From positions 236 through 64,235 of the forward strand of contig JAAEQW010000006.1 of the NCBI GenBank assembly GCA_024231025.1: a DNA stretch of 64,000 nucleotides, given 5' to 3'. The notes beneath the pieces are model-generated. The model was not told where the DNA came from, ran no database searches, and worked only from the letters and a program-made list of their open reading frames with translations. Position 1 is the first letter of the stretch, and the number at the start of each line of letters is the position of its first letter. Source of the DNA: Candidatus Omnitrophota bacterium (lineage in GTDB: Bacteria > Omnitrophota > Gorgyraeia > Duberdicusellales > 4484-171). Both the position numbers and the translations under genes were made by a program. This document shows, in pieces, positions 1 to 64,000 of this stretch.

Positions 1-219
1 CGAAGCTACGTCTTCGGCCACTACCGGGCAAAAATGAGAACATTAATTTATCATTCAGCGAAATCCCACGAAGCCTCGGCGTAGTGGGAAACAAAACTAA
101 CTTATATGTCGCCCGTATGACACCTACACGAGCAAAATTTTTGGGTCAGAAATTTTTAGAACAACATTCTCGAGAAAGGTACATCTAAAGGTAATAAACC
201 ATTTATTAGGCAGAAATTT

Positions 220-624
220 TTATTCTTCTACCGCTTCTTTAACAGCCTCTTGTGGCGTCGATTCTTTCTCAGTATAGTATGCATCCAAAACCTTACTTTG
301 TAAATAGTCACGAAACTGCTGGTTAATTGGATGTGCTAAATCCTGATGAGTAATCTGCTTTCCACTAACTGCTTCTTTAGCGGGAGGGGGTAACGAAGCG
401 CCGCAATGATTGCAATAACGGCTTCCGGTATCGACTTTTTTTCCGCAGCGAGGACAAAACTGTTTTGCCTTTCTTGCCGGCATCGCCACGAATAAACCAT
501 TGTTACCCTCTACAACTTTGATGTTTCTTACCACAAAAGAGTTGTCAAAGGTTACAGTCGCATAAGCCTTGAGTCGTTTTCCCTCATTTTCCCGAAGAGA
601 AACTCTGACTTCTGTGATCTCCAT
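220..624 (-). CDS. spoVG: SpoVG-family protein with a C-terminal C4 zinc-ribbon extension
   Basis: The N-terminus MEITEVRVSLRENEGKRLKAYATVTFDNSFVVRNIKVVEGNNGLFVAMP matches the SpoVG signature. A CPRCG...CNHCG zinc ribbon follows. Confidence 0.7.
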   Translation of the reverse strand: MEITEVRVSLRENEGKRLKAYATVTFDNSFVVRNIKVVEGNNGLFVAMPARKAKQFCPRCGKKVDTGSRYCNHCGASLPPPAKEAVSGKQITHQDLAHPINQQFRDYLQSKVLDAYYTEKESTPQEAVKEAVEE

Positions 625-640
625 AGATCAAAACCTCCTT

Positions 641-1531
641 TTAAAAAGTTTGGACAAAAATAGCTGTCCACTTTTTAGGTAAATTCAGTTTGATACCTTT
701 AAATGATTTTTTATCTAACACAGCATAGAGGGCACTCCCACTACCTGTTACTCTAAAATCTAATGAATACTCGTTAAAATATTCCTTAATCTTTGACAAC
801 TCACCCAAAAGAGAAAGAGCGCTACGTTCTAATGCATTAAATATGCTGTTTTTGATAAGGGCTATGTCTCCTTTTCCTACAGCATATACTAATATATTAA
901 CATTACTCAAAAATTTTGTCAATTTGCCTTGATAAGTTTTATAAACTTTAGCGGTTGAAAGGCTTACCCCCGGCCAAACGACTAGGTGATAAAGTTTTTT
1001 TCCTTTAAACGGCGACACCTGCTCTCCTCTGCCGCTTATAAAGGCAAAAGAGCTTTCGCTAAGGAAAAAGTTAATATCGCTTCCAAGCTTTGAGCCCAAA
1101 TCATACAATTGCTTTTTGGACAACTTTAATTTTAATAAACTATTAATACCGATAAGGGTGGTTGCAGCATTAGATGACCCTCCACCCAAACCTGCCCCGA
1201 TGGGAATTTTCTTTTTTAATTTTATATTAAACCCGAAAGGAATTTTATATTTATCCTTTATAAGTTGAGCTGCTCTTATGCATAGGTTATCTTTTGTTTC
1301 TAATATTTTATTATTGCAGGAAAATTTTATAGACTCATCTTTCGTTGTTTGAATCGAAATCTCATCAAATAAAGATATCCGTTCAAAAATACTTTCAATC
1401 GCATGGAACTCTTTATTGTATTTTCCGGTAATATTGAGGTAAAGATTGATCTTGGCAGGACTTAAGAGTTTAATTTTACTGCCGTATGAATTCTTCTGCT
1501 CGTTTTGCGATAGAATCAGCCGAGAGGCCAT
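641..1531 (-). CDS. ispE: 4-diphosphocytidyl-2-C-methyl-D-erythritol kinase (GHMP kinase)
   Basis: It has the PAKINLYLNI N-terminal motif and the GAGLGGGSSNAA ATP loop. The ORF-track start overlaps the upstream gene by 56 nt, so the true start is probably a downstream alternative codon. Confidence 0.75.
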   Translation of the reverse strand: MASRLILSQNEQKNSYGSKIKLLSPAKINLYLNITGKYNKEFHAIESIFERISLFDEISIQTTKDESIKFSCNNKILETKDNLCIRAAQLIKDKYKIPFGFNIKLKKKIPIGAGLGGGSSNAATTLIGINSLLKLKLSKKQLYDLGSKLGSDINFFLSESSFAFISGRGEQVSPFKGKKLYHLVVWPGVSLSTAKVYKTYQGKLTKFLSNVNILVYAVGKGDIALIKNSIFNALERSALSLLGELSKIKEYFNEYSLDFRVTGSGSALYAVLDKKSFKGIKLNLPKKWTAIFVQTF

Positions 1532-2405
1532 AAAAATCCATCAACTCCTTAGGCGCACCAGATTGACCAAAGCGATCTTCGACCGCAACACAGTCAACCA
1601 AAACCGGACAATTACGCGCCACTACTTCGCACACTGCTGAACACAAACCACCCATTGCCTGGTGTTCATCGCAGACTAGGATCTTCTTATGTTTATTGGC
1701 GATTTTGATAATTAACTCTTTGTCGATCGGTTTTATTGTGTGCATATTATAAACTGAAATTGAAATTCCTCGTTTTTTTAAAATATCATGGGCCTTTAGT
1801 GTTTCTTGGACCATAATCCCGCAAGCTATAACAGCAAGATCGGCGCCTTCAGTTAAGGCGTACCCCTTGCCAAGGTGGAAATGTTTTCTATTTTCTATTG
1901 TTGCTACTTTTGAACGACCAAGACGAATATAAAACGGCCCCTTTGTTTTATGGGCAGTGATTATCGCGTCTCTAGCTTCCCAGGCGTCAGAAGGAACAAT
2001 TACTTTCATGTTAGGTATTGCCCGCACAGCATTAATATCTTCTAAAGCCTGATGAGAGGCTCCATCCTCACCAACAGTTATACCGCCGTGAGTGGCAACT
2101 ATTTTCACATTAAGGTTGTTGTAGCAAACTGTATTTCTTATCTGATCCAATACTCTTGCTGTAGCAAACATCGCAAAAGTTGAAGCAAACACAATTTTAC
2201 CACAACTGGCTAATCCTCCGGATGCTGCAATCATATTTTGCTCAGCAACACCGAAATTAAAAAACCGATCGGGAAACTCTTTTCTAAAAAGAGCCGTCCG
2301 AGTAGAACCAGAGAGGTCGGCATCGCAAACCACAACCCTTGGATCTTTTTTTCCTAACTCAATAAGTGTTCTACCATAAACATCGCGAGCGTAGAGCATT
2401 TCCAT
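1476..2405 (-). CDS. Transketolase, C-terminal (pyrimidine-binding) subunit of a split enzyme
   Basis: NFGVAEQNMIAASGGLA... is typical of split transketolase subunit B, and it is adjacent to the N-terminal subunit gene. Confidence 0.85.
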   Translation of the reverse strand: MEMLYARDVYGRTLIELGKKDPRVVVCDADLSGSTRTALFRKEFPDRFFNFGVAEQNMIAASGGLASCGKIVFASTFAMFATARVLDQIRNTVCYNNLNVKIVATHGGITVGEDGASHQALEDINAVRAIPNMKVIVPSDAWEARDAIITAHKTKGPFYIRLGRSKVATIENRKHFHLGKGYALTEGADLAVIACGIMVQETLKAHDILKKRGISISVYNMHTIKPIDKELIIKIANKHKKILVCDEHQAMGGLCSAVCEVVARNCPVLVDCVAVEDRFGQSGAPKELMDFYGLSADSIAKRAEEFIRQ

Positions 2406-2420
2406 ATTACACCCCTGGTA

Positions 2421-3248
2421 TTATTCTGATTTTTCGACCTCTAACTCTCTTAGGGCTATTTCTCTTTCCTGTTCGGTAGGTGCCCTGCCGTGGAAATCAA
2501 CCACATGCTCCATGAATGACACCCCTTTACCCTTTACCGTATGAGCAACAATCATCGTTGGCTTAAACTGAATTGATTTTGCTTCAGTAAAAGCTTCCAA
2601 TAAATCTTCTATATTATGACCATCGCATTGAATAACGCGCCAGCCAAAAGATTCCCACTTATTAACTAGAGGTTCAAGATTCATAACCTCTTCTGTTCTT
2701 CCATCGATCTGAAAACGATTATAATCAATCACCGCACAAAGATTGTCTAATTTATGATGACTACAGGCCATTGCCGCTTCCCAAACATTACCTTCCTGAA
2801 GCTCCCCATCACCCATAAGGCAATATATTCTGGAATCTTTCTTGTCAACTTTACCAGCTAGAGCCATACCTAAAGCAATCGAAAGCCCCTGGCCCAGCGA
2901 ACCACTAGCAACTTCAATGCCAGGAATTTTACTGTCAGGATGGCCTTGTAACATTGAACCAAGTTTTCTTAAGCTGAGTAATTCATTTTTAGGAAAATAT
3001 CCGCACAAAGCCAACGCCGCATAAAGAGCCGGACAACAATGCCCTTTAGAAAGATGAAATTTATCTCGATCTGACCACTCTGGATCCTTAGGATCATAAC
3101 GCATAATCCCAAAAAATAAACAAGCAACAATATCCGCTGAAGACAACGATCCTCCAGGATGCCCGCTTCCAGCCTCAGCCAACATCTCAACGATAAGTTT
3201 TCTAATCTGAGTTGCCTTACTTTTTATTAATTTTGCTTTTCTTTCCAT
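2421..3248 (-). CDS. Transketolase, N-terminal (thiamine diphosphate-binding) subunit
   Basis: It carries the GHPGGSLS...GDGELQEGNVWEA TPP-binding motif of split transketolase subunit A. Confidence 0.85.
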   Translation of the reverse strand: MERKAKLIKSKATQIRKLIVEMLAEAGSGHPGGSLSSADIVACLFFGIMRYDPKDPEWSDRDKFHLSKGHCCPALYAALALCGYFPKNELLSLRKLGSMLQGHPDSKIPGIEVASGSLGQGLSIALGMALAGKVDKKDSRIYCLMGDGELQEGNVWEAAMACSHHKLDNLCAVIDYNRFQIDGRTEEVMNLEPLVNKWESFGWRVIQCDGHNIEDLLEAFTEAKSIQFKPTMIVAHTVKGKGVSFMEHVVDFHGRAPTEQEREIALRELEVEKSE

Positions 3249-4359
3249 GTTTTTTTAACTTTTCCTGTAGTTTTTTATCTTTGGGAAAATATTTTACTCC
3301 CTCTTGATAATATTTACCAGCATTTTCTATTTTACCTGCCTCCAAACAAACATCACCAAGATGCTCGTAAAGAATTGGGTCCTTCAAAAATTGTACCGCT
3401 TTAAGTAGGTGCGCCTCTGCTAATTCATATTCTTTTTTCTTAAAATATACCCAAGCTAAACTATCAAGGTATGCACCATTTTGAGGGTCTTTTTCTAAGG
3501 CTTTCTTTATCATTTCTTCGGCCTCATCAAGCTTAACCTCATCTTCAGCGTAAGTATACCCTAATGAGTTTAAAGTTGGTGCGTGAGCTGGCTCTATGTC
3601 TAAACCTTTAATCCATATATCAATCGCTTCTTTGCGCCGACCAACTTCAGCATAAAGATAGCCTAACCAAAAAAGACCTTCTACATACCCTGGGTTAGCC
3701 TCAATGATCGCCTCATACACTCTAATCGCATCTTGAGGTTTTCTTTTATAAAAATAAAACTGCGCTAAATATTCAGATATTTTAATATTCTCAGGTTTAA
3801 CCTTATGAGCACGCTCTAGGAATTCGCCATATTCTTTTTCTAATGCTTCATCGTTTTGAGTATAAGAATGAAGAAAAATCAAGGCAAGCGAGACGTCAAT
3901 ATCTTCTGAATCAATTTTCTTAGCTGATTGAAGTTCTTTTTCTGCCTTTTCCATTTCTCCTGATCGAATCAAAAAAGCAGCAATCTTTAAGCGAATGTGT
4001 ACAGATTTAGGATCAAGCTTCTTTACCTTGCGTAGTTCTTTTAATGCCTTCTTGTAATTTCCTTCTTCGGCTAAAAAAAGACCCCTTAAGTAATTGCTAT
4101 AAGCCTTGGCAGAAACTCTTGCATTTATGCGTCGTGGCCGTTTGGTTGGTTTTTCTGTTTTAGATTCGACATCTTCAGGGAAAGTTTTTACCAGCCCAAG
4201 AGACGGAATACCCAATTCCGAAATAACATTTTTATCTTTAGCGAAAGAGTTAAAAGCAATAATGACCAGGAAAGTTGCGCAAAGCAAAACCTTGCCACAA
4301 CGCAATCCCAAAAAGCTATAACTTCTTAAAGTAGTAGGCGATAAAACTCTCATTAACAC
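3217..4359 (-). CDS. TPR repeat protein, secreted or membrane-anchored
   Basis: It has an N-terminal hydrophobic segment followed by multiple 34-aa TPR-like repeats (AxxYxxLGxxY...). Confidence 0.6.
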   Translation of the reverse strand: MLMRVLSPTTLRSYSFLGLRCGKVLLCATFLVIIAFNSFAKDKNVISELGIPSLGLVKTFPEDVESKTEKPTKRPRRINARVSAKAYSNYLRGLFLAEEGNYKKALKELRKVKKLDPKSVHIRLKIAAFLIRSGEMEKAEKELQSAKKIDSEDIDVSLALIFLHSYTQNDEALEKEYGEFLERAHKVKPENIKISEYLAQFYFYKRKPQDAIRVYEAIIEANPGYVEGLFWLGYLYAEVGRRKEAIDIWIKGLDIEPAHAPTLNSLGYTYAEDEVKLDEAEEMIKKALEKDPQNGAYLDSLAWVYFKKKEYELAEAHLLKAVQFLKDPILYEHLGDVCLEAGKIENAGKYYQEGVKYFPKDKKLQEKLKKHGKKSKINKK

Positions 4360-4518
4360 AAGGGCTATCTCGACTTATGTCTTTGTTGCTTTCTTCGTTT
4401 TTTAAACCAGTGTCTTTTGACTTTTTTTAACTTTTTCTTTTTACCACAGGGCATTGATTACTCCAACTTTGTCATTTTGTCATTCGGGCGATTCGCGACT
4501 CGCCCCTACACGAATAAA

Positions 4519-5394
4519 TTAGTAAATTACTTTATTCAAAGGGTATTCAATAATTCCTTGTGCGCCATTATCCTTAAGAAGCGGCACAAGTCTACGTACT
4601 TCTTTCTCTTCGATCATAACCTCGCAAGCAACCCAATCCTTTAGCGTAAGAAAAGAAATTGTTGGTTTCTTAAGAGCTGGAAGCAAACTTAAAATTTTAT
4701 TTAGATCTTTCTCTTTAACATTTAGCTTTAAACCAACTTTATCTCTTGCCTCTAGGGCTCCTTGCAGTAAAAGAAGGATCCGTTCCATCTTCTGCTTTTT
4801 CCAAATATTTTTTTGAGCAGCTCGATTAGCAATAAATTTAGTAGTTGATACGCAGATTGTGTCAATTATTTTTAATCTATTAGCTTTTAGGCTTTCTCCG
4901 GTTTCAGTTAAATCAACGATCGCGTCAACCAGCCCACTGCCTACCTTCACTTCTGTCGCACCCCAACTAAATTCAACATCAACTTTTATTTTTTGATTTC
5001 TAAAATACTTTTTAGTATAACCAACAAGTTCAGTGGCAATTCGTTTACCTTCCAAATCCTTTAACTTCTTTATTTTTGAATCTTCCTTAACGGCAACAAC
5101 CCATCTTACTGGATTCGAGGTTCTTTTGGCATACTTTAATTCGGCAAGCCTAGCTACATTCGAACCATTCTCTAAAATCCAATCTTCTCCGGTAATTCCG
5201 CAATCCAACATTCCCTCTTCCACATAACGAGACATCTCTTGGGCTCGGATTAAAACTATTTTGATTTCAGGGTCATCAACTGAAGGAAAATAAGAGCGCC
5301 GGCCTACATAAATGTCAAAACCAGCCATCTTAAAGATTTCTAAGGTCTTCTCCTGTAAACTTCCCTTTGGTATGCCTAAAGTCAACGTTTTCAC
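4519..5394 (-). CDS. hisG: ATP phosphoribosyltransferase, long form with C-terminal regulatory domain
   Basis: LTLGIPKGSLQEKTLEIFKMAGFDI and the VDAIVDLTETGESLKAN motif indicate HisG. Confidence 0.8.
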   Translation of the reverse strand: MKTLTLGIPKGSLQEKTLEIFKMAGFDIYVGRRSYFPSVDDPEIKIVLIRAQEMSRYVEEGMLDCGITGEDWILENGSNVARLAELKYAKRTSNPVRWVVAVKEDSKIKKLKDLEGKRIATELVGYTKKYFRNQKIKVDVEFSWGATEVKVGSGLVDAIVDLTETGESLKANRLKIIDTICVSTTKFIANRAAQKNIWKKQKMERILLLLQGALEARDKVGLKLNVKEKDLNKILSLLPALKKPTISFLTLKDWVACEVMIEEKEVRRLVPLLKDNGAQGIIEYPLNKVIY

Positions 5395-5565
5395 TCTGTT
5401 AGATCTCCATCTGCTATTGCCCTTTCAAGTCTAATAGGGCTCCCTCGTTAAGCCTAAAAGCCTAACGGGGTTCATAATTTTTACCTCACAAAACGTCGCC
5501 AATTATACAACGATTATCCACTATTGTAAAGAGATTTTTGCTTTTGAGGTTTTTGGCGCTCCAAT

Positions 5566-6507
5566 TTAACATTTAGCGGAATCAGCCTTCGGCTGAATTT
5601 CTTTCTCAAGATAATTAATAACATAGTCTTTAATACCTGATCGAAGATCGAACTCAGGAGCAATACCTAATTTTTTTAACAATCCAATATCTGCCTGGGT
5701 AAAATCCTGATAGACATCCGCATAAGGATTATCAAAATAATCGGGTTTCAAATTTTTATTTAGGCTTTTATTCAGAGCAGCAATTATCTCGTTAAAGCTG
5801 CCGGCGGTACCAGTACCAACATTAAGAATTGCGTTTTTCTTTAAATTTAATGCTTCAACAGTGATACGGGCAACATCCTTTACGTAAATAAAATCCCTTT
5901 TTTGCTCGCCATGCTTAAATACTCTTGGTCTTTTACCGTTTTTCATCTGCAAATAAAGCTGATATGTCATACTCGCAGCGCTACCTTTGTGGTATTCATT
6001 TGGACCATAAACGTTAAAATATCTCACACCAACAACAAGTGGTGTCTTAACAACCTTACTCACCTTTTCAGAATGCACATCGCAGAGGTATTTAGAGTAA
6101 GCATAAGTATTATGAGGAGCGGCCTCTTGGGTTTCACTCATTGGAGAACGACCATTGCCATACACTCCGGCACTTGATGCATACACGAGTTTTATTTTCT
6201 TCTTTAAAGAGTAGTTAAAAACGTTTTTAAAACCCTCAAAATTAACCATCATCATTTTCGTATCATCTAATAAAGTTGTATCGGTAATCGCTGCCTCATG
6301 GATAATAGCATCTACTTTAGGTAATTTTTTATAAATTGCTGCATCTAAAATATCAGCGCAAATAACATCTCCTTTTGTGCCATCTAAATTTTTATAGCTA
6401 GAATGAGAAAAATTATCAAAAATAATTGTTTTCGCGCCTTTAGATTCAAGCAATTTAACTATATTTGAACCAATAAATCCTGCTGCTCCAGTAACCAATA
6501 CTTTCAT
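5566..6507 (-). CDS. NAD-dependent sugar-nucleotide epimerase (ADP-L-glycero-D-manno-heptose 6-epimerase-like)
   Basis: The Rossmann motif VTGAAGFIGSNIV and the YxxxK active site (YAYSK) are present, and the length is ~313 aa. Confidence 0.6.
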   Translation of the reverse strand: MKVLVTGAAGFIGSNIVKLLESKGAKTIIFDNFSHSSYKNLDGTKGDVICADILDAAIYKKLPKVDAIIHEAAITDTTLLDDTKMMMVNFEGFKNVFNYSLKKKIKLVYASSAGVYGNGRSPMSETQEAAPHNTYAYSKYLCDVHSEKVSKVVKTPLVVGVRYFNVYGPNEYHKGSAASMTYQLYLQMKNGKRPRVFKHGEQKRDFIYVKDVARITVEALNLKKNAILNVGTGTAGSFNEIIAALNKSLNKNLKPDYFDNPYADVYQDFTQADIGLLKKLGIAPEFDLRSGIKDYVINYLEKEIQPKADSAKC

Positions 6508-6529
6508 CCCGCTAAACCTCCTATTACTC

Positions 6530-7168
6530 TTATTGTTTAATTTTCCCCTCTAGTTCTTCGATTCTTTTTTCCAAACGGTGCAATACCTCAATTACAGGAT
6601 CAGGAAGCTTGTTATGATCAAGCTCAATGCCACTAATGTGCTTGATGGCCTTTTCCAAAATAATTCTACCCGGCACACCAACAGCCGTAGAGTTATTAGG
6701 GACATCGGTTATTATTACACTTCCTGCACCAATACGCGCCGCTTCACCAACTTTAATCGGCCCAAGCAAAATCGCCCCGGCCCCGATGACAACTTTATTG
6801 CCAATAGTAGGGTGCCGCTTTGTTTTCTCATGGGAAACACCACCTAAAACTACCCCCTGATAAATAAGAACATCGTCGCCGATTTCTGAAGTTTGGCCAA
6901 TCACCACCCCCATACCGTGGTCGATGAAAAATCTTCTACCGATTGTAGCCCCAGGATGAATTTCAATTCCAGTTAAAAAGCGCACAAGATGAGATATTAT
7001 TCGAGCAAAAAACTTTAATCTAATGCGCCAAAGCAAATGCGCAAAGCGATACGCCCAAATCGCATGCAACCCCGAATAGCAAAAAAGCACCTCAAAGATG
7101 CTTCTTGCAGCAGGATCCTCACGAAAAGTTGTTTTAATGTCTTCTTTTATTCTGCTAATGAATCCCAT
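6530..7168 (-). CDS. cysE: Serine O-acetyltransferase (hexapeptide repeat)
   Basis: [44 protein letters not shown] is the CysE hexapeptide core. Confidence 0.75.
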
Positions 7169-7246
7169 ATTTTTAAATATTTTAAACTTTTTTCAACCAC
7201 TTACAGTTATCCAACACACTACATAAAATAATGGATAATTGAGATA

Positions 7247-8920
7247 TTGTCAATAAGTACTTTCCAACTAGATACCATTGACCCAACACCACCGTGGCCT
7301 TATAATGCCTTTAAAATGACTAGACCGAAATTCCCCCCATTAACCAGCCGCCTTTGCATATTGATAATAATTTTATTATCTGTATGCATATACATAAATA
7401 CCTTAAAGGGTGAATTCATATGGCACGATAAGTTCTTTATTGCAGAAAAAGGAGCAATCCTGCAATCATGGAAAAATTTACCAACGGTGTTTAGTTCGGG
7501 TTTCTGTAACTTTAAAAACACAGACATATCGCAAGGAATATATTACCGCCCTTTAGTTACTCTCTCCTATTCTCTTGACTATCTCTTATGGAAGCTACGC
7601 CCGGCTGGATATCACCTAACAAACATATTCTGGCACACCTTAAATGGGATAATGATTTTTATTATTTTGCTTCTACTTACCAAAAAACGTGCGCTCGCAC
7701 TTCTGGCTAGCATGCTATTTATATCTCACCCTATTCAAACCGCATGCGTCAGCTATATAACAAATCGCGTTGATATACTTTGTCTTTTTTTCATGCTGTT
7801 TTCTTGGTATGCGTTTATAAAGAGTAACGAGACTGATCGAAATATTTTTACTGCCCTCTCACTGTTCTCTTTTGTGGCTGCGCTTCTAGCAAAAGAGGCG
7901 GCAATTGTTTTACCGTTGCTCTTTCTGCTGCATATTGTGTGTTTTAAAAAAATAAAAAAGCAAAAAGTAATTTTTTACACAACTGCAATGATCTTTACAT
8001 CATGCGCCTATTTGCTTATCAGATACAACGCAACAAGAAGTTTAGGGGTACAATCACCTCTACACGAAAACAAGGTTGCTCTTGCCCTTACAATGCTCAA
8101 TGTCATTACAGACAACATCCGGCTTCTGCTTTGGCCAAGCAACCTTAGCACCAGCGATGCTTTTTTAATATCGCGTTCGATTATGGAAAATTACACGTTT
8201 GTATCTTTTATGATTATTTCTGCGTTGATTGCAATTGCAATATACTACCTGAAAAAAGATAAGTTAATTAGTTTCTGTTTATTTTGGTTTTTCATAACAC
8301 TATTGCCGGTGTTAAATATAATTCCGATCCTTTACCTTCGTGCAGATCACTTTCTATACATCCCATCACTTGGATTTTGCATCTTAACTGCGGCAATACT
8401 CCATAAAAATAGAGCTTTCCTAAGGCACTCTTTAATTATTATTTTAATTTTCTCTATTCTTACAATAAGCCGAAACAAAGATTGGCAAAATGAAATAAGT
8501 CTCTTTAGCAAAAGTATAAAATCACACCCACAAGCAAAAGAAGCACACGCTTGTCTGGGCTTTGCTTATCACCAAAAAGGCTTACACGAAAAAGCCTCAC
8601 ATCATTATAAAAAGGCCCTTATAAGTAACCCGAGTTACTACAGCTTTTCACGTCCTGGGCGTATTTTAGAGAATTTAGCAAACATTTATTACGCCGGTCA
8701 TCTTTATAAATGGGCAGAAAAATATTATCAAATGGCTTTAGAGTTTGAACCCGAAGATGGCAATATACACCTTGGGTTAGGTAATGTTTATTACGAGCAA
8801 AATCAATACCAAAAGGCAATAGACTCCTATCAAGCTTCCTTGAGATATTCGCCCAGCAACAGCAGCGCTCACCACAACTTATCTAAAGCATATGAAAAAC
8901 AGGTGGGTTTGAAAAAATGA
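7247..8920 (+). CDS. Polytopic membrane protein with C-terminal TPR repeats (PMT/ArnT-like glycosyltransferase architecture)
   Basis: About 11 hydrophobic segments are followed by TPR-like repeats (AHACLGFAYHQKG...). A likelier start is the internal Met at MTRPKF. Confidence 0.5.
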   Translation: MSISTFQLDTIDPTPPWPYNAFKMTRPKFPPLTSRLCILIIILLSVCIYINTLKGEFIWHDKFFIAEKGAILQSWKNLPTVFSSGFCNFKNTDISQGIYYRPLVTLSYSLDYLLWKLRPAGYHLTNIFWHTLNGIMIFIILLLLTKKRALALLASMLFISHPIQTACVSYITNRVDILCLFFMLFSWYAFIKSNETDRNIFTALSLFSFVAALLAKEAAIVLPLLFLLHIVCFKKIKKQKVIFYTTAMIFTSCAYLLIRYNATRSLGVQSPLHENKVALALTMLNVITDNIRLLLWPSNLSTSDAFLISRSIMENYTFVSFMIISALIAIAIYYLKKDKLISFCLFWFFITLLPVLNIIPILYLRADHFLYIPSLGFCILTAAILHKNRAFLRHSLIIILIFSILTISRNKDWQNEISLFSKSIKSHPQAKEAHACLGFAYHQKGLHEKASHHYKKALISNPSYYSFSRPGRILENLANIYYAGHLYKWAEKYYQMALEFEPEDGNIHLGLGNVYYEQNQYQKAIDSYQASLRYSPSNSSAHHNLSKAYEKQVGLKK

Positions 8921-8991
8921 GCAACTATCCACGCATCAAACTTCTTAGGTAAGAATTTTCAATCACTGTAATCTTCCCCCAATCTTCGTAA

Positions 8992-9594
8992 TCAGGGACT
9001 GTTGTATTTTGTAACAGTTCCAAAATAGGTTTTCAGCTTAAAAAACGCTTTCCCGCGATGGCTGATTGCGTTCTTTTGCGTTGAGGATAGTTGTGCGGTA
9101 GTTTTTTTATATTTAGAAAGGTAAAATATTGGATCATATCCAAAACCGCCGCTGCCTTGTGAATGGGTAGCAATCGCACCCGATAAAACACCGCTAAAAG
9201 TTTTTATCACTTTTGCGTTTTTCATTAACACAAGCGCACAGCAAAAACGCGCGCCCCTCTTCTTTATGCAATTAAGAGCTTTGAGCAATTTTTTATTATT
9301 CGTAATGCTCGTTGCCTTGGAACCAGAATATCTCTTCGAGTGCACCCCTGGTGCTCCATTTAAATAATTAACCTCAAGACCCGAATCTTCTCCAACCACA
9401 AAATCATCTTTATAAAATTTAGATACCGGACTTGTCTTTTTTATTGCATTTTCTAAAAACGTTTTACCGTTTTCCTTTAAATTGAATTTTTTATCTAAAT
9501 CAGCTAAAGATATTATCGACACCCCGCTACCGCGTAAAATTCGTTTTATCTCGCGCAACTTACCCCGATTAGAAGTAGCAACAATCAATCTCAT
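8992..9594 (-). CDS. rdgB: Non-canonical purine NTP pyrophosphatase (Ham1/RdgB family)
   Basis: MRLIVATSNRGKLREIKRIL and the FGYDPIF motif indicate the family. It overlaps rph by 4 nt, consistent with operon coupling. Confidence 0.8.
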   Translation of the reverse strand: MRLIVATSNRGKLREIKRILRGSGVSIISLADLDKKFNLKENGKTFLENAIKKTSPVSKFYKDDFVVGEDSGLEVNYLNGAPGVHSKRYSGSKATSITNNKKLLKALNCIKKRGARFCCALVLMKNAKVIKTFSGVLSGAIATHSQGSGGFGYDPIFYLSKYKKTTAQLSSTQKNAISHRGKAFFKLKTYFGTVTKYNSP

Positions 9595-10316
9595 AAAATA
9601 TTGGCTAATTCTGTTTTTAAAAGTTGCTTTTGGAGCTCAATTATCTCATTAATTCCTTTTCTGGCTAAGTCAATCAATGAATTAAATTCATCTTGCGAAA
9701 AAGAACTATTCTCACCAGTTCCTTGCACTTCAATGAATTCTCCCGACCCTTTCATAACAACATTCATATCAACATCGGCTCGAGAATCTTCGTGATAGGA
9801 TAAATCTAAAAGAACCTCTCCTTTAACCACCCCAACGCTAATTGCTCCTAAAAGATCACATATGCAACCCTCTCCAATTTTACCTTGTTGCTGCAACCCG
9901 TAAACGCAATCGGCCAAAGCAATAAACCCGCCAACTACCGAAGCGGTTCTTGTTCCGCCATCTGCCTGAATAACATCGCAATCAATCCATATTGTTCTCT
10001 CACCTAATTTATTCAAATTAACTACATTGCGTAACGACCTGCCAATTAAACGCTGTATCTCCATGCGCCTACCGGTTATTTTATCTCTAAGCATTCTTTT
10101 ATTTGTTGAACGCGGAAGCATGCCATATTCGGCAGTTACCCAGCCTTGACCGCTATTACGCAAAAATAAAGGAACATTTCTGTCAACTGAAGCGGCACAT
10201 ATTACTTTTGTGTCTCCAATTTCAATTAAACATGATCCATCTGAATTTTTCATAAAACCACGTTCAATATTAAGTTTTCTTAACTGGTCCGATAATCTTT
10301 GATCTTTACGTTTCAT
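9591..10316 (-). CDS. rph: Ribonuclease PH
   Basis: RKDQRLSDQLRKLNIERGFMKNSDGSCLIEIGDTKVICAASV together with the GGTRTASV motif identifies RNase PH. Confidence 0.9.
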   Translation of the reverse strand: MKRKDQRLSDQLRKLNIERGFMKNSDGSCLIEIGDTKVICAASVDRNVPLFLRNSGQGWVTAEYGMLPRSTNKRMLRDKITGRRMEIQRLIGRSLRNVVNLNKLGERTIWIDCDVIQADGGTRTASVVGGFIALADCVYGLQQQGKIGEGCICDLLGAISVGVVKGEVLLDLSYHEDSRADVDMNVVMKGSGEFIEVQGTGENSSFSQDEFNSLIDLARKGINEIIELQKQLLKTELANIL

Positions 10317-10593
10317 TATTCCTCCCTTTTAATTAAAAACTATTAGCGCAAAACGTAACCCCGCACTCTAATATATTTATTTGGCGGGACCCCACTAAAT
10401 AAAACAATAACCAAGTTACAAGTTACAATGACCAAACAATAATCAATGACCAAATTCGAATAACCAAATTTCTTGATTATTGGGTATTGAATATTGGAAT
10501 TTGTTTGTATCTTGTTTCTTGTAGCTTGTTTCTTGTATTGAGAATAACCAACTTGCTACTTACGACTAAATATGGCTTTGCGCTTCTAACGTA

Positions 10594-11073
10594 CTATAAG
10601 TCTTCATAAATACTGCGGCCAAAAGAATCAATTGCCACAATTAAAGGAAAATCCTCTACCTCAAGTCTGTACACAGCTTCGGGTCCTAAATCTTTGAAGC
10701 AAACTATTTTTTTTGATATAACCTTTTGTGCTAATAATGCTCCACATCCACTAGGGGCAACAAGGTACAGCGCTTTATATTTTTTAATCAATTGACGAAC
10801 ACTCTTGCTGCGACCACCTTTACCAATCATGCCCACAAGACCCTTCTTTAGTAATGGCTCAACAAACTTATCCATTCGTGAAGAAGTAGTCGGCCCACAG
10901 GCACCAATCACTTTGCCCTTTGGTGTTGCGCTGGGCCCACAATAATAAATCACCTCACCCTCTAAATCAAAAGGGATTTTTTTTAATTTTACCAACCTTT
11001 GATGAGCCTGATCCCTAGCGGTATAAATCACGCCACTAAATAAAATTTCGTCGCCAACCTTTAAATATTTCAT
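10594..11073 (-). CDS. Class I fumarate hydratase / Fe-S hydro-lyase, beta subunit
   Basis: The fold matches the tartrate/fumarate-type hydro-lyase beta subunit. It overlaps the alpha subunit gene by 4 nt. Confidence 0.7.
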   Translation of the reverse strand: MKYLKVGDEILFSGVIYTARDQAHQRLVKLKKIPFDLEGEVIYYCGPSATPKGKVIGACGPTTSSRMDKFVEPLLKKGLVGMIGKGGRSKSVRQLIKKYKALYLVAPSGCGALLAQKVISKKIVCFKDLGPEAVYRLEVEDFPLIVAIDSFGRSIYEDL

Positions 11074-11882
11074 AAAATCTGCAGAGTAGCTCTCCTTAAA
11101 GCGTGACAGCTAATATTTACCCCTACCGGTAAACCGGCAATATGGGTATCTTGCGTTCTAATTTTTACCGACAAACACGTAGTTGGCCCGCCCAAACCCA
11201 TTGGCCCAATTTTTAACATATTTATTTTCTTAAGTATTTTCTTCTCTGTGCTATTGAGAATATTGGCTTTTTCGATTAATGCTTTTTTTGCCAGCAATAA
11301 AGCTGTATCAGAAGTTCCGCCAATACCTACACCCACCAAAAAAGGTGGACACGCCTGCGCCCCAGCTAATTGCACACTTTCAACTATAAATTGTTCAATT
11401 TCAGTAAAATCTGCCGTTGGGTCAAACATCTTCAAACGAGTCTTATTTTCGCTGCCAAACCCTTTTGGAAAAACTGTAATTTTTAATCCGCTAACTTTAG
11501 GAGTAAAATCCAAATGAACAATCGCCCCCCGATAAGAAGAGCGCCCTCGCTTTAGGGGATCAACTATTGATCGACGAAGAAAATTCTTGCGATATCCGTC
11601 TTCTACGCCTTGTTTTATAGCTTCAACTAAATCATTCGATATTGTTATTTTTTTTCCTGCTTCAATAAAAATAAGAGGTAGTCCAGTATCCTGGCAAATA
11701 GCAACTCTTTCCTTCTTGGCAATATCAGCATTATCTATAATTTGCTTTAGCGCGTTCTTGGCTCTTTTGTTTTTTTCTAAACGATACGCCTTAGCAAGAA
11801 GACCACTTACGTCACTGCCTAAAGAAAAATTCGCTTTAGCGGTCAGCTCTTGGACTTGTTTTTTAAGTTTTTTTAGGTTCAT
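11070..11882 (-). CDS. Class I fumarate hydratase / Fe-S hydro-lyase, alpha subunit
   Basis: It has the length and Cys pattern (CQDTGLP...) typical of a split fumarase alpha subunit. Confidence 0.7.
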   Translation of the reverse strand: MNLKKLKKQVQELTAKANFSLGSDVSGLLAKAYRLEKNKRAKNALKQIIDNADIAKKERVAICQDTGLPLIFIEAGKKITISNDLVEAIKQGVEDGYRKNFLRRSIVDPLKRGRSSYRGAIVHLDFTPKVSGLKITVFPKGFGSENKTRLKMFDPTADFTEIEQFIVESVQLAGAQACPPFLVGVGIGGTSDTALLLAKKALIEKANILNSTEKKILKKINMLKIGPMGLGGPTTCLSVKIRTQDTHIAGLPVGVNISCHALRRATLQIL

Positions 11883-12538
11883 CTTATCCCCAACTGTTTA
11901 TGCTTTTGCGGAATAACTTTGATATTCATACCATGCAACTTAGCTAACATTTTAAAGAACGCAACCTTGCCCCCTAGGGCATGCTCAAAAGGATTTTCTG
12001 GCTGCAAAACTAATGTCAAATCAGATTTAATGTCTTTAATGATTTTAAGCGCTTCAAGAACATCGCCAATCTGAGTAAGTTTGCCAATAACAACTTTTAC
12101 GAAAACGTCTTTGCCCTTGGCTATCTTTAAGAATTCCCTGTGATCCTCCCAAAGACTTTGCTGATCAGTTGTTGTAGGCAATTTAAAATCCATAGCAATA
12201 ATATCAATATATTCTATCACTTTAGTTAAATTTTCATATAGAATGCCATTAGTTTCTAGATAAAGAAGATACCCTTCATTCTTTAACGATTTTGATAATT
12301 CAATTAGATCTTCAATCTGCATAAGAGGCTCTCCGCCAGTCAGAGATATCGAATGTACTTTGCCAAATTGGCGAACCTCGCTAACAATTTGGCTTACACT
12401 TTTTTCATCATAACGCTCCAAGGGTGTATCGCAAAATGAACACTTTAAATTACAACCAAACAAGCGAACAAAAACCTGCTCAACTCCAGCGTATATTCCT
12501 TCGCCCTGAATACTTTTAAAAATTTCTGCAATCTTCAC
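11879..12538 (-). CDS. queE: 7-carboxy-7-deazaguanine synthase (radical SAM)
   Basis: It has the IAEIFKSIQGEG...CNLKCSFCDT motif. I place the start at the GTG at 12538, which is preceded by GGAGG at 9-nt spacing. That start also removes the 71-nt overlap with queC implied by the ORF-track ATG. Confidence 0.8.
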   Translation of the reverse strand: MKIAEIFKSIQGEGIYAGVEQVFVRLFGCNLKCSFCDTPLERYDEKSVSQIVSEVRQFGKVHSISLTGGEPLMQIEDLIELSKSLKNEGYLLYLETNGILYENLTKVIEYIDIIAMDFKLPTTTDQQSLWEDHREFLKIAKGKDVFVKVVIGKLTQIGDVLEALKIIKDIKSDLTLVLQPENPFEHALGGKVAFFKMLAKLHGMNIKVIPQKHKQLGIR

Positions 12539-12542
12539 CTTT

Positions 12543-13187
12543 TTAGGCCTCCATAATTGGGTCCTTACGTCCCAAAGCTTTAAAAGCAGCCGTCCTAAAA
12601 CAACAACTATCACACCTTAAACAGGGAATTTTACCTCCCTCATAACACGACCAAGTATACTTAAAAGGAACATCTAAAGAAATACCCAAGTTTACTATTT
12701 GTTTTTTTGTCTTCTTAATTAGCGGTGTTTTGATCGAAATATCTTTCTTCTTTAGCCCTTTACGCACCGCCGCTTGGAAATCTTTCATAAACTGCAAATG
12801 ACAATCGGGGTAACCAGAATAATCCTGAACGTGCGCACCGATGAAAATACTCTTTGCCCTAATGCTTTCGGCTAAAGAAAATGCATAACTTAAAAAAATA
12901 ATATTTCTACCAGAAACATAAGTTACAGGAATCCCCCGACCACCGGCAGAAGGCACCTTAATGCCTTTTTTGGTAAGACTAGATTCAGTCCAACTCAAAT
13001 CAATCTTTAACAAATGGTAGCGAATATTATTAATCCGAGCAATTTTCTTAGCAAAATTTATCTCTTTTTTGTGACGCTGACCATAATCAAAAATAAGCGC
13101 CTCTAGCTTATATCCCTTATTTTTCGCATAATAAAGGGTAACTGCGGAATCTAAACCGCCCGACAATAAAATAACTCCCTTTTTCAT
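12543..13187 (-). CDS. queC: 7-cyano-7-deazaguanine synthase
   Basis: ILLSGGLDSAVTLYYAKNKGY and the C-terminal CxxC...C zinc site identify QueC. Confidence 0.85.
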   Translation of the reverse strand: MKKGVILLSGGLDSAVTLYYAKNKGYKLEALIFDYGQRHKKEINFAKKIARINNIRYHLLKIDLSWTESSLTKKGIKVPSAGGRGIPVTYVSGRNIIFLSYAFSLAESIRAKSIFIGAHVQDYSGYPDCHLQFMKDFQAAVRKGLKKKDISIKTPLIKKTKKQIVNLGISLDVPFKYTWSCYEGGKIPCLRCDSCCFRTAAFKALGRKDPIMEA

Positions 13188-13192
13188 AATTG

Positions 13193-13567
13193 CTACGACT
13201 GTTCTCTATATACGGCGCAAGAAGTATCGGTCTCCCAAACGCTTACTTCTTCGATGGAAACGCTTCTAGAGGCAATTTGCACTTTCAATTTATCAAAAAT
13301 ATAACGCGCTATTTCTTCAGAACTTGGATTATGCTTTTTAAAATAATCTATTTCGTTAAGGTGTTTGTGATCTAGTTCATCTAAGATGTATTCTGTTTCC
13401 TTCTTCATTTCAGTAAAATCCATAACCATCCCGGCACAATCGAGAACCTGCGAAGATAAAGCAACCTCTACCTTCCAATTATGTCCATGCAAGGATTCAC
13501 ACTTACCTTCGTAATTACGTAAAGAATGTGCCCCACTAAACTTTGAAATTATTTTGACTTTATACAT
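13193..13567 (-). CDS. queD: 6-carboxy-5,6,7,8-tetrahydropterin synthase
   Basis: FSGAHSLRNYEGKCESLHGHNW is the QueD/PTPS motif. Confidence 0.8.
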   Translation of the reverse strand: MYKVKIISKFSGAHSLRNYEGKCESLHGHNWKVEVALSSQVLDCAGMVMDFTEMKKETEYILDELDHKHLNEIDYFKKHNPSSEEIARYIFDKLKVQIASRSVSIEEVSVWETDTSCAVYREQS

Positions 13568-14354
13568 TTACCACCTCTGGGTTAGAAATTTTCCTATTTA
13601 AAAATAATCTTGCCGATCGAACAAAACTTTGAGGTTCATCAGTAACAAAAAAGTTTGTTTTCCCCTTTCGTTTTTTATCATTTAAAAGGCCTTCTTCACA
13701 AAGAACACCCTTAACATAACGGGCCACCTCTTTTGCGGAGTCAACGATAAATGCTCCTTTAAGATATTTTGCTATTTCATTTTTAAGCAAAGGGTAATGA
13801 GTACAGCCCAAAATAACAGTATCAACTCCTGCCGTTTTAAATTTCTTCAAATACATATCAATCACTTGTTCTGCTATTTTGCCCCTTAACAATCCTTCCT
13901 CTACTAGAGGCACAAAAAGCGGGCAATCTTGCTGATACACCATCATCTTTTTGTCTTTACTGTGGATCTTGCGCTGATAACTATTACTGGCAATCGTTGC
14001 TTTGGTTCCGATAACGCCTATTTTTTTCTTCCTAGAAACCGACAACGCTTTTTCAACACCGGCATTAATTACACCTACTATCGGTATGTTAAAAATACCT
14101 TCTAAGTGATCTAGCGCAAAAGATGTAGAAGTGTTACAGGCAACTACAACAGCTTTAACATTCTTCTTCAGTAAGAATAAAGCGCTTTCTGTGCTGAATT
14201 TTATAATTGTTGATTTCGATTTATTACCGTAAGGAACTCTTGCGGTATCACCAAAATAAATTATGTTTTCATTTGGTAAAAGCTTTTCAACTTCTTTTAA
14301 CACCGTGAGTCCGCCAACACCTGAATCAAAAATACCTATCGCCCTTTGATTCAT
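13560..14354 (-). CDS. murI: Glutamate racemase
   Basis: IGIFDSGVGGLTVL and the VVACNTS...GCTHYP catalytic Cys motifs identify MurI. Confidence 0.85.
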   Translation of the reverse strand: MNQRAIGIFDSGVGGLTVLKEVEKLLPNENIIYFGDTARVPYGNKSKSTIIKFSTESALFLLKKNVKAVVVACNTSTSFALDHLEGIFNIPIVGVINAGVEKALSVSRKKKIGVIGTKATIASNSYQRKIHSKDKKMMVYQQDCPLFVPLVEEGLLRGKIAEQVIDMYLKKFKTAGVDTVILGCTHYPLLKNEIAKYLKGAFIVDSAKEVARYVKGVLCEEGLLNDKKRKGKTNFFVTDEPQSFVRSARLFLNRKISNPEVVNV

Positions 14355-15379
14355 TCTGCCTCCCTAGCATAACCAGCATGCTGCTTGTTCAAAGCAACTA
14401 CGCCTGAAGCTATCGCCTCAGCAATCTGCTTTTGATAGTATTTCTGTCTTAGAAGTTTTTCCTCATATTGATTGCTTAAGTAACCTGTTTCCACCAGCAC
14501 CGCCGGAACATATGCTTCACGTAAAACATGGTAATTAGCTTTGCGTGGGGGCTTTATTTTAAACCCCAAATCCTTAAACGTATGATAAAAAATATGCGCC
14601 ATATCTACTGAGAAAAAATAATTCTTAGTAATAAGTAAATCCCAAAGAATAGCCTTAACTTCGAAAGGCTTATTTTTTGGCCAAATTTTTCTATTCTTTG
14701 CTACTTTAACAGATCGCTTACTGCTCGCTAACTTTCCCGGCAAAAGATAGTATATCTCCGTACCTTTAACATAGCGTGACCGATTAGAATTAGTATGAAC
14801 ACTCACAAAGAGATCAGCATTATTATTTTTTGCTACATTCGTTCTTTGCTGGAGAGTTAAAAAAGCATCGCGCGAACGAGTTAGTATTGTTTTAAAGCCT
14901 CTTTTCGTAAGTTCTGCAGCAAGATACTTGGCTATTTTCAAATTGACTCGCTTCTCGCGTAAACCACCTGAAGATATCGCTCCTGGATCTTTTCCACCAT
15001 GGCCAGGGTCAACAACAATGGTTTTTATTGTAAATGGCGTACGAAAAACGATAGCTTCGTTAGAAAATATTACATCCTCTAATTCATTAGAAATAAAAAT
15101 GTTACCTTCAATGTAATAAGGCACTCTTTCAAAACGAAAGATACTGCCATTGAAGTAACCAACTGGGGAATTAAATAATACACGTATCTCTTTGTCCGTG
15201 GAGTATACCCTTACAATATCATCTATCGTATCGTAAGAATATTGCATAGCATTCTTGCGGCAAAAATCATCAATATGCATGTATCCCGAAGCAGATACGC
15301 GCCCACTACGCCCTCGCCGATGCGTTGCGCCACATCCTGATAAGCAAATAATCAGAAAGATCAGAAAAAATTTTTTCAT
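14351..15379 (-). CDS. N-acetylmuramoyl-L-alanine amidase (Amidase_3 family), lipoprotein-like N-terminus
   Basis: IVVDPGHGGKDPGAIS...SVHTNS is the Amidase_3 core, and a LSGCG lipobox-like segment sits near the N-terminus. Confidence 0.75.
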   Translation of the reverse strand: MKKFFLIFLIICLSGCGATHRRGRSGRVSASGYMHIDDFCRKNAMQYSYDTIDDIVRVYSTDKEIRVLFNSPVGYFNGSIFRFERVPYYIEGNIFISNELEDVIFSNEAIVFRTPFTIKTIVVDPGHGGKDPGAISSGGLREKRVNLKIAKYLAAELTKRGFKTILTRSRDAFLTLQQRTNVAKNNNADLFVSVHTNSNRSRYVKGTEIYYLLPGKLASSKRSVKVAKNRKIWPKNKPFEVKAILWDLLITKNYFFSVDMAHIFYHTFKDLGFKIKPPRKANYHVLREAYVPAVLVETGYLSNQYEEKLLRQKYYQKQIAEAIASGVVALNKQHAGYAREAE

Positions 15380-16722
15380 GTACTCAATATCGCTTTTGCA
15401 ATTTGAAAATATAAAAATATTCCAACAACATCAACAATCGTTGTAATTAACGGACCGCTCATAAGCGCAGGGTCCAATTTTAATTTTCTAAAAATCAATG
15501 GCAGAGCCGCACCCAAAATAGCCGAGAACATAATCGTCACACCCATTGCTGTACCAACTGAAATGCTCAACAGCCAGTTACTTTGCTGCAATACTACTCT
15601 CACCAAACCTACTAAAGCAAGAATCACGCCAATAAACAATCCTAATAGTGATTCTCGAAACACTACCCTAAAAAAATCTTTTACCGTTATATCCCCAGTT
15701 GCCAAGCCTCGAATAATCATCATCGCCGATTGCATTCCGGCATTTCCTCCGGTAGCAAGCAAAATTGGTAAAAAAAATGTTAAAGCTATCCACTGCTGAA
15801 TCACACCGGCAAAATTCTGCATAACCAAACTTGATGCTGACTCAAGCACTGTAAGAACAATTAGCCAAAAACTTCTTTTCCAGACAAGTTCAAAGAATCC
15901 TGCATCCATATATGGCTTATCAACAGGAACAACGGCAGCAATTTTTTCAAAGTCTTCAGTAACCTCTTCTTCCAAAACGTCCACCAAATCATCAAACGTA
16001 ACTATACCTAATAATTTGCCGTCATTATCAACAACCGGCAAAGCTATCAAATCATACTTTTTAAAAATGTCAGCAGCAATTTCCTTATCATCATAAACAT
16101 TTACTTTTATTATGTCTCTAAAAATAATTTCTGAAATCTTTTTATCGGGCTGGGCCAACACAAGCTTCTTCAAAGACACAATACCTTTAAGGCGTTTTGA
16201 TTCATCTAAAACATAGCAATGATAAATTGTTTCGCGCTTCATTCCAACGCTTCTAATGTGAGTGAGAGCTTCGGCAACCGTCATTTTTTCAAATAATTGA
16301 ACAAAATCCGGAGTAATAAGCCTACCCACTGAATCATGAGGGTAATTAAGGATCTCGATTGCGATGCTTCGCTCTTCAGGCGAGAGAAGATTAATGAATT
16401 TCTTAACAATCTCTGCCGGCATTTCTTCAAAGAGTCCGGTTCGATCATCAGGAGACATCTCATTAAGAATATCTTTTATTTCGCTGCTAGTTAAAGAGTC
16501 AAGAATTTGCTCCTCTTCTTCAATTGGTAAATGCTCAAACACATCAATTGCCTTACCATAAGGAACAAGACGAAACACCAAAAGTTTTGACGAAGGCAAA
16601 GCAAGGCCGCTGATTAATTCGGCAATATCCTCAGGGTGACCAGAAAGAGAATTCTTTATTTGAGGATAATTTTTCTCCCGAACAAAAAGCTCAATTTTTT
16701 CTAATAAATCAGTGTTTTCCAT
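15376..16722 (-). CDS. mgtE: Magnesium transporter MgtE (MgtE-N domain, tandem CBS domains, transmembrane domain)
   Basis: The domain order and the PLLGIVT...TGGNAG motifs are typical of MgtE. Confidence 0.85.
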   Translation of the reverse strand: MENTDLLEKIELFVREKNYPQIKNSLSGHPEDIAELISGLALPSSKLLVFRLVPYGKAIDVFEHLPIEEEEQILDSLTSSEIKDILNEMSPDDRTGLFEEMPAEIVKKFINLLSPEERSIAIEILNYPHDSVGRLITPDFVQLFEKMTVAEALTHIRSVGMKRETIYHCYVLDESKRLKGIVSLKKLVLAQPDKKISEIIFRDIIKVNVYDDKEIAADIFKKYDLIALPVVDNDGKLLGIVTFDDLVDVLEEEVTEDFEKIAAVVPVDKPYMDAGFFELVWKRSFWLIVLTVLESASSLVMQNFAGVIQQWIALTFFLPILLATGGNAGMQSAMMIIRGLATGDITVKDFFRVVFRESLLGLFIGVILALVGLVRVVLQQSNWLLSISVGTAMGVTIMFSAILGAALPLIFRKLKLDPALMSGPLITTIVDVVGIFLYFQIAKAILST

Positions 16723-16912
16723 GTTAAAACCTCGAATATAACGTTAAAATTATACCATCCCTGGAGTAAAACTCAAAATTTTACTTTCAGCGATAACTTA
16801 AATAAAGTATGTAGGTTTAATCGGGGGCAGGGAAGTCCCGCCAAGGGCGGGAATCGGTACGTGCCCCCCCCAAAGAAAGGTCTACGTCGAATTTATTAGT
16901 TTCTGGGAAGAA
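16723..16912 (-). ncRNA. Candidate structured 5' leader of mgtE: nested GC-rich hairpins plus a C8 tract
   Basis: On the plus strand at 16815-16872, GGGGGCA pairs with TGCCCCC and encloses a CCCGCC-AAGG-GCGGG hairpin. The surrounding region is very AT-rich, and the element lies in the 190-nt gap between glgC and mgtE. Confidence 0.3.
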
Positions 16913-18133
16913 TTAATAGAATATTTTTCTGGCGCCTCTTTTGACGACAACGATCCCGGATGGATCAAGAAAATACTTTTTAGCATCGCTCTCTTTATTG
17001 AAACCAATCCTTGTATTTCGCTTAATCGTATTATAGCGGTCAACGATTGTTCTTTTAATCTTGCAATTTTTACCGATAACAGCAAAATCCATAATTATTG
17101 AATCTTCAATTTTGCAGCCTTCTTCTAAAATAACTCCTCTGCCAATAATAGAATTCTTTATTTTCGCACCATACACCCTTACGCCAGCAGTTACTAATGA
17201 ATTGTCGATATCAGAACCAACTGTATACGCTGGCGGCAAGTCTACGCTAGATCCATAAACCGGCCAAGAGTGATTGGTTAAGTCAAGCTTTGGCCGACGG
17301 CCTAGAAGATCCATATTTGCCTTCCAGTAGCTTTCGATTGTACCAACGTCACGCCAGTAGCCACGCTCTTCATGTTTTTTTAAAGAAGGGATCGCATTTT
17401 TAGAAAAATCATACCCGAATACTCTTGTCTTTTTTCTGATAAGATAAGGAATTATGTCTCTGCCGAAATCATGAGCGGTCGTTTTTTCAATCATTTCTTC
17501 TAAAGTTTCAACTAAAACGTCTGCGTTAAATATATAGTTGCCCATTGATGCAAACACTTGGCTTTTCCCACTCATTTCAGGTTTTTCTTTAAAATCTTTG
17601 ATTCGCAAACTTCCATCAAGCTGCACAATGCCAAACTCTGAAGCATCTTTGCTTTCAATTGGTGTTGTCGAAACGGTAAGATGAGCCTTATTTTTAATAT
17701 GAAAATCAATCATCTGTTTTATATTCATTCGATAAATATGGTCTCCACCAAAAATCGCAACAATTTTTGGCTTAAAATCGTAAATTAAATTTATATTTTG
17801 ATAAACAGAGTCTGCTGTTCCGCGATACCAGGCCTGTATTTCTTCACGGCGCATTTGAGGGGGTACAACTGTAATAAAATGCTTAGAAAGCACACCCGAC
17901 TTTCGCCAGGTAGTTCTTAGGTGTTCTATTAGCGATTGCGATTTATATTGAACCGGAACATATATTGAATAAACACCCGAATTGATTAAATTACTAAGGG
18001 CAAAATCTATAATCCTATATTTTCCGCCAAAGGGAACCGATGGCTTAGTACGCTCTAAAGTTAAAGGATAAAGCCGCTTGCCGACTCCACCGGCAAGAAC
18101 AAAGGCAAGTATCGAGCTTCTCAAATGTTTCAT
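16913..18133 (-). CDS. glgC: Glucose-1-phosphate adenylyltransferase
   Basis: LAFVLAGGVGKRLYPLTLERTKPSVPFGGKYRIIDFALSN is the GlgC signature. Confidence 0.85.
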   Translation of the reverse strand: MKHLRSSILAFVLAGGVGKRLYPLTLERTKPSVPFGGKYRIIDFALSNLINSGVYSIYVPVQYKSQSLIEHLRTTWRKSGVLSKHFITVVPPQMRREEIQAWYRGTADSVYQNINLIYDFKPKIVAIFGGDHIYRMNIKQMIDFHIKNKAHLTVSTTPIESKDASEFGIVQLDGSLRIKDFKEKPEMSGKSQVFASMGNYIFNADVLVETLEEMIEKTTAHDFGRDIIPYLIRKKTRVFGYDFSKNAIPSLKKHEERGYWRDVGTIESYWKANMDLLGRRPKLDLTNHSWPVYGSSVDLPPAYTVGSDIDNSLVTAGVRVYGAKIKNSIIGRGVILEEGCKIEDSIIMDFAVIGKNCKIKRTIVDRYNTIKRNTRIGFNKESDAKKYFLDPSGIVVVKRGARKIFY

Positions 18134-18137
18134 GCGA

Positions 18138-19322
18138 TCACTCCTTTATATCTCCCACTTTAACAAGGACAAACTTTGTAATCCACGGCCCTACCAATTC
18201 AAAAACAACGGTTGAAGCAATTGTAATATTTAATATCCAATCACCCCACGAATTGTTAAGTGTATGCTTTGCGATTAAAGCACACCCCAAGGCAACACCG
18301 GCTTGAGGAAGAAGGGCCAAGCCCATGTATTTTTTCACTGAATCAGGAGCTGACACAATTTTGGCCCCACACAATGAGCCTAATATTTTGCCTATCGCCC
18401 TAAGTGTAATTAGCGCTATTGTTACAAACAAAGCCTGCGTTAAAATGGCAACATTTAAATGTGCGCCCGCCAAAACAAAGAATATTAAATACAATGGCGC
18501 ATCTATTTCACGCAAAGAACCAAAAAATTCAAAACTTGTATTATTTGTATTCGACAGGACTGCTCCAAAAAACATACATGACAAAAGCACAGAAAAATTT
18601 AGACTCGATGTTATTCCGATCACCAAAAATAAAAATCCAAGAGTATAGATTAATCGATCTTTAACCGTATTTATAAAACCGGTAAATTTATCAAATAGAA
18701 CTGCAACCAGCATCCCAACCATGAAAGAAAGACCGATTTCTATACATGATTTAACTAAAGAAGCTACCACCCCTGAGGCAACATCGCCGCTTGAAGTAAA
18801 TGCACTAGCAATTGAAAGCGATAAACCAAAAAGTATTAATGCCCAAGCATCATCTACTGCTACAATACCCAAAAGAGTATCGGTGAATTCTCCCTTACTC
18901 TTATATTCCTGAGTCACAACAACGCTGGTTGCCGGATCCGTAGCTGATGCAATCGCCCCCACAACTAGGGCAATATAAAAAGGTTGCTTAAAAACAAGCC
19001 AAAAAATTACCGTTATAAGCAAGCATGGGATGATCGCCGCTAAAATTGATATGCCGGTGACTGCTCGGCCCACCTGTTTAAAAACCCTAGAGGATAGATT
19101 TTCTCCTAAGCTAAAAGCAATCATTCCTAAAACAATATTTGAGAAAAAATCTGAACCCGCTAAAAGATCGGGTGACACTAGATTAAGCAAATTAGGAGAA
19201 AGCAGCACCCCTAAAGCTACATAAGCAGTGATTGCAGGAATTTTTGCTTTTTTTACAAGACGAGAAAGCAAAAATCCCAAAATAAATATTATACCTAAAC
19301 TTAAAACGGGATTTTGTATCAT
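18138..19322 (-). CDS. Cation:proton antiporter (CPA family) membrane protein
   Basis: It has ~11-12 transmembrane segments and Na+/H+ exchanger-like motifs. Confidence 0.6.
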   Translation of the reverse strand: MIQNPVLSLGIIFILGFLLSRLVKKAKIPAITAYVALGVLLSPNLLNLVSPDLLAGSDFFSNIVLGMIAFSLGENLSSRVFKQVGRAVTGISILAAIIPCLLITVIFWLVFKQPFYIALVVGAIASATDPATSVVVTQEYKSKGEFTDTLLGIVAVDDAWALILFGLSLSIASAFTSSGDVASGVVASLVKSCIEIGLSFMVGMLVAVLFDKFTGFINTVKDRLIYTLGFLFLVIGITSSLNFSVLLSCMFFGAVLSNTNNTSFEFFGSLREIDAPLYLIFFVLAGAHLNVAILTQALFVTIALITLRAIGKILGSLCGAKIVSAPDSVKKYMGLALLPQAGVALGCALIAKHTLNNSWGDWILNITIASTVVFELVGPWITKFVLVKVGDIKE

Positions 19323-19346
19323 AGATATGAAAAGCTCAAATCTTGG

Positions 19347-19811
19347 TTAGACAATGTCTTTCTCCTTAAACATTCTCCAAATAATGTCAAAAACGCCGAT
19401 TATTCCCAACAATTTTCCGCTAGCATCAACTACTGGTAGGCGATTTTTCTTATACAGACGCATTTGCTTATATGCTTTGTCCAATGGATCATCTTCCCTC
19501 ACAGAAACAATATTTCTATCCATCACATCGTCAACAATTATTAATTCACCCATTAATGGCGAAGTGTCTAAGTCGAAAACATTTTCGTCAACCTCAACAA
19601 ATGGAATATTTCTAAAAAGTCTTGATTGCTGTGGCCTCAATATATCCAACAAGCTCTCTGAATTCACAACGCCAATCAGTATATTGTCTTTGTTTACTAC
19701 CGGAATCAGTGGTAAAGTGTGAAAATCTTTGAACATATCTAGAAGACCACGCAAAGACGTTGCGCGCTTTACCATCAACACATCTTTTTTCATTGCCTCT
19801 TTTACTTTCAC
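19347..19811 (-). CDS. CBS domain pair protein
   Basis: Two CBS motifs (hPVVDxxGKLLGIIG) occur in 154 aa. Confidence 0.6.
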   Translation of the reverse strand: MKVKEAMKKDVLMVKRATSLRGLLDMFKDFHTLPLIPVVNKDNILIGVVNSESLLDILRPQQSRLFRNIPFVEVDENVFDLDTSPLMGELIIVDDVMDRNIVSVREDDPLDKAYKQMRLYKKNRLPVVDASGKLLGIIGVFDIIWRMFKEKDIV

Positions 19812-19849
19812 CTTGTTAAAACCTCCCCGGTTTATTCTAATATAACCTT

Positions 19850-20308
19850 TTAACTATTCTCGAATTTTTTAATAACTCCAACAACATCTTTTGGAGTTGT
19901 TGTAGCTAGCAGCTCTTCGCGAAAAGCATTATTCATTAATAATTTTGAGAGCTCCGCCAATACACGCATATAAAAATTTAACTCTTTTGGGTCGGCGCCC
20001 ATTAGAAAAATTAATTTTACAGGCTGACCATCTAACGCCTTAAAATCGACCCCTTCCTTTGACTTAGCAAAACCAATAACAAAACCTTTCACTGCATCGG
20101 TACGAGCATGAGGAATGCCCACATTATTGCCAATACCGGTAGAGCCCAGGGCTTCTCTTTCTAAAACATCGGCAATGAATTTGTTTTCATCAACAACGTT
20201 ACCGCCGCACTTTACTTTATCGGCAATCTCTTTAATTATTTCATCTTTGCCCTGTGCTACCAAATCCATACAGCAGCATTCTTCTTTTAAGTAATCTGAA
20301 ACTCTCAT
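19850..20308 (-). CDS. ptsN: PTS EIIA type-2 (fructose/nitrogen family) regulatory protein, PtsN-like
   Basis: GIGNNVGIPHARTD contains the conserved phospho-His. The size (152 aa) and the absence of any IIB/IIC partner suggest a regulatory PtsN-like protein. Confidence 0.6.
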   Translation of the reverse strand: MRVSDYLKEECCCMDLVAQGKDEIIKEIADKVKCGGNVVDENKFIADVLEREALGSTGIGNNVGIPHARTDAVKGFVIGFAKSKEGVDFKALDGQPVKLIFLMGADPKELNFYMRVLAELSKLLMNNAFREELLATTTPKDVVGVIKKFENS

Positions 20309-20323
20309 TTTTAGTTACCTCCA

Positions 20324-21004
20324 CTACCTAGTTGCATATGATTTTATATTTTCCAACAATCCATAACAAAGAAGCTTATCTTCTAATTCAATGATATCAT
20401 CAGCACGAGGAAAAGATATTACTTTATCTTTTCTTTCGATAGACAAAACAAGTATGTTTTTCTCGATGAATCCAGCCTGAGCCAAGGATTCTCCATTTTC
20501 ACGGCTTTCAGGCACAATGATCAGCTGAGCTATGCCATAGCCCTTCGGAAGACGAAAAAGCTCTTCTAGGGTTCTTTGCTTAATTATTCCTCGAGCAATA
20601 ACACGCTTCTCGATAAATTTATTTAATGCTCGACCAAATCCGGGCAACTTAGTTAGCCGATAGAGAATAAATATAACACCGAGTAAAATTAGCGCTTTCT
20701 CAACATCGGCACTAAAGTTATCTTTACCGAAAGATAAAAATATACTGGCAATCATCGAAAAAATTCCAACCTTACCAAGAATCATCAAAACCGTTATTGT
20801 TCTGCGCCTTATGCCGTCTTCCAAAATCGTCTCAGCTTCTTTTGTAGTAAAGCCAGTACCCGTAAACGCAGATATTGCCTGAAAGCGCGCAGTTTTATCG
20901 TCAAGACCGGTTAACTTTAAAACAACCGTTGCAACCCTTACAATAAAGAAAAACACAACTGCAATTATTATTGTTGGTATTATCGCTGAAATTATCTCCA
21001 TCAC
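20324..21004 (-). CDS. Membrane protein with a C-terminal TrkA-C/RCK_C-like domain
   Basis: There are several N-terminal TM helices. The C-terminal region resembles the RCK_C fold. Confidence 0.4.
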   Translation of the reverse strand: MMEIISAIIPTIIIAVVFFFIVRVATVVLKLTGLDDKTARFQAISAFTGTGFTTKEAETILEDGIRRRTITVLMILGKVGIFSMIASIFLSFGKDNFSADVEKALILLGVIFILYRLTKLPGFGRALNKFIEKRVIARGIIKQRTLEELFRLPKGYGIAQLIIVPESRENGESLAQAGFIEKNILVLSIERKDKVISFPRADDIIELEDKLLCYGLLENIKSYATR

Positions 21005-21303
21005 TTTAACCTCGTTGCTAAATCAAATAATGTCTGAACCAAAAAATACTTTAAAAATATAATCACCAAAAAAGCAATAATCGGTGATATATCAAGACCA
21101 ATCTTAAAGTTTATCGGCAACATTCTTCTCACCAAACCTAATATCGGCTCAGTAGTTTTATTTAAAAACTGAACAATTGGATTGTAAGGATCAGGATTAA
21201 CCCAGCTCAATAAAGCACGTATCAAAATGAGCCAATAAAGTATTGTAAGAATAATATTGAAAATATTCGCTAACGCAATCAAAAAATTAGATAGTATAAA
21301 CAT
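21001..21303 (-). CDS. YggT family membrane protein
   Basis: ILYWLILIRALLSWVNPDPYNPIVQFL is YggT-like. Confidence 0.6.
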   Translation of the reverse strand: MFILSNFLIALANIFNIILTILYWLILIRALLSWVNPDPYNPIVQFLNKTTEPILGLVRRMLPINFKIGLDISPIIAFLVIIFLKYFLVQTLFDLATRLK

Positions 21304-21362
21304 AATTTCTAAAAATACTAAATTCCAAACGACACTTTAAAACATTCGGATTTTAAATTTTT

Positions 21363-22235
21363 TTATTTTTTGTAAAAATCGTAAACCAACAAAGAAAGTT
21401 GAGCAATAAAGCTTTTGCCTTGCTTGTATCCTTTAATTCCTTTAGATAAAACACATATCATATAATCGCCGCTATCAGTAAAAACAATACCGGCATCATG
21501 TAAAATACCGCGCTCCAACCCAGTTTTATGCGCAACAATGGTATCTTTCGGCAACAATTTTGGAATACGATCGTTTACCTTTTGCTTTTTCAAAAGTGAA
21601 AGCGCCAACTCCGAAAGACGACGACTAACTAAGTGTTTATTATAAATCTTTTCCAAAAAAAAGGCAACATCATTAATATCTGTATAATTTTCAATGCCTT
21701 TTCGGCGACTCACAAAATCCATCATTGGTCGGCGTAAAATTGTGTTTTTACCCCCTAATTCTTCAATGCTTTTGTTAATATAATCGAAACTCAGCAAGCT
21801 GATTACCTTGTTAGTTGCAGTGTTATCGCTGCCCGCGACCATCGCTTCCAAAAGCTCATTAAAAGTAAACTCAACTGGCAGCTTCATTGCTTTAATCTTT
21901 CCTGAGCCACCAGTAATGTCTTTACGCTTGATGGTTATTTTTGTGTTTAGCGATATTTTTTGCTCCTTTACGCCTTTCAGCGCCGCAGACAAAATATGAA
22001 TTTTTACAATACTTGCCGCAGGAAACTTTTTATCACGGCCATAAACAAACTCTAATTTTGGATAAGTTAAATCTTTAATAAGTACCGCGCAATCTATGCC
22101 TGATTGTTTTATATACTCGCTAGCAGAATTTTCTATTTTTTTAAAGCTGTGGGCTCGCTTGAATCTAGTATAAATTGGAACACCGGCCAAAACCAGAACA
22201 ACACATAACCCAAGTATGGTAAGTTTCTTTTTCAT
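21363..22235 (-). CDS. Class A beta-lactamase-like serine hydrolase, secreted
   Basis: It has a signal peptide and the SxxK (SIVK), SDN (GSDNTATN) and KTG (HKTGLE) motifs in the canonical order and spacing. Confidence 0.6.
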   Translation of the reverse strand: MKKKLTILGLCVVLVLAGVPIYTRFKRAHSFKKIENSASEYIKQSGIDCAVLIKDLTYPKLEFVYGRDKKFPAASIVKIHILSAALKGVKEQKISLNTKITIKRKDITGGSGKIKAMKLPVEFTFNELLEAMVAGSDNTATNKVISLLSFDYINKSIEELGGKNTILRRPMMDFVSRRKGIENYTDINDVAFFLEKIYNKHLVSRRLSELALSLLKKQKVNDRIPKLLPKDTIVAHKTGLERGILHDAGIVFTDSGDYMICVLSKGIKGYKQGKSFIAQLSLLVYDFYKK

Positions 22236-22247
22236 ATTAAAAAAATT

Positions 22248-23714
22248 TTAGTGTTCTTTTGAAAAGTGCGCAAATAAATAACTGAGCAATGCCACAACTA
22301 TCAGCACCAACCATCCAAAACAGAAAATCGCCCACTGGGGATATCCTTCATAAGGCGTTCTAATATCCTGAATGAATGAATTAATAAGCAACGCTATAAG
22401 CAAAACTGGAATAACAAATTTTATTAATATGCTCCACCATTTCCCAATCTTCACGTCAGAAACACTATTAATATATTTACGTAATTTTTCCGCACCATAA
22501 AACCAACCAATCGCAATCGCTTCCAATAATCCAGCAATCACAAGTCCGTAATTTGTTATGAAATGATCAGTAATATCAAGATAATACAATCCAGCAAAGC
22601 TAGCAAAAATAATCCCACAACTAAAACCAATAACACAAACGTACAAAGAAATATCTTCTTTTCTAAGATCCGGATATTTATCATGGATAACCGTTGCCGC
22701 AGCTTCAACCAAAGAGAAAGCACTGTCAATTGCTAAAGTAACAAGCATAATAAAAAACAGCACCGCAAACACCGGCGCAAAAGGAATTAAAGATAGTGCC
22801 TTTGGAAAAACTATAAACGCAAGACTCGGCCCCGATGCAGCTAACTCAGAAATTGGCGTAGCACTTTTTGTTGCCATATAGCCTAAAGTTGAAAACACCG
22901 CAAACCCAGCCAGAATGGAAATTCCAGAATTCATTAATGATGTTATTATCGCACTTTTTGCAATATCGCTTTTTTCGTGTTGATAGCTTGCATAAGCAAT
23001 CATTATTCCAAAAGCTAAGCTTAAAGTAAAAAATATCTGACTCATTGCCGCCGACCATACTTCAAGATCCAACAACGCTTTAAAATTAGGTTTTAAATAA
23101 AAAATAATCCCATCCATCGCTCCCGGCAGGGTAATGCCACGAATAAGCAGGACAACCAGCAATATAATCGGCAGCGGCATAGTAATTAAAACAACTTTGC
23201 CTACGCTTTTTACGCCTTTCCAAACTGAGAAATAAACTAAAACCCAAGCAATAACCAAAGCAAGTATGATTTGTGGCGAAATAAATCCAATATCCGCTGG
23301 GCCACTGCTTAAGTGAAGTACCTTGTTAAAGAAAAAATCTTTTGTGTCAACACCCCACTTTAAGCTGAACGAATAAAATGTGTAAAGCAGCGACCACGCC
23401 ATAACAACGGCATAATAGCTAACCACAACAAAACCACATAAAACCGCACCAAGCCCAATACCAGAAAGTTTCCCGCGTATTTTGCCAAAAGAATTAACCG
23501 CACCAACTTGCATTTTCTGCCCAATTGCAAATTCCATAATCAAAAGTGGAACCCCAATGATTGCAAGCATTAAGACATAAGGAATAAGAAAAGCTCCTCC
23601 GCCATACTTCCCTGCCAAATAAGGAAACCGCCACACATTACCCAGCCCCACCGCCGAACCCACCGCAGCAAAGATAAATATCATTTTTGACGACCATCTT
23701 TGACGATCTTTCAT
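22248..23714 (-). CDS. Sodium-dependent transporter of the NSS/SNF family
   Basis: GLGNVWRFPYLAGKYGGGAFLIPY is the NSS signature, and the protein has 11-12 TM segments. Confidence 0.85.
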   Translation of the reverse strand: MKDRQRWSSKMIFIFAAVGSAVGLGNVWRFPYLAGKYGGGAFLIPYVLMLAIIGVPLLIMEFAIGQKMQVGAVNSFGKIRGKLSGIGLGAVLCGFVVVSYYAVVMAWSLLYTFYSFSLKWGVDTKDFFFNKVLHLSSGPADIGFISPQIILALVIAWVLVYFSVWKGVKSVGKVVLITMPLPIILLVVLLIRGITLPGAMDGIIFYLKPNFKALLDLEVWSAAMSQIFFTLSLAFGIMIAYASYQHEKSDIAKSAIITSLMNSGISILAGFAVFSTLGYMATKSATPISELAASGPSLAFIVFPKALSLIPFAPVFAVLFFIMLVTLAIDSAFSLVEAAATVIHDKYPDLRKEDISLYVCVIGFSCGIIFASFAGLYYLDITDHFITNYGLVIAGLLEAIAIGWFYGAEKLRKYINSVSDVKIGKWWSILIKFVIPVLLIALLINSFIQDIRTPYEGYPQWAIFCFGWLVLIVVALLSYLFAHFSKEH

Positions 23715-23732
23715 ATAAATTCTCCAATAAAA

Positions 23733-23985
23733 TTGCAGCCATCTAGGGTTATTCCCTAAATTTTATTGGCACTGAGGGTTCCGCCCCGAAGTGCCTGAAT
23801 AATACTTCGCCTTTAATTGCACCCATCTAGGGTTATTCCCTAAATTTTATTGGCACTGAGGGTTCCGCCCCGAAGTGCCTGAATAATACTTCGCCTTTAA
23901 TTGCACCCATCTAGGGTGATTCCCTAAATTTTATTAGCACTGAGGGTTCCGCCCCGAAGTGCCTTGATAAACCCTTCACCTTAAG
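23733..23985. repeat. 84-bp tandem direct repeat, about 2.8 copies, each unit carrying two small hairpins
   Basis: Units start at 23733, 23817 and 23901. The first two are identical except for one base, and the third decays. Each unit contains AGGG-TTATT-CCCT and GGCACT-N16-AGTGCC stems. The repeat lies in the leader of the NSS transporter. Confidence 0.8.
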
Positions 23986-24117
23986 CACCGCAATTTCGTT
24001 TTATTATACCAGTTTTTTAGTGGTTTTAAATAGAAAAGGAAAAACGATTAAAGGGGGAAAACTCAAAAAAGGGAACGGTTCTATTTAATTGGTACCAGGT
24101 ACGCATTATAAAAAAAA

Positions 24118-24150
24118 CCGACCCCCTAAAATAGAGAGTCGGCTTAAACA
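24118..24150 (-). terminator. Putative rho-independent terminator after the anti-sigma/vWA gene
   Basis: The minus-strand reading gives a GCCGAC...GTCGG stem followed by a T8 run. Confidence 0.4.
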
Positions 24151-24157
24151 ATCTTAA

Positions 24158-26335
24158 CTATTTGACTAATAGCTCAGCGGTTTCAACGATCCTGATAAAC
24201 TCAGCTCGATAACCATTTTCATCAGCTCCCTTAGCGGTTTTTGCCCTAATTAATACCTGGCCATAACTTGCATTCGCCTTATGCTCCGAGTTTCTAAGCA
24301 ACATACCGAATTCAGCAACGCTAGAAGCAAAATTATAATTATTAGAAATTTCCCATTCTTGAGAAGCACTGACTTTATTGGTTATTAGCTTACTCACGTC
24401 TTCATCGGGTTTCTTGTAACGCAATTTAACGGTCATTAGGTCATCACTTTTGGCTACTGTAGTTTGCTGATAAGTTAGTGCATCGACTTTACCAAACTCT
24501 TCCTTAGAGGCAGCTGGTACTATCTCATAAAGTGCGGTTACGCGATGCCCTGCGCCCAATTCTCCAGCATCTTTTTTGTCATCATTGAAATCTTCTTTTT
24601 TAAGCATCCTGTTCTCATAACCAATCAAACGATAAGCCTTAACTTTTGATGGATTAAACTCAATCTGAATCTTTACATCTTTTGCAATTGTGAGTAGCGT
24701 TCCTGTTAGTTGTTTAACAAAAACTTTTTTGGCTTCTAGCAGGTTGTCAATGTAGGCATAATTACCATTGCCTTTATCAGCGATGCCCTCCATCTTAGAG
24801 TCTTTGTAATTACCTGCACCAAATCCTAAAGCAGTTAAGAATATACCTTTGTCGCGATTGGCCTCAATTAGCCTAACCATCTCAGCATTACTACTTGCTC
24901 CGACATTGAAATCGCCATCGGTAGCAAGAATTACTCGGTTGTTACCATCTTTAAGAAAGTTTTCTTCTGCAATCTTATATGCAAGTTTAATGCCTGCTCC
25001 ACCGGCAGTAGAACCACCAGCGGATAGATTATCGATTGCCCGAGAAATGCTTTCTTTTTCGTTACCTGGTGTAGAGTCAAGCACCATCCCTGCTGCTCCG
25101 GCATAAACAACAATTGACACTCTATCTTCTTGACGCAGTTGCTTAACCAGTAGCTTGAATGCTTGCTTTAATAAAGGTAGCTTTTGCGCATTGTTCATTG
25201 ACCCGGATACATCAATAAGAAAAACTAAGTTGTTTGACGGCACATCTTCCATTGGAACCTCTTTACCTTGCAAACCAACTAAAGCTAACTTATGATCACT
25301 ATTCCAAGGACAGATTCCAACTTCACTTATAATTGAAAATGGATCATCACCTGTAGGTTGTGGATACTGGTAATCAAAGTAATTAATCATCTCCTCAATT
25401 CGCACCGCATCCTTAGGTGGAAGCCTTCTCTGGTCCATGATGTAGCGACGAGTATTGGCATAGGATGCAGTATCAACATCAATTGAGAATGTAGAAAGCG
25501 GATTCTCAAGAGCCTCTAGAAAATCATTCTCATAAATTCTGTCATAGCCCTCGGTATTTGATTGTTCTTGGTAACCAAGACCATCTTCTGCGACTGAAAG
25601 ATTCGTAAGGCTCTGAAATCTCATGCCTGCATCAGAGAATGATGCCCCAAAATCTACGATTGATGTCTCGTATGGTACATAATTTTCTGCAGATAAATTT
25701 CCTGTTACTTTACCACCGTGTGGTACAATATGGCGGCTATCGCTTCGGTTTGTACTACCTTTAAAAACTATCGAGTCTTTTTTCAAAGCTGTAAAATCTT
25801 TCCAATTTTTACCCGACGCAGCCATAGAAACCTTAGGTCTTTTCGCAGAACCAAGTGAAAAAGCACCTGCAACTGGCTCTTTCTCATCGACAACAGCAGA
25901 ATAACCTTTTAGGTTGGATTTTTTGTTTTCACTGTCAAGGACTCCATTATCAACAATCCTCTGAGTAGAGCCTAACATCTTCCCCTGAAAACCTTTTTTT
26001 ATGAAAGTTTGAGAACCAACCATCACAAACACCAACATCATAACTAAAGCCACGGATCCGGCACTAATAAAAATTTTCTTTCTCATTGCCATCACCCCCT
26101 TATATTTATCACCTAAAAAATCCTGCTTAATTTTCTGCTCTAAATCCAGTGAGATTTCCTCATCTTTGTACGAAGGAAGAATATCTGACATTTTTTTCAG
26201 CTGTTGATAATAGTCATTGCAGTTTTTACAGCTTTTTAAATGCCCTCTTAGTGCCTCTCTTTGATTAAAAGAAACTTCTCCGTCAATATAAGCAGAAATT
26301 AACTTTTTCATCCCCAAACATGTAAACTTCATCTT
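24158..26335 (-). CDS. Anti-sigma factor (zf-HC2) fused to a single TM, a von Willebrand factor A domain and a YfbK/DUF3520-like C-terminus
   Basis: The N-terminus has the CLGMKKLISAYIDGE...HLKSCKNCN anti-sigma zinc finger. One TM segment follows. The vWA MIDAS motif is VFLIDVSGSMN...ATDGDFNVG. The likely start at 26335 abuts the ECF sigma stop. Confidence 0.65.
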   Translation of the reverse strand, partial: KMKFTCLGMKKLISAYIDGEVSFNQREALRGHLKSCKNCNDYYQQLKKMSDILPSYKDEEISLDLEQKIKQDFLGDKYKGVMAMRKKIFISAGSVALVMMLVFVMVGSQTFIKKGFQGKMLGSTQRIVDNGVLDSENKKSNLKGYSAVVDEKEPVAGAFSLGSAKRPKVSMAASGKNWKDFTALKKDSIVFKGSTNRSDSRHIVPHGGKVTGNLSAENYVPYETSIVDFGASFSDAGMRFQSLTNLSVAEDGLGYQEQSNTEGYDRIYENDFLEALENPLSTFSIDVDTASYANTRRYIMDQRRLPPKDAVRIEEMINYFDYQYPQPTGDDPFSIISEVGICPWNSDHKLALVGLQGKEVPMEDVPSNNLVFLIDVSGSMNNAQKLPLLKQAFKLLVKQLRQEDRVSIVVYAGAAGMVLDSTPGNEKESISRAIDNLSAGGSTAGGAGIKLAYKIAEENFLKDGNNRVILATDGDFNVGASSNAEMVRLIEANRDKGIFLTALGFGAGNYKDSKMEGIADKGNGNYAYIDNLLEAKKVFVKQLTGTLLTIAKDVKIQIEFNPSKVKAYRLIGYENRMLKKEDFNDDKKDAGELGAGHRVTALYEIVPAASKEEFGKVDALTYQQTTVAKSDDLMTVKLRYKKPDEDVSKLITNKVSASQEWEISNNYNFASSVAEFGMLLRNSEHKANASYGQVLIRAKTAKGADENGYRAEFIRIVETAELLVK

Positions 26336-26925
26336 GCCTCCTCTATAAGGGGTAATAGATCCTTTCTTAATCTTTCCCTCCCCCGAAAAATAAGGACCTT
26401 CACCTTGCTTATAGTACAACTTAAAACAGAACTAATTTCCTGATAGCTTAGCTGCTGATACTCTCGCAGGATTAAAGCTTCTCGTAAATTAAGAGGAAGT
26501 TTGTTGATTGCTCTTTTTACGAACAAAGCGTTGTCGGATTTTTCAGCATTTTCATCAGGCAAATTCTTAAAATCGGGAATATCCCATTGTTTATATTCTT
26601 TATCGTTTTTATCCTGTTTACTCCAAATAAAAACGATTCTTTTCTTTTTTCGAATTATGTTAATGCAAACATTATGCGCAATCGTATAAAGCCAAGTTGA
26701 AAACTTTGCGCCTTTTTTAGGAGTGTATGAATCTTTCTTGTTGGTAAGAATGTAGAACGTTTCGCCAACAGCATCTTCGGCATCGGCCCGATTGTTTAAA
26801 ATGCGAAAAGCATAATTAAGAATCGGTTTTTTGTATCTTTGGAAAATCTCTTCTAATGCGTCTAGATTGCCTAATTTATAGTCGGTCATGAGTGCCTCGT
26901 CTGGTTTTTTCATTTCTTCTCTCAT
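26329..26925 (-). CDS. ECF-subfamily RNA polymerase sigma-70 factor
   Basis: Sigma region 2 (ILNYAFRILNNRADAEDAVGETF) and region 4 (LSYQEISSVLSCTISKVK) are both present. Confidence 0.8.
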   Translation of the reverse strand: MREEMKKPDEALMTDYKLGNLDALEEIFQRYKKPILNYAFRILNNRADAEDAVGETFYILTNKKDSYTPKKGAKFSTWLYTIAHNVCINIIRKKKRIVFIWSKQDKNDKEYKQWDIPDFKNLPDENAEKSDNALFVKRAINKLPLNLREALILREYQQLSYQEISSVLSCTISKVKVLIFRGRERLRKDLLPLIEEAR

Positions 26926-27028
26926 TAGCCCTTCGTCTTCCAGGGGCGCTCAGGATTAATCGGCTAACCCCTTGCTACTCTCGGGAAGTCTCATTAAGTT
27001 AAACGCATAGAAATTGAAAAAGTTACAA

Positions 27029-27439
27029 CTATTTTCGATTATCCAGACTTTGGCCCATTTTTAGGTAGTAAATATCTGATTTATTATCTAAAATCACTTC
27101 TTCTTCTCGAATATCCACTATTTTATAGGGGCCGATTTGATCGCCAACGGCATACTCACGCCCATTAAAAATAGCGATCGGATCAGGCAATGTGGCTATG
27201 CTCTGAAGAACTATCGACTTTGATGACCTCTGCTCTTGGCTAACTAGCGTATCGTTTATGTCGTAAGTTCCTTTATCGAAATAATTATGATACTCCATTT
27301 TTGGGGAAGTTTCACTTGGAACTCTTTGCCGATAGCGTTTACCCACTATTTTGCTTAAAGCAACAATCAAGACCAAAACAATAGCAGCAGTTATGCAAGC
27401 TGTTGTTATCATTAGTATTTTTTTATCTTTTATGTTCAT
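27029..27439 (-). CDS. Hypothetical membrane-anchored protein
   Basis: A single N-terminal TM helix is present. There are no recognisable motifs. Confidence 0.35.
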   Translation of the reverse strand: MNIKDKKILMITTACITAAIVLVLIVALSKIVGKRYRQRVPSETSPKMEYHNYFDKGTYDINDTLVSQEQRSSKSIVLQSIATLPDPIAIFNGREYAVGDQIGPYKIVDIREEEVILDNKSDIYYLKMGQSLDNRK

Positions 27440-27482
27440 CCCCTTAGACCTCCTTATGCAATTGCCACCAAACCATCAAGGT

Positions 27483-28145
27483 TTAATCGGCTTCATTCTG
27501 CCTTCTTTTATTTAGAAACTCTTTCATATCTTTTGGTAGATCGAGCTTTAAGTCAACTCTTTCTTTGCTGATTGGGTGAATAAAACTTAAAAAGAAAGCG
27601 TGCAGCGCCAACCTTTTGAAATTAATTGTAAAATTACGGCGAAGGGCATATTTGTCTTCACCCAATATTGGGTTACCGCATTCGGAAAGCTGAATTCTTA
27701 GCTGGTTTGTTCTTCCGGTTAAAGGACGCAATTCAACAACGCTAAAACCGTCAAAAAACATAATTTGCCGATAAATTGTTTTCGCAAGTTTTTCTTTCTC
27801 ACCAAAACGCCGGCCTTCTTTATCTAGAATATTACCGACTAAAACTCCTTTTTTCTTCTTCAGCCCTCCTTTAACAAAAGCAATGTATCTCTTTTGCACC
27901 TGCTGCTGTTTAAATTGACTGGCAATGTTTTTGTGTGATTTTTTGTCTTTAGCGTAAATCAGTAAACCCGTAGTTTGCCGATCTAAGCGATGACAAGGAA
28001 AAACATTCTCTCTTAAATTTTCTTTAAGCAGAGCGGTGAGAGTGTGCTTCTCCTTTTTTGGTGTAGGATGCACTAGAATTTTGGCAGTCTTGTTGACCAC
28101 AATTAAAAACTCATCGTTAAAAACTATTTCGTATGGATTTTCCAT
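27483..28145 (-). CDS. RluA-family pseudouridine synthase
   Basis: HRLDRQTTGLLIYAKD contains the catalytic Asp motif. Confidence 0.8.
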   Translation of the reverse strand: MENPYEIVFNDEFLIVVNKTAKILVHPTPKKEKHTLTALLKENLRENVFPCHRLDRQTTGLLIYAKDKKSHKNIASQFKQQQVQKRYIAFVKGGLKKKKGVLVGNILDKEGRRFGEKEKLAKTIYRQIMFFDGFSVVELRPLTGRTNQLRIQLSECGNPILGEDKYALRRNFTINFKRLALHAFFLSFIHPISKERVDLKLDLPKDMKEFLNKRRQNEAD

Positions 28146-28266
28146 TTAATAAATACCTTGTTTGAACATTTGAACAAATGAATCATCAAATAATATTCGT
28201 CAATACATTGCAAAAAGTAACGGAGGTCGCCTATTATCAGGTCTCGACTTGACCATCTGACCCTAG

Positions 28267-29433
28267 TTAATTATTGTGCTTTTGTGGAAATATTCCATCC
28301 ATTCCTTTTATGATTTCATCAAAAGGGACAATCTCAACTTTCTTATGCAGAGAGTAGCGTTTTTTGCCTGGGTAAATAACAGCAACTCGTGATAATCCCA
28401 AATCGTCTAAAGCTATGCGAATTGACGAAGTCATAACCGGAGCATCAGCACGCTTGATTTCTACACCATACATGCGTCCACCTCTGTTAAATACGAGGTC
28501 AATTTCTGCACCCTGATGCGTAGCCCAAAAATAAACATCATCCAGGTCAAGAAAACGAATTAATTGCTCAATAACGAATCCTTCCCATGACCCGCCACAA
28601 ATCGGATGCCGTAAAACCTCAGCCTCTGTTTTCAAGCCTAGCAGAGAATGCAAAATTCCTGTATCGCGGATATAAACTTTGGGAGACTTGACCTGGCGTT
28701 TCTTCATGTTTACATGCCAAGGCTGAAGTTGACGCACCATAAACACGCCAGTAAAAATATCTAAATATTTCCTGACAGTCGGCTCCGAAATACCTAAAGA
28801 CGATGCGATAGGCGCAGCACTCCATATCTGACTATGACTATTAGCAAGCATAGACCAAAAACGATGCAAAGTAACAGACGGTAAATCAATCCGCTGTTTC
28901 CTTAAATCACGCTCAAGAAATGTTTTAATAAAACTTTTAATCCAAGCAAAGCCATCCTTGTCATTTTCAGCTAAAAAGGATAACGGAAACCCTCCCCTTA
29001 GCCAAAGTCGAGAAGCTTTACCCCTACCGACTTCTGATAAATCGAAACCTCCCATTTCAATCAACTCCAATCTCCCGGCAAGAGATTCTGAAGATTGTCG
29101 TAAAAGATCATGTGAAGCACTACCAAGAATCAGAAACTTTGAAGGCAACGGCTTACGGTCCAAAAGAACACGTAAAACAGGAAAAAGTTCCGGTTTTTGT
29201 TGAACCTCATCAATAACAACTAAACCCTTTAAAGACTCAAGAACATTTTTAGGATTAGCCAAGGCTACAAGACTACTTTGATCTTCCAGATCAAAATAAT
29301 TGGGTGAGTCAATATCAACTAATTCCCTAGCCAATGTTGTTTTACCGCATTGACGCGGACCCAAAAGAGCTGTGGCCCGACTTCGCCTAAGTGCTGTTTT
29401 TATATGTTGAATATACTGAGGTCTATTAACCAT
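28267..29433 (-). CDS. AAA+ ATPase with DUF4143-like C-terminal domain
   Basis: The Walker A motif LLGPRQCGKTT is followed by a C-terminal region typical of the AAA_14/DUF4143 family. Confidence 0.65.
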   Translation of the reverse strand: MVNRPQYIQHIKTALRRSRATALLGPRQCGKTTLARELVDIDSPNYFDLEDQSSLVALANPKNVLESLKGLVVIDEVQQKPELFPVLRVLLDRKPLPSKFLILGSASHDLLRQSSESLAGRLELIEMGGFDLSEVGRGKASRLWLRGGFPLSFLAENDKDGFAWIKSFIKTFLERDLRKQRIDLPSVTLHRFWSMLANSHSQIWSAAPIASSLGISEPTVRKYLDIFTGVFMVRQLQPWHVNMKKRQVKSPKVYIRDTGILHSLLGLKTEAEVLRHPICGGSWEGFVIEQLIRFLDLDDVYFWATHQGAEIDLVFNRGGRMYGVEIKRADAPVMTSSIRIALDDLGLSRVAVIYPGKKRYSLHKKVEIVPFDEIIKGMDGIFPQKHNN

Positions 29434-29653
29434 ACCTGGAATATACCATGAAATAAGAAACTGTCAACTTCTTTTTTCATGGGAAATAAGTGGGGACGGA
29501 GTTAGTTTAACCGTTTTACTAGAGATGTCAATAAACTATTGGACTAACTCCACCCTCTTTTATTTCGTTGCAAATAATTCTGCAACATGGGATAATGACG
29601 CAAATAATATTAAAATCAGACCCAAATACAATTGATCAAAATAGTAATATACT

Positions 29654-30352
29654 ATGTTTAATACCCTAAAAGATCTATTTTTTCCCAGAATTTGCTTTAG
29701 CTGTAATACAAAAATACAAAACGGTTACATCTGTCAAAAATGCTTTGATAAAATAGACTTTATTACTCATCCAGCATGCCGATTATGTTCAAAACCGTTA
29801 AGCGACAACTCAAACCAATTATGCCAAAAGTGCTTTGGGCAAAACCCTCCCTACCATAGAATCATAAGTATCGCCAGCTACAAACCGCCGATAACCGAAC
29901 TAATCCATTTGTTCAAGTATAAAAACCACGACTACCTCAAAGAGCTACTGGCCTCAATAATGGTTTCCCGCTTAGAAAAAATCGGCTTTGAAATAAAGGA
30001 CTACTCTATGGTAACGGCTGTTCCGACTCATCTTGACAAATTGAAAGAAAGAGGGTATAACCAAGCTTCTCTATTAGGAAAAAAGTTAGCAAACCATTTT
30101 AAAATACCCTTCACAGATGATATAATCTATGGAAGGAAAAGTCGGCCTGCTCAGGTGAAACTTAAAAAAGCACAACGACAGACTGGCATAAAGGAAGCTT
30201 TTCAAGTAAAAAAGCAAATAAAGGGCGAAAACATAATAATCGTTGACGACATAGTAACAACCGGATCAACAATCACTGAATGCGCCCTTACCCTTAAAAA
30301 GGCAGGAGCAAAACGTATAACCGCTATAACCTTGGCAAAAACAATACTATGA
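29654..30352 (+). CDS. comF: ComF-family protein (phosphoribosyltransferase domain with N-terminal zinc finger)
   Basis: N-terminal CxxC pairs are present together with the PRTase motif IIVDDIVTTGSTI. Confidence 0.7.
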   Translation: MFNTLKDLFFPRICFSCNTKIQNGYICQKCFDKIDFITHPACRLCSKPLSDNSNQLCQKCFGQNPPYHRIISIASYKPPITELIHLFKYKNHDYLKELLASIMVSRLEKIGFEIKDYSMVTAVPTHLDKLKERGYNQASLLGKKLANHFKIPFTDDIIYGRKSRPAQVKLKKAQRQTGIKEAFQVKKQIKGENIIIVDDIVTTGSTITECALTLKKAGAKRITAITLAKTIL

Positions 30353-31440
30353 AAATTATTAGAAATTACATTTTGAAAGATTTTTTCTCGGCGTTTATCT
30401 TCTCGCTTTTATCCTTAAGCATGGTAATGCTTTTAGGAAACCTAATGAAGATTTCCGATTTGGTAATACGCAAAGGGGTAAACATTTTTGATGCTCTCAA
30501 AATCTTCTCCTTCTTTCTGCCATACCTTCTGGGTTTTACTCTTCCATTATCTTTTTTAATGGGTGTTCTTTTAACGATGGGCCGCCTTGTTACCGACAAC
30601 GAAATCGTCGCAATCAATGTTGCCGGCATATCACTTTTAAAAATACTTCGTATTTTTCTGATGCTAGGAGTCATTTTCTCGCTGTTCCTTTTTATTCTTA
30701 ATGACCGCCTGATCCCAGATTTTCACTATCGCTATCGTAAACAAATGAAAAATATATACTCAAAAAACATAACCGCCATTATTGAACCAAGAGTGTTTTT
30801 AGAGGGCTTCGGGGACTTCATTATTTACGTATCCGATCGTGAGGGTAATAAACTAAAAAATATATTCATCTGGGAAACCAGCAAAAAGAAGGGTACCAGC
30901 AAGGTTACCTTTGCAAAACGGGCAGAATTTGTTAGTGAAGGCGATATTCTAAAAATGAAACTGGAAGAAGGATTTCGCGACGAGACTAGCCCTTCAGGCG
31001 GCAAAGAACTTTACCGCTTAAGCTTTAAAATATTCTTTATGGACATACCTATTGAACAAAAGAAAAACATAAAAGTCGAAAAAAAAGCATCTGATATGCG
31101 CCTGGGCGAACTGCGATCAAGATCAAAAGAATTAGAAGGAAAAGGAGTTGACGCAATAAAACTATCCGCTGAATTCCACAAACGAATCAGCTTCTCGTTT
31201 TCTATCATGGTATTCATCCTTCTGGGATTTGGCGTATCGCTGGTAGTAAAACATCGAGAAAAATCAATAAATTTTGGAATCGCCTTCCTAGCTGCCGGCG
31301 TTTACTATCTCTTATTCATTTTTGGAGAAACTATGGTTGAGTATCAAAAAATCACTCCACTCTTAGGCATGTGGCTGCCAAATATAATAATGGGTCTAAT
31401 CGGAAGTGTTTTGGTTTTAAGAAATGCGCATTTTAAGTAG
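30349..31440 (+). CDS. LptF/LptG-family LPS export permease
   Basis: It shows YjgP/YjgQ topology with a large periplasmic loop, and it is adjacent to a paralogous permease. Confidence 0.7.
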   Translation: MKIIRNYILKDFFSAFIFSLLSLSMVMLLGNLMKISDLVIRKGVNIFDALKIFSFFLPYLLGFTLPLSFLMGVLLTMGRLVTDNEIVAINVAGISLLKILRIFLMLGVIFSLFLFILNDRLIPDFHYRYRKQMKNIYSKNITAIIEPRVFLEGFGDFIIYVSDREGNKLKNIFIWETSKKKGTSKVTFAKRAEFVSEGDILKMKLEEGFRDETSPSGGKELYRLSFKIFFMDIPIEQKKNIKVEKKASDMRLGELRSRSKELEGKGVDAIKLSAEFHKRISFSFSIMVFILLGFGVSLVVKHREKSINFGIAFLAAGVYYLLFIFGETMVEYQKITPLLGMWLPNIIMGLIGSVLVLRNAHFK

Positions 31441-32512
31441 GTATATCACAAAAAATGTTATCTCGGGATATCTCTTTATTCTGTTTGTTTTTATAGGGTT
31501 GTATTTTGTTATTGACATCTTCACAACGCTTTCTGACATATTAAAAACAAAACCACCGCTTATGATAGTAGTAAATTACTATCTGTACATGTTGCCACTG
31601 ATTTTTTTAAGAGTGGCCCCTTTCTCTCTTTTGATCAGTACTCTATACACTTTTGGTGAGCTAAACAAAAATAATGAAATAATAAGCATGCGGGCATCCG
31701 GCATTAGCATCATCAAAATATGTTTTCCTGTGATATTTTTTGCTTTGCTTGCCTCGTTTGTGACTTTATACGTACAAGAAAAAACATTAGCTCCTTCACA
31801 AAAAAAAGTAGAAGACATAAAGCTTAGATATATTAAAAACGATAAAAGCTCTATCGGTGAAGAAAAAAACTTTGCTTTTCCTTCAAAAAATACAATATTT
31901 TTCGCAAGGAAATTTATTCCAAAAGAAGGAATCCTGGAAGATGTAACAATGTTTGACGAAGATAAAAACGGCAACATCACTAAAAAGTCGATCGCAAAAA
32001 AACTGTCTTATAGCGATGGCACCTGGGAAGGTAGCGATATAATTGAATACAGTCTTGACTCTAAGGGTAATATTGTTGGCAAGCCATCTCACTGGTTAAA
32101 ACGTGAGATGCCGTTAGAGGATTCCCCTCATGAGATTATTGCCAAACAAAATGTTTTTTCTCAATTCGCTTCTTTAAAAAACCTTAAAAAAGAAATTACT
32201 AGATTAAAAAGAATAGGCGCAAGCAGCCTTCTAAATAATTTAGTCATCGATTACCATCGTAAAATAGCCGATGCCTTTTCTCATCTCTTTCTTATAATCT
32301 GCATCCTACCATTCGCGTTAGAAATTAAAAAGCGAAAAGTTGCCCTATCGTCCCTTGGAACGGGCTTTATTTTTGGATTCATCTACTATCTGTTTACCTC
32401 TTTTAGCATTGCCTTAGGTAAAAGTTCGGTAATTTTGCCAATATTCAGCGCATGGCTCGCCCCTTTGTTTTTCTTAACTGTTGGGATTACTGGGTTATTT
32501 TTGGTTAAGTAA
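31424..32512 (+). CDS. LptF/LptG-family LPS export permease (second paralog)
   Basis: It shows YjgP/YjgQ-like topology. It overlaps the first permease gene, suggesting a coupled pair. Confidence 0.7.
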   Translation: MRILSRYITKNVISGYLFILFVFIGLYFVIDIFTTLSDILKTKPPLMIVVNYYLYMLPLIFLRVAPFSLLISTLYTFGELNKNNEIISMRASGISIIKICFPVIFFALLASFVTLYVQEKTLAPSQKKVEDIKLRYIKNDKSSIGEEKNFAFPSKNTIFFARKFIPKEGILEDVTMFDEDKNGNITKKSIAKKLSYSDGTWEGSDIIEYSLDSKGNIVGKPSHWLKREMPLEDSPHEIIAKQNVFSQFASLKNLKKEITRLKRIGASSLLNNLVIDYHRKIADAFSHLFLIICILPFALEIKKRKVALSSLGTGFIFGFIYYLFTSFSIALGKSSVILPIFSAWLAPLFFLTVGITGLFLVK

Positions 32513-32513
32513 T

Positions 32514-32990
32514 TTAACCTCTTCTGCGGTGGTTTTTCAGTTGGCGCTGAACCTCTCGGTTGGTTATATCTTCTTTGATTTTTTTACGCTTATCGTAAGT
32601 ATGCATACCCTTCGCTAATCCAACTTCAATTTTCACTAGACCATTATCATTAAAATACACCTTCATTGGAACAAGCGTAAAACCTTTTTGTGCGGTAAGT
32701 CCTAATAATTTTTTAAGCTCTCTTTTATGCAAAAGAAGTCTTCTGACTCTTTTAGGTTCGGTTTTAAGATATGAGCTTTTCTCAAATTCTGGAATATGCA
32801 TGCTATAAACAAAAGCCTGACTGCGCTCTATCCGTACAAAACTATCGGTAATTGAACAACTTCGGCTACGTAATGACTTTACTTCATTACCTTTTAACTC
32901 AACGCCTGCTTCAAAAGTCTCAACTACCTGATAGTTACGGCGTGCCTTTCTGTTTGTTGCTATTATTTTCATGCCTAAATTATAGCACAC
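32514..32990 (-). CDS. smpB: SsrA-binding protein
   Basis: IATNRKARRNYQVVETFEAGVELKGNEVKSLR is the SmpB signature. Confidence 0.9.
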   Translation of the reverse strand: MCYNLGMKIIATNRKARRNYQVVETFEAGVELKGNEVKSLRSRSCSITDSFVRIERSQAFVYSMHIPEFEKSSYLKTEPKRVRRLLLHKRELKKLLGLTAQKGFTLVPMKVYFNDNGLVKIEVGLAKGMHTYDKRKKIKEDITNREVQRQLKNHRRRG

Positions 32991-33019
32991 CCACCTTCCT
33001 TCGAATAGGTATTAGATAA

Positions 33020-33046
33020 CCCACCTACATCGGTGGGTTTTAATAA
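33020..33046 (+). terminator. Hairpin with T-run (CCCACC-tacatc-GGTGGG-TTTT) between smpB and tRNA-Leu
   Basis: A perfect 6-bp GC stem is followed by TTTT. Strand assignment and function are uncertain. Confidence 0.3.
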
Positions 33047-33092
33047 AAATATTGCCTGAAAACTCTTATTTGATATAATTATGACTTGTTAC

Positions 33093-33176
33093 GCCGAAGT
33101 GGTGGAACTGGCAGACACGCAGCGTTCAGGGCGCTGTAAGTGCAAACTTGTGAGAGTTCGAATCTCTCCTTCGGCA
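33093..33176 (+). tRNA. tRNA-Leu(CAG), 84 nt, no encoded CCA
   Basis: The acceptor stem is GCCGAAG/CTTCGGC, the anticodon stem CAGCG/CGCTG with loop TTCAGGG, and the T-arm GAGAG-TTCGAAT-CTCTC. A long variable arm is present. Confidence 0.85.
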
Positions 33177-33273
33177 TGTTCTAATATTCCAGGAGTTTTT
33201 GAACATTGGAACATTGGAACATTAGACCGTCCCGACATAATGTCGGGACTCTGCGAAAGCTTTGCTTTCGCTC

Positions 33274-33368
33274 GGAGAGGTGCCTGAGCCCGGTTTAAAG
33301 GGTCCGATTCGAAATCGGATGTTCGCCCATAAAGCGAACCCAGGGTTCGAATCCCTGCTTCTCCGCCA
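33274..33368 (+). tRNA. tRNA-Ser(CGA), 95 nt with encoded CCA
   Basis: The acceptor stem is GGAGAGG/CTTCTCC, the anticodon stem TCCGA/TCGGA with loop TTCGAAA. A long variable arm GTTCGC...GCGAAC is present, and the T-arm is CAGGG-TTCGAAT-CCCTG. Confidence 0.85.
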
Positions 33369-33456
33369 TATTGGTATATTCCGGTCACATCCTTTACGCA
33401 ATATTCCGAGCACATAGTTTACACAATATGGCATATTAACTTTCCCAAAGGATTAA

Positions 33457-33684
33457 AACATATCAAATAACCAAATAGGTCAGAAAATTAAAGGGCTGCG
33501 CATTAAAGCAAAATTAACTCAAAAAGATTTTGCTTGTAAAGCCGATGTAAAATATACAGCCCTGACAAAAATCGAAAGCGGAATTATAAAAAGCCCTTTT
33601 GTGCAAGTAATAGTCAAGATTGCCAAAGCCTTGAATGCTTCTATAGAAAAATTTACTGTCTTCTTGAAACCGCTTACAAAATAG
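33457..33684 (+). CDS. Small XRE/Cro-type helix-turn-helix protein (~70 aa), open frame lacking a canonical start codon
   Basis: The in-frame translation IGQKIKGLRIKAKLTQKDFACKADVKYTALTKIESGIIKSPFVQVIVKIAKALNASIEKF matches the HTH_XRE pattern. No ATG, GTG or TTG precedes the domain, so it is either ATA/ATT-initiated or a pseudogene. It ends inside the palindrome upstream of P1. Confidence 0.4.
   Translation, partial: NISNNQIGQKIKGLRIKAKLTQKDFACKADVKYTALTKIESGIIKSPFVQVIVKIAKALNASIEKFTVFLKPLTK
33664..33681 (+). promoter_or_regulatory. Imperfect copy of the family palindrome (TTGaAA-ccgc-TTACAAAA) about 90 nt upstream of P1
   Basis: It differs by one base from the TTGTAA-N4-TTACAA sites upstream of P2 to P4, in the same gene-relative orientation. 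A separate TTGAAT-N18-TATATT promoter-like pair lies closer to the start. Confidence 0.45.
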
Positions 33685-33762
33685 TACGAATAATCCCCTG
33701 ATTTGCTTGAATTTTTACCTTCTGAAATGGTATATTTTAGTGAATAGGGTAGTGATTAATTT

Positions 33763-36700
33763 ATGAGTCAAAACCGAAATTTACTATTTAAAAAAGCTTC
33801 TATATCTTTCAGGGCAATCGGCACATTTGTTGCAATAGCCTTTGTTGGTAGTATCTTTCTATCTAATTTACCAAAACAACAAAGTATACCTGAAGCTTCT
33901 ACTGTTTATAATCTACCCTCGCCTACTGAAATATTACCTTTGTCAAAAGAGTATTCTTATCCATTACTGAAAGGGATCCGCTTTGATCCCAAAAACCCTT
34001 TAAATCTTGAATTTATTATCGATACCACCAATGAAAGTGATGTTGGCGAAGAAGAAGCTTCTCGTCTTGTAAAGTATTTTTTAGCTGGATTGACCCTTCC
34101 TGAAAAGGACTTGTGGGTTAATTTATCACCTTACGAGAAGACAAGAGTTGCTTCAGACAACTTGGCATTAACAGATTTAGGAAAAGATATGTTAAATCAG
34201 GATTATGTTCTAAAGCAACTTCTTTCTTCTCTCACTTATCCCGAAAGTAAAGTAGGCAGAGATTATTGGCAAAAAACTTACCAAGAAATAGCTAAAACTA
34301 TCGGTACAACCAATATCCCAATTAACACTTTCAATAAAGTCTGGATTGTGCCTAATAAATGTGTTCTTTATGAAAGCGGTAATGCAGCGTTTGTGAAAGA
34401 GGCAAGCATGAAGGCGTTGATAGAGCAAGATTACACTGCTTTGCAAGGTAACCAGCCATCAGGCAATAGACAACAGGTTGTAGACCAAAACAAAGTGGAA
34501 AAGATTATATCGCGGATAATGAAAGAGACAGTTTTGCCAAAAGTGCAAGACGATATTAATCATGGAGAGAATTTTGCAACTTTAAGACAAATATACCACT
34601 CTATGGTTTTGGCAATATGGTTTAAGCAGAAGTTTAAACAGTCGTTTTACAAGTATTACATTAATCAAGAGAAGGTTGGTGGAATCGATTTAGAAGATAA
34701 AGATGTTAAAGAAAAAATTTATAATCTTTATGTTGAAGCCTATAAAAAAGGCGTGTATGACTACATTAAAAAAGATTATGACGTCTCTGGAAGGAAATAT
34801 TTAAATCGAAGATATTATTCCGGCGGCATTAATGTGCCGACACAGGAAACGGTTGATGTGATAAGAATTGGTGAACTAGAAAAGAAGGTCTTAGAGCTCG
34901 AGCAACAAGGCGAGTATAAAAAGGTAAAGACTTTATGCGCGGTTTATAGTGAAACTCAACATCAAAAAGATGATACGTTAATAGATAAAGCCTATAAGGC
35001 TGGGAATTTCCGGAGAGTCGATGATGACGTAATTGATGAAGTAAGCGTATTATTTCGAGAATTAGGCGAAAATGGCGAACTTATAGCCCAGAAGCTAGAT
35101 GATCTTAGAAAGCAAGGGGGAATAAATCTTGTATTGGGTATTCCTCATTCCCATGCAGGCGGTAAAGGTATTCATATACAAGTTGGTGATTTACACAAAG
35201 TTAACAAAAATTACGTACGAGATAAGTTAATCCATGAAGCAATAGCCGGCACAATTTTTGGCCATTCAGGTAAAGTGCATAATTTGGCGATAGGTGTGGT
35301 AGAAGCACTAAATAGGGATACAGCAGAAGCAAGAAGGGTTTTAAATGAACTCGAAGGATTTTCTTTTGCTGAAGATGGTAAAGTCTTATGGGAAATGACG
35401 CAAGCCGAACGTGATGGGTTAGTTAGAGATTATGCAAACGCGGCACATAAATTAGAGAATCTAACTTTGTCTTTAGAAGAAGTAGAGAAAGTAGACGCTC
35501 TTTTTGATGAAAAAATCAAAAAGGGGCTGGAGAAGATATATTCAAACATCAAAAGAGGTGTGTCTTTTCGGCAAGTACTGGAACATTTCGCCTCCGAAGA
35601 TACTCCTATTGGAGAGGAAAGGCTAGTTCATAGCACAGATGAGATTGTTCTGGATATGTTGCGGGATGATTCATTGTATCCTGAAGGAATTGAAGTTCGG
35701 TTTTTACGGATACGTGAGACTAACGATTGGATATTAATAAAATGCAGAGAAACTGAACTATATCGACGTGGGATCTCTGATGTCCCGGGGTCGATGCAAC
35801 CTCTCTTTATGCCGTATAAGGAGAATCAAGCTGCAATGCATTATTACTTCGATATCGATATTCATAGCCATAACGACGACCAACCACTCCCAAATATCCG
35901 TGATCTTTGGGAGTGCTATTCGAGAAGTTCGGGGCAGCAATCACTGTTTTTGATCAAAGGAAGAAAGGGAGTAACCGCAATAAATTTAACCAAGGCGGTT
36001 GGCCGAGTAACTGACGATGATTTCAAAGTGATTTTATGTAATGTAGTGCGAGATTTACAAAACATGCTGACGAAGAGGGAAGATGAAACGATATCTCCTC
36101 ACGAAAAAACACCAAGAATTTTTATCGAAGCTGCGCTGGATCAGTTAGAAAAGCACGAGGACTTATTAACCCGAAAATTTATTCCATGGTCTGATTTTAC
36201 TTTAGATCATTTAAAAAGTCGGTCGTTTCAACTAAGTGATGTTTTGCAATCGCAGGATAGGGGGGAACAGAGACTGGCGGCAATTGCAGTTCTTCGGGTT
36301 TTATCAACGCAGGTTAATTATGATTTTAAAGTGGCGATGTTTCGAAAAATAATTGATGTTTCCGACTGGAAGTTTCAATTACAAATTCTCGACGTTCTTT
36401 ACCGTTACTTTGAACCCGGACAAGAAATGAACAATGCTTATGATTTATTTTTGCAGTTGCCATCGCCGATTGTCCAAGCTGTGGCCAGCTTGCAAGGTTC
36501 ATCAAATGCACTTTTTGATCGCCATGGAACAAGAAAGTCTCGAAAAGTTATTGATGACGAAGCAACCGTTATGGCTGATGAGTTTTTGACATATAAGATT
36601 AAAATCATGTTGTCGAATAGCCTAAGTAATAGCTTGACTATTGCGGCCAGTTTGGACGAAGAAGATCTGGCGCAAATCGACAGGGAGCTCTTGCTGCAGT

Positions 36701-37614
36701 ACCTTGATCGACTAACTAAAGCCGGAATAAGCCGAGAAGGAAAGCAAGATGTGTTGGTTCTTTGCGCAAGGCACCTTAGAGAAGAGTGGGGTTTAGGCGA
36801 TACAGAAGATAAGGAATTAAGTGACCCGAAAGTATCACAGCGAGAGAACCACGATAATAAACTTGAGCACATATATAAACAGAATCCCAATAATGTAACC
36901 GCGGTGCTTCCGTGGACTACAAAGGAAGTGGTTGAGCTATTTCGCAAAATAGATGATGACGGGCAGTGCCCGTTGGCGAGCAAGCTTGCTGATAAAATAG
37001 AGTTGTTACTGGGAAGTCGAGATCCATTGAGATCTCAAGGCAGGTATTTTAGTAGAGACGGAAAAAAGATCATTAGAAGCCGGATCAACATTGTCCGCGG
37101 CATTGACCGCTCTCATGCTGGGGGAATGGGGATAAATATTATGGCTCGAGAAATTAGGCCGATAGACGAGGATGAAAAATATATTAAGGGAACTATTATT
37201 CACGAAGCAGTCGCGGGTACAATTTTTGGCGATTCTGAAAAAGTGCATAATTTAGGACTGGAGTTAGAACGAGCATTAATTAATGGAAGATTTGGTATAG
37301 CAGCTGATTTATTAAATAGCCTCTCTGGTGTTGCCCCGCATCCATCTGGCCGTGCGCTTTGGGAAATGACTCAGGAACAAAGGAATGAATTGGGCAGAGA
37401 CTATGCAAGCCCAAATGATATCGATGATGCTGGATTTGGTGGGTTAGATTTGACTGCTGATTCTTTTGCTATACAAATCGAAGGCGAGAACGAAAATATT
37501 GAATCTGGTGAATCTTTTTACCAGGATTTTGATCGGCTCAGTTTAAAAGATGTATTTATTGAAGATATCTCTTCTTCTGAACTCGCCCAGAGCTTCTTCC
37601 CAAATAATAATTAA
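33763..37614 (+). CDS. P1: 1283-aa signal-anchored envelope protein with a family-specific N-domain and two internal ~110-aa repeats carrying SHAGG and HEAxAGTIFG motifs
   Basis: An N-terminal TM helix is followed by the conserved domain (YNLPSPTEILPLSKEYSYPLLKG...NRRYYSGG). Repeats lie at aa ~455-565 and ~1095-1215. The acidic C-terminus carries GGLDLTADSF. Confidence 0.7.
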   Translation: MSQNRNLLFKKASISFRAIGTFVAIAFVGSIFLSNLPKQQSIPEASTVYNLPSPTEILPLSKEYSYPLLKGIRFDPKNPLNLEFIIDTTNESDVGEEEASRLVKYFLAGLTLPEKDLWVNLSPYEKTRVASDNLALTDLGKDMLNQDYVLKQLLSSLTYPESKVGRDYWQKTYQEIAKTIGTTNIPINTFNKVWIVPNKCVLYESGNAAFVKEASMKALIEQDYTALQGNQPSGNRQQVVDQNKVEKIISRIMKETVLPKVQDDINHGENFATLRQIYHSMVLAIWFKQKFKQSFYKYYINQEKVGGIDLEDKDVKEKIYNLYVEAYKKGVYDYIKKDYDVSGRKYLNRRYYSGGINVPTQETVDVIRIGELEKKVLELEQQGEYKKVKTLCAVYSETQHQKDDTLIDKAYKAGNFRRVDDDVIDEVSVLFRELGENGELIAQKLDDLRKQGGINLVLGIPHSHAGGKGIHIQVGDLHKVNKNYVRDKLIHEAIAGTIFGHSGKVHNLAIGVVEALNRDTAEARRVLNELEGFSFAEDGKVLWEMTQAERDGLVRDYANAAHKLENLTLSLEEVEKVDALFDEKIKKGLEKIYSNIKRGVSFRQVLEHFASEDTPIGEERLVHSTDEIVLDMLRDDSLYPEGIEVRFLRIRETNDWILIKCRETELYRRGISDVPGSMQPLFMPYKENQAAMHYYFDIDIHSHNDDQPLPNIRDLWECYSRSSGQQSLFLIKGRKGVTAINLTKAVGRVTDDDFKVILCNVVRDLQNMLTKREDETISPHEKTPRIFIEAALDQLEKHEDLLTRKFIPWSDFTLDHLKSRSFQLSDVLQSQDRGEQRLAAIAVLRVLSTQVNYDFKVAMFRKIIDVSDWKFQLQILDVLYRYFEPGQEMNNAYDLFLQLPSPIVQAVASLQGSSNALFDRHGTRKSRKVIDDEATVMADEFLTYKIKIMLSNSLSNSLTIAASLDEEDLAQIDRELLLQYLDRLTKAGISREGKQDVLVLCARHLREEWGLGDTEDKELSDPKVSQRENHDNKLEHIYKQNPNNVTAVLPWTTKEVVELFRKIDDDGQCPLASKLADKIELLLGSRDPLRSQGRYFSRDGKKIIRSRINIVRGIDRSHAGGMGINIMAREIRPIDEDEKYIKGTIIHEAVAGTIFGDSEKVHNLGLELERALINGRFGIAADLLNSLSGVAPHPSGRALWEMTQEQRNELGRDYASPNDIDDAGFGGLDLTADSFAIQIEGENENIESGESFYQDFDRLSLKDVFIEDISSSELAQSFFPNNN

Positions 37615-37870
37615 TTTTCTATTTAAGAAACGAGTAACCCACCACGCTACGACCTTACTGCGATGAGACTGCCCTTTTGCCGCTAACTACCAAATTACCA
37701 AAAACTTACCAAGATGGAAATCACTTGTCTTATGAATAATAAAAATATATAATTAAACCACGTTATTCAACAAGGCAACAAAGGAACAGACTCGACCGAG
37801 CAAAAATCCTATTACAAAAAATAAAGGTTCGAACTGCGTCTCCTATACACCGTCGATTTAAAAATAACAA

Positions 37871-38833
37871 ATGAAAAAACACAAATACATTCTCCTAACT
37901 GCGTTATGCGTTCTGATCATCATTGCCATTAAAACGATGGCTCCTTCGTCTATCCGCGATGACACAAATCTAAAAGATACTTTCAACAAAGAAGTAGTAA
38001 TACAAAAAATGATTGAAGCAGAAAAATCCAAAGATCCATCTTTTTACGTATTTACCGTTTTGTCGTTATCCTACCTTCTTTTGATAATCGCAGGAATTAT
38101 AAATTTGTTTGTTTTTTTTGTGAGAAGTTTGCAGAAAAAAAGTTTGATTGCGGCAAAAGAAAAACAAAAAATACTTCCTCTCTCTTACCAGCAGATAAGT
38201 AGAATATTTTTTGATATTTCTTTATTATTTTTAGTTGTTTATACGATAAATTTTGCCTCACGAACTTTAAATTGGGGTACATACATCCATAACGCTATAA
38301 ATTTTAACCTTGCTATAGAAATTGGCATAATCGTAATCATTTTATGGGCAATAAGCCCTTCTTTGCGCTTAAATTTGAAAAAGCCCTATCTTCTTAGCAC
38401 GCTACAACTATATACAGCAACACTACCGCTAATAATACTTACTGCGATACTTCTAAAAGCTATCGGCATAGAATCCCAACCAAACCCTGCTATAAAATTA
38501 TTATTCTCATTAGAAAACAAAACTATCATTTATATCCTGCTGGCTCAAATTACACTGGTTGGACCAATCGCAGAAGAAATATTCTTTAGAGGTTTTATCT
38601 TTAAATTATCAAGAAAAAAATATTCCTTTCTTCTTTCTGCTGCGCTAACATCACTTATATTCGCTTCAATGCACATGATTACCGAACTCATCCTGCCGCT
38701 TTTTATAATCAGTATGGCCATGTGTTATTTATATGAAAAAACGCAAAACATAGTAGCGCCGATTATATTTCATTCAATATTCAACTCTGCGAATATAATT
38801 TTACTTTTATCAATTAAGAATGTTTTGGGCTAG
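37871..38833 (+). CDS. CPBP-family (CAAX) intramembrane metalloprotease
   Basis: The EEIFFRGFIF and FASMHM motifs sit in TM helices. Confidence 0.7.
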   Translation: MKKHKYILLTALCVLIIIAIKTMAPSSIRDDTNLKDTFNKEVVIQKMIEAEKSKDPSFYVFTVLSLSYLLLIIAGIINLFVFFVRSLQKKSLIAAKEKQKILPLSYQQISRIFFDISLLFLVVYTINFASRTLNWGTYIHNAINFNLAIEIGIIVIILWAISPSLRLNLKKPYLLSTLQLYTATLPLIILTAILLKAIGIESQPNPAIKLLFSLENKTIIYILLAQITLVGPIAEEIFFRGFIFKLSRKKYSFLLSAALTSLIFASMHMITELILPLFIISMAMCYLYEKTQNIVAPIIFHSIFNSANIILLLSIKNVLG

Positions 38834-39624
38834 AAATTAAGATAATCGTTCACATCCCATGGAATATTTTGGGCCTCTTTGACTTGTGCTATTCTTTGGG
38901 CGGTGTAAGGATGACTTTTAAAATAGGAGCCGGTTCTTATCTTCTTTTTATCAAGTTCATAAAGCTTCTCTAATGCCTCCAACCCGGCATTTGGATCAAA
39001 TCCAGCAAGCTTCATATATTTAACCGCCAGCTCATCAGCCTTAAGCTCATCTTCGCGCGAATGAGCAGCCATCAACTGAGAAAGGGCAAAAGAAACACCA
39101 CCAGGAAAGTTTGAATCTGAATTACTCATGGCTGAAGCAGCCAACAGCACATTGTACCCTAAGGCTGCCTGCATACGTTTTATGCCGTGGCGACACACAA
39201 CATGGCTAACTTCATGCGCAAGAACAAAAGCTAATGCATCATCACTTAAAAAATCCATGAGCTCTTTAAAAATGTATACATGCCCACCAGGAATGCAAAA
39301 CGCATTTTTTTCATCTTCTTCATTAATAACATAGAAATAATAACTAACCTCTTTACGATCACACACGTCAGCGATTTTACCGCCAATGTCATTAACCCTT
39401 TCAATATCAAATGGGCTTTTTGATATTTCAACCTGTTTAGCAATTGACCGTGACACATTCCCACCAAGAGAAATCTCACTTGCTGTAGAAAACATCATGA
39501 CATCTTGTTTATGGGTGGCAATACTGTATTCTGTAGACAAGCATCCAGAAAAGATTAGACCAAAGACCAAAGACAAAAGACCAAAGACTACACTATAAGC
39601 CATATTTCGTAAACCGAGCATCAT
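38830..39624 (-). CDS. M48-family zinc metallopeptidase, lipoprotein-like
   Basis: The HEVSHVVCRHG HExxH motif is present with a downstream Glu and a signal sequence. Confidence 0.75.
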   Translation of the reverse strand: MMLGLRNMAYSVVFGLLSLVFGLIFSGCLSTEYSIATHKQDVMMFSTASEISLGGNVSRSIAKQVEISKSPFDIERVNDIGGKIADVCDRKEVSYYFYVINEEDEKNAFCIPGGHVYIFKELMDFLSDDALAFVLAHEVSHVVCRHGIKRMQAALGYNVLLAASAMSNSDSNFPGGVSFALSQLMAAHSREDELKADELAVKYMKLAGFDPNAGLEALEKLYELDKKKIRTGSYFKSHPYTAQRIAQVKEAQNIPWDVNDYLNF

Positions 39625-39642
39625 ATCTCCATAATTACTTTT

Positions 39643-40179
39643 TTATTTGTAGAAGTCGCTCTTGGTAAAAAGAGAAACAAGAGGGCATTTTAATTTTTCA
39701 AGATTCTGGGTTGCACCTTCTTCTCGATCGATAACGGTTACCGCCTTAACGATTTTTATCTTTTGCGCTTGTAGTATTTCTATCGATTTTATCAAAGAGG
39801 ATCCACTAGTTGCTACATCATCTATCACAACAACCCTGCTTCCTTTGCGCAATTCTCTTCCTTCGATTAGCTTCTGGCTGCCATGCTTTTTAGGAGTTTT
39901 CCTGATCAGAAAACCCTTCAAATCCTTGCGCGTACGCCGCGCAACCATGCAAACACCACCTATGATAGGATCAGCCCCTAATGTAGGCCCACCTACGGCG
40001 TCGATTTTGTCATTTTTAATTGCTCGCCAAATAAGACTTGAAATCAAATACACCCCTTCTGGAGTAAGGCTAACTCTTCTTACGTCAACATAGTAATTAC
40101 TCATCTTCCCTGAAGAAAGTTTTATTCTCTTCTTGAAAAATGCATCCTTTTTAAGTATTTTCAATAACTCTTTCTTCAC
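39643..40179 (-). CDS. pyrE: Orotate phosphoribosyltransferase
   Basis: The PRPP-binding motif VVVIDDVATSGSS is present and the size (~178 aa) fits. Confidence 0.8.
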   Translation of the reverse strand: MKKELLKILKKDAFFKKRIKLSSGKMSNYYVDVRRVSLTPEGVYLISSLIWRAIKNDKIDAVGGPTLGADPIIGGVCMVARRTRKDLKGFLIRKTPKKHGSQKLIEGRELRKGSRVVVIDDVATSGSSLIKSIEILQAQKIKIVKAVTVIDREEGATQNLEKLKCPLVSLFTKSDFYK

Positions 40180-40264
40180 CCTACTCGACCTCCTTTTTAC
40201 CTTTACCTGTTAAATTCATAAATCTAACAAGAGCACCATTAAATTAATCGTGGTCAAGATAATC

Positions 40265-41767
40265 CTAAGCCTTCTCATCAATTAATTTAAAAACAATACC
40301 GTAGCGATCCTGATACATAACCTTAAAATGCGCATTATCCCTTAGCGCTTCTTGATACAACCATGTACTCCCTGCCGCATAACCAAAACGCGCACCAAAT
40401 ACATCTTTCAACACTTTATGAGGATCTTTAACTGCTCCATCCTTAAACCCCCTATACAAAGCATACGCCCCCGGACAACAATAGATAGTATAAATTGGAT
40501 CAAGCACAGAAACATAATTGTTTTTAGGGTTTAAGCATATAAAAAATGGTGAATCACTCCATAAAGCATGATACACAGTTTCGCCACTTGGAATATTATT
40601 TTTCATCCAAAGAGCTACGTTTTCATAGTGATGACCGGCCTCAATATAACCTGACATATCTTTTTTTAGCATCTGACAATTTGGATACATAGCAAAAAGG
40701 GCAGCAATAAAATAAACTATAACTCCCCGATTAATTTTAGGAGTAAATTCTTTCCACTCTACTTGGCCACGAACATCGTTTATGTAAGAAGCAAAAAAAA
40801 CAAAGAATAAAGGATTTACAACATACCAATAACGATTACTCAGCATTGCCAGAACAAAATAACAGCCAAAGCACACAAACCAAACCAAACTGGAAAAACT
40901 CACTTTAACTTTTTTCCAGAATGAAAACCATATTATCATTCCGAGACTAAAAAATACCATAAAATTACTAATAAGGGCTTGCTTTGTGGGAACCGCTATA
41001 AACTCTCGACCAAAATCAATATCGGTACCAACAAACGTGTGCCAAGGAACTAAAATGGCATTTAAATAAACTGATATTGAATTGTGCGGAAAATTAGGAT
41101 GGATTATACATCCTATTCCAAGGCCAATAATAGTTACATAAATATTTCTTTCAAAAATCTCTTTGCTATGCATATAACGTATGGCTTCACAAAAAAAGGC
41201 AAAAACTAAAACTGTAAGAAAAGATATGTGCGTAAGCGGATATATTATCGAGACGATCAAGACCCCTAGCCACTTTTTGTTAATTAAAAAATAAATAAGA
41301 AAGATCGTCAATATAATAGCTAAGATAGTTGGACGTAAATATAAAAAAAACATCGAAAATGTAGGTGAAAGTGCAGGCAACAATAAGAATAAGCCGGTTA
41401 AAAACCCCGGAATATATTTTCGCAAAATAAAAGCAAAACTTAACAAAAATAAGAAGTTAAAAAATACAACCGCATATTTGCCGGCCGTAACTATGTTATC
41501 GGTAAAATATAAAAAGGGTATTGTTGAAACATGCAGTAAAAAATCCTTGTCCGAGAAAAAATTTTTAAAAGTAGAAAATTGTGCCCAACGAAAATTCTGC
41601 AAGGGACCCGAATCCTCTATCAAGCGCGATACTGCTACATGGTAATACGCATCAAAACCGTAAAGGGTAGGCGTTAAAAACTGAAGCCAGCCAAAAAACA
41701 GCATAACGGCAAGGAAAAGTACAACTAGTATGAGGTTGGATGTAATTTTTTCTTTTAAACTAAACAT
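40265..41767 (-). CDS. Polytopic membrane protein (possible glycosyltransferase or polymerase), unassigned
   Basis: It has more than 12 hydrophobic segments. It overlaps the downstream FAD oxidase gene by 8 nt, suggesting an operon. Confidence 0.4.
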   Translation of the reverse strand: MFSLKEKITSNLILVVLFLAVMLFFGWLQFLTPTLYGFDAYYHVAVSRLIEDSGPLQNFRWAQFSTFKNFFSDKDFLLHVSTIPFLYFTDNIVTAGKYAVVFFNFLFLLSFAFILRKYIPGFLTGLFLLLPALSPTFSMFFLYLRPTILAIILTIFLIYFLINKKWLGVLIVSIIYPLTHISFLTVLVFAFFCEAIRYMHSKEIFERNIYVTIIGLGIGCIIHPNFPHNSISVYLNAILVPWHTFVGTDIDFGREFIAVPTKQALISNFMVFFSLGMIIWFSFWKKVKVSFSSLVWFVCFGCYFVLAMLSNRYWYVVNPLFFVFFASYINDVRGQVEWKEFTPKINRGVIVYFIAALFAMYPNCQMLKKDMSGYIEAGHHYENVALWMKNNIPSGETVYHALWSDSPFFICLNPKNNYVSVLDPIYTIYCCPGAYALYRGFKDGAVKDPHKVLKDVFGARFGYAAGSTWLYQEALRDNAHFKVMYQDRYGIVFKLIDEKA

Positions 41768-43253
41768 TACCGTTTATTATACTCGTAAGTAGCTCTTTTT
41801 CAAACAAATTATCTAGCCCCAAAAGGCAATTTGGATCAAAATATTTTTTCAATTTTATCATTTGTTTTATCTCATCATCACTGTACATTATTTTTAAATA
41901 ATCTCTCTTTATTTTACCTATTCCATGCTCGGCAGAAACAGTTCCGCCAAGTGCCACTGCCTTCTGGCAAAATAGCTTTAACAATTCTTTAGCTTTTGCA
42001 CTCTGCTGATCAGTTTTTGGCAAAAAATTAAAATGAAGGTGTGACTCTCCAATATGGCCAAAGTTTAAATAATGAATACCGCAATCTTGCGCCTTGTTTT
42101 TATAAAAATCGTACATTTCCATAAAATTTTCGTTCGCAACAGCAATATCGGCTGCAACCTTTACCTGGTTACTGTGGCGCAAAAACTCATTAATTTCCTG
42201 TGGCAGCCTATGCCTAAATTGAAATATCTTATCACGCAAGCGAGGGCTATCAGCAATTATGCTTTCGTCAATAGACGCGTTGCTTTCTTCAATCCAGCTA
42301 GCCAGCTTCTCCATTGCGCTATCATTTCCTTCCTGCTCAAAATATATTGCACCACTTGCCTTATTTGGAATGAAAGAATAATGCGGTTTTAAAAAATCTA
42401 AAGAATTGCCATCAAAAAACTCTAACGAAACAGGGCTGATTTCACCTTTTTCCTTTAGTAATTTAATTTTATCCGCAAATGCTATCGCGTCTTTTTCGGA
42501 CCTGAAAAAAATCAAACTATCAAATATATCTTCTGGTTCATCCTGAAGAGACAACTCCACACTAGTGATTACACCGAGTGTGCCTTCACTTCCAATAAAT
42601 AAATCGATCAAATCCATATTGTCGCAAACAAAATAACCCGCTTGCGACTTAACCGTTGGCATACTATAGGATGGTAATGTAAAATTAAAATGCTTTCCTT
42701 GATGTATAAAATCAAACACTCTGCCTCTAGCTATAAATTGACCACGTTTTATGGTGAGTTGCTCTTTTGTAGATAATACAACATCCAAGCTCATCACATA
42801 CTTTCTGATCGAACCATAACCAAAACCACGCACCCCTGAAGCCGACGTCGAAACTGCACCCGAAACGAATGCAAGCTCTTCTGTCGAAGCGGCCCTTAAA
42901 GACAGCCCGTACCTAGCAGCTTCTTGGCTAGCTTCTTGCAATGACACTCCCCCTTGAAAACAGCCGCGCCGATTGCTTTTGTCAATTTTAATTCCTTTTA
43001 GTTTCTCCAGAGATATGATTGCCCCTTCAAGCGGAACGCACCCTGCGGTAGTTCCAGTACGACCAGCAGATATGGTAAACGCCATGTTCTCTTTGACGCA
43101 TTCACCTATTGCCATTGCTACTTCTTGGGTGTTTTCGGGTATGTATAGGAGCTCGGCACTCCCCTTTAGATTAGAGGTGTCCTCTAAATAACTTTGTAAA
43201 TCGTCTCTTTTTATTATCATGAAAATTAAAAAGCAAAGTTTATGCTTGCGCAA
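41760..43253 (-). CDS. FAD-linked oxidase (FAD_binding_4 plus C-terminal oxidase domain, GlcD-like)
   Basis: The FAD-binding PCMH region is present together with the C-terminal SAEHGIGKIK motif. Confidence 0.7.
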   Translation of the reverse strand: MRKHKLCFLIFMIIKRDDLQSYLEDTSNLKGSAELLYIPENTQEVAMAIGECVKENMAFTISAGRTGTTAGCVPLEGAIISLEKLKGIKIDKSNRRGCFQGGVSLQEASQEAARYGLSLRAASTEELAFVSGAVSTSASGVRGFGYGSIRKYVMSLDVVLSTKEQLTIKRGQFIARGRVFDFIHQGKHFNFTLPSYSMPTVKSQAGYFVCDNMDLIDLFIGSEGTLGVITSVELSLQDEPEDIFDSLIFFRSEKDAIAFADKIKLLKEKGEISPVSLEFFDGNSLDFLKPHYSFIPNKASGAIYFEQEGNDSAMEKLASWIEESNASIDESIIADSPRLRDKIFQFRHRLPQEINEFLRHSNQVKVAADIAVANENFMEMYDFYKNKAQDCGIHYLNFGHIGESHLHFNFLPKTDQQSAKAKELLKLFCQKAVALGGTVSAEHGIGKIKRDYLKIMYSDDEIKQMIKLKKYFDPNCLLGLDNLFEKELLTSIINGNV

Positions 43254-43906
43254 GCAGCCTGACCGTCAAAAAATTGCCCCTCTAGATTAATCCATACTCG
43301 ATCAGACAACAAAAGATCACAACCAATAAAACCTCCAATGCTCTCAGTTAAGTCTGACATCCTGCGTTTACGCTGTTCGTCTACCCAATGGATATAATCC
43401 ACCCTTGAAGCTTTTACGCCCAAGTAGGGAACAATTTTATTGAAACTGTAAGATACAAGCAGTGAGACCTGCCAATCATCAAGTATCGCCTGGTTTTTTA
43501 CACCTTCAACGCGAATAGATGATGGATGAACACTTATGTGTTGAAAACCAAAAACAATTCCTAAATCATCTTGGTCGTACAGTTTCAAACGCAAACCATA
43601 ACCACCATCAAACGATGACGGATAATCCAACTCATCACTATCTACGGGGTGCTGCTTTATGTTGCCCCCACCACCTTTTAGGTCGATCGAAAGCCAGTCA
43701 AAAACACCATAAGAAAGAAGAAGAAAATGTTGAGTGCTTCGCAGGCTTCCCCAATTGCTCTCTAAGTCGCGATCAAAAATAATATGAGTTTGACCTCCAA
43801 TAAACCATTGCCCCGACTGCGGCATTTTAGGGCCATAACAAGGCGCGCCATAACCAGCTAGCGCTACAAAGCAAATCATAAAAAAGAATAACAACGTTTT
43901 ACGCAT
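43226..43906 (-). CDS. Outer-membrane beta-barrel protein
   Basis: It has a signal peptide, alternating amphipathic strands, and a C-terminal aromatic residue (…INFAF). Confidence 0.55.
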   Translation of the reverse strand: MRKTLLFFFMICFVALAGYGAPCYGPKMPQSGQWFIGGQTHIIFDRDLESNWGSLRSTQHFLLLSYGVFDWLSIDLKGGGGNIKQHPVDSDELDYPSSFDGGYGLRLKLYDQDDLGIVFGFQHISVHPSSIRVEGVKNQAILDDWQVSLLVSYSFNKIVPYLGVKASRVDYIHWVDEQRKRRMSDLTESIGGFIGCDLLLSDRVWINLEGQFFDGQAACASINFAF

Positions 43907-44074
43907 TTTAACTCCTCATGAAATTGTTATCGTCAAAAACTACAATACACAAACCAAAAGCAAATCACAATTCCAAATAACCAAATACCAAACAAAATAA
44001 AATGCTATTGTTTTGTTCATTGGATTTTTGGTAATTAGCTATTGTTTGTGATTTGGGATTTGTTATTTGGTATT

Positions 44075-44884
44075 TCATCTCTTTACCTCATATATATCAC
44101 GTATGTTAAAAACCGGACCGTCCTTACAAACTTTTTTATAGCCTGATTTAGTGTCAATCGTACACCCGCAACAAGTGCCTAAACCACACCCCATAAATTG
44201 TTCAAATGATACTTGGCACTTTATATTTGGATATCCCTTTAGTGCCTTACTTACCCCTCGAAACATCACCTCCGGACCACAAACATATATATTGCTATTA
44301 AATTGTTCGTAGGGGCAGGTTTTAACCTGCCCTTTAATGCGATCATTCAATAGATTGACAACAGTTCCTTTTACACCTTGGCTGCCGTCATCGGTTGCAA
44401 CTAAAACAGAGCAACCAATTTGTTTTAATTCCCAACTACATAAAAGCTCTTTTTTTGTTTTCGCTCCCAAAATCACTTCTACATGGGCCTTATGATTTTG
44501 CCTTAATCGTTTAGCCAAAAACACCAGCGGAGCAACACCAATGCCACCAGCAATTAAAATATTTTTTTTAGCGTTGCCAACTGCAAAGCCATTGCCCAAT
44601 GGGCCGATAACATCTAGCGGTGACCCTTTCTTATATTCGGAAAGGATTTTTGTTCCCTTTCCCCTTACACGAAATAAAACATAAATTGTATTTTTATCTA
44701 TTTTATGGATACTAAAAGGCCGACGTAAAATAGTAGGTGGTATTTTTATATTTATAAAATTTCCCGGAAGAGATTTTTTCGCAAGATACAAAGAAGTAAA
44801 AGAAAGAAGAAATACATCACTCTTTACTTTTTTAATTTCTTTAACTTTTAACTGTTCGTATTTCATTGGTGAAATCAAGGACAA
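44075..44884 (-). CDS. FAD/NAD(P)-binding oxidoreductase with C-terminal 2Fe-2S cluster (PyrK-like electron-transfer subunit)
   Basis: The motifs GPLGNGF, AGGIGVAPL and the C-terminal CGLGTCCGC are present. Confidence 0.7.
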   Translation of the reverse strand: MSLISPMKYEQLKVKEIKKVKSDVFLLSFTSLYLAKKSLPGNFINIKIPPTILRRPFSIHKIDKNTIYVLFRVRGKGTKILSEYKKGSPLDVIGPLGNGFAVGNAKKNILIAGGIGVAPLVFLAKRLRQNHKAHVEVILGAKTKKELLCSWELKQIGCSVLVATDDGSQGVKGTVVNLLNDRIKGQVKTCPYEQFNSNIYVCGPEVMFRGVSKALKGYPNIKCQVSFEQFMGCGLGTCCGCTIDTKSGYKKVCKDGPVFNIRDIYEVKR

Positions 44885-45258
44885 TTTCCATTCTGCACCG
44901 GTGCATTACCATTAAAAAAATAATCATATCTGCAACCAGCATAAGGAGCTGTTGTTTTGCGCACTCTGCAATATGTGGTAGTGCATAAATATTGCCAGCC
45001 GTTAGGAGGATTTGCATCAACACCTAAAACATCACTACAGCTAGGACGTGGGCCGTAGCCGCATCTTACACCAGTACTGGTGTTTTCTTCTGCCTGCATT
45101 ACCTTATTAGCGTTATATATAACTTCTAATTTTCCACGCGCTTCATTCAATATGACTCTTTGGCGAGTTTTTTGAAAATTTATTAAGCCAACAGTAGCAA
45201 TCACCCCAACAATAATAGTTACAATGGAGATTTCTAACAAAGAAAAAGATTTTTTCAT
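44875..45258 (-). CDS. Prepilin-type N-terminal domain protein (type IV pilin or pseudopilin)
   Basis: The N-terminal segment MKKSFSLLEISIVTIIVGVIATV is pilin-like. Confidence 0.6.
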   Translation of the reverse strand: MKKSFSLLEISIVTIIVGVIATVGLINFQKTRQRVILNEARGKLEVIYNANKVMQAEENTSTGVRCGYGPRPSCSDVLGVDANPPNGWQYLCTTTYCRVRKTTAPYAGCRYDYFFNGNAPVQNGNCP

Positions 45259-46211
45259 TCGCCGCCTCCTGTTATTCTTACTATAAAATCATCAACTTTT
45301 TGCAACTGCTCAGCATTATCATCGTTGCCGTACAACTCTTTTGCTTTTTCAAGCGCCGGTAAGGCTTTATTGAAATCGGCCACAACGCTATTTTCCCTGG
45401 CTTTTGTAGTCTCCCAAGAGGCAATTGTAGTTCCAAGAAAAAAATAAGCATCAGCGTAATAAGGATTTATTGAGATTGCAGCTTTAAAGGATTCTATTGC
45501 TTTTTGCCAATCCCCAATACGTCCATAAGTCATGCCGAGGAAGTGATAAACTTTATCATTATTAGGATTAATGTTCACCACTTTTTCATACCACTTTGCC
45601 GCTAAATCATATTCCTCCATCATTTGGTAACACAAACCCATTTCGGTAAGTGCCAATACGTTATTAGGTTCAATATCAATTGCTTTTTGCAGGAAATTAA
45701 TTGAATCAGGATACTTAACAACAAAGCGATAAGCCAACCCAAGACCTATGTAGGCATTTACGTATTTATCATCAATAGTCAAAGCCTTTTTATACCATTC
45801 GATTGCGTCATCGTAACTCCCTAGCATAAAATAAGTGCTTGCAACATTATACATAGCTTTTGAATCGATAGGATTAATATCAACTGCTTTTTTTAATATC
45901 TCTATCGCTTCCCAATAACGCTGCTGACTTATAAATTTTAACCCTTCACTAAATTCTTTATCATTGCTAGCGGTTTTCTCTTCGATTAATAAATCAGAAG
46001 CAGGAGCATCTTCATTAATAGCGGCAATATCTTCCAGATAATACTTAAGGGGAACACCATTGAAATTAACTCTTATATACTCGCTAGTTCGCTCAATTAT
46101 GGCCCCGTTTAAAACTTTACCATTTTTAAGATGAATCGTCTGTGAAAAGACCGCTTGCGCAAAAACACTAAAAAATATCACTAAAAAATACTTCACTTTA
46201 TTGTTTACCAT
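45255..46211 (-). CDS. Secreted TPR repeat protein carrying the shared 40-aa N-terminal module
   Basis: A signal peptide is followed by TIHLKNGKVLNGAIIERTSEYIRVNFNGVPLKYYLEDI and then TPR repeats. Confidence 0.6.
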   Translation of the reverse strand: MVNNKVKYFLVIFFSVFAQAVFSQTIHLKNGKVLNGAIIERTSEYIRVNFNGVPLKYYLEDIAAINEDAPASDLLIEEKTASNDKEFSEGLKFISQQRYWEAIEILKKAVDINPIDSKAMYNVASTYFMLGSYDDAIEWYKKALTIDDKYVNAYIGLGLAYRFVVKYPDSINFLQKAIDIEPNNVLALTEMGLCYQMMEEYDLAAKWYEKVVNINPNNDKVYHFLGMTYGRIGDWQKAIESFKAAISINPYYADAYFFLGTTIASWETTKARENSVVADFNKALPALEKAKELYGNDDNAEQLQKVDDFIVRITGGGE

Positions 46212-46228
46212 AAAAAATTAGAGTTTTA

Positions 46229-46414
46229 CTATGAGTTAAAAAAATGCAAAAAAGTAAATTTATTAATCTCTTCCAAATTTTCGTTAGAAATGTCGACTAT
46301 TTTAACACCAACATCGTAGCGGCTACGATCCGCATCACCCATCGATATTTTTTCTACCCAAATAATTTCACATTTTAAATCAACCGTTTTTCTGGAAGGT
46401 ATTTTGATCTGCAA
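46229..46414 (-). CDS. PilZ-domain protein; the frame is open upstream to ~46550 without a canonical start
   Basis: The C-terminal part IKIPSRKTVDLKCEIIWVE...DVGVKIVDISNEN is PilZ-like. The in-frame upstream extension adds an RRKTKR motif. The listed start is a TTG. Confidence 0.4.
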   Translation of the reverse strand: MQIKIPSRKTVDLKCEIIWVEKISMGDADRSRYDVGVKIVDISNENLEEINKFTFLHFFNS

Positions 46415-46667
46415 ACGTATTTTATCGTTAATATTAAGCTCTATATAAGAAGAAAAGCATGCTCCGGCGGTGGAAATATTCTTAATAATTGCCGGATAGC
46501 CAGGAGTACCCTCAGGATTAGCCGTAAATTTCTTCCATTGCGCTACAGCACTTAGTTTTATTCTTTTAGTTTTTCTACGTTCTGTGATATTTTACCTCCG
46601 ATTTATTCAACCATATAATTCTATACGCTCTTTGCTTAATATGCAAGAAAAACCAATAACATTACAA

Positions 46668-47396
46668 CTAATGCGAATTGAAAACGCTCATCAGATCCTT
46701 CAATCCGCCAGAACAAGAATCAACATCAGTGATTACTTTTTCAAAATCCAATGAATTATCATAATCGCATATCATTTTTTTACCTTCTAACTCAGGCTTC
46801 ATTGCCTTTACAGCCTTTACGCTCACTTTGCAGCCATTATCAGTTGGACCGATTATCGCACAATCAAAAACCATCGCACCATTCATGAAATCCATTTGAT
46901 AATTTGCCGGTATACATCGCTTAAATTTCCTTTTAAATGCTAGGAATTTTGGAGATTGAGTATCAATAGGGGTATTACTTTTCTTATTCCCCGCCACTGG
47001 CATCGCAACTGATTTTCGTTTTTTGAATCGTTTTTTGATATCCTCTCGAATTTTGCTCTTCTTTTCAACTTTACTCACACCAAAAATACTAGCTAACACC
47101 TCTTGGAACTGATCGCCTGATAGTGGCCCATCGCTGCCCTCTTGATACATTTGGCCTTGCTCATCGGAATTAACTTCTTCTTGGAGGTATTCAATCTCAT
47201 CAAGGTAGTATGTTAATACCACACCTTCTAAATCTACTTGGATGGACTCATTAGTTCTTGAAATTATTTCACCTTCAACAACCCCTCCAGATTTCAAATA
47301 TATTTTTTCTGCCAATACATTGCCAGTCAAACAAAAAATAAAAAGCATAAAACCAATACTTCTCAATGTAGATAATTTATTGTTTAGTCTAAGCAT
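46668..47396 (-). CDS. Secreted hypothetical protein with the shared N-terminal module
   Basis: A signal peptide is followed by KIYLKSGGVVEGEIISRTNESIQVDLEGVVLTYYLDEI. Confidence 0.45.
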   Translation of the reverse strand: MLRLNNKLSTLRSIGFMLFIFCLTGNVLAEKIYLKSGGVVEGEIISRTNESIQVDLEGVVLTYYLDEIEYLQEEVNSDEQGQMYQEGSDGPLSGDQFQEVLASIFGVSKVEKKSKIREDIKKRFKKRKSVAMPVAGNKKSNTPIDTQSPKFLAFKRKFKRCIPANYQMDFMNGAMVFDCAIIGPTDNGCKVSVKAVKAMKPELEGKKMICDYDNSLDFEKVITDVDSCSGGLKDLMSVFNSH

Positions 47397-48283
47397 ATTT
47401 CTTGGAATTTGCAGTTTTTACAACGCCAGCTATCTTCTGCTTTTGGGCACAGCTTGGCGTCGATTTTATTATTTTTTACATCTAGAAGAACTGCTCTCAT
47501 CTCTGCTAAGCTACCTCTAATATGCGTCTTTACGATATCAATATTTACTGGCATTACTGCATCAGTCGAAAAACCTTTTTGGGTTAAGTATATCGGAATA
47601 ATATTAACGTCCTCTGGATCTAGCCCCCATTTACTAACTGCATACAGCACATAGCAAGACAGCTGCAGCACATCCTTCTCGGATGGTTTTCCTGTTTTCC
47701 AATCATACAGGCAATACTTATTTGTTTTTATCGCAAGATCCGGAATAGCAAAAGTTTTTACTCCTTCAAAATTAAAACTATCTAATTCGTCAATTGTTAA
47801 AAAATTTTCTTTTTCAAGCTTAGAAAAATTATCGATCAATCCGGAATTATAAAAATTATAAATACTTTCCACAGCTTTGCGAATTCTACGAGATAGTTCT
47901 TCCCGTGTGGGTTCGCGCTTATAATAATGTTCAAGCAAATTAAGATTATTCTTAATATTTTTTTCCCAAGCAGAACTACGTGATTGCTCCCATGTCTTTA
48001 CTAGCTGGTGCTTTATTGTATTGCGCGCCTGATCAAGAGTAACCCCTTCACCATTAAGCATGGTTCTCAAAATCCATTTAATGGCTTGATGCACGATGTC
48101 GCCTATCCAGGCATCCATATTGCGAACGTTTTTTAAGATATATGCTTTACGAGCCAATTCGTCTGAGTTTCTTTCCCAACCCCCCCATGAAGCATAATAT
48201 TGATAATAATATGCTCGACGGCACTCATTAAAAAGGCGTCCACGAGAAAATGACCAAGTTAATACGTTTTTTAATTTACCCAT
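47384..48283 (-). CDS. PD-(D/E)XK nuclease of the Cas4/RecB-like family with a 4-Cys Fe-S signature
   Basis: The N-terminus reads SFSRGRLFNECRRAYYYQYY (one Cys) and the C-terminus reads CPKAEDSWRCKNCKFQEIC (C-x2-C-x5-C). No CRISPR array or other cas genes are nearby. Confidence 0.55.
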   Translation of the reverse strand: MGKLKNVLTWSFSRGRLFNECRRAYYYQYYASWGGWERNSDELARKAYILKNVRNMDAWIGDIVHQAIKWILRTMLNGEGVTLDQARNTIKHQLVKTWEQSRSSAWEKNIKNNLNLLEHYYKREPTREELSRRIRKAVESIYNFYNSGLIDNFSKLEKENFLTIDELDSFNFEGVKTFAIPDLAIKTNKYCLYDWKTGKPSEKDVLQLSCYVLYAVSKWGLDPEDVNIIPIYLTQKGFSTDAVMPVNIDIVKTHIRGSLAEMRAVLLDVKNNKIDAKLCPKAEDSWRCKNCKFQEICLD

Positions 48284-48299
48284 ATGGTTTTAAATTATT

Positions 48300-49289
48300 C
48301 TAGCAAATTTTCAGAAAGTTGCAATTTATACATTTACAACTGAATTCTTCAATTAAATCAATCATATTTTGCCGAGACTTAGTTTTGGCCACTTTCGCTC
48401 GCAATGGTTTTGCTCCAGCGAACCCTCGCGTATACCAAATAAAAAACTTTGAAAATTTTATTATTCCGCTTCTTTCGCCGTAAAAATCAATAGACAAATC
48501 GAGATGCACTATCATAATTTTTACGATATCGTCTATGCTGGGGCGATTTATGATTTCTCCGCTTTTTAAAAACTCTTTTATCTGACCAGTCAACCAGGGG
48601 TTTCCCAAAACCCCTCGTGCAAGCAACAAGCCGTCACAACCTGTTTCATCAAACATTTTTTTAGCTAATTTAACACTTAAAATATCACCACTTGCAATTA
48701 CAGGTATTGACAACGCATCTTTAATTTTTTTTATTGCCAAATAATCCACACCTCCTCGGTACCCTTGCTCTTTTGTTCGACCGTGCACAAAAAGAGCAGA
48801 TATTCCGGCATCTTGAGCACGCAAAGCTATATCAACCGCCGACCGGCTATCATCCCAGCCGATTCGTATTTTTGCGGTAACCGCAACCTCTGACTTTTTT
48901 ACCATTAGCTCAAGCAAGCTCTGTAACTTTTTAGGATCTTTCAATAAAGCGGCCCCTTTACCTCTGGCAGCTACTTTTTTTTGCGGGCAAGCAGCATTGA
49001 AATCTAGAATATCAAACTCATATCCACCAAGTAAATCAATTGCCTTAGCAAGATCATCTAAATCATTAGAAAGTAATTGTATTCCCCACGGGCGGTCACC
49101 GGGTGCAGTTCGTAACATTTTTTTAGTTCGCTTGCTAGCATACACCATTGAGCGTGCACAAATCATTTCTGAAAATGCGAGAGTACAACCAAATTGACGA
49201 TTTAAAATCCGAAACGGAAGTGAACTGATTCCTGCCAATGGCGCAAGGACTAAAGGATCGGGTAAGGAAAGGGTACCTATTTTTAACAT
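48300..49289 (-). CDS. dusB: tRNA-dihydrouridine synthase
   Basis: LAPLAGISSLPFRILNRQFGCTLAFSEM and the TIM-barrel FMN motifs identify a Dus enzyme. Confidence 0.8.
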   Translation of the reverse strand: MLKIGTLSLPDPLVLAPLAGISSLPFRILNRQFGCTLAFSEMICARSMVYASKRTKKMLRTAPGDRPWGIQLLSNDLDDLAKAIDLLGGYEFDILDFNAACPQKKVAARGKGAALLKDPKKLQSLLELMVKKSEVAVTAKIRIGWDDSRSAVDIALRAQDAGISALFVHGRTKEQGYRGGVDYLAIKKIKDALSIPVIASGDILSVKLAKKMFDETGCDGLLLARGVLGNPWLTGQIKEFLKSGEIINRPSIDDIVKIMIVHLDLSIDFYGERSGIIKFSKFFIWYTRGFAGAKPLRAKVAKTKSRQNMIDLIEEFSCKCINCNFLKIC

Positions 49290-49330
49290 AGCACAGGTGC
49301 GAAAGCATCATTCATAATCACAAATAACAG

Positions 49331-50002
49331 CTACTTTACTTTTATAGCCATAACTTTAATAGAATCTGCGGCGTCTTCTATCTTATCGGTAATTCCTTCA
49401 AGATATTCAGCTAAATGGTAGACAACCATAAGTTTACCAGCCGGAAGATCAGAATTTACTATAATCCCGATAAGGGTATTTTTCTGATCATCAGCCTTGC
49501 TCTCCAGTTCATCCACTTCATGACAATCTTTAATTGCTTGCTTAGCTTCATTGTTAAGCAAAGCACCAATAGCATCTTTTAGTTTGGATATTGAATCAAA
49601 GATAATTTGTGTCGCAATCGTAATATTATCCATTAACTTTTCAGGTAACGGTTTATCTAAAAAACCAAGCAAACGCGCTGAACCATTGGTCCAATCAGCA
49701 ATTCGATCAAGCGTCTTAATAAAGTGCATAAGATCTTCTCGGTCGTGAGGAAGAAGCGGACTTTCTGAAAGCATATCTATCATTTTAGAGCGTATACCAT
49801 CGGCTTCTTTTTCATTTTTACGCACTTCTGCAATAAATTTTACTTTCGCCGCGCTATCACCTTCAATATAGGCAGAAATCGCATTCTTGAAATTTACTAC
49901 TGTTTGATAAGTCACATCAACATGCGTTTTAGCATCTTTAAGTAGCGCCTCTTCTTGTTTCATTCCTAGCCAACCAAATATATTTCTTGATTCTGTAGAC
50001 AT
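49331..50002 (-). CDS. DUF47/PhoU-like phosphate transport regulator
   Basis: It is a helical ~220-aa protein immediately upstream of the PiT transporter, which is the known pairing. Confidence 0.6.
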   Translation of the reverse strand: MSTESRNIFGWLGMKQEEALLKDAKTHVDVTYQTVVNFKNAISAYIEGDSAAKVKFIAEVRKNEKEADGIRSKMIDMLSESPLLPHDREDLMHFIKTLDRIADWTNGSARLLGFLDKPLPEKLMDNITIATQIIFDSISKLKDAIGALLNNEAKQAIKDCHEVDELESKADDQKNTLIGIIVNSDLPAGKLMVVYHLAEYLEGITDKIEDAADSIKVMAIKVK

Positions 50003-50014
50003 ATTCGCCTCCTT

Positions 50015-50989
50015 TTAAACAATTTTCATAAACATCAAACACTTTATGATTAAGAAAGATAAAAACCCCGCCGCAAATGGCGTAAGAGTCCATGCCAATA
50101 TTATATCGCGTACTACTTGTTTTTGTATAGCTTTTACACCTCGCACCAAACCCACTCCAAAAATAGCCCCCACCACTGAATGAGAGGTTGAAACAGGTAT
50201 TCCCATCATGGTGTAAATATGAATATTTAGAGCTGAAGCCAAATTAACTACTACTGCAGCTAGTGGCACCAAATTTGTTATATTAAATCCCACAGTTTCA
50301 ATAACTCGCTTACCCCAGGTAGTTATACCAATGATGATTGCTATTGCTCCAATTATCATTGCAGTCGTAAGGTTTATTGTTCCAGAACCGACAATCACTC
50401 CAGTTACATTAGCAACATCATTTGCCCCCCATGTAAAAGCAAGATATATGCTACCTCCAAAAATAAGAACTGTTAATAACGGTTCAGATAACCGTCGCGG
50501 TACCAAAACATAAAATAAGCGCCGAATTGGATGATAAAGTAAAAATGCAAGCAAAGCCGCCCCAATCGGAGTTAATAGCCAGCAAATAAAAATATCAAAA
50601 AGCTTCCTCCAGACAATAACAGTTCCTAGGGCCAAGCCCGCTCCGGCAACTGCTCCAACAGTGGAATGAGAAGTCGAAACCGGAAGCTTAAAATAGGTAG
50701 CCGATAAAACCCAAAGCCCAGCACCAAAGCAAGCAGCCAAGGCAATTGCCATGGCAAAATTGGGATCGATCTTGTCTAAAGGAACAATTCCTTTACCAAC
50801 AGTTTTTATTACTCGGTGCCCTAACATGATTGCACCTAAAAAAGAAAACACACAGATTAAAACTGTGGCTTGCTTTAAAGTCATCTTTCTAGAGCCGATT
50901 CCCACGCCAACGCAATTGGCCGCGTCATTGGCTCCGATAGACCAACCGATAAATCCACCCGCGAGTAGTGTTAAAAGAATTAAAATCAT
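50015..50989 (-). CDS. Inorganic phosphate transporter, PiT family
   Basis: The duplicated GANDAANCVG and GANDVANVTG motifs are present. Confidence 0.8.
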   Translation of the reverse strand: MILILLTLLAGGFIGWSIGANDAANCVGVGIGSRKMTLKQATVLICVFSFLGAIMLGHRVIKTVGKGIVPLDKIDPNFAMAIALAACFGAGLWVLSATYFKLPVSTSHSTVGAVAGAGLALGTVIVWRKLFDIFICWLLTPIGAALLAFLLYHPIRRLFYVLVPRRLSEPLLTVLIFGGSIYLAFTWGANDVANVTGVIVGSGTINLTTAMIIGAIAIIIGITTWGKRVIETVGFNITNLVPLAAVVVNLASALNIHIYTMMGIPVSTSHSVVGAIFGVGLVRGVKAIQKQVVRDIILAWTLTPFAAGFLSFLIIKCLMFMKIV

Positions 50990-51125
50990 ATAGTAATAAA
51001 AGATAAATAATAAGGAAAGGAATTCTAACTTAAAATAGTAATTATGACAAGAACTTTATGAAGGGATTGTTATTGAAAACTAAATGGCTTCATTGCCCTA
51101 GCGCGATTCTATAACGGAATACTTT

Positions 51126-53726
51126 TTAGAAAGATTCTGAATAGTGTTGGGGGATACTTTCAATCTCTTCTGTGTGGTGGACAGTAAAGTTAATGCCTTT
51201 TAATTCGCTGGGGGGGAATAAAAGAAGAGGCTGATTCGCATAAATATTATAATCAAAGCTGCCTTTACGCTTAATTTTGGTTTCCAAATCAATGCCGCCA
51301 TGAGAACCATCTTTTAGGGCCGAACCCATATCTTTGCCCTGAACATCTTCCGCTCTTTTTGCAGGATCGGTTATTCCTGCTGGAAGATTATCTAACTGTG
51401 TGGCATTAAATGAATGTGAGCTAGAAGCAAAATACATACTCTCCATCATGTATTTTAACCGAGTTGGACCAGTCGGATCAGGTAAAAAGGTACCTCTTTC
51501 TCGATCGTAATTTAAATATAAACATCCCCAGCTACCATCATTATTATCAATAGCAATCTGCAAAAAAGTATCATTATATCCTTTCGGAAAAGATGGCGTT
51601 GGTTCATTTTTATCTGAACCAATACCGAGTCCCCACATACGTCCGAAATGCGTCGGAGATAAATTAGCGACTTCACCTTCTAAAAATAATGTGTGTGTTT
51701 TTTGTTGACCAGTTGCAGGGTCAACTGTATCATACATAACCTTAGTATACTTTTTACCGTCATACTCATAACCATAAGCAGCAAAATAACGCAAGGCAAT
51801 CGCCTCTAACGTCTTGTCACCCATCGAATAATCTATTTCGGCCTCAAACTCCAAATCAAGTCCATAAACAGTTTCGGTTGGACTTATCTTTTCTGCTCTG
51901 TGTTGCAGATACTGCTCATATGCACGAACTGTGCCCTCAGGAATTCTCTGCGCTTTGGCCTGAGTTTCAGTAATCAGACCCTCTTTTAACGATTCGTCTA
52001 CAGCCATGTTGTGAGAAAACATCCAATTATACCCTCGCTTTCGCCAATGCAATTCTACGGTATCGTGGAAAATTTCTTTATATAAATCATCTTCACTCAA
52101 TTCTTCCAAGTCAACCTCAAAGCAAATAATTATTACTCGTCCATCGTCGGTGATAATATTAATTGTCTGCAACCCATCTTCACGGATTACTGTTTCTTTT
52201 AATCTTTGAATTAACGGACTATTTCCAACTAGTGATAATGGGATCACCTCAACATCTGCTGAATCCAAAACCTTAACTTTTTGCCATTTGCCATCAGCCG
52301 TTTCCATAAAGACTTCGTTCTTATGCCCCCATGCATTATCCACTGATGCAAAGGCTCCCTTTAAAGCATTGATCCGGTTAAGGTTTCTTCTTATTCCTAA
52401 ATTGGGGTCGTGGGTATCGCTATTTTCATCAGTTGCTGCAAGCAATTTTAATATTAAATCGCGCTCATCTTGTTCATCGGAATCCGGAATTAATTCGCGT
52501 ACCGCATTCACAAAACCATGCCTTACAGATATGTCTCCTCTGATGTTTCCTCCTACATCCGGCGTACCATCTCCGGTAATTTTTAATGGGTCACCCTTAA
52601 CATTTTCCCCTATCGCTTTTGCCGCTCCTTGGGAACGTGTGCTCTTTTTTTCGATTCTTTCACTGCATGCAAGAGTAGCTCCGCCAGAATAATACTTTCT
52701 GCGAATAGGCTTATGAGATCCGACGTTTCTTTCTCGTTTGATAAAATTATAAACCCCCTTCTCATAGGCGAGATTATACTGTTCGTACACCTTTTCTTTA
52801 ATCTGAGAATCAGAACACTCTACGCCAGCAATCTTTTTCTGATCGGTATAAATTTGATTTAAAAGTGCGGTCTTTAAATGATTCTTATACCATAAAGCTA
52901 AAATAACCGAGTTTACTGCCTGCCTTATCGGAGTAAAAGATCGATTACGATTAACTTCTTGTTCTACTTCAGGTAAAATAATTTCTTTGGTTATTTGTGC
53001 AGAAATGCTCTGAGCATCTTCACTTTTTTTATCGACCCCTTTTCTAAGATAATCTTTGCTTCTCCTCATCGCCAAATAATCTGCCTCTAATAATACTTTC
53101 AACTTCGGTTTAGTAAGAAATGCTTTATTTCCATCTTCGTATACCACGATTTCCTCAGGCTTAATCCACACTTTGTTAAAAGTACTAATTGGAATGTTTG
53201 TAGTACCAAATTTTTTATAAACTTCTTGGTGTACGTTTTGCCAAAAAGTTTTACCCGGCTCTTCCTCTGGATAAGTTAAGGATGCCATTAGTTGTTTTAA
53301 AAGATAATCTTGAGTTAATAATTCTTTACCCAGGGTAGTTTTACCTAGTTCATCCGGAATAATCCGGTTACTCTCGTAAGGTGATAAGTTTACCCAAAGA
53401 TCCTCCTCAGGAATAGTTAAAGCAGCAAAAAAATACTCAATAAGCTCATCGGCTTTCTGTTTGACTTGATCCTTAGTTAGATCTCGATTATCACCGGTAT
53501 CAAGTATAAAACTAAACCGCCAAGGATTATTTTTGTCAATTTCAATGCCTACTAATATTGGCGGATTGCAAAGGCTAGTGGTTCTAACCATTCCCTCTGG
53601 TAGTGGCAGACTTTTTGAGGAATCACTAGAAGACACAGGGCTACTACACCCCAACAAAATCACCAAAAAACCACCGATCAAGGATTTAAAACAATTGCCT
53701 GAAAACACATTCTCTGTCATATACAA
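51126..53726 (-). CDS. P2: 866-aa predicted lipoprotein carrying the family N-domain and a unique C-terminal region
   Basis: It has the lipobox LVILLGC. The N-domain (LCNPPILVGIEIDKNNPWRFSFILDTG...RRKYYSGG) is about 45% identical to P1, P3 and P4 by eye. The C-terminus carries GGIDLETK. Confidence 0.7.
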   Translation of the reverse strand: MYMTENVFSGNCFKSLIGGFLVILLGCSSPVSSSDSSKSLPLPEGMVRTTSLCNPPILVGIEIDKNNPWRFSFILDTGDNRDLTKDQVKQKADELIEYFFAALTIPEEDLWVNLSPYESNRIIPDELGKTTLGKELLTQDYLLKQLMASLTYPEEEPGKTFWQNVHQEVYKKFGTTNIPISTFNKVWIKPEEIVVYEDGNKAFLTKPKLKVLLEADYLAMRRSKDYLRKGVDKKSEDAQSISAQITKEIILPEVEQEVNRNRSFTPIRQAVNSVILALWYKNHLKTALLNQIYTDQKKIAGVECSDSQIKEKVYEQYNLAYEKGVYNFIKRERNVGSHKPIRRKYYSGGATLACSERIEKKSTRSQGAAKAIGENVKGDPLKITGDGTPDVGGNIRGDISVRHGFVNAVRELIPDSDEQDERDLILKLLAATDENSDTHDPNLGIRRNLNRINALKGAFASVDNAWGHKNEVFMETADGKWQKVKVLDSADVEVIPLSLVGNSPLIQRLKETVIREDGLQTINIITDDGRVIIICFEVDLEELSEDDLYKEIFHDTVELHWRKRGYNWMFSHNMAVDESLKEGLITETQAKAQRIPEGTVRAYEQYLQHRAEKISPTETVYGLDLEFEAEIDYSMGDKTLEAIALRYFAAYGYEYDGKKYTKVMYDTVDPATGQQKTHTLFLEGEVANLSPTHFGRMWGLGIGSDKNEPTPSFPKGYNDTFLQIAIDNNDGSWGCLYLNYDRERGTFLPDPTGPTRLKYMMESMYFASSSHSFNATQLDNLPAGITDPAKRAEDVQGKDMGSALKDGSHGGIDLETKIKRKGSFDYNIYANQPLLLFPPSELKGINFTVHHTEEIESIPQHYSESF

Positions 53727-53778
53727 TTAATACCATTTTAATGGAACAAAAGCTATAAAATGGAGTGGTTTTTTAGGG

Positions 53779-53802
53779 TTTTTTGTAAGCGGTTACAAAA
53801 AA
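53779..53802. promoter_or_regulatory. Palindrome TTTTTTGTAA-gcgg-TTACAAAAAA, 64 nt upstream of P2
   Basis: It has perfect 10-bp arms. In gene orientation TTGTAA-N17-TAAAAA resembles a -35/-10 pair. It sits within a ~75-nt block conserved with the P4 leader. Confidence 0.55.
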
Positions 53803-53874
53803 TAAAAAATTGGCAGCATCGTCAGAGACGCTTTGAAATTAATCGGAGAATTTGTAAGGGGTTAAAGAATTTAT

Positions 53875-56800
53875 TTACTTCCAGGAATTTACGGCAAGGT
53901 CATCGATAAATTCATAAGGGGATATATCACCCATGAAGGTAATTTCAAAAGTAAGCGTATCAAAATCCCCATCAATTATACGTAGGGGCGGGCCTTGTGT
54001 CCGCCCGTAATCTTCATCAAGACCTTCACCAACGGTTTCTAAATTAAAAGAATCTTGGGTTACATCAATACCGCCAACGCTATTAGCAGAAGGAGTATCC
54101 ACCTCTTTAACCTTATCGCCCTTATCTTGAAAATCAACAATCATATCTGCTGTAACTACATATAAGGCTTTAACTAGCTCTTGTAATGGCAGAGGACCAT
54201 TTACCGGACCTAAATCAGGATTAACATCATCAAAGTAATATCCTCTTTTTCCGTCTTTTTCCATAGTCTTAAAGCCTCTTGATCCTTCGTAACTTTCAGA
54301 ATAATCTGGGTTAACTTCATATAGTTCACTACGAATAGAATTCTTTATTAAATCATCTGCATATTCATCACCCTCTGCCATAAAATAAGCCATCTGTTTA
54401 GCTAGACGCTCCCAATTGATTAAATCAATTGTTCTGCCTGAAGCTTGCCTGCCACTAAAGCTAGTGTAGGCTTGCTCAAACATCTCTTTCATTATGCTTT
54501 GTAACTGATTGATACTTTCTATACTATCTATATCAAGCTGGTTGGTCTCTCTAAGATAACTACCAATCATAAGAGTTGAGGCAAAAAGATAATCTCCCAG
54601 ATAGCTTGCAAGGTAAAAGTTAGAAGCACTAGGACCAAATCTTTGTAGCGAATGTAGAATATCAGGTACATCTTTATTGCTAGGATTGGCTATATCCTCA
54701 AGATTAAAAACATTTGCAAAATCAGCTACTCCAGAAATTCTAGAATTAGGGTACTTAACTGAACTAGGCCAAGCATGAAGTCTTCCTGTGCCAGAACGAC
54801 TCATTACTTGTTGAATAATTGCAATCATCCATTGAAATCTTCTATTTTGGCCAAGGTTATGGAAGAGTTCAATTAAATCAGTATGGAGCAATCCGTGTCT
54901 ACCTAAGACAAAGAGATCATGGATTGAAGTCAAAAGAGCACCCTTGAACTGCTCAATATCTAATTCGCTATCGTTAAGATAAGTTAAGTAATCTTCATTA
55001 TCCAGTTCATAGGCCATAAGGGTGTAATGCTTATACCTATGGTCTGGGGTTAGAGCTTCTCCTTCCTTGCTGGCTTGACCATTAAGCGCCGCTAAGGCAC
55101 CCTCCGACAAAGAAGCAACTCTGTTTACTCTTTGACCATTTACTAATAAAGCTTTTGGGTATTGGCCTTTAAGCCCTAAATTGCCTTTATGCTGATAGAT
55201 ATATTCGATAAGCTGATGTTCATAAAACAAATCGTTAGGGTTTTCTTTATCCTTAAGGACTTTGACGCATAAAATCTTACCTTCCCTAGTTTTGTAAACC
55301 AAAGTTCTACCTTGAGCACGTAACAAAACAGCACCTTCTAGAAAACCGTCAAGACTATCTAATTTAGAAAACTCTTTTAACTGCCTAGCTTGTTTTTGAG
55401 GCAATTCAGAAGGTAAAACCTCTAGTTTAGGCGGCTGATTATCGCTTAATGCTGCTTCGCTATAAGTATTGTAGTTAGCCGGAGAATCTCCACCATCGCT
55501 AAAATCAATTGCATACAATCTAAAGGCCTGACGCATTAATTCAATGCTAATATCTCTCTCCTTTTTTCGCAAGTATTGAGCAAATTTAAAGAAATAACGG
55601 CTATCGTTCATAGCGCTATCAGCATCAGACATCCTTACACGCGATAACAAAACTAACTGCATCTCATCTTCCAAGGCTTCTAAAGCTTGATCAGGTGACA
55701 CACCATCTGTTATCATTTTGGCTAACTGAGAGTAAAATCTATCCTGATCTCCAGCTTCTCGAGCAAATCGATATATCCACTCAAATTCAGGAGTAAAGTA
55801 TTCGCTAGCTCTTTTTAAGGCTTGCGGGTCATCCTTTAATTCCTTTAAGAGCCTTATAAACGAATTAACAAAAATATTATCTAACTTTTTGCCACATATA
55901 GCTAAATAAGCATCTTTTAATTCCTTATAGCTAAATCCTTTTATATCTTCTTCACTAATTAAACCTGATTCTTTTAACGCATTTACTGCACGAGCAGCTG
56001 AATTTTGCTTTTGCCGATTTGAATTAGCTAAATCACCTATAAAAGTATTTATTGGGAGTCTACTCCTCACCTCATCCCTACTAATCAAACCAGTTTCGAT
56101 CAATGCCTTCATTAACCCGGCAGACATCTCTGGAACATGTTGATCTAGGCTAGTTAGATTAGTAATCAAATTACTTAATAACGGTTCATTCTTTATATCA
56201 TCCTCAGCAATCAATCCTGCTTCTGCCAATGTTTTTATTTTTGCAATGGCCGCATCTCTAACTTGCCAGCTTGAATCGATTATGTCACTAACCAAAGTAT
56301 CCATTGGAAACCTACTCTTTACTTCATTACTTTTAATAGATCCGATCTCTGCAACTGTTTCAGTAATTACTTGTTGCTCGTACCAATACGAATCAGTTAC
56401 CTTGCTAGCCAAAAGATCTATTGGAAGATCTGCTGGAAGTTCATCTTTCACTTCATCTCTACTAATCGAACCAGCCCTAATTAACGCTTCTATTACCCGA
56501 ACAGCTGCATCTTCAACGTCCGTGTATTGACTTTTTGAGGCAATGATTAGCTTGCTCAACAATGAATTATTTTTCATATCATCCTCGGTGATTAATCCAG
56601 CTTCTATCAAGGCTTCTAATGCCAAAAGGACTTGTTTTTTTGTTGATGGTATTAATCCATTAAGCTTATTTATTAAGATATCCAGCATTGGTATATCCTC
56701 AATATCATCTTTGCTAATAAGACCTGCACGTGCTAGCGCACTTATTGTCGAAACCCCACCAATTATCTCTAGCTGATTAAAACTACTCAAACGAATCACT

Positions 56801-58194
56801 AAATTATCTAAGGTCTCTAACCAAGCTACGGACCTTTCAATCTTAACCGCTTCTTCTTCAGACAAAGACTCACTACCCACAACACCATAATCAGTAATTT
56901 TACGACCTGATACCTGCTCTATGTGCTGAGTTGTTTGTTCTTTTTTGCGAGATTTTTCTCCGGGTAGATTCTTAGCACCTTTATGAATATCAGAACCTAG
57001 CCCCACCAAATCACCTATATCTCTAGCAATAGAAACTCCTTTGGGCAATTCAGTAACTACTTGCTGAAAATCTTCAACTTTCTTGTCAAAAAGAACACCA
57101 CCAGAATAATACCTTCTATTTAGTTTTTTATTAGTTGCAGGATCGTAATCTCTTCTTACGTAGTTATAAACACCCTTCTTATAGGCTTCGACATAGAGAT
57201 TGTAGATTTTCTCCTTTGCGCCCTTGTCCTCTAAGCCAATGCCCGAAATTTTGCCTTGGTCAATGTAATCTTTGTAAAAACTATCCTTAAATTTCTTTCT
57301 AAACCAGACTGCCAATACAAGTGCGTGGTATATTTGACGCAAAGTAGCAAAGTTTTCGCCATGGTTTACTTCCTGATTTATTTTAGGAAGAATTGTTTCA
57401 TTGAATATTTGGGATGTTATTTGGTCTATTTGATCTGGGGACTGTCCCATTTTTTTCGCAGAAAAAATAGGGACTGTCCCCTCTCTTAGGGAATTTTGCT
57501 GCACTGCAACATAGTCACGCTGATGCATAACCTTTAGGCTCGCTTCCAAAATAAATGCCGTGTTTGCCTTTTCATAGACAACACTTTTCTCCGGCATAAT
57601 CCAAACCTTATTATAAGTATTGATTGGCATATCCGATGTGCCAAATTGATCAGCTAATTGTTGATAAACCTGTTGCCAATATTCTTTGCCAGTTTCACTT
57701 TCGGGATAGGTTAAAGAAGAGACGAGTTGCTTCAAACAATAATCTTGCCCTAACATGTCTTTACCAAGATCAGTCAAAGCAAGATTGCCTGAAGCAACTC
57801 GGTCTTCTTCGTGTGGAGATAAGTTAACCCATAACTCCCCTTGCGGGAGGGTTAATCCAGCTAAAAAATATCTAATAAGCCGCGAGGCTTCTTCGCGGCT
57901 TACATTGTCCTTACTAGAGGTATCAACAATAAATTCGATATTTAAAGGATTCTTGGGACTAAATCGTAGCCCCTTAAGCAATGGATATGAGTAATCTTTC
58001 GATAATGGAAGCAACTTAGTCGGCAGCGGTAAACCATAAACCGCAGCTTGCGCAGTCCTGAGCTTGCCGAAGGAGAGTTGGCGATTACGCAATATTGTAG
58101 GCAGTATAATACCTACAAAAATAGCTATAGCTAAAAATATAGCAATAAATTTAAACGGAATTGTACCTTTTCGTAATATCTTTACATGAGCCAT
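53875..58194 (-). CDS. P3: 1439-aa signal-anchored protein with the family N-domain, about six ~35-aa helical (HEAT/ARM-like) repeats and the shared C-terminal tail
   Basis: An N-terminal TM helix is followed by the N-domain (...KKLNRRYYSGG). Repeats of the form GLI(S/T)xDD/EV(K/R)...L occur at aa ~480-760. The C-terminus carries VGGIDVTQDSFNLETVGEG. Confidence 0.7.
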   Translation of the reverse strand: MAHVKILRKGTIPFKFIAIFLAIAIFVGIILPTILRNRQLSFGKLRTAQAAVYGLPLPTKLLPLSKDYSYPLLKGLRFSPKNPLNIEFIVDTSSKDNVSREEASRLIRYFLAGLTLPQGELWVNLSPHEEDRVASGNLALTDLGKDMLGQDYCLKQLVSSLTYPESETGKEYWQQVYQQLADQFGTSDMPINTYNKVWIMPEKSVVYEKANTAFILEASLKVMHQRDYVAVQQNSLREGTVPIFSAKKMGQSPDQIDQITSQIFNETILPKINQEVNHGENFATLRQIYHALVLAVWFRKKFKDSFYKDYIDQGKISGIGLEDKGAKEKIYNLYVEAYKKGVYNYVRRDYDPATNKKLNRRYYSGGVLFDKKVEDFQQVVTELPKGVSIARDIGDLVGLGSDIHKGAKNLPGEKSRKKEQTTQHIEQVSGRKITDYGVVGSESLSEEEAVKIERSVAWLETLDNLVIRLSSFNQLEIIGGVSTISALARAGLISKDDIEDIPMLDILINKLNGLIPSTKKQVLLALEALIEAGLITEDDMKNNSLLSKLIIASKSQYTDVEDAAVRVIEALIRAGSISRDEVKDELPADLPIDLLASKVTDSYWYEQQVITETVAEIGSIKSNEVKSRFPMDTLVSDIIDSSWQVRDAAIAKIKTLAEAGLIAEDDIKNEPLLSNLITNLTSLDQHVPEMSAGLMKALIETGLISRDEVRSRLPINTFIGDLANSNRQKQNSAARAVNALKESGLISEEDIKGFSYKELKDAYLAICGKKLDNIFVNSFIRLLKELKDDPQALKRASEYFTPEFEWIYRFAREAGDQDRFYSQLAKMITDGVSPDQALEALEDEMQLVLLSRVRMSDADSAMNDSRYFFKFAQYLRKKERDISIELMRQAFRLYAIDFSDGGDSPANYNTYSEAALSDNQPPKLEVLPSELPQKQARQLKEFSKLDSLDGFLEGAVLLRAQGRTLVYKTREGKILCVKVLKDKENPNDLFYEHQLIEYIYQHKGNLGLKGQYPKALLVNGQRVNRVASLSEGALAALNGQASKEGEALTPDHRYKHYTLMAYELDNEDYLTYLNDSELDIEQFKGALLTSIHDLFVLGRHGLLHTDLIELFHNLGQNRRFQWMIAIIQQVMSRSGTGRLHAWPSSVKYPNSRISGVADFANVFNLEDIANPSNKDVPDILHSLQRFGPSASNFYLASYLGDYLFASTLMIGSYLRETNQLDIDSIESINQLQSIMKEMFEQAYTSFSGRQASGRTIDLINWERLAKQMAYFMAEGDEYADDLIKNSIRSELYEVNPDYSESYEGSRGFKTMEKDGKRGYYFDDVNPDLGPVNGPLPLQELVKALYVVTADMIVDFQDKGDKVKEVDTPSANSVGGIDVTQDSFNLETVGEGLDEDYGRTQGPPLRIIDGDFDTLTFEITFMGDISPYEFIDDLAVNSWK

Positions 58195-58280
58195 GACTTA
58201 TCTCCACATAAGTATGCCTACCATATATAAGTAACATTTCTGCATGTTATAAATCAAGAGAAAATGCTGATTTTATTGGG

Positions 58281-58302
58281 TTTTTTGTAAGCGGTTACAA
58301 AA
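58281..58302. promoter_or_regulatory. Palindrome TTTTTTGTAA-gcgg-TTACAAAAG, 98 nt upstream of P3
   Basis: It has the same core and the same orientation relative to the gene as the P2 and P4 sites. Confidence 0.55.
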
Positions 58303-58345
58303 GATGGTTTTCTAATCGGGGGACAGCTACCCTATTTAAACGAGA

Positions 58346-58403
58346 GTTACTCATCGCCTCCCCTGCCGCAGACATAAAAAATCCGCCCTAAAAAAGGACG
58401 GAT
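58346..58403 (-). terminator. Family repeat block containing a rho-independent terminator (ATCCGCCC-taaaaaa-GGACGGAT plus T-run on the minus strand)
   Basis: It is one of three near-identical copies of GTTACTCATC(A/G)CCTCCCCT(A/G)CCGCAGACATAAAAAATCCG(T/C)CCTAAAAAAGGACGGAT. It lies downstream of the 131-aa gene and upstream of P3. Confidence 0.6.
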
Positions 58404-58465
58404 ATCTTTAAGCGTTATTTCAAACAATTAAAGTAAATCAGATTTAATTTGAAGAAGATTTTTTT

Positions 58466-58861
58466 CTAATTCTGACTTTGCAACTTCGCAATTACTGATT
58501 CGGTTGTTTTGTATTCTTTGTATAGCAAAAAAGAAACCAAAGCCAAAATCAACGCCGGAGTAATACCTTTGGACATTGCAACGCCATTTAGCGCTCTTCT
58601 ATATTTTTCACTTTGAGATAACGTGAGTAGAAGGATTTTCTGCATGTCACTATCTTCTGACCTTTCTGGCACATAACCCTTTGCAAATTGAGCATGCTGA
58701 TGGGTTAAATTAGATATTGTTGCATCCATACCCCGTAACATATTGTACGTAAGAAATGGCCAACCAAACATTATCGCTAAGTTAATTACCCCAAGAAAAA
58801 GAAAAATCTTCTGTTTCTTTTTAAGCGAAGATATAAAATTGGTATCTTTTTGATTTAACAT
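58466..58861 (-). CDS. Small membrane protein (two TM segments), hypothetical
   Basis: Two hydrophobic helices are present. It lies inside the paralog cluster. Confidence 0.4.
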   Translation of the reverse strand: MLNQKDTNFISSLKKKQKIFLFLGVINLAIMFGWPFLTYNMLRGMDATISNLTHQHAQFAKGYVPERSEDSDMQKILLLTLSQSEKYRRALNGVAMSKGITPALILALVSFLLYKEYKTTESVIAKLQSQN

Positions 58862-58872
58862 ATCATTACCTC

Positions 58873-59649
58873 CTATTTAATTTCTATGCTCGCAAGCATC
58901 ATCTCTAAATCGTCTTTATAACCTGCGTATTCGACGGATTTACAGGTAAATTCTAGCCAGTAACTATCATCACCATCCAAAACTATAGCCACAAATGTTG
59001 TTAATAAAGCTCCACCCTCATTACATTCATACACCGCACGAACCACCTCGCGACCGTTAATAACCGTCTCTAAAAGCGCTTCTGTTTCCGTAGCCCCGAT
59101 CATTCTTAAGGTCATGTTTATGGTCATTTTCGCCATATCCACCGAACCGCCACTCTTTTTTGAAAAAGTTACCTCTGGATTATTTATGTCACTAGCTATA
59201 CCAGGCTGATGGGAATATGCCGTAAGTATGGGGGCAGCGGTTAAAGCTAGCTCTACCATCTCCGCAGGAACTCTTGATAAAAAATACTCATCTTTTCTAA
59301 GCTGCGCTTGTTTTTCTTCTTTAGATACAGTAAACCAACCCTGGGGGATGTTTATTCTTGCTTCGGCAGCATCAAAAACAATTACATCAGGCTGCTCTGC
59401 ATTTTCTAACACTAAATCATTGCCTGATTGCATGACATCAAAAGAGCTTTCGCGATCAAATGAACTAGCATCTTCCTTGTAATATGTTAGCGGAACTCCA
59501 TCAATTTCAACTTTTATATATTCATTGGTTTCTTCGGTAACCGTGCCCTCTACGGTCTGCCCATTTGGCAATTTTATAATCTCGCCATAACAAAAACTGA
59601 CAATGTTGCAAAAAGCAAAAAGCACAACACAAATATTTAACATATGCAT
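58873..59649 (-). CDS. Secreted hypothetical protein with the shared N-terminal module
   Basis: A signal peptide is followed by EIIKLPNGQTVEGTVTEETNEYIKVEIDGVPLTYYKEDA. Confidence 0.45.
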   Translation of the reverse strand: MHMLNICVVLFAFCNIVSFCYGEIIKLPNGQTVEGTVTEETNEYIKVEIDGVPLTYYKEDASSFDRESSFDVMQSGNDLVLENAEQPDVIVFDAAEARINIPQGWFTVSKEEKQAQLRKDEYFLSRVPAEMVELALTAAPILTAYSHQPGIASDINNPEVTFSKKSGGSVDMAKMTINMTLRMIGATETEALLETVINGREVVRAVYECNEGGALLTTFVAIVLDGDDSYWLEFTCKSVEYAGYKDDLEMMLASIEIK

Positions 59650-59844
59650 ATTATCCTCCTCATTAAAATATTCCTACCCATTTTTATCTTCTATGGGTAA
59701 TTAGATAGAATACGCTGCTCAAAAGAATTAATACTTTATTACGCATGTTATTCACAACCAACACTAGCATTATATCCTTTATGCCTCTATTTCGGAAAAA
59801 AATATGCTGGGTCTGTAAATTGGGAGATTGTGGTGGATTAAAGA

Positions 59845-59853
59845 GGGGGGGGG
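59845..59853. repeat. Homopolymeric G9 tract in the intergenic region downstream of P4 and upstream of the 258-aa gene
   Basis: It reads gagGGGGGGGGGttttt on the plus strand. Confidence 0.7.
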
Positions 59854-59882
59854 TTTTTGTTGGGTAGCAGCCTATCAAGAAA

Positions 59883-62800
59883 TTAATTCCGTGTTTTTTC
59901 CTTTTCTAACAAAGCTTTCACGCCTTTTCCGTCTCTGATTGTCGACACCCTGATCCCTTTTAAATTTTTAAATCGATTAATTAATTTTGGTGACCAGTTA
60001 TATTTAATGGTTCCATCGGCTTTAACTAAATCATCTAACACAATGCCACCTAACCCATTATTGGGCTGTTTTTTTTCCTCCGTTCCTGCTGAAAGAAGGC
60101 TTTTCCAATCACGTTGTGGTAAATACTCCTCACTTTCAGCGAAATATTTTTCTCCTTTATTTGTATGTTCTCCCCCGGGATTATGCGATTTGAATGGTGT
60201 TTTATCACGGCCCCAACTATTCAATAGGACTACACCCATCGGAGAAAGTCCAGATATATGAGATTTTCTCCCTCTAGCTTGAGACAAATGAACCACAAAA
60301 TCAAAATCACCGAGAAAAGTTACCCCTTGTTTATGATCTTCTCGCAAATCAATCATAAATGTATTTGTTTCTATTCCGGCTCTCCTAGCAGAATCAACCA
60401 ATGCAAAAGGTACACTAGCATCACCCCCTGCAAAATCAACAGTCGCAATGCTATAACCCACCTCTTCAATTCTTGCTCTAACAGATGGTACTTTTTCGAT
60501 CGTATTTATTTCAGAATTAACATGGAATGCTCCGATTAATACTACTACTCGGAAATCTTTATTTTCTTCTAGCACTTCTTCAAGCTCCTGGCACAGGTAC
60601 TCTTCTCTTTCTCCTTCAGTAGGATTATGTTTTTGCTGGTCTATATCTATCTGAACTATTTTAATTCCAACAGCGACAAAAGCTCTAACTAGCTCCTCTT
60701 CTCTCACATTAGGACCCACTTCAGCATGCGTTAAAGTTACTGCTTGCCCCTCATTTAAGTCATCAATATTTTTAGTTTTATGAGTTTCAACTGCTAAATG
60801 AGTAATTCCCATTTCTTTAAATTCTTTAGCATGCCTAGCTAGATGTTCACTTATATCCCCATTGTCGTGCATATCACCCATAAATAAAATCTGACGATTA
60901 CCCAATATTTTTCTATAGTTAACTGGTTCTTGGTTTCTGATCAATCTGGCAGCTGCATCATCATAATTATTCCATAAATCATCCACATCTCTGCGCTCAG
61001 CAACCTTTGTTGGCATATCTGGTGGGTCTATTACTTTTTCAATATTTCTATCTAGCATAGACTTGCCATTGCTCGAAGTATTGCTTACAGACTGTTCTTG
61101 CTGTTGACCCGATATCTTTTTTAAACTACTCCACCAACTTATCCTAAGTGCCCCTTCTTTATTCGTTATTTCGCCTTCAATATGGTAATCATCAATACGT
61201 CTTATTGTTATAGTTAAGGCATCGCCAGCATCTGCTTTTCGTAAGGTATGCTCGTTTACTTTTCTATATTTTTCTTCGTACCCTTCTTCTCGCAATGAAT
61301 TAAGAACTTGTTCATATAAAGCATCTGGTATAAGTTCATAATCACCACCTTTTGAAATCCTATCGGACTCAATAGTATATGTAAAACTTGTAAAAGGGGC
61401 TTCTTTGCGCCATCGTTTTAATTCTTCATTATATCTTTCGACTGCCTTAGAGAGATTAATTGGAATAGCTCTATTATCATTAGCATTCTTTTTTAGCATC
61501 CCTGTCGGACTCAAGACAAAAAGCATTGAATCACCTTGCTGAGAATAACCTGGAAAAATACTTACAATATCTCCTGTTTCGATATCAAAATCCAGTTGTA
61601 TTACCCCTCTATTGGTTATAGCACTGCCTCCATCTCCTATAATCGTAAAATTATCTGCCTCTATGCTTTCTCGTAGTAACGCTAAATTCTTTTTTATAAC
61701 TGAATTGCCTTCTTCCATTCCTGGTAATCTTTGTTGGGGGAAAGAGGGCATCTCTTCTGAAGCATTTATTTTGGGATCAGCATATTCCAATGTAGCTAAA
61801 ACATATTGTGCCCATGCTGCCCGCCAGTCAGAATAATAATTTTCTACTATTTCGGTATGCATATCCCAGTCCACATATAAAGTATTATTTTCAACGTCTA
61901 TAAAAGCCATTAAATCTTCTATTGCGCCTACCCTACTAACTGTAGCGAGTGCCTGTGTATTATTAATAAAATCTCGGAGTAGATATATCTTAATGCCCTT
62001 TTTCATCAGAATACCTTGCGGATCATGAATACCATAGGCTCCGCCGCCATCTGGATATAATTCTGATATAGATAAAGCCCTTTCAAGCAGTTCTTTATCT
62101 AGCTCTTCTCTGTAGGCGGCAGCTATTTTTTTAACAACTTCGTTTTGTTCTGGGGTTAATGTTCTACCATCTCGACAAATAGCCATATAGCCTTGACCTG
62201 ATTCAGTAAAGTTATCTATATTAGCAATTTCAACAAGTTTTGTTGGCATACCGGCTGCGGCTTTAATTTCACCAGCATCCGGTCTGGTTTCCGTTACATC
62301 TTTTAGGACATGACCTCCGGAATAATATCGACGATTTACTTTTTTACGACTAGCTTGATCATAGTCTTTTTTGATGTAATCATATACACCTTTTTTGTAG
62401 GCGTCCACGTAAAGATTGAAGATTTTCTCCTTGGCGTCTTTATCTGCAATATCAATACCTTCGATTTTACCCTGGTCAATGTAATATTGAAAAACAGAGT
62501 CTTTGAGCTTTTTCTTAAACCAGCAAGCTAAAACAAAAGAATCATACATCTGCCGTAAAGTAGCAAAGTTTTCACCCTCGTTCACATCTCGTTCGATTTC
62601 CGGTAAAATTATTTCCTTTAAAACTTGAGAGGAGATCTTATTAATTTCTTCTTGGTTTCCATCAACAATAGATTGTTTGTGGTTTAGTGGTTTTGATAAA
62701 GCTAGATAGTCTTCTTCAGACATTGCTTTTAATTTAGTTTCATCGATGAGTACAATGTTTCCTTTTTCTACGAGTTCGGCGGTTTCAGGGACAATCCAAA

Positions 62801-63398
62801 CTTTATTGAATGTATCTATGGGAATATTTGTTGTGCCAATGGCTTTATGTATCTTCTTATATATTTTATTCCAATACCTCTTGCCTAACTCATTTTCAGG
62901 GTAGGTCAAAGTAGATACCAGTTGCTTTAAAATGTAATCTTCTTTTAATAAGTCTTTGCCTAAATCAGTTATTGCCAGGTTATCGGAGGTTACCCTGTCT
63001 TGTTCGTGGGGCGATAAGTTTACCCATAAATCTTCTTCGGGTATCGTAAGCGCAGCTAAAAAATAATTAACCAGTCTGATCATCTCTTTGTCGCTTATAT
63101 CCTCTTGGTCAGCTGGATCAATTATAAACTCAAACTTGAAAGGATCATTTGGATCGATCTTTAATCCTTTTAGTGATGGTTGCGAATGCACTTTAGAAAG
63201 AGGCACTAATGTTGTAGGTGCAGGTAAATTATATACCGATTCTTTAGCTGTTTGGATAGACTTTAACCGCAACAGATTAGGCCTACTAGCAGTCATAAAA
63301 ACCAAGCTAATCATTATGCAAGCTGCCACTCCTAAACATGCAAATTCAAATAATGTAGTGCCTTTTTTCATAATATTTACCCTAGAGTATCGTATCAT
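59883..63398 (-). CDS. P4: 1171-aa signal-anchored protein with the family N-domain and a C-terminal region carrying GxxH...GAxH motifs (tentatively TIKI/ChaN-like)
   Basis: An N-terminal TM helix is followed by the N-domain (...KKVNRRYYSGG). The C-terminal region has ILFMGDMHDNGD...LIGAFHV. An alternative start lies at 63371 (MKKGTT). Confidence 0.65.
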   Translation of the reverse strand: MIRYSRVNIMKKGTTLFEFACLGVAACIMISLVFMTASRPNLLRLKSIQTAKESVYNLPAPTTLVPLSKVHSQPSLKGLKIDPNDPFKFEFIIDPADQEDISDKEMIRLVNYFLAALTIPEEDLWVNLSPHEQDRVTSDNLAITDLGKDLLKEDYILKQLVSTLTYPENELGKRYWNKIYKKIHKAIGTTNIPIDTFNKVWIVPETAELVEKGNIVLIDETKLKAMSEEDYLALSKPLNHKQSIVDGNQEEINKISSQVLKEIILPEIERDVNEGENFATLRQMYDSFVLACWFKKKLKDSVFQYYIDQGKIEGIDIADKDAKEKIFNLYVDAYKKGVYDYIKKDYDQASRKKVNRRYYSGGHVLKDVTETRPDAGEIKAAAGMPTKLVEIANIDNFTESGQGYMAICRDGRTLTPEQNEVVKKIAAAYREELDKELLERALSISELYPDGGGAYGIHDPQGILMKKGIKIYLLRDFINNTQALATVSRVGAIEDLMAFIDVENNTLYVDWDMHTEIVENYYSDWRAAWAQYVLATLEYADPKINASEEMPSFPQQRLPGMEEGNSVIKKNLALLRESIEADNFTIIGDGGSAITNRGVIQLDFDIETGDIVSIFPGYSQQGDSMLFVLSPTGMLKKNANDNRAIPINLSKAVERYNEELKRWRKEAPFTSFTYTIESDRISKGGDYELIPDALYEQVLNSLREEGYEEKYRKVNEHTLRKADAGDALTITIRRIDDYHIEGEITNKEGALRISWWSSLKKISGQQQEQSVSNTSSNGKSMLDRNIEKVIDPPDMPTKVAERRDVDDLWNNYDDAAARLIRNQEPVNYRKILGNRQILFMGDMHDNGDISEHLARHAKEFKEMGITHLAVETHKTKNIDDLNEGQAVTLTHAEVGPNVREEELVRAFVAVGIKIVQIDIDQQKHNPTEGEREEYLCQELEEVLEENKDFRVVVLIGAFHVNSEINTIEKVPSVRARIEEVGYSIATVDFAGGDASVPFALVDSARRAGIETNTFMIDLREDHKQGVTFLGDFDFVVHLSQARGRKSHISGLSPMGVVLLNSWGRDKTPFKSHNPGGEHTNKGEKYFAESEEYLPQRDWKSLLSAGTEEKKQPNNGLGGIVLDDLVKADGTIKYNWSPKLINRFKNLKGIRVSTIRDGKGVKALLEKEKTRN

Positions 63399-63453
63399 TA
63401 AGAAATACCATTTTAATGGGGCAAAAGCTATAAAATAGAGTGATTTTTTAGGG

Positions 63454-63477
63454 TTTTTTGTAAGCGGTTACAAAAAA
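63454..63477. promoter_or_regulatory. Palindrome TTTTTTGTAA-gcgg-TTACAAAAAA, 67 nt upstream of P4
   Basis: It is identical to the P2 site. The surrounding ~75 nt (63406-63479) are near-identical to 53731-53804. Confidence 0.55.
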
Positions 63478-63495
63478 TAGCTTTTTTAATCGGGG

Positions 63496-63583
63496 GTTAC
63501 TCATCACCTCCCCTACCGCAGACATAAAAAATCCGTCCTAAAAAAGGACGGATGTTTTTTATATGGCGGAGAGGGAGGGAATC
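63496..63583 (-). repeat. Family repeat block copy 2: terminator hairpin plus a ~20-nt duplicate of the tRNA-Ser(UGA) 3' end
   Basis: Positions 63496-63583 match 63681-63768 almost base for base, including TGGCGGAGAGGGAGGGA (the tRNA 3' end) at 63564-63580. The terminator stem is at 63531-63553 and is followed by a T-run. Confidence 0.65.
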
Positions 63584-63680
63584 CGTTCCCGAACTTTGTT
63601 CGGGATCCGGGAACCATAAAATGTAATAGCCTATATAACTGGGGTTACAAACCCCTTTTTCGCTTTGCTCAAAAACGGGG

Positions 63681-63768
63681 GTTACTCATCACCTCCCCTA
63701 CCGCAGACATAAAAAATCCGTCCTAAAAAAGGACGGATTTTTTTTATATGGCGGAGAGGGAGGGATTC
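63681..63768 (-). terminator. Family repeat block copy 3 with rho-independent terminator immediately 3' of tRNA-Ser(UGA)
   Basis: The perfect hairpin ATCCGTCC-taaaaaa-GGACGGAT at 63716-63738 is followed by T7-8. It abuts the tRNA 3' end at 63749. Confidence 0.65.
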
Positions 63769-63840
63769 GAACCCCCGGTGAGTTTAACCCCACAACGGTT
63801 TTCAAGACCGCCGCGTTCAACCAGGCTCTGCCACCTCTCC
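63749..63840 (-). tRNA. tRNA-Ser(UGA), 92 nt with encoded CCA
   Basis: The minus-strand acceptor stem is GGAGAGG/CCTCTCC. The anticodon arm is GCGGT-CTTGAAA-ACCGT. A long variable arm is present, and the T-loop is TTCGAAT. Confidence 0.85.
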
Positions 63841-64000
63841 GAGAATTTACTTCGTAAATTCGAGGATTTCGACCCCGAAACTTCGGGGGAGAAATCTTAA
63901 CCACCTTGCTTATTATCAATTAGTGCAAGCTTCTCTTTTCCTAACAGTGTAAGGCTCGAGAACTTCGTCCACCGCGTTCAATCCCGTGCGCTTCGCTACG

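Follow-up and report, generated by a model that had tools for sequence, protein, structure and literature searches.

An ATA at the start position of a Cro/C1-type regulator gene between a tRNA-Ser and a giant-protein gene of Candidatus Omnitrophota

Can an open frame that encodes a complete helix-turn-helix (HTH) domain, with no canonical start codon ahead of it, be a working gene, and does its product act on the neighbouring gene whose upstream DNA its last codons overlap? The question is raised by a locus of Candidatus Omnitrophota bacterium (contig JAAEQW010000006.1), where such a frame lies downstream of a tRNA-Ser and upstream of P1, one of four paralogous genes in the 64,000-nucleotide stretch that we analysed as a whole, hereafter the window. 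The earlier note on this DNA had left the choice between a non-canonically initiated regulator of the P1 paralog family and a decaying pseudogene.

The HTH frame and its start codon

The HTH frame is located on the plus strand at 33457-33684. It is open from 33457, directly after a TAA at 33454-33456, it is closed by the TAG at 33682-33684, and its translation reads NISNNQIGQKIKGLRIKAKLTQKDF...IAKALNASIEKFTVFLKPLTK up to the stop. The gene has the following parts:

33448..33452, + strand: Shine-Dalgarno-like AAGGA, 7 nt ahead of ATA 33460
33460..33684, + strand: HTH coding sequence, 74-aa XRE/Cro-C1-type protein, stop codon counted in
33460..33462, + strand: ATA, putative start codon, opposite the closest homolog's ATG in the alignment and first codon of GenBank protein MCP4651811.1
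33487..33654, + strand: HTH_3 domain, Pfam model positions 1-55 of 55
33652..33681, + strand: C-terminal tail FTVFLKPLTK, predicted to be disordered, encoded across the P1 upstream element and not common to the family

The presence of a complete Cro/C1-type domain, as claimed in the earlier note, was borne out by Pfam, in which HTH_3 (PF01381) was covered from position 1 to 55 of 55 with 40.3 bits against a cut-off of 23; its E-value of 3.2e-10 over the full model places the match far beyond chance. NCBIfam gave generic XRE-type partial matches, every one under its cut-off, and PADLOC returned generic HTH matches only, with 'Control_protein' at E 1.3e-5. The AlphaFold model, based on 37 family sequences, had a pLDDT of 83.6 and contained the canonical helices (residues 5-16, 21-28, 32-40 and 48-58) with the helix 2 - turn - helix 3 fold, and the tail was modelled with low confidence from about residue 65. 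The top Foldseek matches in the PDB were the SinR DNA-binding domain, C.BclI, P22 c2 and 434 Cro (TM 0.7-0.8), and by sequence the best PDB match was 434 Cro (E 2.4e-5). The protein belongs to the HTH_3 family both by its domain and by its predicted fold. Judged from its sequence, the gene is a real but ordinary 74-codon gene for a stand-alone Cro/C1-type DNA-binding regulator, whose product would presumably act as a repressor.

We also confirmed that no in-frame ATG, GTG or TTG occurs between the stop at 33454 and the domain; the first such codon is a GTG at about 33601, past the recognition helix. The in-frame near-cognate codons ahead of helix 1 are ATA 33460, ATA 33475, ATT 33487, CTG 33496 and ATT 33502. 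The closest homolog, P0002 (66 aa, 72% identical, found on the JGI contigs L001-L003), starts at exactly the codon that is ATA 33460 in the window, as seen in the codon alignment of ATA TCA AAT AAC CAA ATA GGT in the window with ATG TCA AGC AAT CAG ATT GGC in L001; the two start codons are separated by a single G-to-A difference in the third position. Four distinct relatives for which both an intact gene and its DNA were available (L001, L004, L007/L008 and L009) all had an ATG start, 2-5 codons ahead of the IG motif. Motifs comparable to AAGGA were found for about 40% of the long ORFs of the window, at spacings of 4-14 nt, and none was correctly spaced at any of the other in-frame near-cognate codons (33475, 33487, 33496, 33502). 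RNA folding of the initiation region gave no significant structure (z 0.49). Three of the five features looked for in a near-cognate start were found (position, ribosome-binding site and absence of alternatives). The GenBank entry MCP4651811.1, 'helix-turn-helix transcriptional regulator [Candidatus Omnitrophota bacterium]', has 74 aa and begins with MSNNQIGQ, which means that GenBank already annotates the gene from ATA 33460. Taken from the alignment, the ribosome-binding site and this annotation, the start of the gene is almost certainly ATA 33460.

Three other accounts of the missing start codon were rejected. An N-terminal extension or a hidden frameshift conflicts with the in-frame TAA two codons ahead of the ATA, and the nearby ATG 33428 opens a frame of only three codons (ATG GCA TAT TAA). 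An alternative code with ATA as Met does not hold either, since ATA codons inside the gene stand opposite Ile codons in the homolog (e.g. I6 and the Ile of SIE), so there is no recoding.

The earlier note had proposed that ATG-started intact genes at orthologous loci would indicate a recent loss of the start codon. The ATG was indeed found at the exact position of the ATA, but in homologs that occupy other contexts and not at orthologous loci, so that they do not date the ATG-to-ATA change. Scans of genome and metagenome contigs returned only relatives at most 59% identical and in other contexts, and no orthologous loci; these scans require exact 8-residue words and are insensitive, and this absence is therefore weak evidence.

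In E. coli, initiation at AUA reaches about 1-2% (0.02-3%) of the level at AUG (bioRxiv 10.1101/063800). ATG-to-ATA changes in the Listeria regulator gene rsbW reduce translation and do not abolish it, and such start codons are used by less than 0.3% of Listeria core genes (PMC13068326).

Low-level gene or early decay

The two alternatives of the earlier note proved to be the right ones to weigh. The reading to which we tentatively give preference is that of a genuine HTH gene, started at ATA 33460, expressed at a low level, under relaxed constraint and orphaned by a mobile element. The other reading, which we hold to be a serious possibility and only slightly less probable, is an early pseudogene, namely a relic of a degraded integrative element that has lost its start and its native 3′ end, is not meaningfully translated and has simply had no time to gain a stop or a frameshift. 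A start codon that is not canonical, where four distinct relatives use ATG, is what such a relic would show; AUA is, however, a weak but working initiator in the bacteria tested, and here the frame, all helices and the Shine-Dalgarno motif are intact.

In comparison with P0002, the window gene had a pN of 0.16 and a saturated pS of 0.75, which points to purifying selection through most of the divergence. With a leave-one-out family HMM, the window protein scored 99.2 bits (rank 23 of 37); this lies within the 81.6-122.6 bits of the intact members and speaks against decay. Its mean identity to the 35 outgroup members was, however, 50%, compared to 60% for the sister P0002, and 32 of these 35 members were nearer to the sister and none to the window protein. 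Of the 17 differences between window protein and sister, 11 were derived in the window and 2 in P0002 (binomial p 0.022), an imbalance that favours the pseudogene. The residues G12, S45, F47, F65 and T66 were found in none of the 35 other members; the unique changes at conserved positions, counted on the same side, are K12G, L65F and S47F, the last of which puts a Phe in place of the conserved Ser/Thr that follows the Pro at the helix-4 cap. The lineage of the window gene thus appears to evolve faster, under relaxed constraint, yet its HMM score has stayed within the range of the members.

No frameshift, internal stop or truncated domain was found in the 74-codon frame. Only 4.5% of the single-base changes possible in the gene create a stop, hence about 58% of copies would be stop-free after 12 random substitutions, and the open frame is weak evidence of function; such a frame is what a young pseudogene would be expected to keep about as often. 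On the other hand, about nine excess replacements, if all were neutral, would predict one or two indels at an assumed indel rate.

The C-terminus has to be considered together with the DNA that follows the gene:

33664..33679, + strand: P-family upstream element TTGAAACCGCTTACAA (core GWAASCGYTTWCA), about 72 nt ahead of P1's predicted transcription start
33707..33736, + strand: P1 promoter-like site TTGAAT-18-TATATT with an upstream TG, its extended -10 kept in four of four paralogs
33763..37614, + strand: P1, 1283 aa, member of a very large Omnitrophota protein family and downstream neighbour of the HTH gene

Most relatives end with ...EDLI(K) and the stop, and a few carry unrelated longer tails. 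In the window, the family's usual stop is lost and the frame runs 8-9 codons (TVFLKPLTK) past it. Nucleotide similarity to the closest homolog was limited to 33452-33647, in essence the coding sequence as far as ...IEKF, and homology among the paralog upstream regions starts at about 33655. Only a few bases thus separate the native end of the HTH gene from the left border of the P1 upstream cassette, so that the frame continues across the element until it meets a stop, and the overlap of its last codons (TTG AAA CCG CTT ACA AAA TAG) with the 16-nt element, noted earlier, is real. This reading through of the C-terminus into neighbouring regulatory DNA counts in favour of the pseudogene. The excess of replacements and the lost family stop position would, taken together, fit decay as well as weak function.

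The origin of the gene was approached through its upstream neighbours:

33052-33079, + strand: promoter-like site of the tRNA-Leu, TTGCCT-16-TATAAT with an upstream TG (promoter scan)
33093..33176, + strand: tRNA-Leu(cag) (ARAGORN; Rfam tRNA 48.6 bits)
33274..33368, + strand: tRNA-Ser(cga) (ARAGORN; Rfam 51.4 bits), ending 91 nt ahead of the HTH start
33376..33425, + strand: two tandem 25-nt repeats, ATATTCCGGTCACATCCTTTACGCA / ATATTCCGAGCACATAGTTTACACA, 80% identical, unique in the window and located in the tRNA-HTH spacer
33425..33437, + strand: perfect 13-nt palindrome AATATGGCATATT, overlapping the extended -10-like TGgCATATT (33429-33437)

In L001, the HTH homolog is divergent from a 502-aa large serine recombinase with Resolvase, Recombinase and Zn_ribbon_recom domains, and the 3′ end of the recombinase gene (48-1556, minus strand) overlaps a tRNA-Ser(gct), an arrangement as in an integrated element. 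Since the closest homolog stands beside a serine integrase at a tRNA-Ser and the window gene follows directly after a tRNA-Ser, the latter may have been orphaned by a mobile element that had integrated at tRNA-Ser. Family members 50-60% identical were also found on four IMG/VR viral contigs, and in L004 a 56%-identical relative lies directly ahead of a methylase and a DpnII-like endonuclease gene. In the window, we found no integrase homolog and no second copy of the tRNA-Ser(cga) 3′ end that could serve as att, nor any composition break around this tRNA; among defence-system genes PADLOC gave generic HTH matches only and nothing for P1. Of a complete integrative element, with its integrase and att flanks, the locus thus shows only the adjacency to a tRNA and the context of the closest homolog, and the absence of the partner integrase from the window is a further point for the pseudogene.

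The ORF of the L001 recombinase is missing from the stored gene calls of the JGI contig, and the 475-nt spacer between recombinase and HTH gene contains a 10-bp inverted repeat GTGATAGTAT...ATACTATCAC. The small genes beside the HTH homologs of L007 and L009 look, by eye, like glyoxalase-family candidates. In the window, the region between tRNA-Leu and tRNA-Ser contains three overlapping copies of an 8-nt unit GGAACATT (33198-33226), followed by a perfect 10-bp hairpin GTCCCGACAT/ATGTCGGGAC (33229-33249). A 96-nt direct repeat (97% identical) was noticed at 63488-63583 and 63673-63768; it covers the 3′ end of the minus-strand tRNA-Ser(tga) (63749-63840) and about 76 nt downstream, including a terminator hairpin, and the second copy is located directly upstream of the element of the paralog 59883..63398. 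The repeat has the appearance of an att-like scar or of a tRNA that was partly duplicated. P-family genes of the window repeatedly adjoin tRNA-Ser 3′ ends, and P1 follows a tRNA-Ser too.

The idea that the gene in reality starts with ATG, and that the ATA reflects an error of assembly or consensus or a minor variant in the population, is improbable. The sequence does come from a metagenome-assembled genome (MAG), and one G-to-A difference separates it from a normal gene, but the excess replacements and the new tail are independent of this base. Single-base consensus errors are, moreover, rare in short-read assemblies.

According to the tentatively preferred reading of a genuine gene, the ATG of the family would have turned into ATA by the third-position change, with the Shine-Dalgarno motif and the unstructured initiation region kept. 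The protein would still be made, at a few percent of the ATG level or less, and such a low level could suffice for a small dimeric repressor. The gene would be an orphan regulator, most likely derived from a mobile element integrated at tRNA-Ser and now under relaxed constraint, and its original 3′ end would have been replaced, leaving the frame to continue into the P1 upstream element until a stop was reached.

The upstream element of the P family

The earlier note had also suggested that the HTH protein regulates the paralog family through the palindrome upstream of P1, and that a decayed regulator would leave P1 unrepressed. The element has the form TTGAAACCGCTTACAA at P1 and TTGTAACCGCTTACAA at the three minus-strand paralogs, where copies with one mismatch were located at 53783-53798, 58285-58300 and 63458-63473. 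A search of the window with the element gave 7 matches, compared to 1.15 expected. The core GWAASCGYTTWCA occurred only at the four paralog sites, compared to 0.04 expected; as the degenerate core pattern was derived after these sites had been seen, this statistic is partly circular, and the position and orientation of the sites are still consistent. The four upstream regions align over a T-run, the element and a conserved extended -10 (aaaTGGTAT), the spacing of which hardly varies; according to this alignment, the element is centred about 72 nt ahead of the inferred start of transcription. Its middle part, CCGC, lacks symmetry and always points the same way as the gene. The position of the element resembles that of a class I activator site. 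The 'imperfect' left arm GAAA at P1 was considered as a sign of a decayed copy and rejected, GAAA being the common form in other Omnitrophota genomes.

In other Omnitrophota assemblies, the core was present in L014 (2923-2935), L019 (815-827) and L020/L021 (282-294), once per locus, on the coding strand and 37-78 nt ahead of a P-family start, and it was found at no other place in the 21 loci compared. No HTH gene lies beside the element in L014, L019 or L020/L021, nor at three of the four copies in the window, and at the P-family loci L015/L016 and L017/L018 neither the motif nor an adjoining HTH gene was found. A tblastn search of the whole window revealed no second HTH copy or remnant; the absence of an equivalent gene at P2 to P4, as stated earlier, thus stands. 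Conversely, the loci of the HTH homologs (L001, L004, L007 and L009) contained no match to the P-family element, and their upstream regions had no motif in common.

These observations bear on the possibility that the HTH protein regulates P1-P4 in trans by binding TTGTAA-N4-TTACAA upstream of each paralog, the ATA start keeping its level low. The gene is indeed located immediately upstream of P1, with its stop just past the element, and the element is a near-palindrome of 16-20 bp, a size bound by XRE dimers, whose distance to the conserved extended -10 is the same for each of the four copies. However, at three of these copies an HTH neighbour is missing and no second HTH gene exists in the window, the core precedes P-family genes in other assemblies without an adjoining HTH gene, and the HTH homologs occur in unrelated contexts with no such motif upstream. 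In addition, the same MAG contains at least 13 further P-family members, the asymmetric centre with its constant gene orientation is at odds with this reading, and a site about 72 nt upstream of the transcription start is not a typical repressor position. Adjacency is the sole support for the regulatory link, and we therefore consider it very unlikely; the same adjacency is all that stands behind the claim of an unrepressed P1. As the element and the regulator do not occur together across loci and genomes, a dedicated role of the HTH gene in regulating the neighbouring giant-protein genes is improbable. Least probable of all is that the HTH protein acts as a low-abundance master regulator, binding GWAASCGYTTWCA about 72 nt ahead of the promoters of P-family genes, at least 16 of which are present in the MAG; if true, this would provide a handle on the control of the giant P-protein family.

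In L004, a 10-mer TTGTAAGCGG at 7874-7883 corresponds to one half of the P-family element, read in reverse complement, and precedes the 56%-identical HTH homolog by 127 nt. We rejected it as a shared operator, because it is compatible with chance: 0.58 matches were expected at one mismatch, and the observed match is exact.

The upstream region of the HTH gene itself (33376-33437) is as good a candidate for the DNA target of the protein as the P-family element. The tandem 25-nt repeats could be a promoter or operator region, and the palindrome AATATGGCATATT is a candidate for the gene's own promoter and operator, not significant alone, as by our own estimate about 0.4 such palindromes are expected by chance per 100 AT-rich bases. 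The terminator scan showed no plus-strand terminator between tRNA-Ser(cga) and the HTH gene. In the tRNA-HTH and HTH-P1 spacers, Rfam showed tRNAs only, and RNA folding gave z-scores of 0.49 and 0.15.

P1 had no Pfam or PADLOC matches. Its family comprises more than 3500 homologs that have only about the N-terminal quarter in common, and the further members in the same MAG carry GY858 locus tags. In homologs from other Omnitrophota, the C-terminal parts are variable and contain the Pfam domains TIM, PGK, enolase, phosphoglucomutase and PEP-utilising enzymes (glycolytic and other), as well as kinases, methyltransferases and HEAT repeats. Within P1, one segment is duplicated (35230-35314 / 37198-37282). 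We also considered that the HTH could be a detached N-terminal domain of P1, of the HTH-TM-ectodomain type, and rejected this, as the 78-nt spacer between them shows homology to the non-coding DNA that lies ahead of the other paralogs; P1 bore no similarity to a 552-aa protein whose HTH is 56% identical, which likewise argues against a detached domain.

For the minus-strand paralogs 51126..53726 and 59883..63398, the called starts (53726 and 63398) are located only 4-7 nt past the extended -10 TGGTAT; either their mRNAs are leaderless or the starts were mis-called. P1 and the paralog 53875..58194 have short out-of-frame ORFs at the position aligned with those called starts. The upstream regions of 53875..58194 and 59883..63398 contain a further conserved block of about 60 nt (58340-58402 and 63495-63560, minus strand), formed by a terminator hairpin and then TTTTTTATGTCTGCGGyAGGGGAGGyGATGAGTAAC.

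Relation to known systems

In size (about 65-75 aa) and helical fold, the HTH protein resembles 434 Cro, the N-terminal domain of SinR and P22 c2, with the DNA-binding domain of SinR as the best structural match (TM 0.79/0.93, rmsd 0.6 Å). The identity to these proteins is only 22-37%, however, and their operators, partner genes and phage context have no counterpart in the window; the recognition helix reads YTALTKIE in the HTH protein and QQSIQLIE in 434 Cro, hence the operator is not transferable. The controller (C) proteins of restriction-modification systems, C.BclI, C.AhdI and C.Esp1396I, share the same fold and size, but the window gene is not adjoined by restriction-modification genes, its downstream neighbour being P1, and no C-box was recognised.

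Near-cognate start codons are likewise known from infC (AUU), pcnB (AUU) and the ATG-to-ATA changes in Listeria rsbW; in the window, the ATA stands at the homologous start and the Shine-Dalgarno motif is intact. The unusual start codon of infC is conserved and serves the autoregulation of IF3, whereas nothing ties the HTH gene to the control by an initiation factor. Regulators of the Cro/CI type encoded by tRNA-integrated elements offer another parallel, given the 91 nt between the HTH gene and the preceding tRNA-Ser and the divergent serine recombinase of its closest homolog. They differ in that no integrase, att repeat or other element genes adjoin the HTH gene in the window, and the tRNA isoacceptor is cga at the window gene and gct at the closest homolog.

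The HTH gene is missed by gene callers that accept only ATG, GTG and TTG, and the NCBI pipeline already calls it from the ATA. Near-cognate starts are a known and rare phenomenon, to which this gene would add a further natural case of an ATG-to-ATA change at the start of a regulator, or else a case of early gene decay, and beyond annotation it matters little. The more useful by-product is a negative one, namely that the P-family element should not be attributed to the HTH protein; the cognate factor of this element, if there is any, would have to be sought elsewhere.

What the first reader, a model, noticed from the sequence alone, without database searches (positions are those of the whole stretch)
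33763..63398. Four-member family of large envelope proteins with a shared unassignable N-domain, variable central cargo and a shared C-terminal tail
P1 (33763-37614, +), P2 (51126-53726, -), P3 (53875-58194, -) and P4 (59883-63398, -) each begin with a TM anchor or lipobox. A ~310-aa domain follows in all four, and I cannot assign it to any family I know. Conserved blocks include WVNLSPYE, DLGKD(M/L)LxQDY(L/V)LKQL, TYPE, TTNIPIxTFNKVWIxPE, GENFATLRQIY, VLAxWFK, KEKIYNLYVEAYKKGVY and NRRYYSGG. The central regions are unrelated to one another: P1 has SHAGG/HEAxAGTIFG repeats, P3 has HEAT-like repeats, P4 a GxxH...GAxH region, and P2 a unique region. All four end with an acidic tail containing GG(I/L)(D/V)(L/V)T.DSF-like residues. 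Constant termini around variable middles resemble polymorphic surface or effector families. Each gene also has its own copy of a palindromic regulatory site, and the family sits beside tRNA-Ser genes at both loci. I cannot identify the domain, which may make it a new family.
Basis: seen in the sequence. Interest (0 to 1): 0.85.

Follow-up and report, generated by a model that had tools for sequence, protein, structure and literature searches.

The report
Omnitrophota modular exported protein family
Four neighbouring genes belong to a very large, undescribed protein family of the tiny, probably predatory Omnitrophota bacteria, in which an export signal, a conserved 310-residue front module of unknown fold and a conserved 60-residue end-piece frame a freely exchangeable middle, most likely a shared handling device for proteins sent to the cell surface or into a host cell.

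Summary
P1-P4 are intact ORFs. They share a positional ~310-aa N-domain (42-59% identity, BLASTP E 1e-77 to 1e-131), have unrelated middles and end in a GG(I/L)(D/V)(L/V) tail.

The window is from Candidatus Omnitrophota, and the family is phylum-wide:
- 8,374 clusters at 50% identity match the N-domain profile, always once and always at the N-terminus.
- At least 585 genomic copies occur in species-representative genomes, several per genome and often in tandem.
- About 80% of complete members carry a conserved C-terminal ~60-aa module (GGIDLNP...GFxPVIINITPV...LLLG). The window's tails are degenerate versions of it. Modelled alone it is an extended peptide, not a domain.
- Cargo is almost completely replaced, even between members whose N-domains are 80-86% identical.
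- Recognisable cargo is cytoplasm-type: a SidJ-like glutamylase in P3, plus sugar-phosphate enzymes, methyltransferases, and Ank, HEAT and WD40 repeats elsewhere.
- Most members have classical cleavable Sec signal peptides.

Best reading: a Sec-exported cargo-carrier family, probably effectors or surface display, co-regulated here through a shared palindrome. The function is inferred, not shown.

The parts
33763..37614 (+). P1, family member (1283 aa): signal-anchor, N-domain, cargo with a duplicated module, C-terminal module
33814..33864 (+). P1 N-terminal hydrophobic segment (aa 18-34), preceded by K/R residues
33913..34827 (+). P1 N-domain (aa 51-355, LPSP...RRYYSGG). AF2 pLDDT 83 and pTM 0.84; no known fold
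35035..35442 (+). P1 cargo, copy 1 of the duplicated SHAGG / HEAxAGTIFG / LWEMTQ module (aa ~425-560)
   Evidence: 40% identity to copy 2, E 6e-30
36958..37410 (+). P1 cargo, copy 2 of the duplicated module (aa ~1066-1216)
37438..37611 (+). P1 C-terminal module, degenerate (GGLDLTADSF...)
51126..53726 (-). P2, family member (866 aa; TTG start, ATG at 53720): lipoprotein signal, N-domain, unique cargo, degenerate tail
53646..53657 (-). P2 lipobox LLGC (aa 24-27), followed by a Ser-rich linker
52680..53609 (-). P2 N-domain (aa 40-349)
51129..51299 (-). P2 C-terminal module, degenerate (GGIDLETK...LKGINFTV); positional match only
53875..58194 (-). P3, family member (1439 aa): anchor, N-domain, helical repeats, SidJ-like domain, C-module
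57097..58032 (-). P3 N-domain (aa 55-366)
55915..56697 (-). P3 cargo: ~42-aa helical (HEAT-like) repeats with the motif xAGLI(S/T)xDD (aa ~480-760)
   Evidence: (HEAT E 0.14)
54151..55449 (-). P3 cargo: SidJ-like kinase-fold (glutamylase) domain, aa ~916-1348
   Evidence: PDB 7mir E 6.8e-25; NF033873 E 5.5e-28, below the family cut-off
53878..54075 (-). P3 C-terminal module (GGIDVTQDSF...FDTLTFEITF); the best-supported tail in the window
59883..63398 (-). P4, family member (1171 aa)
62313..63227 (-). P4 N-domain (aa 58-362)
60477..60914 (-). P4 cargo region with GDMH...GAFH motifs. Only faint Pfam hits (HopBA1 E 0.037, DUF5682 E 0.031); unassigned
59886..60050 (-). P4 C-terminal module, degenerate (GGIVLDD...LKGIRVST); positional match only
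33664..33679 (+). Palindromic site upstream of P1 (TTGAAACCGCTTACAA, 1 mismatch)
53783..53798 (-). Palindromic site upstream of P2 (TTGTAACCGCTTACAA)
58285..58300 (-). Palindromic site upstream of P3
63458..63473 (-). Palindromic site upstream of P4
33725..33732 (+). Conserved AAATGGTA (extended -10-like) element, ~45 nt downstream of the P1 palindrome
53731..53738 (-). The same -10-like element for P2. It lies within a 76-nt promoter module that is 95% identical to that of P4
58232..58239 (-). The same -10-like element (AAATGTTA) for P3
63406..63413 (-). The same -10-like element for P4
33274..33368 (+). tRNA-Ser(CGA), 395 nt upstream of P1 on the same strand. The same synteny is seen in L029
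63749..63840 (-). tRNA-Ser(UGA), 351 nt upstream of P4 on the same strand. The same synteny is seen in L043

Best explanation
P1-P4 are four co-regulated paralogues of a phylum-wide Omnitrophota family of Sec-exported modular proteins.

Each member has four parts:
- an N-terminal signal: a cleavable AxA|Q signal peptide in most members; in this genome a signal-anchor (P1, P3, P4) or a lipobox (P2);
- a highly constrained ~310-aa N-module of unknown fold;
- an interchangeable cargo region of 100 to more than 4,500 aa;
- a ~60-aa C-terminal peptide module (GGIDL...GFxPVIINITPV...LLLG) followed by a short acidic tail.

I read the two constant ends as a common handling device. It would be recognised by, or would itself form part of, conserved envelope machinery, and so would anchor, sort or deliver whatever cargo sits between the ends.

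The recognisable cargo is of a kind that needs ATP or nucleotide sugars, or that acts as an intracellular scaffold. Examples are a SidJ-like glutamylase, PGM/PMM, iPGM, UDPGP, FBPase, methyltransferases, PP2C, HATPase, and Ank, HEAT and WD40 repeats. Yet the proteins carry export signals. The most likely role is therefore as effectors (or contact-surface proteins) that act on or in the host or prey cell of these ultra-small, host-dependent bacteria.

New cargo would be acquired by recombination between the conserved ends.

Shown: the architecture, the coupling of the two ends, cargo replacement, the export signals, the lack of any known homologue, and the shared operator.

Inferred: export beyond the inner membrane, delivery to another cell, and the roles of the two end modules.
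For: Family size and position. 920 word-index hits, all named ones from Omnitrophota. At least 585 tblastn-confirmed genomic copies, several per genome and in same-strand tandem arrays. 8,374 representative clusters (6,817 at E<=1e-30), with the domain always at residues ~5-440 and single copy.

The N-module is strongly constrained: 35 invariant columns across 49 diverse sequences.

No known relative, by sequence or by fold.

The C-module is present in 58 of 69 complete loci members and in 111 of 143 representatives. It is always within 74 aa of the C-terminus and never occurs without the N-module. Apparent tail-only ORFs are frameshifted 3' ends of family genes.

Modelled alone, the C-module is an extended peptide (pTM 0.25, almost no secondary structure). 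That fits a recognition or docking peptide.

The two ends co-vary (Spearman 0.54), while only about 5 of 1,485 pairs share any cargo homology, even at 80-86% N-domain identity.

Export signals. 118 of 130 representatives have a hydrophobic segment and 114 of 130 an AxA-type site just before LPxPG. Across the 118 with a hydrophobic segment there are 427 K/R residues before it and 66 after. P2 has a lipobox.

Cargo types. The P3 SidJ-like domain retains the equivalents of SidJ K367, N534, D542, H492 and R500 in the printed alignment (the residue roles are from my memory of the 2019 SidJ papers).

Co-regulation. The palindrome and the -10-like box occur at all four genes and nowhere else in the window.

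Lifestyle context: Omnitrophota are inferred to be host-dependent or predatory (PMC10066038; bioRxiv 10.1101/2023.11.21.568195).
Against: No experimental localisation exists.

No secretion system or dedicated partner gene is conserved next to family genes in 80 loci. None is present in this 64-kb window.

Most cargo has no recognisable domain, so 'cytoplasm-type' rests on a minority of members.

In this genome P1, P3 and P4 lack a clean signal-peptidase site. P3 and P4 also have basic residues on both sides of the hydrophobic segment, so their topology is less certain than in canonical members.

The P2 and P4 tails are not individually significant.

No immunity-like genes follow the family genes.
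Confidence: 0.5

Rival explanations
1. Structural surface coat or adhesin family. The C-terminal peptide of one molecule docks by strand addition onto the N-module of the next. This would build a head-to-tail (hetero)polymer on the cell surface that displays variable middles for attachment or antigenic variation.
For: The C-module does not fold alone. The ends co-vary. There is a GGID(L/I) motif inside the N-module as well as at the start of the tail. There are several paralogues per genome with compatible ends. Velamenicoccus is described as having an extracellular coat (PMC10066038).
Against: Among the most frequently matched Pfam families listed for 76 scanned members there are no adhesin-type domains such as Ig, cadherin or lectin. 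The listed families are enzymes and intracellular-type repeats (each listing shows only the first 25 families). Several different tail subtypes coexist in one genome.
Confidence: 0.2
2. An envelope-resident toolbox for the bacterium's own use. The proteins would stay tethered in the inner membrane or periplasm, with the N-module as a membrane-proximal scaffold. The cargo would work on the cell's own envelope or on imported sugars, and would not be delivered to another cell.
For: There are signal-anchor and lipobox versions in this genome. Sugar-phosphate enzymes recur as cargo. Family genes sit among housekeeping genes.
Against: ATP- or UTP-dependent enzymes, response-regulator receivers and a SidJ-like glutamylase have no obvious energy source or substrates in a periplasm. 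Wholesale cargo turnover is atypical for housekeeping functions.
Confidence: 0.2
3. The N-module is itself an enzyme or ligand-binding domain, for example acting on lipid or peptidoglycan, and is the real function. The middles would then be accessory.
Against: There is no sequence or fold similarity to any enzyme. The strict N-terminal position and the coupling to a C-terminal peptide suit a handling module better.
Confidence: 0.1
4. The similarity is compositional, or the ORFs are not real genes.
For: None found.
Against: E-values down to 1e-131 with positional alignment. Thousands of homologues exist. The structure model is confident.
Confidence: 0

Closest known systems
MARTX toxins (multifunctional autoprocessing RTX toxins of Vibrio and relatives)
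   Same: Conserved N- and C-terminal regions frame an exchangeable central array of effector domains. Effector content differs between close relatives through recombination.
   Different: MARTX toxins have Gly/Asp-rich RTX-type repeats, a C-terminal T1SS signal, a cysteine protease domain and no Sec signal. None of these was detected here: there are no Pfam hits and there is a Sec signal instead. There is no sequence or fold relationship.
Type IX secretion cargo proteins (Sec signal + functional domains + conserved C-terminal domain)
   Same: An N-terminal Sec signal, arbitrary functional domains and a short conserved C-terminal sorting element shared by many paralogues in one phylum.
   Different: The T9SS CTD is an autonomous Ig-like beta-sandwich (PMC11285876). 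The tail here models as an extended peptide and has no Pfam match. T9SS cargo has no conserved N-module. T9SS itself is known from Bacteroidota and the FCB group, not from Omnitrophota.
LapA-like giant RTX adhesins (N-terminal retention module + C-terminal secretion signal)
   Same: A conserved N-terminal module proposed to hold the protein at the envelope, a variable middle and a conserved C-terminal signal.
   Different: LapA-type proteins lack a Sec signal, use T1SS and carry RTX repeats. Their middles are adhesive repeats, not enzymes.
Polymorphic toxin / effector systems (CdiA, Rhs, LXG, Myxococcus SitA lipoproteins)
   Same: A constant trafficking module is combined with hypervariable payloads. 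Genomes carry several copies. SitA has a lipobox plus an N-terminal escort domain, as in P2's layout.
   Different: In those systems the variable part is the C-terminal end and is followed by an immunity gene. Here it is internal, a conserved C-module follows it, and the downstream genes are housekeeping.
Omnitrophota giant proteins ('archaeovorins' and dockerin-type; West-Roberts et al. 2023, bioRxiv 10.1101/2023.11.21.568195; bioRxiv 10.64898/2026.06.07.730766)
   Same: The same phylum. N-terminal regions without identifiable domains next to signal peptides. The same kinds of cargo (methyltransferase, HATPase, PGM, receiver). A PilZ gene lies downstream in L081. At least 9 family ORFs in the loci exceed ~3,680 aa and run off the fetched DNA.
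   Different: Those papers do not describe this N-module or C-module. Their giants have tens of TM helices and SecA-like domains, which P1-P4 lack. Whether the >10,000-aa giants start with this N-module was not tested.
Legionella SidJ (calmodulin-dependent glutamylase) - for the P3 cargo only
   Same: Homologous kinase-like domain (E 6.8e-25 over ~430 aa). The equivalents of K367, N534, D542, H492 and R500 are conserved in the alignment.
   Different: The score is far below the NCBIfam family cut-off (97.8 vs 400 bits). D545 aligns with N and Y506 with F. No calmodulin-binding IQ region is evident. The domain is embedded in the Omnitrophota N/C frame.

Membership tests
Any curated protein family for the N-domain (Pfam-A 2025, NCBIfam 20.0) | Profile match at or near the curated threshold | tested here: not met
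   The four full proteins at E<=1 give only scattered chance hits. For 49 N-domains at E<=5, no family is matched consistently; the best is DUF896, in 9 of 49 at E>=0.029.
Any solved structure (N-domain) | Sequence-profile or fold similarity to a PDB chain | tested here: not met
Sec-dependent exported protein | Basic n-region, hydrophobic h-region and an AxA-type cleavage site (or a lipobox) | tested here: met
   By regular-expression census, not SignalP. 118 of 130 representatives have an h-region and 114 of 130 have an AxA-like site within 14 aa before LPxP; K/R counts are 427 before and 66 after. P2 has an LLGC lipobox. P1, P3 and P4 look like uncleaved anchors.
T9SS cargo (Por_Secre_tail / CTD) | C-terminal autonomous Ig-like beta-sandwich domain with a Pfam/TIGRFAM match | tested here: not met
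   The AF2 model of the tail with 102 sequences has pTM 0.25 and no strands of 3 or more residues. No Pfam or NCBIfam hit.
MARTX / RTX toxins | RTX nonapeptide repeats, a cysteine protease domain, and no Sec signal | tested here: not met
   No RTX (HemolysinCabind) or Peptidase_C80 hits for P1-P4, and none among the most frequently matched families listed for 76 further members (only the first 25 families are shown). Sec signals are present.
Polymorphic toxin systems (CDI, Rhs, LXG) | A variable C-terminal toxin domain immediately followed by a cognate immunity gene | tested here: not met
   The variable part is internal and a conserved C-module follows it. Downstream genes are a CPBP protease, a PHO4 transporter and the next family gene.
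SidJ family (P3 cargo) | Homologous kinase-like glutamylase domain | tested here: met
   PDB 7mir, 6plm and 6k4k at E ~1e-24 over ~430 aa. NF033873 at E 5.5e-28.
SidJ family (P3 cargo) | Score above the NCBIfam curated cut-off (subfamily membership) | tested here: not met
   97.8 bits against a cut-off of 400; 81.6 against 300 for the SidJ-related pseudokinase model.
SidJ family (P3 cargo) | Catalytic residues of both nucleotide pockets (K367, N534, D542; H492, R500, Y506 - roles recalled from the 2019 structural papers) | tested here: inconclusive
   In the printed alignment the K, N, D, H and R equivalents are conserved. D545 aligns with N and Y506 with F. The mapping was done by hand from chain numbering.
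SidJ family (P3 cargo) | C-terminal calmodulin-binding IQ helix | not tested
   The alignment ends before the SidJ C-terminal domain. No search for an IQ motif was made.
TIKI / ChaN / EreA-like superfamily (P4 cargo; a lead from the GxxH...GAxH motifs and my recollection that HopBA1 resembles this fold) | Profile or fold match | tested here: inconclusive
   Only faint Pfam hits: HopBA1 E 0.037 and DUF5682 E 0.031. No PDB sequence hit at E<=1.
HEAT repeats (P3 cargo) | Pfam HEAT-type repeat matches above threshold | tested here: inconclusive
   HEAT E 0.14, 13 bits against a cut-off of 23.5. A ~42-aa periodic xAGLI(S/T)xDD motif is visible.

The most novel reading that the evidence does not exclude
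The N-module and the C-terminal peptide together define a previously unrecognised protein sorting and delivery route specific to Omnitrophota. After Sec export, the two ends dock to each other or to a dedicated envelope receptor. They would then carry essentially arbitrary cargo, from 100-aa domains up to the multi-thousand-residue proteins typical of the phylum, to the cell surface and into the host or prey cell. That would make this the main effector-delivery platform of these predatory nanobacteria.
Probability: 0.3. Interest if true: 0.9.

Novelty: new variant of a known kind. Interest (0 to 1): 0.72.

Why it matters
Omnitrophota are ubiquitous, uncultured, ultra-small bacteria thought to live on other cells. 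How they act on their hosts is unknown. The literature so far centres on their giant proteins, whose N-terminal regions have no identifiable domains.

This family gives a concrete, searchable handle. A 310-aa N-module and a 60-aa C-module mark thousands of exported proteins, several per small genome. In this window they make up 14.3 kb of 64 kb.

If the two ends are a sorting or delivery device, three things follow:
- The family catalogues the phylum's effector repertoire, including a SidJ-like enzyme outside Legionella.
- It explains how new cargo is plugged in.
- It provides two short targets, the N-module and the GGIDL peptide, for structural, proteomic and interaction studies.

The N-module also appears to be a new fold, and it is absent from Pfam and NCBIfam.

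Tried and rejected
1. Pfam and NCBIfam on the four proteins and on 49 N-domains at permissive thresholds gave nothing consistent.
3. The tail-alone structure had pTM 0.25, so I did not run a fold search with it.
4. I looked for a conserved neighbouring gene (secretion system, protease or immunity gene) by clustering all ORFs of 80 loci plus the window. Only a heterogeneous set of receiver-domain proteins and histidine kinases recurs. The initial count of 15 loci came from a single-linkage cluster; only about 3 are true OmpR-type orthologues. I rejected this as a dedicated partner.
5. The CPBP and M48 proteases next to P1 are not conserved beside family genes elsewhere.
6. Tail-only small ORFs on long contigs looked like stand-alone tail proteins. 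They are frameshifted 3' ends of family genes.
7. The palindrome is absent from the 80 related loci, so the operator is lineage-specific.
8. The cargo of P1, P2 and P4 has no PDB sequence homologue and no homologue in the 80 loci.
9. A test of N/C docking by structure prediction was not possible.
10. Literature searches by topic and by literal motif strings (WVNLSP, GGIDLNP, KYFSGG and others) found no description of the family.

Full report
**1. Observation**

An alignment of the first ~400 residues shows a positional domain of about 310 aa following a hydrophobic N-terminus. Every quoted block is present, and there are more than 90 invariant columns among the four. All-against-all BLASTP gives 42-59% identity over 305-365 aa, with E-values from 7e-77 to 3e-131. 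tblastn finds exactly four copies in the window.

The regions after ...RRYYSGG share nothing with one another.

P1's cargo contains a genuine internal duplication of a ~150-aa SHAGG / HEAxAGTIFG / LWEMTQ module (40% identity, E 6e-30).

Each protein has GG(I/L)(D/V)(L/V) about 55-65 residues from its end:
- The P1 and P3 tails are significantly similar to each other (E 3e-4 to 2e-3) and to family tail profiles (P3 E 3e-4 to 2e-3; P1 0.02).
- The P2 and P4 tails match only positionally.

The palindrome TTGTAACCGCTTACAA lies upstream of all four genes and nowhere else in 64 kb, apart from one weak extra copy before P2. That is 9 strand matches against 0.93 expected. It is followed about 45 nt later by a conserved AAATGGTA, which looks like an extended -10 box. 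The P2 and P4 promoter modules are 95% identical over 76 nt.

tRNA-Ser(CGA) and tRNA-Ser(UGA) lie 395 and 351 nt upstream of P1 and P4 on the same strand.

**2. What it is**

The window comes from a Candidatus Omnitrophota genome. All named homologues are from that phylum, or from MAGs that NCBI labels loosely as Planctomycetales, plus one 'Ca. Elulimicrobium'.

The N-domain family is very large:
- 920 hits through the word index.
Several genomes contribute 3 to 8 or more loci to the best 80 alone, often as same-strand tandem arrays like P2-P3-P4.
- 8,374 clusters at 50% identity in the 1.84-billion-protein library (6,817 at E<=1e-30). In these the domain is always single and always at the N-terminus of proteins 420-4,969 aa long.
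- At least 9 family ORFs in the fetched loci exceed ~3,680 aa and run off the 10-kb flank.

The domain has no match in Pfam, NCBIfam or PDB sequences. An AlphaFold2 model built from 49 sequences is confident (pLDDT 83, pTM 0.84). It has three beta-hairpins and about eight helices, and it has no significant structural neighbour:
- Foldseek against PDB: best E 0.08, with TM<0.2.
- BFVD: best E 0.04.

**3. The tail is a family-wide C-terminal module**

I extracted 101 family ORFs from the 80 loci, of which 69 are complete. Fifty-eight of the complete ones end with GGIDLNPxxLdLqIkRDgnGvPLPlpqQpixxMxIdGFxPVIINItPVtNLPLLLG followed by a short, mostly acidic stretch.

Among 143 representative proteins, 111 have the module. 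It occurs once and within 74 aa of the C-terminus, with a median distance of 8 aa.

In the loci the module never occurs in a protein that demonstrably lacks the N-domain. The 12 apparent exceptions are ORFs cut by the locus edge, by N-runs or by frameshifts. Two 'tail-only' ORFs on long contigs turned out to be the frameshifted 3' ends of genes that begin with the N-domain.

Modelled alone with 102 sequences, the module has moderate local confidence. It has pTM 0.25 and essentially no secondary structure. So it is an extended peptide that probably needs a partner, not an autonomous domain.

The window proteins belong to a subfamily that also includes L002, L005, L059 and L060. This subfamily has LPxP(T/N/K/E) instead of LPxPG at the mature N-terminus and a divergent 'F-x-G-F-T-F-x-I-I' tail.

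**4. Constant ends, replaced middle**

For 55 complete members (1,485 pairs), N-domain identity and tail identity are correlated (Spearman 0.54). Only about five pairs show any cargo homology at BLASTP E<=1e-5. Pairs with 80-86% identical N-domains and 45-79% identical tails have completely unrelated cargo. The cargo of P1-P4 has no homologue in the 80 loci.

**5. Export signals and cargo types**

Canonical members have textbook Sec signal peptides. There are basic residues before the hydrophobic core (427 K/R before against 66 after, summed over the 118 representatives that have such a core). An AxA-type site, usually ...A-Q-A or Y-A-Q, lies 4-8 residues before LPxPG in 114 of 130 (this is a regular-expression census, not SignalP). 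In this genome P2 has a lipobox, while P1, P3 and P4 look like uncleaved signal-anchors.

Most cargo has no Pfam domain. Recognisable cargo from 76 scanned members and two extra loci includes:
- methyltransferases, HATPase_c, response-regulator receiver and PP2C;
- iPGM, PGM/PMM (several), UDPGP, PGI, FBPase and PPDK_N / glucan-water-dikinase-like domains;
- PRTase and peptidase M3;
- Ank, HEAT and WD40 repeats.

These are domains normally found in a cytoplasm. Classical adhesin domains were absent from the families listed (each listing shows only the first 25 families).

P3 aa ~916-1348 is homologous to the kinase-like glutamylase domain of Legionella SidJ (PDB 7mir E 6.8e-25; NF033873 E 5.5e-28 but far below the family cut-off). 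In the printed alignment the equivalents of SidJ K367, N534, D542, H492 and R500 are kept. D545 aligns with N and Y506 with F. The roles of these residues are from my memory of the 2019 structural papers.

**6. Context**

The window is otherwise housekeeping: LptF/G, SmpB, Dus, PHO4/PhoU, MgtE, an amidase, transketolase and others. No secretion system is present.

A CPBP protease and an M48 peptidase follow P1. They are not conserved next to family genes elsewhere, and no dedicated partner gene emerges from 80 loci.

A tRNA lies immediately upstream on the same strand in L029 (Ser-CGA), L043 (Ser-UGA), L025 (Pro) and L046 (Glu). The two Ser cases reproduce the window's arrangement and suggest old synteny rather than a general rule.

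**7. Mechanism**

I commit to the carrier reading. After Sec export, the invariant N-module and the C-terminal peptide act as a common handling device for interchangeable cargo, which works at the host-contact surface or inside the host or prey cell.

The steps that are shown are the architecture, the coupling of the ends, cargo turnover, the export signals and the shared operator.

The steps that are inferred are passage beyond the inner membrane, transfer to another cell, and whether the tail docks to the N-module or to other machinery.

The rivals are a head-to-tail surface polymer, an envelope-resident toolbox for the cell's own use, and an enzymatic N-module. They are not excluded and are scored in the report.

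**8. Comparison and novelty**

In working principle the family is closest to MARTX toxins (constant ends, central effector cassettes), T9SS cargo (Sec signal plus a C-terminal sorting element), LapA-type adhesins and polymorphic toxins. It fails the defining features of each (see the membership table) and shares no sequence or fold with them.

The three Omnitrophota papers I could read note N-terminal regions without identifiable domains in giant proteins. They do not describe this N-module or the tail. Literal motif searches of the paper library return nothing.

I therefore rate it as a new variant of a known kind, namely modular or polymorphic exported proteins. I give a 0.3 chance that it marks a categorically new sorting or delivery route.

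Noticed in passing
window 63488-63583, 63673-63768 and 58338-58433: A 96-nt element occurs in three copies. The two upstream of P4 are 97% identical, 185 nt apart, and each carries the last ~20 nt of tRNA-Ser(UGA) plus a terminator hairpin (ATCCGTCC...GGACGGAT). A 72% copy without the tRNA fragment lies upstream of P3. It looks like an att-like duplication of a tRNA 3' end or a small repeated terminator cassette.
   Followed up: partly
window 53729-53804 and 63404-63479: The P2 and P4 promoter modules (palindrome to -10-like box) are 95% identical over 76 nt, although the N-domains they drive are only ~45% identical. This suggests recent conversion of, or strong selection on, the regulatory cassette.
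   Followed up: partly
window 33457-33684 (+): An XRE-type helix-turn-helix-like reading frame (...KIKGLRIKAKLTQKDFA...) has no ATG, GTG or TTG start before codon ~49. Its stop codon lies just after P1's palindrome. It could be a decayed or non-canonically initiated regulator gene.
   Followed up: no
window 37871-38833 (+) and 38830-39624 (-): An Rce1/CPBP-type intramembrane protease and an M48 peptidase lie directly downstream of P1. They are not conserved beside family genes in other genomes.
   Followed up: partly
window 58873-59649 (-) and ~58466-58860 (-): Two small ORFs sit between P4 and P3. One is a 258-aa protein with an N-terminal hydrophobic signal and no Pfam match. The other is a ~131-aa protein with two hydrophobic segments. 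Neither has a homologue near family genes elsewhere.
   Followed up: no
L081 (CP070684.1, complete 1.28-Mb Omnitrophota genome) 10001-13240: The closest relative of P1 (64% identity in the N-domain) is split into three consecutive ORFs (541 + 160 + 315 aa) and is followed by a PilZ gene. West-Roberts et al. report the same neighbour downstream of giant genes.
   Followed up: no
L082 151-6920; L083 1464-10348: These family genes carry FBPase + PGM/PMM and PGI + PGM/PMM cargo and are interrupted by frameshifts, so the tail is annotated as a separate small ORF. Sugar-phosphate enzymes recur as cargo across the family.
   Followed up: partly
window 24158-26419 (-): A 753-aa protein combines an N-terminal zf-HC2 (anti-sigma-like) motif with vWF_A/VWA and YfbK_C domains.
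   Followed up: no
window 57875-57903: A strong 12-bp-stem hairpin (TAAGCCGCGAGG...CTTCGCGGCTTA) lies inside the P3 N-domain coding region and scores as terminator-like on both strands.
   Followed up: no
P1 aa 301-312 (window ~34663-34698) and the family consensus: The N-domain itself contains a K(V/I)xG(I/V)D(L/I)xD motif (KVGGIDLED in P1) that resembles the GGIDL start of the C-terminal module. The tail HMM picks it up weakly.
   Followed up: no

Follow-up and report, generated by a model that had tools for sequence, protein, structure and literature searches.

A candidate palindromic operator upstream of a multi-copy family of large secreted proteins in Candidatus Omnitrophota

Described operators and the palindrome copies of the window

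The GalR OE operator is centred at -60.5, and two LacI-family proteins, CcpA and Cra, act as activators when bound upstream and as repressors when their site lies across the promoter or downstream of it. The CRP site, TGTGA-N6-TCACA, has a non-conserved spacer and takes the class I positions -61.5 and -71.5. The consensus for the cre sites of CcpA, TGWAANCGNTNWCA, reportedly goes back to Weickert and Chambliss in 1990. We know of no LacI regulons described in Omnitrophota. In a survey of 1303 LacI-family motifs, 1251 were even palindromes and 1173 carried CG at the centre; over 75% of the sites were located 30–140 bp ahead of the start codon, autoregulation applied to most local regulators, and the usual LacI regulon comprised sugar-utilisation genes (PMC4052901). 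A transcription-factor operator is, as a kind of element, well known; in the Omnitrophota literature that we searched we found no mention of the specific regulon described here, of its spread through the phylum, of the family that it targets or of the two classes of site position, and nothing on gene regulation in this uncultured phylum.

The stretch of DNA that was analysed (the window) is 64 kb of a Candidatus Omnitrophota genome and contains four paralogous genes, P1 to P4, each with one copy of a palindrome upstream. The genes and the candidate operator copies are as follows.

33763..37614, plus strand: P1, 1283 aa, with the common N-terminal domain and a unique C-terminus
51126..53726, minus strand: P4, 866 aa, with an LLGC lipobox
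53875..58194, minus strand: P2, 1439 aa
59883..63398, minus strand: P3, 1171 aa; likely true start ATG 63371 (MKKGTT...)
33664..33679, no strand assigned: candidate P1 operator copy TTGAAACCGCTTACAA (1283-aa paralog); 14-bp core 33665-33678, axis 33671.5
53779..53802, no strand assigned: candidate P4 operator copy (866-aa lipoprotein-like paralog); 24-bp perfect palindrome, 14-bp core TGTAAGCGGTTACA at 53784-53797, axis 53790.5
58281..58302, no strand assigned: candidate P2 operator copy (1439-aa paralog); 14-bp core 58286-58299, axis 58292.5
63454..63477, no strand assigned: candidate P3 operator copy (1171-aa paralog); 14-bp core 63459-63472, axis 63465.5

The four proteins have in common an N-terminal domain of approximately 350 aa, located behind a signal or anchor sequence and marked by motifs that include LWVNLSPxE, KVWI.P and YYSGG; their C-terminal regions are unrelated to one another. 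Over the full length the other paralogs are 24–32% identical to P4, and their N-terminal domains are 42–63% identical to that of P2. No part of P1–P4 matched Pfam above the cut-offs and no solved structural relative was found for the N-terminal domain, the named homologs of which were all hypothetical proteins from Candidatus Omnitrophota/Omnitrophica MAGs. A degenerate-pattern scan, in which each species was represented by one genome, recovered at least 581 relatives in genome contigs, frequently several per genome. The remainder of the window is ordinary chromosome (transketolase, HisG, fumarase, QueC, MgtE, LptF/G, SmpB, DusB, an ECF sigma/anti-sigma pair and tRNAs), in which an Rfam search identified three tRNAs and nothing else. 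Duplications of the tRNA-Ser 3′ end nearby suggest past integration events.

Sequence reading and pattern search located exact TTGTAAGCGGTTACAA at 53783-98, 58285-300 and 63458-73 and a one-mismatch copy at 33664-79, confirming the initial annotation on the identity of core and orientation at three sites and on the altered copy before P1. The P3 and P4 copies are both TTTTTTGTAAGCGGTTACAAAAAA with perfect 10-bp arms (63454-63477 and 53779-53802); the P2 copy, TTTTTTGTAAGCGGTTACAAAA (58281-58302), has a right arm of 8 bp that reduces the perfect palindrome to 58283-58302, and TTGAAACCGCTTACAA at P1 carries a single arm mismatch (T to A). Read in gene orientation, all four copies contain ...AACCGCTT..., and their orientation to the gene is thus equal. 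The distances of 64 to 98 nt to the start codons given by the same annotation agree with our measurements from the palindrome centres, which lie 91.5 nt before the start of P1 (33763), 98.5 nt before that of P2 (58194), 67.5 nt before that of P3 (63398; 94.5 nt to the likelier ATG 63371) and 64.5 nt before that of P4 (TTG 53726; 70.5 nt to ATG 53720). This range of 64.5–98.5 nt falls inside the 30–140 bp typical of LacI-family sites.

When the window was searched for TTGTAANNNNTTACAA with at most one mismatch, the four matches were exactly the four sites, compared with 0.73 expected and with 2 of 100 shuffles reaching four, although the copies are paralogous and the matches are not independent evidence. 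The stronger argument is that the core forms an island of identity in diverged flanks: between copies, the 24-nt core is 79–100% identical, the 55 nt upstream 24–35% and the 70 nt downstream 40–51%. The exception is the P3/P4 pair, with 76% identity over the 70 nt downstream and a 76-nt repeat at 95% between their upstream regions; we read this likeness as partly the product of recent duplication or gene conversion, by which the pair was recently homogenised.

Like the LacI/GalR operators (lacO, the purR boxes and galOE/OI, 14–24 bp), the site has the form of an even palindrome whose central CG is conserved; its core is xGxAAxCGxTTxCx (AAnCGnTT), and in the window the palindrome extends to 20–24 bp. 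The -60.5 position of GalR OE is paralleled by a class of Omnitrophota sites at -60.5/-61.5 (see below). Unlike the usual LacI/GalR arrangement, the targets here are large secreted proteins of unknown function rather than sugar catabolic operons, and there is one site per gene, with no second operator detected for looping; the only candidate in the manner of GalR OI downstream of the four starts was a two-mismatch match at 53700 that scored no better than noise.

The window core also fits the cre consensus at all specified positions, a consensus that derives from Firmicutes, to which the host does not belong. As with cre, for which upstream sites activate and sites overlapping or following the promoter repress, there are two position classes; in contrast to cre, the usual Omnitrophota form begins with A (AGAAA...) and not with TG, and in place of a global regulon there seems to be one that serves a single family. 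The Omnitrophota DNA searched yielded no CcpA homolog, and we rejected assignment to cre for a Candidatus Omnitrophota source that gave no sign of a CcpA/HPr-Ser-P system. The resemblance to class I CRP-type sites (-61.5, -71.5) lies in the clustering at -60.5/-61.5 and at -71.5, positions that differ by one helical turn, and in downstream promoters that often have no -35 or no TG extension. The spacing differs from that of CRP, being 5-N4-5 with an invariant CG. A CRP/FNR-type site was likewise rejected: the spacer is 4 nt but has a near-invariant central CG, and the arms GNAA/TTNC match neither TGTGA nor TTGAT.

The motif across Omnitrophota

We compared the window with the 80 best homolog loci, counting upstream motifs over 79 homologs and 8-mers over 76 upstream regions. 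The literal window motif, TTGTAA-N4-TTACAA with up to two mismatches, had no consistent position in the 80 loci. Unbiased 8-mer counts returned AAACGTTT, AAAACGTT and GAAAACGT beside the promoter words CTTGTTTT, ATATGTTA and TATACTT, and a search for CG-centred palindromes found AGAAAACGTTTTCT-like sites in many of the loci. Both the phylum form (usually AGAAARCGYTTTCT) and the window form TGTAACCGCTTACA are spanned by a generalised 14-mer, NGNAANCGNTTNCN, which is itself an even palindrome, and we regard the window site as a local variant of this phylum-wide 14-bp sequence.

Exact matches to NGNAANCGNTTNCN numbered 19 in 24 kb of upstream windows (0.79/kb) and six in 467 kb elsewhere in the homolog loci (0.013/kb), an enrichment computed on the same loci whose inspection had yielded the pattern, the preceding k-mer step having been unbiased. 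In 300 dinucleotide shuffles of the upstream windows the mean was 0.32 and the maximum 3, and control windows 700 nt further upstream (-1100..-790) contained no match. One of the six sites elsewhere (locus L073) is located just downstream of a family gene and 19 nt before a CTTGTTTT -35, and probably serves another tandem paralog. In the window itself, the four paralog sites were the only intergenic exact matches to the 14-mer, with one extra match, at 22512, inside coding sequence. As a partial check of rarity, then, the motif was rare and concentrated on this family in the 64-kb window together with 0.47 Mb of related DNA; a recognisable site was present in only approximately 25–35% of the homolog loci. 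A phylum-wide weight matrix gave hits at 9040, 14177 and 25493 that outscored the four sites, all of them in coding regions and within the shuffle range, and these were discarded as chance matches.

The symmetry of the motif was apparent at positions that the search did not dictate as well as at those that it did. With the centre left free (G.AA-Nx-TT.C), enrichment was clear at x = 4 only and approximately 2-fold at x = 0. The central CG occurred in 19 of 29 upstream G.AA-N4-TT.C hits, the other 10 being the background expectation, and lay on the axis in all four window copies. Arm pairs 2/13, 4/11, 5/10 and 7/8 were complementary in 28–31 of 31 sites, these pairs being fixed by the search pattern, and the free pair 3/12 was complementary in 21 of the 31. 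The non-imposed positions were biased and symmetric, with A3/T12 in most lineages and T3/A12 in the window lineage, and intermediates were found in the closest relatives (TGAAAGCGTTTACA in locus L004 and TGAAACCGCTTACA in P1). The nearest complete genome (CP070684.1, locus L081; 62% aa identity) carries TTGTAATCGCTTCCAA upstream of its homolog, centred at approximately -60.5.

The original proposal, that the copies are a common cis-regulatory element recognised by a dimeric DNA-binding protein, is upheld by the conservation of the motif throughout the phylum, by arms that vary symmetrically and by constant distances to predicted promoters. From the sequence, its conservation, its enrichment and its position we infer that a protein binds here, and we consider it likely that a dimeric helix-turn-helix factor uses the palindrome as its operator and controls a dedicated regulon, the family of large secreted or membrane-anchored proteins that Omnitrophota encode in multiple copies. 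The motif would then define a regulon by sequence alone, joining hundreds of unannotatable genes as one co-regulated set.

The candidate regulator

A search of 241 million metagenome records with the exact 20-mer TTTTGTAAGCGGTTACAAAA returned five matches. Three of these were on unrelated, high-GC, non-Omnitrophota contigs, in each case 36–60 bp upstream of a full-length LacI-family gene; all three genes pass the PF00356 and PF13377 (Peripla_BP_3) thresholds, and they represent two lineages with a mutual identity of only 32%. The 20-mer thus appears to occupy the autoregulatory position of LacI-family genes elsewhere, where its use as an operator is predicted. Because the same 20-mer precedes LacI-family genes, and because the site is an even, CG-centred palindrome, the leading candidate for the regulator is a LacI-type protein encoded outside the 64-kb window, an identification that we offer tentatively and at somewhat below an even chance. 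If it is correct, Omnitrophota may have put a LacI-type operator architecture to use on targets other than sugar genes.

No LacI-family gene was detected in the 64-kb window (HTH-signature regex, tblastn and Pfam/NCBIfam scans) or in 0.55 Mb of Omnitrophota flanks (regex and tblastn). This favours a second reading, with the same operator function, in which the binder belongs to another dimeric helix-turn-helix family or is specific to Omnitrophota and the likeness to LacI/GalR sites is convergent; so does the nature of the targets, which are not the sugar-utilisation genes of the usual LacI regulon (PMC4052901). Set against it are the even palindrome with a strictly conserved central CG, a LacI hallmark (PMC4052901), and the finding of the identical 20-mer where LacI genes of two unrelated lineages would be autoregulated, and we judge a non-LacI binder to be possible but on the unlikely side. 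For a regulator of either kind, LacI-type or not, the 24-mer provides a concrete bait with which to find the protein and its signal.

Promoters, site position and remaining explanations

All promoters and transcript starts reported here are predictions. A generic sigma-70 scorer was noisy in A/T-rich DNA and was replaced by one tuned to cTTGttt-17-TGnTATACT, the results of which were checked by reading. The recurrent promoter type in the homolog loci was cTTGttt-16/18-TGnTATACT, and the motif occupied two classes of position. In the downstream class, comprising 10 loci, the motif centre was at +7.5 to +19.5 (+15.5 to +17.5 in seven of them), and all 10 promoters had a TTG together with the TG extension. 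In the upstream class the centre was at -60.5 to -62.5 in 8–10 loci, including that of the nearest complete genome, at -71.5 in L074 and P1, and at -79.5 and -111.5 in single loci; TTG and the TG extension occurred together in only 3 of 13 promoters. Both classes were found in one genome (CAYJXI01), with a site at -60.5 in locus L049 and at +15.5 in locus L059.

Besides the palindrome, the sole block invariant in the four upstream regions of the window was AAATGgTA, 58.5–59.5 nt downstream of the axis, which fits the TGnTA extended -10 type of other Omnitrophota homologs and is a putative -10. The predicted promoter elements, and the terminators that precede two of the sites, are listed below.

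33707..33736, plus strand: putative P1 promoter, TTGAAT, 18-nt spacer and TG-extended TATATT (generic scan); operator centre at approximately -71.5
58228..58257, minus strand: putative P2 promoter, TTGATT at 58257-58252, 18-nt spacer and TGtTACTTA at 58236-58228; operator centre at approximately -71.5
63402..63410, minus strand: putative extended -10 of P3, conserved TGgTATTTC block; operator centre at approximately -70.5
53727..53735, minus strand: putative extended -10 of P4, conserved TGgTATTAA block; operator centre 58.5 nt upstream of the first T
58381..58403, minus strand: predicted intrinsic terminator upstream of the P2 operator, separating P2 as its own transcription unit
63531..63553, minus strand: predicted intrinsic terminator between tRNA-Ser and the P3 operator, -14 kcal/mol

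Measured from the conserved TGnTA extended -10, the window operator is likely to lie upstream of the core promoter, centred at approximately -70.5/-71.5. P3 and P4 have poor -35 hexamers, the -10 hexamers of P2–P4 (TACTTA, TATTTC and TATTAA) are without the canonical final T, and an alternative C/GATACT -10 would place the site at -86.5/-88.5. The predicted transcript start of P4 falls approximately at ATG 53720, and its mRNA may therefore be leaderless. A-tracts that flank the window site (AAAAAACCCTAAAAAA, approximately -64 to -49) resemble an UP element. The P4 site is preceded by a weak hairpin (53815-53832); with a terminator or hairpin before the sites, each gene would constitute a separate transcription unit, and the transcripts probably do not include the site.

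The initial annotation had placed the palindrome on the -35 of a TTGTAA-N17-TAAAAA promoter, where a bound repressor, possibly the XRE protein encoded at 33457-33684, would block polymerase. TTGTAA-17-TAAAAA or AATAAA is present in P2–P4 (the AATAAA attributed to P3 belongs to the 1439-aa gene, P2 here, and not to the 1171-aa gene), and the upstream terminators confine the promoter to the region before the start codon, palindrome included. However, the proposed -10 has no conserved final T and reads CGAATA in P1; the scan did not call a promoter of the TAAAAA type and for P1 called TTGAAT-18-TG-TATATT downstream instead; and in the loci of other genomes with clear, strong promoters the site was never on the -35, nor did the TTGTAA-17 model have any counterpart there. 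The XRE open reading frame has a real HTH_3 domain, is annotated by NCBI (P0121, 74 aa) and overlaps the P1 operator copy with its final codons, but its homologs elsewhere are 66–67 aa long and end before the palindrome-overlapping tail, and they adjoin unrelated small genes (SHOCT, T5orf172) in mobile-looking contexts, with neither the motif nor the family. Among the 80 homolog loci, one (L052) had an XRE-like flank gene (E=4e-5), with no motif upstream there. Occlusion of a -35, by this protein or another, is thus improbable, and the annotation of the window is corrected to an operator upstream of the promoter.

In the favoured arrangement, a dimeric regulator would bind the palindrome upstream of the window promoters and would most likely work through the alpha subunit of RNA polymerase rather than by occluding the -35. 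This could take the form of class-I-type activation of weaker promoters from -61/-71 or of repression like that by GalR at OE (-60.5), and the UP-element-like A-tract is compatible with either. A site at approximately +16 of a strong promoter would be in a repressing position, as is lacO1. In other Omnitrophota the same motif stands at approximately +16 of strong promoters and at -60.5/-61.5 of weaker ones, which makes a regulator with both activities probable. A further step, which we put forward as speculation and consider rather unlikely, is that one regulator, LacI-like or new, runs the whole family, activating the -61/-71 paralogs and repressing the +16 paralogs of the same genome. If this were so, one signal, perhaps host- or prey-derived, would exchange one set of surface or effector proteins for another, and the motif would for the first time give experiments a way into the lifestyle genes of an uncultured, reportedly host-dependent phylum.

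Three identical copies in the same orientation, flanking tandem paralogs with variable C-termini, could also be the crossover sites of a site-specific recombinase (11-bp half-sites about a symmetric CG) that deletes, inverts or exchanges paralog cassettes, a possibility for which the nearby tRNA-Ser 3′-end duplications, suggestive of integration in the past, can be cited. We consider this very improbable: Pfam/NCBIfam scans identified no recombinase gene across the 64 kb, there is one site per gene, single copies elsewhere keep fixed distances to promoters that a recombination site would not require, and the consensus varies between lineages symmetrically, as that of an operator would.

That the palindrome is an inert relic, copied along with duplicating genes, would suit the near-identical upstream regions of P3 and P4 (95% over 76 nt) but not the other pairs, in which flanks at random-level identity (24–35%) surround a core of 79–100% and the proteins have strongly diverged; with the motif also recurring in distant genomes, this explanation is largely refuted and has very little left in its favour.

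The least credible alternative is an RNA hairpin acting as terminator, attenuator or stability element: the window 24-mer does fold to -5.2 kcal/mol (z = -4.9) and the motif, at +8 to +20 in approximately 10 other genomes, would be transcribed there, but in approximately half of the loci, and probably in the window, it lies upstream of the promoter and, here, behind a terminator, where it would not be transcribed, and the stem, A/U-only bar one G-C pair and with no U-tract after it, was not called by the scan that called the true terminators, in agreement with the earlier view that it is no terminator, while the phylum consensus folds to only -1.6 kcal/mol, compared with -14 kcal/mol for the true terminator nearby.

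The 20-mer and the paralog family beyond the window

The palindrome upstream of each of the paralogs P1 to P4 is a putative LacI-type operator. Its exact 20-mer form also precedes LacI-family genes on three high-GC contigs from outside the Omnitrophota (L083, 333-352; L084, 3881-3900; L085, 2610-2629). The genes behind it fall into two lineages, with 77% identity between those of L083 and L084 and 32% between those of L083 and L085, which suggests that the 20-mer is a LacI operator sequence reused widely.

The paralogs (P1, 33763-37614; P4, 51126-53726; P2, 53875-58194; P3, 59883-63398) belong to a family of at least 581 relatives spread throughout the Omnitrophota. Members have a common N-terminal domain of ~300 aa, modelled confidently, and unrelated C-termini, much as polymorphic secreted effectors are laid out. 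The N-terminal domain had neither a Pfam match nor a solved structural relative, and the P3 C-terminus matched only HopBA1, below threshold (E=0.006).

Some homolog loci in other Omnitrophota genomes have the motif on the downstream side of the promoter, and at these GCCACGG is often present in the long 5′ leader, 30-60 nt past the motif. This element was found upstream of the family gene at L001, L008, L012, L013, L045, L077 and L079; there are 8 such occurrences within the 24 kb of upstream windows, compared with ~20 in 467 kb elsewhere. It is absent at P1 to P4. At L001 it pairs with a CCGTGGC that is followed by a T-run, an arrangement suggestive of a terminator or attenuator in the leader.

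Other genes and putative promoter elements in the window

Other genes of note in the window are:

19850-20308, PTS EIIA-2 (PtsN-like) gene
24158-26419, zf-HC2 anti-sigma protein with VWA and YfbK_C domains
26329-26925, ECF sigma factor
33460-33684, XRE-type ORF before P1

The sigma and anti-sigma genes overlap (24158-26925 together), and the motif is absent at both and at the PTS gene. The XRE-type ORF, the end of which overlaps the P1 palindrome copy, has no ATG, GTG or TTG start; its best start candidate is an ATA at 33460, preceded at a suitable distance by AAGGA. The NCBI annotation gives a product of 74 aa, against 66-67 aa in its homologs; the final ~8 codons, over the palindrome, thus represent a lineage-specific extension.

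A second small palindrome, CCATTTTAATGG, was observed at 53733-53744 and 63408-63419, overlapping the putative TG-extended -10 elements of P4 and P3, respectively; P1 and P2 lack it. It could serve as an additional operator, or its presence could just reflect the 76-nt repeat that P3 and P4 share. Within 53718-53735, taking TGgTATTAA as the -10 of P4 would place the predicted transcript start at the ATG at 53720, and P4, which is lipoprotein-like with an LLGC lipobox, would then be translated from a leaderless or nearly leaderless mRNA.

A repeated tRNA-Ser/terminator unit

The window also contains three copies of a ~96-nt unit, listed here with the tRNA gene:

58338-58433, copy of the unit
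63488-63583, copy of the unit
63673-63768, copy of the unit
63749-63840, real tRNA-Ser(TGA) gene

In each unit, the final 20 nt of tRNA-Ser(TGA) occur together with ATGTCTGCGGTAGGGGAGGTGATGAGTAACCCCC and a strong terminator hairpin, ATCCGTCC-TTTTTT-AGGACGGAT plus a T-run. The unit also has a strong Shine-Dalgarno-like GGGGAGGTGAT before the ATG of a short ORF, which extends into the palindrome in frames that differ between P2 and P3. At 63564-63583 the tRNA 3′ end is duplicated, at a distance of 185 nt from the real gene, and this has the look of a tandem duplication or of a scar left by integration. P1 and P3 each have a tRNA-Ser gene as a neighbour.
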